Shown piece after piece: positions 1 to 16,267 of a DNA stretch of 16,267 nucleotides (positions within the stretch are counted from its first letter, which is position 1; the number at the start of each line of letters is the position of its first letter). The translations under genes and the position numbers were made by a program. The notes beneath the pieces were generated by a model, which saw nothing but the letters and a program-made list of their open reading frames with translations, did not search any database and was not told the DNA's origin. The stretch is from a virus. The stretch spans positions 1 to 16,267 of the IMG/VR virus record IMGVR_UViG_3300045988_100154, one strand, 5' to 3'.

Positions 1-59
1 TGATCGGTCGGTTGTCAGCCAGTGGCCGCCGGAGGCGGTTGCCCTCCGGGTGACGGACA
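1..59. repeat. Left inverted terminal repeat (59 nt), presumed protein-primed replication origin
   Basis: Nt 1-59 are the exact reverse complement of 16209-16267. Identity breaks at position 60 (c, where g would be needed). 41 of 59 nt are G or C. It contains a 7-bp hairpin, CCGGAGG 29-35 pairing with CCTCCGG 43-49, with a 7-nt loop. Confidence 0.9.
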
Positions 60-88
60 CGGCGCGGCGTGAATATGTGTGTAATGAT

Positions 89-134
89 ATTTTCTAGAAA
101 ATTTTTAGAAAAAGTATTGACATATTTCTAGAAA
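89..134. promoter_or_regulatory. Operator-like palindromes (TTTCTAGAAA family) overlapping the early promoter
   Basis: There is a perfect 14-bp palindrome ATTTTCTAGAAAAT at 89-102, a degenerate copy TTTTTAGAAAAA at about 102-113, and a perfect 10-bp palindrome TTTCTAGAAA at 125-134. The last one sits in the spacer between the -35 and -10 boxes. Confidence 0.45.
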
Positions 135-146
135 ATGTGGTATTGT
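117..146 (+). promoter_or_regulatory. SigmaA-type early promoter
   Basis: TTGACA at 117-122, an 18-nt spacer, then an extended -10 TGgTATTGT at 138-146. It lies about 55 nt upstream of the first RBS and ATG. Confidence 0.6.
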
Positions 147-200
147 AATATCAGAAACAAGGGAAAACCAATAATACAAAATAGAAATGGAGGAAACAAA

Positions 201-479
201 ATGAAAGAAATTAAGAGACAAAGTGACTATGAAGTGGTAGTAACAAAATATGGAAAAGAGATTTTCAGATATAAGGTTGATTCATTATTAACAGCAAATG
301 GTTTGGTAAAAACTTTCTGTTCACAAGCTATGAAAGAAAAGAGTGAAATTTTCTTTTCCATTTATGAAAAAGGAATAGAAATAGTAAATGGAGAACATTT
401 TTCGGAAGATTCTTTTTATTATTATTCGGATTTTCGGCCAGAAATGTTTGCTACTTATAAGATGTCGTGCAATAGATAA
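201..479 (+). CDS. Hypothetical early protein (92 aa)
   Basis: ATG 201 follows GGAGG (189-193) at good spacing, so the track start at 135 is probably too far upstream. The region is AT-rich. I recognise no motifs. Confidence 0.6.
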   Translation: MKEIKRQSDYEVVVTKYGKEIFRYKVDSLLTANGLVKTFCSQAMKEKSEIFFSIYEKGIEIVNGEHFSEDSFYYYSDFRPEMFATYKMSCNR

Positions 480-527
480 CTTTACATTTGCTTTCCTATC
501 GGCAATACGGGGAGAAAAGATGATAAT

Positions 528-905
528 ATGAGAATTAATCAAAAAATGACTTATGAAGAATTGATCAAAATGGAAAATAGCGTTGCTGAACTTCCATTTT
601 ATGTAACAAGAAAAGTAGGAAATGAGTTTAAAGTGTATGCTTATTCACATTTATCAATGACGAACGGATACGTCCGTAAAAAAGCAACTTACAATCCACA
701 ACCATATAAAGGACGTTTTGGTATCGGATTTACTGTAAAATCCAACAATTCCGCAAGTACTCGTTATTCTTACATAACTTATTATATTGAAATCAAACAT
801 TCCGTTATCTGTTCTGCGAACGATAATTGTACAGAGTGTCCATTGTATAATGACGATGATCTTTTCGAAGATTGTTATTATTATTATGAAGAATGCGGTT
901 GCTAA
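528..905 (+). CDS. Hypothetical early protein with Cys/Tyr/acidic-rich C-terminus (125 aa)
   Basis: This is an ORF-track reading frame. The C-terminal 30 aa contain 6 Cys (CSANDNCTECPLYNDDDLFEDCYYYYEECGC), which suggests a small metal-binding knuckle. The RBS GGGGAG at 508-513 is rather distant from the start. Confidence 0.55.
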   Translation: MRINQKMTYEELIKMENSVAELPFYVTRKVGNEFKVYAYSHLSMTNGYVRKKATYNPQPYKGRFGIGFTVKSNNSASTRYSYITYYIEIKHSVICSANDNCTECPLYNDDDLFEDCYYYYEECGC

Positions 906-925
906 TTGTAGAAAGGAGACTTGAT

Positions 926-1174
926 GTGATAGTAAACGCTAATAGAGAGTTTAGAAAGAAACTTTCTGACTGCAAAAATTTGTTTCAAGTCGCATCTTAT
1001 TGTTATAGTAGTAAAGATGTACGTATATACTTAGGTCGAGAACATATTATCTTTTCTGGAATTGGAAAAGATTTACTTGACTCTTATACGGTTAAAACAT
1101 ATGGAAAGTGTGCTGTTACTTATGTATACATTGATACGGACGGTGTGCGTATTGAATTAGAGAATAGAGGTTGA
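926..1174 (+). CDS. Hypothetical early protein (82 aa, GTG start)
   Basis: The in-frame GTG at 926 lies 7 nt after AAAGGAG (912-918). The track ATG at 893 has no RBS and overlaps the previous gene. Confidence 0.5.
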   Translation: MIVNANREFRKKLSDCKNLFQVASYCYSSKDVRIYLGREHIIFSGIGKDLLDSYTVKTYGKCAVTYVYIDTDGVRIELENRG

Positions 1175-1177
1175 GAA

Positions 1178-1423
1178 ATGAGAATAAAAGATATATTAAA
1201 TAAAATAAAATCCGTACACATGATTAGTGTACAAATCTACGCAAGATACCGTGTGTTTGGGGAATTGCAAGAAACAATTATTAGAAAATGGGAATGTAAC
1301 GCGACTACAATGCGTGGTTTTGATGAAGAAGACCGTTGGTTACTATGCGAGGAAGTAGAGGGTATTATCATCAGTGATACAACTTTAATGCTGTACATTA
1401 ATGGGGAGGTGTCAAATGTATGA
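1178..1423 (+). CDS. Hypothetical early protein (81 aa)
   Basis: The ORF has a GAGG RBS upstream. Its N-terminus MRIKDILNKI resembles that of the next small ORF. Confidence 0.6.
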   Translation: MRIKDILNKIKSVHMISVQIYARYRVFGELQETIIRKWECNATTMRGFDEEDRWLLCEEVEGIIISDTTLMLYINGEVSNV

Positions 1424-1548
1424 AAGTAAAAGATATATTGCCATATATTGACGATATCGTTGCTATCTATATAAACGATGAATTACAAGTTTCGTTTGTT
1501 GTAGTAATGGGAGATATGAAAGCAATTTGTATTGGTATTAGACTGTAA
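1420..1548 (+). CDS. Small hypothetical protein (42 aa), absent from the ORF track
   Basis: The start overlaps the previous stop as ATGA. GGAGG (1405-1409) lies 10 nt upstream. My hand translation is MKVKDILPYIDDIVAIYINDELQVSFVVVMGDMKAICIGIRL. The N-terminus looks paralogous to the 1178-1423 product. Confidence 0.4.
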   Translation: MKVKDILPYIDDIVAIYINDELQVSFVVVMGDMKAICIGIRL

Positions 1549-1599
1549 AGTAATTGATATTAAAATAAAAGATGGTTATTTATCATTGGAGGTGGAATA

Positions 1600-2178
1600 A
1601 TGCCGAAATCAAAAGACTATAGCATCTATCAAGAACTTGATCTTTCCCTTGAGCAGATCAAACGCGAATTACCTAAAGTTGCGGCGGCGGCGAATAGCCG
1701 CCTTGCCAAACTGGAAAAAATACACGCGCGCGACCAATGGGAGTATGGGCGCGTAAAAGAATTTTTTGCGTCACAAGGACGAGAAAAAAATCGTTTTTTG
1801 AAAGGCGTTAAGCGGCCGGATGCATCTATCCGGCAGGAATGGGATACCATGGTTGCGTTTCTGAACTCTCCAGAAACTACCTTGGAGGGATACCGGATTG
1901 CAGAACTGCAGAGACGTTTTGACAAGTCGAAGAATAAAATTGACGGAGAAGTAACAGAAGATAACTATAAAGACTTGTATCGTTTTCTGACTTCCAATAT
2001 CTACAAAAAAAATCTGCGAAAGCAGGTAGCGTCCGATCAAATTATTGACGATTTTATTTCGAAATTACATGATCGTGAACTTGAGTCCAAAGATATTCTA
2101 GAAGAGTATGAGAACTTTCTTGATGGATATATTACGGAGGAAGAACTTTTTCATAAGAATAGAACTAAATTAAAGTGA
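1600..2178 (+). CDS. Candidate terminal protein (192 aa)
   Basis: It sits immediately upstream of the protein-primed-type DNA polymerase (10-nt gap), as gene 3 precedes gene 2 in phi29. It has a strong GGAGGTGG RBS and is basic with a helical-looking composition. I recognise no direct sequence similarity, so the call rests on position and context only. Confidence 0.45.
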   Translation: MPKSKDYSIYQELDLSLEQIKRELPKVAAAANSRLAKLEKIHARDQWEYGRVKEFFASQGREKNRFLKGVKRPDASIRQEWDTMVAFLNSPETTLEGYRIAELQRRFDKSKNKIDGEVTEDNYKDLYRFLTSNIYKKNLRKQVASDQIIDDFISKLHDRELESKDILEEYENFLDGYITEEELFHKNRTKLK

Positions 2179-2188
2179 GGTAACATCT

Positions 2189-4348
2189 ATGTATCAATTG
2201 GATGTCCCTGTTATCGTGAACGGAAACGAAGATGTTTCACGTGAGAGATTTTATTCCGTTCATGATTTTCCATTTTCTGATTTCCAGACTTTGCGCGAAT
2301 GCCGCAAACGCGGAAGAAAGAAAAATCCTATCATTTATTATGACGTGGAAATGGCGTTTGATATCGAGACAACCACGTTGGAAAAATTAGATTATAAACG
2401 CTATAATAAAACAGGGGAAAAAGTAATAAAAGGTGATGCTTTTATGTATCACTGGCAGTTCTGTTTAAAAGATACGGTCTGTTTCGGACGAACATGGAAC
2501 GAGTTTATTCGTTTCTGTGAGTGTTTACATTTGTATTTGAAAACATCTGATTCAAAGCGTGCTGTCGTGTACGTTCATAATCTCTCTTATGAATTCCAGT
2601 TCATGAAAGATTTCATAGAATTTGATGAAATCTTTGCGAGGGATGCACATAAAGTTATGAAATGTTATGCGAATAAATACGGGATTGAGTTTCGATGCTC
2701 GTATTTTTTAAGCAACATGAGTCTTTCAAAATTTTGCGAAAACAGTGAGGGCGTAACCCACTATAAACTTGTTGATACGTATGACTATAAAAAACTACGT
2801 ACACCAAAAACACCTTTAACGGACGTTGAACAGGGGTATTGCTACAATGACGTTCGAGGGTTGTGTGAATGCATCCGCGCCTTACGAAAAGAGGACAACT
2901 TAGCGGAAATCCCACTTACCTCCACTGGCTACGTTCGCCGTGAGTTCCGCCGTGCCATGCAAGCAGATAAAAACTATTATCCCGATACCTTTACTGACCT
3001 TTCGCTAACGTTACCACAATACCAACTCTGCAAAGATGCTTTCCGCGGCGGTAATACCCACGCTAACCGCATCCACGCTGGTCACACGATCACGGCGAAA
3101 AAGGGTGAATCTGTGATAGTTATGGGTAGTATGGACATCTCGAGTAGTTATCCGGCGCAGATCGCAACTGAGTATTATCCAATGAGTGCGTTCCGGGCGG
3201 TTGAGATCACAACGCAGGAACAGTTTGACAATTTGTGTGCTACACGTTGTGTTATCATGCGGGTACAATTTGACAACTTGCGTATTAAAGAAAACATTCC
3301 CGTCCCGTATATCCCGCTGTCAAAGTGTCAGAAGCACGGGAAAGATTGTGTGATTGATAATGGACGCGTATTGTATATTAATTGCTGTGAAATAGCAATG
3401 ACGGAAATTGACTTGTCGATCATAAAAAATCAATACGACTATGATTTCTTTACCGTCTCCGAGTGCTACGTAGCCGCGCGCGGAAAGTTACCGGATAGTA
3501 TGCGGAAAACTATGATGTCTTTCTTTATCGCAAAAAGCCAGTTAAAAGGAAATTCCAATAAAGTATATGAGTACATGAAATCTAAGAATAAGTTAAACAG
3601 TACATTCGGTATGTGCGTTACCGATCTTTTGCAGGACGAATGGGCAATGGATGCTTTTACGGGTGAATGGCATCGGGAAAAAGCAGACGCGGAAAAAGCG
3701 TTAAAAACATATTACGATGGAAAAAATAGTTTCCTCCATTATCAATGGGGAATCTATGTTACGTCTCATGCAAGAAAGCAGTTACAAGATATGCTGGACG
3801 TAGTTAGCATGGACGTTGTTTATTGCGATACGGACAGTATCAAATTTCTGCATCCGGAATTACACATTCCGGAATTTGAAGCCAAAAATAAAATACTGGC
3901 AAAACGTGCGATTGATAATGACATTCCGGCGTTTTGTGACGTTGGGGAAAAACGTTACATTCTCGGCGTATGGGATATGGATGACCTTTATGTACAATTT
4001 AAGACACTTGGAGCGAAAAAATACTGTGGTGTCGAATGGGACGAAAAAGCGGCACAATCTGGCAAAGAACCCGTGCGTTTTACGTCTACGGTCGCTGGAA
4101 TGAACAAGAAACTTGGCGCGGAAAACTTAAAATGCTGTAATAATTTCCGTCTCTGCCGCCGAATGGAAAATATCGGGCGAACGATCAGTTGTTTTAATAA
4201 TTCGAAACCGCATTACATCAAAGTAAACGGGGAAGAAATTTTGACTGCTAGTAACATTGGAATTATTGATACCACTTATACCTTAGGTGTATCAAATGAA
4301 TATTATGAAGTATTGGTAGACTCTCAAGACGGAGTGTTACCGGAATAG
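2189..4348 (+). CDS. Family B DNA polymerase, protein-primed (phi29 gp2-like), 719 aa
   Basis: All expected motifs are present: Exo I FDIETTT, Exo II HNLSYEF, Exo III YCYNDVRGL, motif A MDISSSYPAQ, motif B KNKLNSTFG, motif C YCDTDSIKF, and KxY as GAKKYCG. Confidence 0.95.
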   Translation: MYQLDVPVIVNGNEDVSRERFYSVHDFPFSDFQTLRECRKRGRKKNPIIYYDVEMAFDIETTTLEKLDYKRYNKTGEKVIKGDAFMYHWQFCLKDTVCFGRTWNEFIRFCECLHLYLKTSDSKRAVVYVHNLSYEFQFMKDFIEFDEIFARDAHKVMKCYANKYGIEFRCSYFLSNMSLSKFCENSEGVTHYKLVDTYDYKKLRTPKTPLTDVEQGYCYNDVRGLCECIRALRKEDNLAEIPLTSTGYVRREFRRAMQADKNYYPDTFTDLSLTLPQYQLCKDAFRGGNTHANRIHAGHTITAKKGESVIVMGSMDISSSYPAQIATEYYPMSAFRAVEITTQEQFDNLCATRCVIMRVQFDNLRIKENIPVPYIPLSKCQKHGKDCVIDNGRVLYINCCEIAMTEIDLSIIKNQYDYDFFTVSECYVAARGKLPDSMRKTMMSFFIAKSQLKGNSNKVYEYMKSKNKLNSTFGMCVTDLLQDEWAMDAFTGEWHREKADAEKALKTYYDGKNSFLHYQWGIYVTSHARKQLQDMLDVVSMDVVYCDTDSIKFLHPELHIPEFEAKNKILAKRAIDNDIPAFCDVGEKRYILGVWDMDDLYVQFKTLGAKKYCGVEWDEKAAQSGKEPVRFTSTVAGMNKKLGAENLKCCNNFRLCRRMENIGRTISCFNNSKPHYIKVNGEEILTASNIGIIDTTYTLGVSNEYYEVLVDSQDGVLPE

Positions 4349-4356
4349 GGGACGAT

Positions 4357-4479
4357 ATGAGATATTTTGTATTTTTTATGTTTTTGATATTAGCAACCGT
4401 TTGGGCGTTACATGAGGAAGAACTCGACCTTGCCATACTGCTTTTATTTTTGGATATTTTCTATATTTTTCTCTTTTGA
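4357..4479 (+). CDS. Possible small two-helix membrane peptide (40 aa), absent from the ORF track
   Basis: My hand translation is MRYFVFFMFLILATVWALHEEELDLAILLLFLDIFYIFLF, two hydrophobic stretches split by an acidic turn. A weak GGGGA RBS lies 5 nt upstream. It fills the gap between the polymerase stop and the next promoter. Confidence 0.3.
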   Translation: MRYFVFFMFLILATVWALHEEELDLAILLLFLDIFYIFLF

Positions 4480-4482
4480 GTA

Positions 4483-4511
4483 TTGACTTTCTGGTAGAAC
4501 AGTGATATTAT
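4483..4511 (+). promoter_or_regulatory. Internal sigmaA-type promoter
   Basis: TTGACT at 4483-4488, a 17-nt spacer, then an extended -10 TGaTATTAT at 4503-4511. It lies about 48 nt upstream of the 4559 start. Confidence 0.5.
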
Positions 4512-4558
4512 AATACTTGTAAGAACAAATAACCACATAAAGAAAGGATAGGGAAAAA

Positions 4559-4795
4559 ATGGTTAGAACAAAAATTGAAAAATTTGTCTATTCTGTTATT
4601 GACAGAAATACAAAACAGGTGATCGGCTCTTTTGAGAATACAGAAGAACTGAAATCGCAGAAAGCAAAAACCGCCGCTGTTGCCGACGCTGGTTTTCCGG
4701 AGGATTCCATCTGTGTATTAACCGACACCGTATCCGCCCGCTACAAGATGCCGGACGAACAGTTCTTTGCCGAAGCAAAGAGACTGGACGACTAA
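4559..4795 (+). CDS. Hypothetical protein (78 aa)
   Basis: This is an ORF-track frame and the first gene after the internal promoter. I recognise no motifs. A DNA-binding or regulatory role, like phi29 p4 or p6, is only a positional guess. Confidence 0.55.
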   Translation: MVRTKIEKFVYSVIDRNTKQVIGSFENTEELKSQKAKTAAVADAGFPEDSICVLTDTVSARYKMPDEQFFAEAKRLDD

Positions 4796-4855
4796 TCAGC
4801 GCACAACCGCGGTCTGCATAGTAAAAACAACTTAAATCAAAAAGGAGAGAAAATC

Positions 4856-5275
4856 ATGAGTAAAGCAAAAATGAAACTTATGAACGTAACCGTGAAATAC
4901 GCAAAGGAAGAGGACGGAAAGAGCGTTCTTTCTGCATCAATCACAGCCGATCAGCAGAAAGCCATCTTCGAAAAAATCATCGAAGATTTCGGTGAGGATG
5001 CCGCCGCAGAAGCAAAGTGGATTCCGGCGAAAGAAACCGCCGAAGCTGGTCTTTACGTGAAAGCACAGACCAATTACCGCGTCGACTTCTATGAAGATGG
5101 AGTTGAGAGCGACACTGTTTCTAGCGTTGACGAACTCGGCAAAGGCGCGTTAGTAGACATTTTCATCTCCATCGGTGAAAGCAAATTCCGCCGCGATAAA
5201 GGTTTCACTGCATACCTTTCCGCAGTAAATGTTCACAAATTCGGCGATACAGAAAAATTCAATCCGTTTGCCTAA
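4856..5275 (+). CDS. Putative single-stranded DNA-binding protein (139 aa)
   Basis: It has a strong AAAGGAG RBS and sits in the replication-gene neighbourhood. The C-terminal segment GALVDIFISIGESKFRRDKGFTAYLSAVNV resembles the OB-fold strand pattern of T7 gp2.5/DUF2815-type phage SSBs. This is similarity judged by eye only. Confidence 0.45.
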   Translation: MSKAKMKLMNVTVKYAKEEDGKSVLSASITADQQKAIFEKIIEDFGEDAAAEAKWIPAKETAEAGLYVKAQTNYRVDFYEDGVESDTVSSVDELGKGALVDIFISIGESKFRRDKGFTAYLSAVNVHKFGDTEKFNPFA

Positions 5276-5393
5276 GTTGCAATGACCTGGGTACGTGCCC
5301 CGACTGGCGGACGGAAAACTTGAGTATTAAGTTACCTGTAGTTGATTGTTACTATATCTTGTGTATTTTTGAAAAAACTCCATACGTGTAAAG

Positions 5394-5423
5394 AAAGCTA
5401 CATTTTTCAATGTAGCTTTTTTT
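5394..5423 (+). terminator. Rho-independent terminator ending the early/replication transcripts
   Basis: An 11-bp perfect stem (AAAGCTACATT 5394-5404 pairing with AATGTAGCTTT 5409-5419) has a 4-nt loop TTTC. The 3' arm runs into a tract of 7 T (5417-5423). Confidence 0.8.
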
Positions 5424-5437
5424 ATATCAATCGTAGA

Positions 5438-5534
5438 TCTGCCGTCCTCTGCCGTCCATCTGCAAGCAAAACGTGCGATGATCGTGCGATAAACGTGAGA
5501 TTGTCTGCGGAGAGACTGGCGGGAAACTGGCGGG
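5438..5534. repeat. Three adjacent sets of short tandem direct repeats at 10-11 bp phasing (iteron-like)
   Basis: TCTGCCGTCC occurs twice (5438-5457) followed by a partial TCTGC (5459-5463). CGTGCGAT, CGTGCGAT and CGTGAGAT start at 5472, 5483 and 5494. ACTGGCGGG starts at 5515 and 5526. Confidence 0.7.
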
Positions 5535-5574
5535 TACGCTGTGAGGAGATGTTGAAAACGATAGAAAGGAGTAT

Positions 5575-6741
5575 GTGAAACAAAATGTTTCACGTGAAAC
5601 AATGATTTTTTGGAACGATATCAATTGGGAAAAACTTTTTGATGAATATAATGTGAAATTTGAAGCGGTAGACGATAACGGGAAAGCGATTCAATATTAC
5701 AATCCGATTCGGTTGTTTTCAGAGCCGGACGTGGACGGGGATTTCGCTGGCGTAGCAATTACGTGTTCCAACCGTAGCGCCGGAAAGACAAGTGCGTTCG
5801 CCGCGGCAAGCTGTATCTTGCGCAAAGAGTACGGATTGCAGACGGGATGGATTTTCCGGACGAAAGGGGAAATGACGGGAGCGGCGGCAATGTACGAAGA
5901 TATGCTAAGAATGTATCCTAAATTAGGAAGTGTGATTACCTATAAAAATCTGGACAAAAACGGAAATGTTGTGCGGTATTTTCTGGACGGCGTGCCATTC
6001 GGATGCGCGTTTAGTTTTGGAAGTAAGATGGACAGTGTAAAAAAATTGTCTCCGTATTTTCGGGATATCTACTTTTTGTTTTTTGACGAGTTCAGCATGG
6101 AAAGCGGACAATACGTAAAAGGGGAATCTGAAAAACTGCAATCGTTGCTATTGACGATTAGCCGCGGAAACGGAAGTCAGTCCCGATGGTTTAAACTGGT
6201 GATGGCATCCAATAATATTTCGTTGCTCAATCCCTATTTTGTATTTTTCGGCATCCACAAGCGTTATCAGAAAGAAACCAAAATGATGCATGGGAGCGGT
6301 TTTGTGTGTGAATTTACGCACAATGACAGTGCCAGCAAGGCAATGTGGGAGAACACCGCTTTGAAAGCATTCCGCGGCGGCCACTATATGCAAAGCATGA
6401 GTGTTGGAGATCAGATGTTGATTGATGATGCCGTGTTTGTACAAAAGCCGACCGGACGGTCGCGGTATCTGTTCACCATCGAGCATAGTGGAAAAAGTTA
6501 TGGAGTGTATGAGTATTACGAAGAGGGGTACATCTATATTACGCATAACTATAACCCATCGTGTAATTTTGTCGCGGTTTTTCGGGACGGCGACCACACA
6601 CAGAACACGGTTATGTTGGAACACTATGATTACCTGTTCGAAAATCTAGTTGACGCATACCGCAAAGCATTTTTGCGGTTTGACGATCTAGACAGCAAAA
6701 ATATGGCGATTGAGTTACTAGGGATTGATCTTTATAAATAG
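5575..6741 (+). CDS. DNA encapsidation (packaging) ATPase, phi29 gp16-like
   Basis: Walker A is SNRSAGKTS and Walker B is YFLFFDEF. The size (about 380 aa) is typical of the podovirus gp16 family. The start is uncertain: GTG 5575 lies only 3 nt after AAGGAG (5566-5571), and the alternative in-frame ATG at 5602 has no RBS. Confidence 0.85.
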   Translation: MKQNVSRETMIFWNDINWEKLFDEYNVKFEAVDDNGKAIQYYNPIRLFSEPDVDGDFAGVAITCSNRSAGKTSAFAAASCILRKEYGLQTGWIFRTKGEMTGAAAMYEDMLRMYPKLGSVITYKNLDKNGNVVRYFLDGVPFGCAFSFGSKMDSVKKLSPYFRDIYFLFFDEFSMESGQYVKGESEKLQSLLLTISRGNGSQSRWFKLVMASNNISLLNPYFVFFGIHKRYQKETKMMHGSGFVCEFTHNDSASKAMWENTALKAFRGGHYMQSMSVGDQMLIDDAVFVQKPTGRSRYLFTIEHSGKSYGVYEYYEEGYIYITHNYNPSCNFVAVFRDGDHTQNTVMLEHYDYLFENLVDAYRKAFLRFDDLDSKNMAIELLGIDLYK

Positions 6742-6765
6742 TTCGTGGGAGACGGACAAATGTAC

Positions 6766-6794
6766 TTGACATACGGATAAAAAAGATGTATCAT
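6766..6794 (+). promoter_or_regulatory. Strong sigmaA-type promoter upstream of the lysis/structural operon
   Basis: TTGACA at 6766-6771, a 17-nt spacer, and TATCAT at 6789-6794. Confidence 0.65.
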
Positions 6795-6802
6795 GAAAAT
6801 AC

Positions 6803-6880
6803 GGGGAAACCTTTTAAAAGGGGTTGCCACGGTTGAGTAAACCGCCCTGTCCTTGGCAGGTCAAAAGGTTTCCTTGTTTT
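6803..6880 (+). promoter_or_regulatory. Structured promoter-proximal RNA element (attenuator, or possibly a discrete small RNA)
   Basis: An 11-bp closing helix (GGAAACCTTTT 6805-6815 pairing with AAAAGGTTTCC 6863-6873) encloses two hairpins: 6830-6844 (CGGTT/AACCG) and 6846-6860 (CCTGTC/GGCAGG). A TTGTTTT tail follows at 6874-6880. Repeated AAACC and GGTT segments allow alternative pairings. Confidence 0.4.
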
Positions 6881-6905
6881 AATGGACAGGAAGAAAGGAG
6901 CAAAG

Positions 6906-7196
6906 ATGGCAAGTATCGTTTTTAATATGATTGTCGGAATGATGAAAAAAGAAAATGCTTATCTTGCTTATATGGTACGCTATAAAGGGGACGAAAAAGA
7001 CACGCTAATCATTGTCCCTCATGAAAATTACGAGTCTCACATCCGGTATTTGTGGGATTTCTTTTTCATGGATGGCAACGCGTATAACAGTAAATCGCCA
7101 GTCCGCTTCATTCATAATTTTATTATGTGTGATAAATTAAGTGAAATTGAGGACTGGTTAAAATGGCAGGATAAGGAGGTGGACGGATGGATGTAA
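6906..7196 (+). CDS. Hypothetical protein (96 aa)
   Basis: ATG 6906 lies 6 nt after AAAGGAG (6894-6900), so the track start at 6882 is probably too far upstream. I recognise no motifs. Confidence 0.6.
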   Translation: MASIVFNMIVGMMKKENAYLAYMVRYKGDEKDTLIIVPHENYESHIRYLWDFFFMDGNAYNSKSPVRFIHNFIMCDKLSEIEDWLKWQDKEVDGWM

Positions 7197-7414
7197 CAGT
7201 AGCACAGTTAATTACGCAGATGGTTGGAACACTTGGTTTTCCGATCGTTTGTTGTGGCGCACTTTTCTGGGATCGCATCAAAGCAGAAGAAAGAAGAGCA
7301 AAAGAAGCGGAATTACATCGGCAGGAAGTAGCAGAATTGCAGAAAGCAATAGAAGCAAATACACTTGCTATTAATACGTTATGCCAGCACTTAGGAGGTG
7401 AAAAGAATGAGTAA
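7187..7414 (+). CDS. Putative holin (75 aa)
   Basis: An AAGGAGG RBS precedes it. It has one N-terminal hydrophobic helix (LITQMVGTLGFPIVCCGALFW) and then a charged coiled tail. It sits immediately upstream of, and overlaps, the endolysin gene. Confidence 0.5.
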   Translation: MDVTVAQLITQMVGTLGFPIVCCGALFWDRIKAEERRAKEAELHRQEVAELQKAIEANTLAINTLCQHLGGEKNE

Positions 7415-8102
7415 AATCGAAAACGCAGTTGCATGGGCGGAACAGATTGCCGCCGATGATCGGCACGGTTACTCACAGGTACATCGGAACAGTCCCGATT
7501 ATGATTGTTCGAGTTTTGTCGGGACGGCACTTGCAAATGCTGGCTTTCCTGTCAGCATTTACAGCACCACAAGAAATCTCGGCGAACAGTTGGAAAAAGC
7601 TGGTTTTGTGAAAGCTAAGAAACCGTGGAAACGAGGGGACATCCATTTAGCCGCCGGGCATCATGTAACGATGTCGGTTGACGCGTCCCATATTGTCCAC
7701 GCCAGCCAGTCGGAAAACGGCGGGATTGATGGTCAGACGGGAGATCAGACCGGAAAAGAAATCTGTGTACGGTCTTATTACGATCTTCCGTATGAAAATA
7801 CCGTTCACTATCGGTATGCAGGAGCCGTCGACGAAAAGCCGCATAACGTCATTGAAAGTTGCGTCAAGACAGAATCCGCGCGTAGTTTTGACCGGAAAAT
7901 TGCAGGAGCGTATCATACCAATGATCGCTATAATCTGCGTGTTGGCGCAGGAATGAATAAAACTGTCATCTTGACGTTGCCAACCGGAACCAGTGTTAGA
8001 AACTACGGGTATTATACCGGAGAATGGTATCTGGTGAAAGCCGTAGTAAATGGCATCGTCTATACTGGTTACGTAGCAAAAGAGGGTTTAACCCATGGCT
8101 GA
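7407..8102 (+). CDS. Endolysin: Pal/Amidase_5-type (papain-like Cys) peptidoglycan hydrolase with a C-terminal SH3-like wall-binding domain
   Basis: ATG 7407 lies 8 nt after AGGAGG; the track GTG at 7398 sits inside the RBS. The motif GYSQVHRNSPDYDCSSFV plus GDIHLAAGHHV resembles the Dp-1 Pal N-terminal catalytic module. The C-terminus YNLRVGAG...GEWYLVKA...GYV looks SH3b-like. Confidence 0.8.
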   Translation: MSKIENAVAWAEQIAADDRHGYSQVHRNSPDYDCSSFVGTALANAGFPVSIYSTTRNLGEQLEKAGFVKAKKPWKRGDIHLAAGHHVTMSVDASHIVHASQSENGGIDGQTGDQTGKEICVRSYYDLPYENTVHYRYAGAVDEKPHNVIESCVKTESARSFDRKIAGAYHTNDRYNLRVGAGMNKTVILTLPTGTSVRNYGYYTGEWYLVKAVVNGIVYTGYVAKEGLTHG

Positions 8103-9150
8103 TCTGACGCTTGCTTACAATACCTGTATCGAGATTTGTAACAATCCAAACGTTGGATATTCCCAAACGTATCGTGAGGGTCAGACCGTAGGAGGTATTA
8201 CCTACTATGATTGTTCCTCTCTCATGAGTTACTGTTGTACGGTCGGCGGGTTTTTAGCATCTAACCCGTGGTTTACGACTCGTAGCATGGACGGATATTT
8301 GATCGGTGCTGGATTCCAAAAAGGTACAGCCAATCAGCCATGGAAAAAAGGTGATATCTTATGGAGGAGCGGTCACACCGAAATGGTTTACAATCCCGCT
8401 GACGGTGGCGGGTATACGATGGGAGCGCACACCGATAGTTACCCGCTGGAAAGACAGGTATCCATTAATACGTTTGTGTCTCCCTATAGCTCGTGGACGT
8501 ATCTTTATCGGTATCCGGTTGAGGTACAAAGCGGTATCAGCCAATATGTCATTTCCGCCATCTGCGGCAACTTTTGGCAGGAATCCACCGTAAATCCTGG
8601 ATTATGGGAGGGAACGATTGTCGGTTCACCCGGTTATGGTTTGGGTCAGTGGACAGATAATTCCTCTACCGACCGCCGGACGCGGTTGTTCCAATGGTTA
8701 GATTCCAACGGGTACAGCCGGGAAGATGGTAACGCGCAGTTAGAATATCTGATTTATGAAAATGTCTGGTATTCGGTCGGAGCCGCTAGTGCTTACGAAA
8801 ATCTACAAGCGTTTTTGCACAGTGACAGCACCGATCTGAACGCACTGACTTCCGCCTATATGAAAGGATGGGAGGGAATTAGTGACGATGGAACACTTGC
8901 GTTCCGGCAGGAAAAAGCACATTCGTGTTTCAATTTTATTTCGGAACACGCGAAAGATTCTGCAATTACCGGATGGATTGTTGGGAATCGGTATTTATCT
9001 GATTCCGAACGTTTGAACAACGCGGTGATGGTATATCGGTACTTGGCAAAAGGAGAGCAACCCGAGCCGCCTGAGCCGCCCCATCCCATGAAACCAAAAA
9101 GGCATAAAATGCCTATCTGGTTATATCCCAATTTAAAAAGGAGGTTTTAA
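8095..9150 (+). CDS. Two-domain cell-wall hydrolase, probably virion/tail-associated
   Basis: The N-terminal domain is paralogous to the preceding gene (GYSQTYREG...YYDCSSLM...GDILWRSGHTEMV). The central domain carries the phage tail lysozyme signature CGNFWQESTVNP...GYGLGQWT. The C-terminus is proline-rich (PEPPEPPHP). Confidence 0.7.
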   Translation: MADLTLAYNTCIEICNNPNVGYSQTYREGQTVGGITYYDCSSLMSYCCTVGGFLASNPWFTTRSMDGYLIGAGFQKGTANQPWKKGDILWRSGHTEMVYNPADGGGYTMGAHTDSYPLERQVSINTFVSPYSSWTYLYRYPVEVQSGISQYVISAICGNFWQESTVNPGLWEGTIVGSPGYGLGQWTDNSSTDRRTRLFQWLDSNGYSREDGNAQLEYLIYENVWYSVGAASAYENLQAFLHSDSTDLNALTSAYMKGWEGISDDGTLAFRQEKAHSCFNFISEHAKDSAITGWIVGNRYLSDSERLNNAVMVYRYLAKGEQPEPPEPPHPMKPKRHKMPIWLYPNLKRRF

Positions 9151-9151
9151 A

Positions 9152-9496
9152 ATGACACTAGAAGAGTATTGGACAGAAATTGTAGCAGATATTGGAAACA
9201 TCGAAACGCACGGTGACGCAATCGCCGCCATCAGTGAAAAAATCAAAACAGAAGATACCGACATCGGCGCACTGATGTCCGAACGTGACGCGCTGGTCGC
9301 AGAACGGGACGAACTGAAAGGAAAGTATGATTCCGCGGTGGCAGAAATCAAAAGCCGCTGGTCTGATCTTTCCCACGGCGGAAGTATCACAAAAGTAACC
9401 GAGTTTGGCAGAAACGCGCCGGAATCAGAAGAAACCGCAACAAGTATCAATGATCTTGATATGTCTCAGCTTATTTTAAGCGGAAAAGGAGAGTGA
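9152..9496 (+). CDS. Putative scaffolding protein (114 aa)
   Basis: An AGGAGG RBS precedes it. The protein is acidic with a coiled-coil-like composition. It lies directly upstream of the capsid gene, as phi29 gp7 does. Confidence 0.55.
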   Translation: MTLEEYWTEIVADIGNIETHGDAIAAISEKIKTEDTDIGALMSERDALVAERDELKGKYDSAVAEIKSRWSDLSHGGSITKVTEFGRNAPESEETATSINDLDMSQLILSGKGE

Positions 9497-9501
9497 AAAC
9501 A

Positions 9502-10812
9502 ATGGCAGAAAAATTAGATATGACAAATATTAATATGCTGAACGCCGTTCGGCAGACGATGAGTGTTGACTACCGTGACAGAGTTCCTGTGGCAACGCGA
9601 GAAAATATTGCCGATATTGCGAAAACATTAACCGACCCTTACAACCCGATGGCACGGAACGAACTGGTTCCTGCGCTGGTAAATCTGATTGCCAGCCAGT
9701 CGATCAGTACCGAAGCGTTCAGAAATCCTCTGCGTGTGCTGAACAGTAACGCTATGCCGTATGGAAACGGAGAACAGGAAGTCTACGTAAATTTTGCACA
9801 GGGTTACGCGCACGATGCCAATATCAGCATCGAAGATGCGACCGCCATTTATGACAGCTACATTATGGCGCTGTATCATGTAATCAATTTTAATAACGAT
9901 TATCCGGTAACGATCTGGTTTGAGGATATGCGCGGCGCGTTTCTCGATGATTACGGACTCAGAAGTCTGGTGCAGGCAAAAGTGGAAAGTGTTGTTTCCG
10001 CTTGTAATTGGGATGAGTTCACAACTGCAAAAGAACTGATTGCGTCTGCAAAGCGCGCAGGCCAGATTTACCCGGTTCATGTGGATGCGGTTACAGATCA
10101 AGCATCCGCGAACGCGCTGGCGAAACAAATCCAGTCCTATATTGACAAAATTCAGTTTCCGAACCCGCTGTACAATTTCGCCGGCGCGACATCGGCGGCA
10201 AAAGAAGATACCATTCTTCTGTTTGTCGACCCAGATACCAAAGCCGCGATGAACGTTGACAGTTATGCAAGCGCGTACAATCTCGACCGGATGATTCCGA
10301 AAGCACAGCAGGTTTTAATTGATAACTTTAACGATGCTGAGGGTATCGTGGCTGTACTGGTTGACAAACGGTTCTTCAAAATCCGAGAACAGTACCGCAT
10401 GATGGTACAGGATAATGTAAACCGGGGTCTGAGATGGAACAGTACGTACACTGTGAAAGAGATGTTCTCGTATTCCCTGTTCTATCCGATCATTGTTTTT
10501 ACAACGGAAGACGTTCTTGTTTCTTCCATCAACGCAAGTGACGTTGGACTGGTGAAAGCCGGAACAGATGTGGATTTTGGCGGCAGTTTTTCGGTTACTT
10601 CTACTGGAATAGCCGATAAAGCAATTGACGTAAAAGTAGAGGGTAACTCTTCCTCTGATACGTTTGTTATTCCTGGTACAACCATTCTTCGAATCGCAAA
10701 AGATGAGAAGAATCTTAAACCGAAAGCAAACAAAACAGCAAGCGTGCGGGTTGTGATTACAAGCCGTTTCGAGTCTTCCAAAACGGCAACCATTTACTTT
10801 ACGACAGATTAA
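9502..10812 (+). CDS. Major capsid protein (436 aa) with a C-terminal Ig-like domain
   Basis: ATG 9502 lies 10 nt after GGAG; the track GTG at 9493 abuts the RBS. Its position after the scaffold gene and its size match phi29 gp8. The beta-rich C-terminal ~100 aa (VKAGTDVDF...VKVEGNSS...VVITSRF) look BIG2-like. Confidence 0.7.
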   Translation: MAEKLDMTNINMLNAVRQTMSVDYRDRVPVATRENIADIAKTLTDPYNPMARNELVPALVNLIASQSISTEAFRNPLRVLNSNAMPYGNGEQEVYVNFAQGYAHDANISIEDATAIYDSYIMALYHVINFNNDYPVTIWFEDMRGAFLDDYGLRSLVQAKVESVVSACNWDEFTTAKELIASAKRAGQIYPVHVDAVTDQASANALAKQIQSYIDKIQFPNPLYNFAGATSAAKEDTILLFVDPDTKAAMNVDSYASAYNLDRMIPKAQQVLIDNFNDAEGIVAVLVDKRFFKIREQYRMMVQDNVNRGLRWNSTYTVKEMFSYSLFYPIIVFTTEDVLVSSINASDVGLVKAGTDVDFGGSFSVTSTGIADKAIDVKVEGNSSSDTFVIPGTTILRIAKDEKNLKPKANKTASVRVVITSRFESSKTATIYFTTD

Positions 10813-10828
10813 GTAAGAGGGAGGAAAC

Positions 10829-12394
10829 ATGGATAATTTCATTCCGATGCCGCCGCAGGAAAATGTGGCGGCTGTTTCCCCGCAGACAGAGGTAATTTTA
10901 GCAAGTGGGATTGAATGGGGAAACGATTATGAACACGTAAGATACTACGAAAACGGAAAAGCAGGTTGTCTGGCTCATGTAAGAAAAAAAGCAATTCATA
11001 TTTTTAAGCAATCCGCGCCCGTGAGATGGGGAGAGCTGACGTATAAGGGAAAAGGGAATGAGAGCGAATTTTTAAAGTGCAATTATATTGCGTTTCAGAA
11101 TAAACCTTATACGGAAGAGTGGTATTTCGGATTTGTGACGCGGGTAGAATGGTTGAGTGACGGAAGTTTTAAGATTTATTTTGAGCCAGATCGTTTCCAG
11201 AATAGTTTCTACGATGTGGTGTTACAGCCATGTTATGTAGAGAGGGAACATATCGCAAAAGCAGACGATAAAGTCGGCGCGAATTTAGTACCAGAAAATC
11301 TGGAAACAGGGGATTATATTGTAAATACGTCTGCTGGCATGGGTTTTGGTTTTATGAACTATTGTCTTGTTGCAAGTGCAGATGAGAACGGTGTTGCGCT
11401 TGAACCGGAACTAGATCAAAAAATCATGTCGGGATTGACTTATTTTAACACTATTGATTTTAATGCCATGAAACAGAAAATACAAGCCTATGCGACAAGC
11501 GGAAATGCAGACGCTATTGTAGCTATTTTTCAAGCGCCGCAATTATGCTTTGATGCTTCTGGAAAAGAATTTACAATGATTTTCCCCGAAACACTTGCAG
11601 GATATGCACCAAAAAATAAAAAATTATTTCAATATCCATTTTCTTATCTTCTGGTAGATGCACACGACGGCAGTCAATATATGTATAGACTTGAATACTT
11701 TAAAGACAATAAAATTTCTTTTTATGGGCAAGGGGTAAAGTTAAATATTCCGTCCATTTATATTAGTCCAAAAAATTACAAAAATGAACCTACTGATGAT
11801 ACACCGTATGGATTCGTATACAGTAATTTCCCGTCTTGCGCCTGGACGAATGACGCATATCAAGCGTGGCTTGCACAGTCTCAGCCTATATGGGATTACC
11901 AGACAAAACAGCAGTATATTGACACCGGAAAAAACGTGATCTCAACCATCGCAAATGTATTAAGTGGTAATTTTGGAAAAGCCATTGAAAGTAGCATCGG
12001 GCAAACCGTAAGCAACTTTATGTTCGGCGAAAATATTTCTGCACAGATGGAACAACACGATTTAATTCCGCCGACCGCAAAAGGAAGTGCTACTGGAAGT
12101 TATGTGCAAACGGCGCTTTTTAACAATACCATTGCTCTAAAAACGATGTGTGTAACACCGGAAATGGCGAAAGTGATTGACGATTATTTTACTATGTATG
12201 GGTATGCAACACACAAAATTAAAGTGCCGAATATCACAGGGCGGTCAAGCTGGAATTTTGTGAAAACTGTTAATTGTGGCTTGCATGGAGCGTGCGTCAC
12301 GGATGATATCAATTTTTTGCAGTCAATGTTTAACCGCGGGGTTACGTTCTGGCACACGGATGACGTTGGAAACTATGGTCTTTCCAATAATTAA
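10829..12394 (+). CDS. Tail knob / major tail protein, phi29 gp9-like (521 aa)
   Basis: The N-terminal pattern NDYEHVRYY...CNYIAFQNKPYTEEWYFGFVTRVEWLSDGSFKIYFEPDRFQ matches my recollection of the conserved gp9 N-terminus (SASYIMFQNADYGNKWFYAFVT...). Its position between the capsid and portal genes fits. Confidence 0.7.
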   Translation: MDNFIPMPPQENVAAVSPQTEVILASGIEWGNDYEHVRYYENGKAGCLAHVRKKAIHIFKQSAPVRWGELTYKGKGNESEFLKCNYIAFQNKPYTEEWYFGFVTRVEWLSDGSFKIYFEPDRFQNSFYDVVLQPCYVEREHIAKADDKVGANLVPENLETGDYIVNTSAGMGFGFMNYCLVASADENGVALEPELDQKIMSGLTYFNTIDFNAMKQKIQAYATSGNADAIVAIFQAPQLCFDASGKEFTMIFPETLAGYAPKNKKLFQYPFSYLLVDAHDGSQYMYRLEYFKDNKISFYGQGVKLNIPSIYISPKNYKNEPTDDTPYGFVYSNFPSCAWTNDAYQAWLAQSQPIWDYQTKQQYIDTGKNVISTIANVLSGNFGKAIESSIGQTVSNFMFGENISAQMEQHDLIPPTAKGSATGSYVQTALFNNTIALKTMCVTPEMAKVIDDYFTMYGYATHKIKVPNITGRSSWNFVKTVNCGLHGACVTDDINFLQSMFNRGVTFWHTDDVGNYGLSNN

Positions 12395-12406
12395 GGAGGT
12401 GATGTC

Positions 12407-13366
12407 ATGTATAATAACCCGTATCGGGTGAGTAACAAGGAAGTGTGGGGACACTGGGAAAGCAACCCGAATACGTCACCGGAAGAAAAAATGTATTTCC
12501 GGCACTTTTTTGACAAGTTTGTCAATCTGGCATTATCGCGGTATGAGTATGACGGTTTACCGGATGAGATTCCGCCGCGGATGCTCAACTCCTATCTATT
12601 ATGGCAGGGAATGTGCCTGTTCAAAAAAGAGCCAATCACCGGACTGTATGGTGTTTTCGGCGTGAATCTGGTAGGTGAGCCTGATATTTATGGTATCCCG
12701 ACCGATTGGATTGCGTACGCCATGAATGGACAGTATTATGAACAGACCGACAAGGAAGAAAGCGCGTTGATTTTTGCAAGACCTTTTGCTGTACCGGAAA
12801 TTCTCAGTATTATTCTTCATTCGCAGAGTCTAGCAGAGAAAAAAGCGTCGACAAGGGTAAACGTCATTCAGCAGAGAACGCCAGTTGTTATCAGCGGGGA
12901 TTCTACGCAGAAGTTATCCATTGACAACTTTATTCAAAAGTGGGTAAAAAATATTCCTTTCATCAAAGCAAAAAACGATCTGCGAAAACAGATTCAAATT
13001 GATACGATTGATTTAAAAGTACAGCCAATCTTTAACGAACTTGATACAGCCGCACAGAGAGAAGTAGCAGAATGTCTAGCTGATCTCGGTATCGAAGCAA
13101 GCGGCGTAGAAAAACCGGAACGGCTGGTTTCCGCGGAAACGAGTTACAACGATGGAGAGATCGAGTTGACAAGAAACGGAAATCTGGCTACCATTCAGAG
13201 GGGACTTGATGCGATCAATAAAATGTATGGATTGAATATCCATGTACGTTTTAATTCTAAGATGGTAACACCGATTAATAGACCCGATGTATTTGGCACG
13301 AAAAATGACGAAAACAACAAAATGAAAAACAACGGAAACAACACAACGGAAAGCGAGGTGGAATAA
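12407..13366 (+). CDS. Portal / upper collar connector, phi29 gp10-like (319 aa)
   Basis: Several blocks align by eye to phi29 gp10: LPDEIPPRMLNSYLLWQG with LPPTINPSFLEKSIHQFG, QQRTPVVISGDSTQKLS with AQKTPVLIRANDNNQLS, ERLVSAETSYNDGEIE with ERMVTDEVSSNDEQIE, and INKMYGLNIHVRFN with INELYGLNVKVKFR. Confidence 0.85.
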   Translation: MYNNPYRVSNKEVWGHWESNPNTSPEEKMYFRHFFDKFVNLALSRYEYDGLPDEIPPRMLNSYLLWQGMCLFKKEPITGLYGVFGVNLVGEPDIYGIPTDWIAYAMNGQYYEQTDKEESALIFARPFAVPEILSIILHSQSLAEKKASTRVNVIQQRTPVVISGDSTQKLSIDNFIQKWVKNIPFIKAKNDLRKQIQIDTIDLKVQPIFNELDTAAQREVAECLADLGIEASGVEKPERLVSAETSYNDGEIELTRNGNLATIQRGLDAINKMYGLNIHVRFNSKMVTPINRPDVFGTKNDENNKMKNNGNNTTESEVE

Positions 13367-14124
13367 TGTTTCTTGGCTATAACTACGAAACAAAAACGTT
13401 GACGAATACCATTGAACAGTTGGTTATTTCCGATCATGTAATTTCCCCACTTGAAAATCAAACCATTGATAATATGATCGAAGCCGCCGTTCCTTTAATC
13501 TTCAATTTTGACTTTCCGTTTTATGTCGATGCATCCGCTCCCGAATATGCAACCGCAAAACTTACGTTCGAAAAAACATTCTGTTTACAGTATTTTCGGG
13601 AACAGATCGGGTTAGAAACTATCGGAGAATTTCAGTATCATCTAAAAAAGATTCTTACGGTCAATATGCCGTACTATGAACAGTTGTACCGGAGTATTAC
13701 TTTTGAGTATAACCCGCTGATTACTCATAAGAGTACGCGGAAAGTACAGAGTACAAAAGACGATACGCGAACAGGTGTGATCGCGGGAGACAGCACAGCG
13801 AAAAACACAACGACAGCCGATACAAATAACAATACCCAAAATATCCATTCCGACAACCCGCAGATTAATTTTGCCGGAACGAATTATGCGTCTACAATGG
13901 ATAGGGGACAAAATACCATCCATAACAGTGCGGTAAGCAATGGAGAGAATACAACAAAAACCAACAGCAATGACACGTATCATGCAGATAATAATGATAC
14001 GATTGAAGATGAGGGTTTTGACGGTAGTTACTCATTAGAAGTACAGAGATTCCGCGATACCATCCTTAATCTTAACAAGCGTATCTGTGACGATTGCAGA
14101 GAACTGTTCTATCAATTTTATTAA
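13366..14124 (+). CDS. Putative lower collar protein (gp11 position, 252 aa)
   Basis: Its start overlaps the portal stop as TAATG. Size and position correspond to the phi29 lower collar gene. The middle is rich in Asn and Thr. I recognise no direct motif. Confidence 0.5.
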   Translation: MFLGYNYETKTLTNTIEQLVISDHVISPLENQTIDNMIEAAVPLIFNFDFPFYVDASAPEYATAKLTFEKTFCLQYFREQIGLETIGEFQYHLKKILTVNMPYYEQLYRSITFEYNPLITHKSTRKVQSTKDDTRTGVIAGDSTAKNTTTADTNNNTQNIHSDNPQINFAGTNYASTMDRGQNTIHNSAVSNGENTTKTNSNDTYHADNNDTIEDEGFDGSYSLEVQRFRDTILNLNKRICDDCRELFYQFY

Positions 14125-14138
14125 GGAGGGATAGCAAA

Positions 14139-16121
14139 ATGGCAGATAAACCAACGATTCCAGATTTTCCTACGTTGCCAGAGTTAGGGCGGATGATTAC
14201 GCAAGCTTGTAAAGTTGTCGCAAGTGTGCGGGGGATTCCATATGATTTCAACGGGACTTTGAGTCTGGAAAATAAATTTGTTGTGCTGTTTAAAACGGTA
14301 AAAGAGATGTTTGACGCGCAGGACGAACTTGTGAAAAGTTACAAGGCGTTATATGATTTTATCAATCAGTATTTTACTAATCTCGATTTACAGAACGAAG
14401 TAAATAAGAAAATCGAAGAACTGAAAAACAGTGGAAAACTTATTACTCTAATGAAACCGGCTATAACAAACGAAGTGTCAACATGGCTGACAGCTAACAT
14501 CGCTAACCCATCAAACCCACCACTTGACAAGACGTTAACTGTAGAAAATGCCGCCGCAGAGTCTAAAACTACGGGTAACAAAATTGAAAAATTAACGAAT
14601 GATATGTCTTGTTTGATGCATAAAGATTTTAATTTATTAAATAATAAGTATATAGATTTTTCAGACGGCAAAATATACAACTACCTCATTGTTGATCTAC
14701 TAAGTGCTACTGATTATATTGAAATAAGTACATTATCATCGTACATTTGTTTATACAATTTAAAATATAATGAGGATAACGTAGCAGGAATTGCCTTTTA
14801 TGATTCTGGCAAAAAATACATTACTGGATATAAACTTTTTAATTTATCAAATAAAATTAAAATCCCGCATAATTCACGCTATTTACGTGCAACAATTCCT
14901 TATAAGTGCATCAACAATTTCGGAATTTCATATTTGGATAATAATAATAAAATAAACACTTTTATTTCCGGCACAAACACACAAATTGATAACTTAGATC
15001 TCTATAAATTATCAGCAGTTCGAACTATTGATTGTGATTTTATCAAAATTGGTAAAAACTTATTTAACAACAGCACAGTTACAGTCGGTTATTATGTCGA
15101 CCCGGGAACAGGAAAACTACTAGAAAATCCTGATTTTTGGACAAGTGACTTTATACCAGTGGAACCAAACACAACATATACACTTCGGTATAAGAACCAA
15201 GCCTCACAATATGATGAAAATAAAAAGTCTTTAGGTGATTTTACACTCGATTACAGTGAGACTACATCAGCAGCGTCAATAACAGCCACGACAAAGCCAA
15301 AAGCAAAATACGTGCGAATATGTGGGTCATTAAATCAGTTAACTACCGATCAATTTGAAAAAGGTGATTCATTCACTTCTTACGAAGCATTTTCACAAAA
15401 AATTGAAAGTAGTTTAATACCGACATTAAAATCAAAAACACTTGCAAATATTATTTATAAAATATTCGCTGGAAACAATACACGAATTAAATTAGTCGGT
15501 GACAGTATTATGCATGGACAAGGCGGCACTGGTTTTACTCAAAACGGAGAATATATTGCTACTGTTTTTGGCAATAAATACTACAGAAACCCAAACGGAT
15601 ATTGCTGGGCAAACTTATTTAAAGCATATCTTGAAAGTAAATTCAGTTGTAGTGTTACAAACAATGCCATTTTAGGAACTTCTTTCAAAGAATTAAATGA
15701 AAATTTTAACACTTTAATAAGTAGTGATGATGATATTGTGATTTGTATGTATGGCACAAATAACCGTAATTCATTACCAGCAACTACCGGTTGGATTCAA
15801 AGCGTAATCAACAAATGTAATGCTTTAAATTTAGATTTAATACTTATGACTCCAATTCCTGCAAGCGTGAAAAATGAGGAACAATATACAAATCATATCG
15901 AAGATATATGCAATACAATAAAGACAGTTTGCATCAATAATAATGTTCCATTTGTTGATACAAACCAGATTATGCTTGACTATTGCGAATACAGGAATGT
16001 AGATATTAATACATTATTAGCAGATGGTTTACATCCGAATGATGAGGGATATCTTATTCTCTTTAATGCAGTTTGCAAAGTATTAGGCATTACTAGAAAA
16101 GTCACCGGAGCAACATGGTAA
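14139..16121 (+). CDS. Tail appendage / receptor-binding protein with a C-terminal SGNH (GDSL) esterase domain (660 aa)
   Basis: ATG 14139 follows AAGGAGG; the track start at 14094 lies inside the previous gene. SGNH blocks are VGDSIMHG (GDS codons at 15498-15506), ILGTS, YGTNN, and DGLHPNDEGY (from 16023). Two repeated beta-sandwich-like modules lie upstream of the esterase. The gene occupies the phi29 gp12 position. Confidence 0.75.
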   Translation: MADKPTIPDFPTLPELGRMITQACKVVASVRGIPYDFNGTLSLENKFVVLFKTVKEMFDAQDELVKSYKALYDFINQYFTNLDLQNEVNKKIEELKNSGKLITLMKPAITNEVSTWLTANIANPSNPPLDKTLTVENAAAESKTTGNKIEKLTNDMSCLMHKDFNLLNNKYIDFSDGKIYNYLIVDLLSATDYIEISTLSSYICLYNLKYNEDNVAGIAFYDSGKKYITGYKLFNLSNKIKIPHNSRYLRATIPYKCINNFGISYLDNNNKINTFISGTNTQIDNLDLYKLSAVRTIDCDFIKIGKNLFNNSTVTVGYYVDPGTGKLLENPDFWTSDFIPVEPNTTYTLRYKNQASQYDENKKSLGDFTLDYSETTSAASITATTKPKAKYVRICGSLNQLTTDQFEKGDSFTSYEAFSQKIESSLIPTLKSKTLANIIYKIFAGNNTRIKLVGDSIMHGQGGTGFTQNGEYIATVFGNKYYRNPNGYCWANLFKAYLESKFSCSVTNNAILGTSFKELNENFNTLISSDDDIVICMYGTNNRNSLPATTGWIQSVINKCNALNLDLILMTPIPASVKNEEQYTNHIEDICNTIKTVCINNNVPFVDTNQIMLDYCEYRNVDINTLLADGLHPNDEGYLILFNAVCKVLGITRKVTGATW

Positions 16122-16208
16122 TATTACTAAAGTTACACATATAATCAACTAGCCAACCGCAGAGCAAACTCGGAGCGGTGACACCGGAGGGCAGGCGCGG
16201 ACATGGAA

Positions 16209-16267
16209 TGTCCGTCACCCGGAGGGCAACCGCCTCCGGCGGCCACTGGCTGACAACCGACCGATCA
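16209..16267. repeat. Right inverted terminal repeat (59 nt)
   Basis: It is the exact reverse complement of nt 1-59. It carries the mirrored hairpin CCGGAGG 16219-16225 pairing with CCTCCGG 16233-16239. Confidence 0.9.

Follow-up and report, generated by a model that had tools for sequence, protein, structure and literature searches.

The window considered here, a 16,267-nt stretch of viral DNA (positions 1 to 16,267 of IMG/VR record IMGVR_UViG_3300045988_100154), contains 21 credible open reading frames that tile 93% of its length and that all lie on the + strand; of the minus-strand ORFs, the ten longest are antisense within + strand genes and match no PHROG family. As had been predicted from the letters of the sequence, the phi29 hallmark set is present, including a polymerase, a gp16 ATPase, a Phi29-type capsid protein, a gp9 knob, a gp10 connector and two lysins, with the ATPase and lysis genes placed between the replication and structural genes (Table 1); a lower collar is found as well. 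The ATPase match covers positions 6-326 of the 331 in the Pfam profile, and the gene syntenic to the probable scaffolding gene in one relative (L162) shows a weak match to PF11418 (Scaffolding_pro). Neither the early nor the middle genes match a Pfam or PHROG family. The first four early genes, g01-g04, are conserved in close relatives and the fifth, g05, is without a match in any compared genome and is thus an uncertain call.

Table 1. Features of the 16,267-nt window (strand given as a dot where none applies)
Feature	Position	Strand	Basis or remark
Left copy of 59-nt inverted repeat	1..59	.	Very probably the inner end of a far longer ITR rather than a physical terminus
Putative early promoter, TTGACA-18-TATTGT with TG extension	117-146 (feature 91..146)	+	Kept in relatives
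Five small early genes	201-479, 528-905, 893-1174, 1178-1423, 1420-1548 (span 201..1548)	+	ORFs
Candidate terminal protein, 192 aa, predicted all-helical	1600..2178	+	Position directly upstream of polymerase
Family-B DNA polymerase, protein-primed type, 719 aa	2189..4348	+	phrog_1907, E = 2e-52
Middle genes: 40-aa hydrophobic peptide, 78-aa and 139-aa proteins	4357-4479, 4559-4795, 4856-5275 (span 4357..5275)	+	ORFs
Promoter-like site in middle-gene region	4483-4511	+	Sequence
Intrinsic terminator closing the replication module	5391..5425	+	Hairpin and T-run
Short-repeat array, ~11-nt periodicity, upstream of ATPase gene	5437..5545	.	TRF and reading by eye
gp16-type DNA packaging ATPase, 388 aa, GTG start	5575..6741	+	PF05894 (Podovirus_Gp16), E = 2e-26; phrog_2150
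Putative late promoter, TTGACA-17-TATCAT	6766..6794	+	Best-scoring in the window, intergenic
Lysis region, 104-aa protein	6882-7196 (region 6882..9150)	+	Pfam/PHROG searches
Holin-like protein	7187-7414	+	Pfam/PHROG searches
Lysin, NlpC/P60-ELLD and SH3	7398-8102	+	Pfam/PHROG searches
Lysin, ELLD and Phage_lysozyme2	8095-9150	+	Pfam/PHROG searches
Probable scaffolding protein, 114 aa	9152..9496	+	Directly before capsid gene
Major capsid protein	9493..10812	+	PF25622 (Phi29_MCP), E = 7e-66, full-length match
Tail knob (gp9-like)	10829..12394	+	PF20934 (phi29_gp9_C), E = 1e-24; phrog_2248
Portal/upper collar connector (gp10-like)	12407..13366	+	PF05352 (Phage_connector), E = 4e-31; phrog_2038
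Lower collar (gp11-like)	13366..14124	+	phrog_3225, E = 5e-27; phrog_5472 'lower collar', E = 1e-17
Tail fibre/appendage, C-terminal SGNH/GDSL hydrolase domain	14136..16121	+	PF13472
Right subterminal module	16122..16208	.	GC-rich with TTATATGTGTAAC-like box; resembles modules within relatives' long ITRs
Right copy of 59-nt inverted repeat	16209..16267	.	Very probably internal to the true ITR

Assignment of the polymerase to the protein-primed family-B type, also part of the original prediction, is supported by a family profile and by PF03175, which is found in 12 of 21 polymerase homologs (the window protein alone falls below the Pfam threshold). The sole match of the family profile in the PDB is phi29 DNA polymerase (E = 1.5e-9), with an alignment that spans residues 142-464 and 479-549 of the phi29 enzyme, through the TPR1 and TPR2 regions, which we take to be residues 261-358 and 398-420, respectively. 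Motifs were taken from the sequence and from invariant columns across the 21 homologs and include ExoI (D58-x-E60), ExoII (N131-x2-Y-E135, where phi29 has Asp in place of Glu), ExoIII (Y217-x3-D221), motifs A (D316-x2-S-x-Y-P), B (K-x3-N-S-x-F-G) and C (Y545-x-DTDS), and K-x-Y (K610-K-Y612). Every relative, including HM2 and AD70P2, has a conserved gene directly upstream of the polymerase with a product of 190-310 aa, and it is this gene position that makes the product of 1600-2178 the most likely terminal protein; its sequence and fold gave no match to the phi29 terminal protein or to other known terminal proteins, and the model has a low pLDDT of 60.

TTTCTAGAAA palindromes at 91-100, 102-111 and 125-134 flank and overlap the putative early promoter, and the 91-146 region is conserved in relatives (alignment columns 840-884). 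Conservation extends as well to the terminator, which is found in both L157 and L158, where 4 pairs show compensatory changes on both sides. Within 5437-5501 of the short-repeat array TRF reports 2.5 copies of ATCTGCCGTCC and 3 copies of AAACGTGCGAT, with a further ACTGGCGGGAA pair recognized by eye up to ~5545, and at the equivalent place L158 carries 18 copies of AGTCAAACGGC. At the other side of the genome the C-terminal three quarters of the tail fibre gene form a swapped low-GC module (30.8% GC): only the N-terminal 27% of the protein is common to L137, and fewer than three relatives cover 14594-16208 at the DNA level. The tail fibre is 31.5% identical to that of the S. suis prophage Javan585.

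Positions 1-59 are, as first reported, the exact reverse complement of 16209-16267 (100%), with divergence of the two ends beginning at nucleotide 60 and a GC content for the terminal 59 nt of 69.5% vs 40.6% in the whole genome. Chance cannot give such a match. The window had on this basis, and from its hallmark genes, been considered to be a complete linear genome, a claim that does not survive comparison with relatives, which read through both ends, in many cases have perfect ITRs of 457-635 nt and share a 5'-AAA terminus. Positions 1-59 align to 516-575 of L132, 587-643 of L137 and 508-565 of L170, all of which extend outward from there as far as 5'-AAACATATATA, and in a multiple alignment position 1 of the window lies within a conserved block (...GTAATCGTGAG|TGATCGG...). 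The right end behaves like the left, and relatives of ~90% identity continue without a break past positions 1 and 16267 for another 470-800 nt. The right subterminal module matches left-end regions of relatives in reverse complement, and the copy number of such modules differs between relatives.

Perfect ITRs of 273-635 nt were found in 11 of 60 whole related contigs of at least 14 kb, nine of them falling in the longer range given above, and the long repeats begin 5'-AAACATATATA. A terminal motif is present in 37 contig ends of relatives, of which 32 stop 3-13 nt before the motif with a hard limit of 13 nt; an AAA(C/G/T)ATAT start is observed in 14 contig ends and also in one independent ENA contig, and a Nextera adapter explains one of the few longer ends. 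All related contigs are collinear and have fixed ends, and a circular or host junction is seen in none of them. Another 11 of the same 60 contigs have perfect ITRs of only 25-119 nt, and eight of these measure exactly 55 (3 contigs), 77 (2), 99 (2) or 119 nt (1), lengths that we take to be assembler word sizes. The same presumably holds for 59, a MEGAHIT default. Across the short-ITR contigs the repeat has a nearly constant inner edge, in most cases 15-53 nt ahead of the early promoter anchor (29 nt in the window), and variation is confined to the outward reach of the repeat. The coincidence of ITR lengths with word sizes and the read-through of both ends indicate that the 59 nt are best read as an assembly stop, whereby the assembler would have collapsed the two repeat copies and halted at a fixed word length inside, leaving a neat apparent ITR. 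One point against this is that in some relatives, L132 among them, the perfect repeat stops outside the homolog of these 59 nt; the inner boundary therefore varies between strains.

The window, then, very probably comprises the unique sequence of a ~17.3-17.5-kb linear genome along with 59 nt of each terminal repeat, and as part of this reading the best explanation has a true ITR of roughly 0.5-0.65 kb that starts 5'-AAA. The truncation is argued from relatives of 86-91% nucleotide identity, rather than from the same strain. On their evidence the window is without physical termini, the four 19-bp palindromes per end and the back-to-back promoter-like sites, and it appears coding-complete but terminally truncated. 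All protein-coding genes appear to be present, as the missing parts of the ITR hold no gene called in related contigs; positions 1-780 of L137 contain mechanical ORFs of 25-76 aa only, and its conserved genes begin at 783.

Two other accounts of the ends have been weighed. If the window were a whole genome with a true 59-bp ITR its ends would be physical, protein-capped termini, and the repeat is indeed perfect and placed exactly at both contig ends; moreover, phi29-like phages differ widely in ITR length, Bacillus phages having repeats of 6-16 bp (PMC9965433) and those of C. perfringens repeats of 25-30 bp (PMC3362512). Nor was a same-strain assembly with longer ends found in IMG/VR or the metagenome collection, where the exact first 25 nt of the window have no match. 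However, relatives of ~90% identity pass both end points unbroken, the window starts TGATCGG and not with the shared 5'-AAA, every conserved terminal element of the lineage is missing from it, and related contigs include equally neat ITRs of 55, 77, 99 and 119 nt, so that we consider a complete genome highly improbable. The long ITRs of relatives could also be an artefact in which one end was copied onto the other, with the actual genome having one long unique end and a short true repeat, and such copying would likewise yield perfect identity over 450-635 nt between contig ends. Yet the outer sequence occurs separately at left and right ends in contigs with only one complete end and in independent assemblies (IMG/VR, ENA SPAdes, Logan), the 59 nt are common to the window's own two ends, and ITRs of 170-577 bp are annotated in cultured relatives. 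An origin by copying is thus barely credible.

With truncation as the preferred reading, the relatives provide a view of what lies beyond the window. Their outer ITR holds back-to-back promoter-like sites and a terminator hairpin, and the ITR of the lineage has four 19-bp palindromes of the form TGTCCG-N7-CGGACA per end; these occur eight times in L137, all within the ITRs (0 expected by chance), and zero times in the window. An ITR of 0.5-0.65 kb could be a functional cassette without a described counterpart in phi29-like phages, which might serve to load the 1600-2178 protein, as a new, sequence-unrelated family of terminal protein, or to encode an RNA for packaging or regulation in place of pRNA, a proposal that, taken jointly with these options, we regard as rather doubtful. 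The contents proposed for the cassette are the four palindromes, the back-to-back promoter-like sites, a short outward transcript with an end hairpin and subterminal GC-rich modules in variable number. The ~11-nt repeat array before the ATPase gene might share a control system with it. The pRNA is known only for Bacillus phages and does not define the broad phi29-related group; no Rfam match to it was obtained at E <= 1 in the window, L137 or HM2, and compensatory changes are lacking from a candidate pRNA region in the relatives' ITR.

Protein priming would start replication at both ends, with the polymerase using a terminal protein that is most likely the 192-aa product of its upstream neighbour. 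Expression would proceed in one direction from three promoters, the early one lying at the left end, the middle one near 4483 and the late one near 6766, with the conserved terminator separating the replication genes from the packaging ATPase, and the ATPase would package unit-length DNA into the Phi29-type capsid via the gp10 connector.

The window is a phi29-type small tailed phage genome, new at the genus level, from a lineage that is common and uncultured. The original prediction had made novelty depend on whether a near-identical genome was already deposited. None was found; many contigs of the same genus are already public, at least 160 of them in IMG/VR with 88-95% polymerase identity to the window, and of the relatives retrieved in full the best has an ANI of 86-91% across 80-88% of the window. 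The source is probably the human gut, and the host may well be a Gram-positive gut anaerobe. Of the phi29-related hallmarks as listed in PMC11476376, the p8 capsid, p9 knob, p10 connector, p11 lower collar, p16 ATPase and p2 polymerase are found, together with a candidate for the terminal protein. The capsid protein is only ~26-28% identical to that of any cultured phage. The window lies outside Salasmaviridae, with distant core proteins (capsid ~26% identical to Bacillus phages, polymerase 23% to Bacillus phage Aurora) and a gene order that differs from divergent early operons with the ATPase last. Comparison with Guelinviridae, a family that splits into three MCP clusters (PMC11476376), gives 39% polymerase identity to AD70P2 with no structural match, and ~26-28% capsid identity to many Clostridium phages. 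A linear plasmid-prophage, that is, a protein-capped episome in its host and not a strictly lytic phage, has precedents in the HM2-related C. beijerinckii plasmid III and in EF62phi-like elements; phi29-related phage-plasmids have been described, and HM2 falls into the same MCP cluster as plasmid III of C. beijerinckii DSM 6423 (PMC11476376). Five early genes without assigned function, and likewise the ~11-nt repeat array, also speak for an episome. However, Pfam and PHROG searches detected no partition, toxin-antitoxin, repressor or integrase family in any window protein, a search of 185,579 species-representative genomes of bacteria and archaea gave no close relative, and the genome is as small as those of the lytic members of the group, making such a lifestyle quite unlikely.

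The layout, which had been called unusual, is conserved across the clade to ~46% polymerase identity and is normal for relatives: the one-strand order with the ATPase after the polymerase is found in HM2, AD70P2 and metagenomic relatives at 46-72% polymerase identity. In astrithr, CH17P1 and asccphi28 the polymerase is likewise followed by the ATPase, and parts of the layout are foreshadowed in Cp-1, asccphi28 and astrithr. Clostridium phage HM2 (LT600745, 17,470 bp, unclassified Caudoviricetes, MCP cluster 21 in PMC11476376) provides the best cultured polymerase match, 44.5% over 97%, with an ATPase and a TP-like protein that are 43% and 33% identical, respectively, and the same one-strand order of TP-like protein, polymerase, ATPase, capsid, knob and portal. 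It differs in that its structural proteins are just 24-26% identical, no small early or lysis genes are in common, its TP-like protein is a tandem duplication of ~312 aa as opposed to 192 aa, and its GC content is 29% (PMC11476376) vs 40.6%. Amedibacillus phage AD70P2 (OP172638, 12,320 bp, filed under Guelinviridae in GenBank) is similarly nearly all on one strand, with the packaging ATPase between polymerase and capsid genes and a homolog of the 1600-2178 protein adjoining the polymerase, but among the remaining proteins only the holin-like one matches, and the genome is 4-5 kb smaller; its deposited ITR is exactly 55 nt. In Lactococcus phage asccphi28 (NC_010363), whose core proteins show no similarity to those of the window by tblastn, terminal protein and polymerase are followed by holin, terminase and endolysin on the same strand, whereas the structural genes are on the opposite strand. 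Streptococcus phage Cp-1 (NC_001825) is almost entirely one-stranded with terminal protein and polymerase first, but, like phi29, it has the ATPase and lysis genes at the end, and its capsid and portal are 24-25% identical to those of the window. Bacillus phage phi29 itself (Salasmaviridae) shares the capsid, knob, connector, lower collar, ATPase and protein-primed polymerase and, like the relatives of the window, starts 5'-AAA (PMC11476376); it differs in its 6-bp ITR, divergent early operons, ATPase as the last late gene and pRNA. The ITRs of asccphi28 (577 bp as annotated, with putative promoters and a terminator inside), Cp-1 (236 bp, with an outward and an inward promoter) and HM2 (~170 bp, hundreds of nt) are precedents for the long ITRs of the lineage.

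The first and last 59 nt of the window (1-59 and 16209-16267) are a perfect inverted complement, as originally predicted, with the two ends diverging from nt 60 and with a GC content of 69.5% in the repeat and 40.6% in the genome. The accompanying claim that these repeats delimit a complete genome does not hold, however, since relatives continue past both ends. At least 160 IMG/VR contigs encode a polymerase 88-95% identical to that of the window, and a second set of contigs, anchored on a central gene, provided 60 whole contigs of at least 14 kb. In many relatives the homolog of window position 1 sits 370-1,200 nt inside the contig, and at the right end relatives extend 470-800 nt beyond the equivalent of 16267. 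The 59 nt align to positions 516-575 and 587-643 of two related contigs, L132 and L137, and to 508-565 of L170, an independent ENA contig, and a multiple alignment puts the start of the window midway through a conserved block. The exact window polymerase has no copy in the assembly index, and neither the first 40 nt of the window (IMG/VR) nor its first 25 nt (metagenome collection) gave a match.

The additional end sequence of the relatives might have been produced by a circular or concatemeric junction or by a fold-back, yet no contig is circularly permuted and the extra sequence is further terminal sequence; both possibilities were rejected. Perfect inverted terminal repeats (ITRs) of 273-635 nt are found in 11 whole contigs, 457-635 nt long in 9 of them. 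Eleven other contigs have perfect ITRs of only 25-119 nt and here 8 of the 11 lengths are exactly 55, 55, 55, 77, 77, 99, 99 and 119 nt; common assembler word sizes are 55, 77 and 99 for SPAdes and 59, 79, 99 and 119 for MEGAHIT. Among the contigs with short ITRs, the repeat has its inner boundary at a nearly constant place, mostly 15-53 nt before the early promoter, and varies only in how far outward it reaches. The window belongs to the same series, its repeat extending outward for 59 nt from an inner edge that lies 29 nt before the anchor. Its ITR is thus best read, from these sequence comparisons, as an assembly stop inside a longer repeat and the genome as not complete.

The position of the true end can be judged from the relatives as well. 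Of the 37 contig ends that include the outermost motif, 32 begin 3-13 nt ahead of it and none of these further out, and a hard stop common to independent assemblies is the pattern that a physical DNA end gives. The start AAA(C/G/T)ATAT is present at 14 contig ends, and genome ends would be expected to begin with 5'-AAACATATATA; a 5'-AAA start is also found in phi29 and many of its Bacillus relatives (PMC11476376, PMC9965433). The few ends that run beyond the AAA terminus do so into Nextera adapter or short unrelated bases. In one contig, L093 (IMGVR_UViG_3300045988_080494), a Nextera transposase adapter (TCGTCGGCAGCGTCAGATGTGTATAAGAGACAG) occupies positions 1-45 and is joined to phage sequence near the terminus. 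From the alignment positions and the shared terminus of the relatives it follows that the window should be missing about 510-590 nt per end, corresponding to a full genome of about 17.3-17.5 kb, compared with 17.2-17.6 kb for the longest related contigs. The sequence outward of the window is represented, for example, by L137 1-586 and L170 1-507.

In the outer 415 nt of the ITR, sequence of the relatives that lies beyond the window's ends, conservation reaches 90% or more at most positions of the multiple alignment; no gene is called there in related contigs, and only mechanical ORFs of 25-76 aa occur. Four copies of a palindrome, TGTCCG-N7-CGGACA, are present per end in relatives; L137 has 8 copies, all within its ITRs, where none would be expected by chance, and there are 0 copies in the window. 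Facing outward is an extended -10 box, TGTTATAAT, identified by eye, with a T-run hairpin about 60 nt further downstream; a promoter-like site, TTGACA-17-TAAAGT, faces inward. In L137 this arrangement is similar to that of the ITR promoters annotated in Cp-1 and asccphi28, and a putative outward transcript would be about 65 nt long, from near position 142 to 78. GC-rich modules, each closing with a TTATATGTGTAAC-like box, separate the conserved outer ITR from the unique region; their number depends on the strain, giving rise to ITR lengths of about 450-640 nt within one genus. Repeated modules make up this GC-rich subterminal part (contig L006, 400-800; contig L088, columns 640-800 of alignment A2), with a 119-nt unit present three times in L006. 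Of the GC-rich modules, the window retains one on the right, at 16122-16208, and has the innermost one as its "ITR". The replication origins proper and the outer-ITR elements are absent from it, while its genes appear complete. At 450-635 nt, these ITRs match or slightly exceed the longest lengths measured or cited here, the precedents being asccphi28 (577 bp), Cp-1 (236 bp) and HM2, a Clostridium phage (about 170 bp).

As to gene content, the window comprises 21 plus-strand ORFs that cover 93% of its length, and the phi29-type hallmark genes were confirmed by Pfam and PHROGs. The ten longest minus-strand ORFs are antisense within plus-strand genes and match no PHROG family; minus-strand genes were rejected as being without any family support, so that all genes do lie on one strand. 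No tRNA genes were found in the window, which appears coding-complete.

Features of the window and of the outer ITR, with the searches that identified them
Feature	Position	Strand	Evidence
Terminal protein (candidate)	1600-2178	+	Gene position
DNA polymerase	2189-4348	+	Pfam/PHROGs hallmark search (PHROGs match; single sequence below Pfam)
Podovirus_Gp16 ATPase	5575-6741	+	Pfam and PHROGs
Holin-like protein and two peptidoglycan hydrolases	7187-9150	+	Pfam and PHROGs
Phi29_MCP	9493-10812	+	Pfam and PHROGs
gp9 tail knob	10829-12394	+	Pfam and PHROGs
gp10 connector	12407-13366	+	Pfam and PHROGs
Lower collar	13366-14124	+	PHROGs
Tail fibre with SGNH/GDSL domain	14136-16121	+	Pfam and PHROGs
Outer ITR elements (palindromes, outward -10 box and hairpin, inward promoter-like site)	L137 1-420 and 16800-17220

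As a single sequence the window polymerase is too divergent to give a Pfam or PDB match. In contrast, a profile of 21 homologs searched against 177,635 PDB sequences returned phi29 DNA polymerase as its sole match (E = 1.5e-9), placing the enzyme with phi29 rather than with the non-protein-primed family-B polymerases that had been considered as an alternative. Because this alignment spans both insertions that mark protein-primed enzymes and because 12 of the 21 homologs match PF03175, the polymerase is of the protein-primed kind; the window itself is a phi29-like phage. The full set of Exo and Pol motifs was correctly predicted and is invariant across the 21 homologs, with the qualification that the ExoII carboxylate is Glu and not Asp: in HNLSYEF, Glu135 takes the place of the metal ligand Asp66 of phi29 polymerase (by-eye alignment), and this Glu is found in 21 of 21 aligned homologs and in HM2 too. 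Directly after the polymerase, at 4357-4479, is a very hydrophobic 40-aa peptide, with a 41-aa gene in the same place in two relatives, L157 and L158.

The only candidate for a terminal protein, chosen by gene position, is the 192-aa product of the gene directly 5' of the polymerase. A homolog occupies this position in every relative examined, including the Amedibacillus phage AD70P2 (22% identity), and each of the 120 homologs listed is at least 88% identical. Residues Y49, T94, S132 and S145 are invariant and are candidates for the priming residue. In HM2 (1150-2088) and in the relative L162 (791-1699) the gene at this position encodes about 310 aa with two tandem copies of a domain that is present once in the window's protein. 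Neither the single sequence nor a 6-member profile matched the PDB, no family member matched known terminal proteins in PHROGs, and a Foldseek search with a low-confidence AlphaFold model (pLDDT 60) gave no match.

Three strong intergenic promoter-like sites, all rightward, are located at 117-146, 4483-4511 and 6766-6794, and these together with a terminator at 5391-5425, conserved in two diverged relatives, where compensatory changes occur, suggest a scheme of expression. The early site is bracketed by three TTTCTAGAAA palindromes (91-134), one of them in its spacer, which resemble operators at which a repressor of early transcription would act; the window has 4 matches to this palindrome as against about 1 expected by chance. 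Between the terminator and the ATPase gene are tandem repeats with a period of about 11 nt (5437-5545), consisting of ATCTGCCGTCC x2.5 and AAACGTGCGAT x3 (TRF, 5437-5501) and a ACTGGCGGGAA pair read by eye that reaches about 5545; L158 has 18 copies of AGTCAAACGGC in the same position (4761-4963). One helical turn per repeat unit would suggest phased protein binding. A promoter-like TTGATT...TGTGTATTTT box (by eye, in the 5343-5425 region) lies about 20-50 nt before the terminator, and the two could be an attenuator or antitermination point for the ATPase and late genes.

A search for pRNA with Rfam at E <= 1 gave nothing relevant on the window, L137 or HM2. The 299-nt gap at 5276-5574 folds with z = -3.2, but a conserved RNA fold was rejected, as comparison with L157 and L158 shows the gap to contain a conserved terminator and, after it, short tandem repeats; in more distant relatives the gap is only about 60 nt long. 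For an outer-ITR RNA, 34 distinct variants and 43 predicted pairs yielded 0 compensatory changes, and since the paired columns are almost invariant this count argues neither for nor against such an RNA.

No phage in the INPHARED collection is similar to the window at the DNA level. The nearest cultured relative is HM2 (polymerase 44.5% identical, capsid about 26%), and in the cultured-phage comparison HM2 has the closest polymerase and ATPase (43-44%), the structural proteins being slightly closer to the Hungatella phage CH17P1 (28-37%) than to HM2 (24-26%), a mosaic pattern in agreement with the mismatched gene trees reported for phi29-related phages (PMC11476376). Among contigs fetched whole, the nearest are 86-91% identical in nucleotide sequence over 80-88% of the window, which places them in its genus but, under the usual 95% rule, in other species. 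The C-terminal three quarters of the tail fibre (14594-16121) has a GC content of 30.8%, compared with about 41% in the rest of the genome, is missing at the DNA level from close relatives and is 31.5% identical to the tail fibre of the Streptococcus suis prophage Javan585, which makes a recent and otherwise ordinary exchange of a receptor-binding and SGNH esterase module probable. The polymerase family has thousands of members across public assemblies, and GenBank holds one protein of the lineage, within a third-party metagenome-assembled Caudoviricetes genome; these are very common small phages without a cultured member, and an isolate would probably constitute at least a new genus. HMP-style sample numbering among the IMG/VR contigs suggests the human gut as the source. 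No close relative was found among species-representative bacterial genomes, and the sequence matches of the lysins and the fibre hint loosely at Gram-positive gut anaerobes and streptococci as hosts.

The most useful outcome is a warning. A neat ITR at both contig ends is a widely used sign of a complete linear viral genome, but short ones can be assembly stops in much longer repeats, and in this lineage the ITR often reflects an assembler word length within a repeat ten times longer, a pattern that includes the window, several IMG/VR relatives and possibly AD70P2. The latter, labelled a complete genome in GenBank, carries a perfect ITR whose length of exactly 55 nt equals a SPAdes word size, and the terminal repeat of CH17P1 is 58 nt at 98% identity; the deposited ends of both may be truncated like those of the window. 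The long, highly conserved ITRs of the lineage would offer a good place to study protein-primed origins beyond the phi29 model.

The gene order on the single strand is TP-like gene, polymerase, small genes, ATPase, lysis genes, scaffold, capsid, knob, connector, collar and fibre, and although it had been predicted to be unusual it is so only in relation to phi29 itself. Metagenomic relatives whose polymerases are 72, 67, 55 and 46% identical to the window's keep this order, as do cultured HM2 and, apart from one small gene, cultured AD70P2. In Salmonella phage astrithr and in CH17P1 the ATPase comes directly after the polymerase, in asccphi28 a few small genes separate the replication genes from the ATPase and lysis genes that come next, and in Cp-1 nearly all genes are on one strand. 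A 2024 review of 2,115 phi29-related sequences likewise found that many clusters differ from phi29 in gene order and that rearrangement is frequent (PMC11476376).
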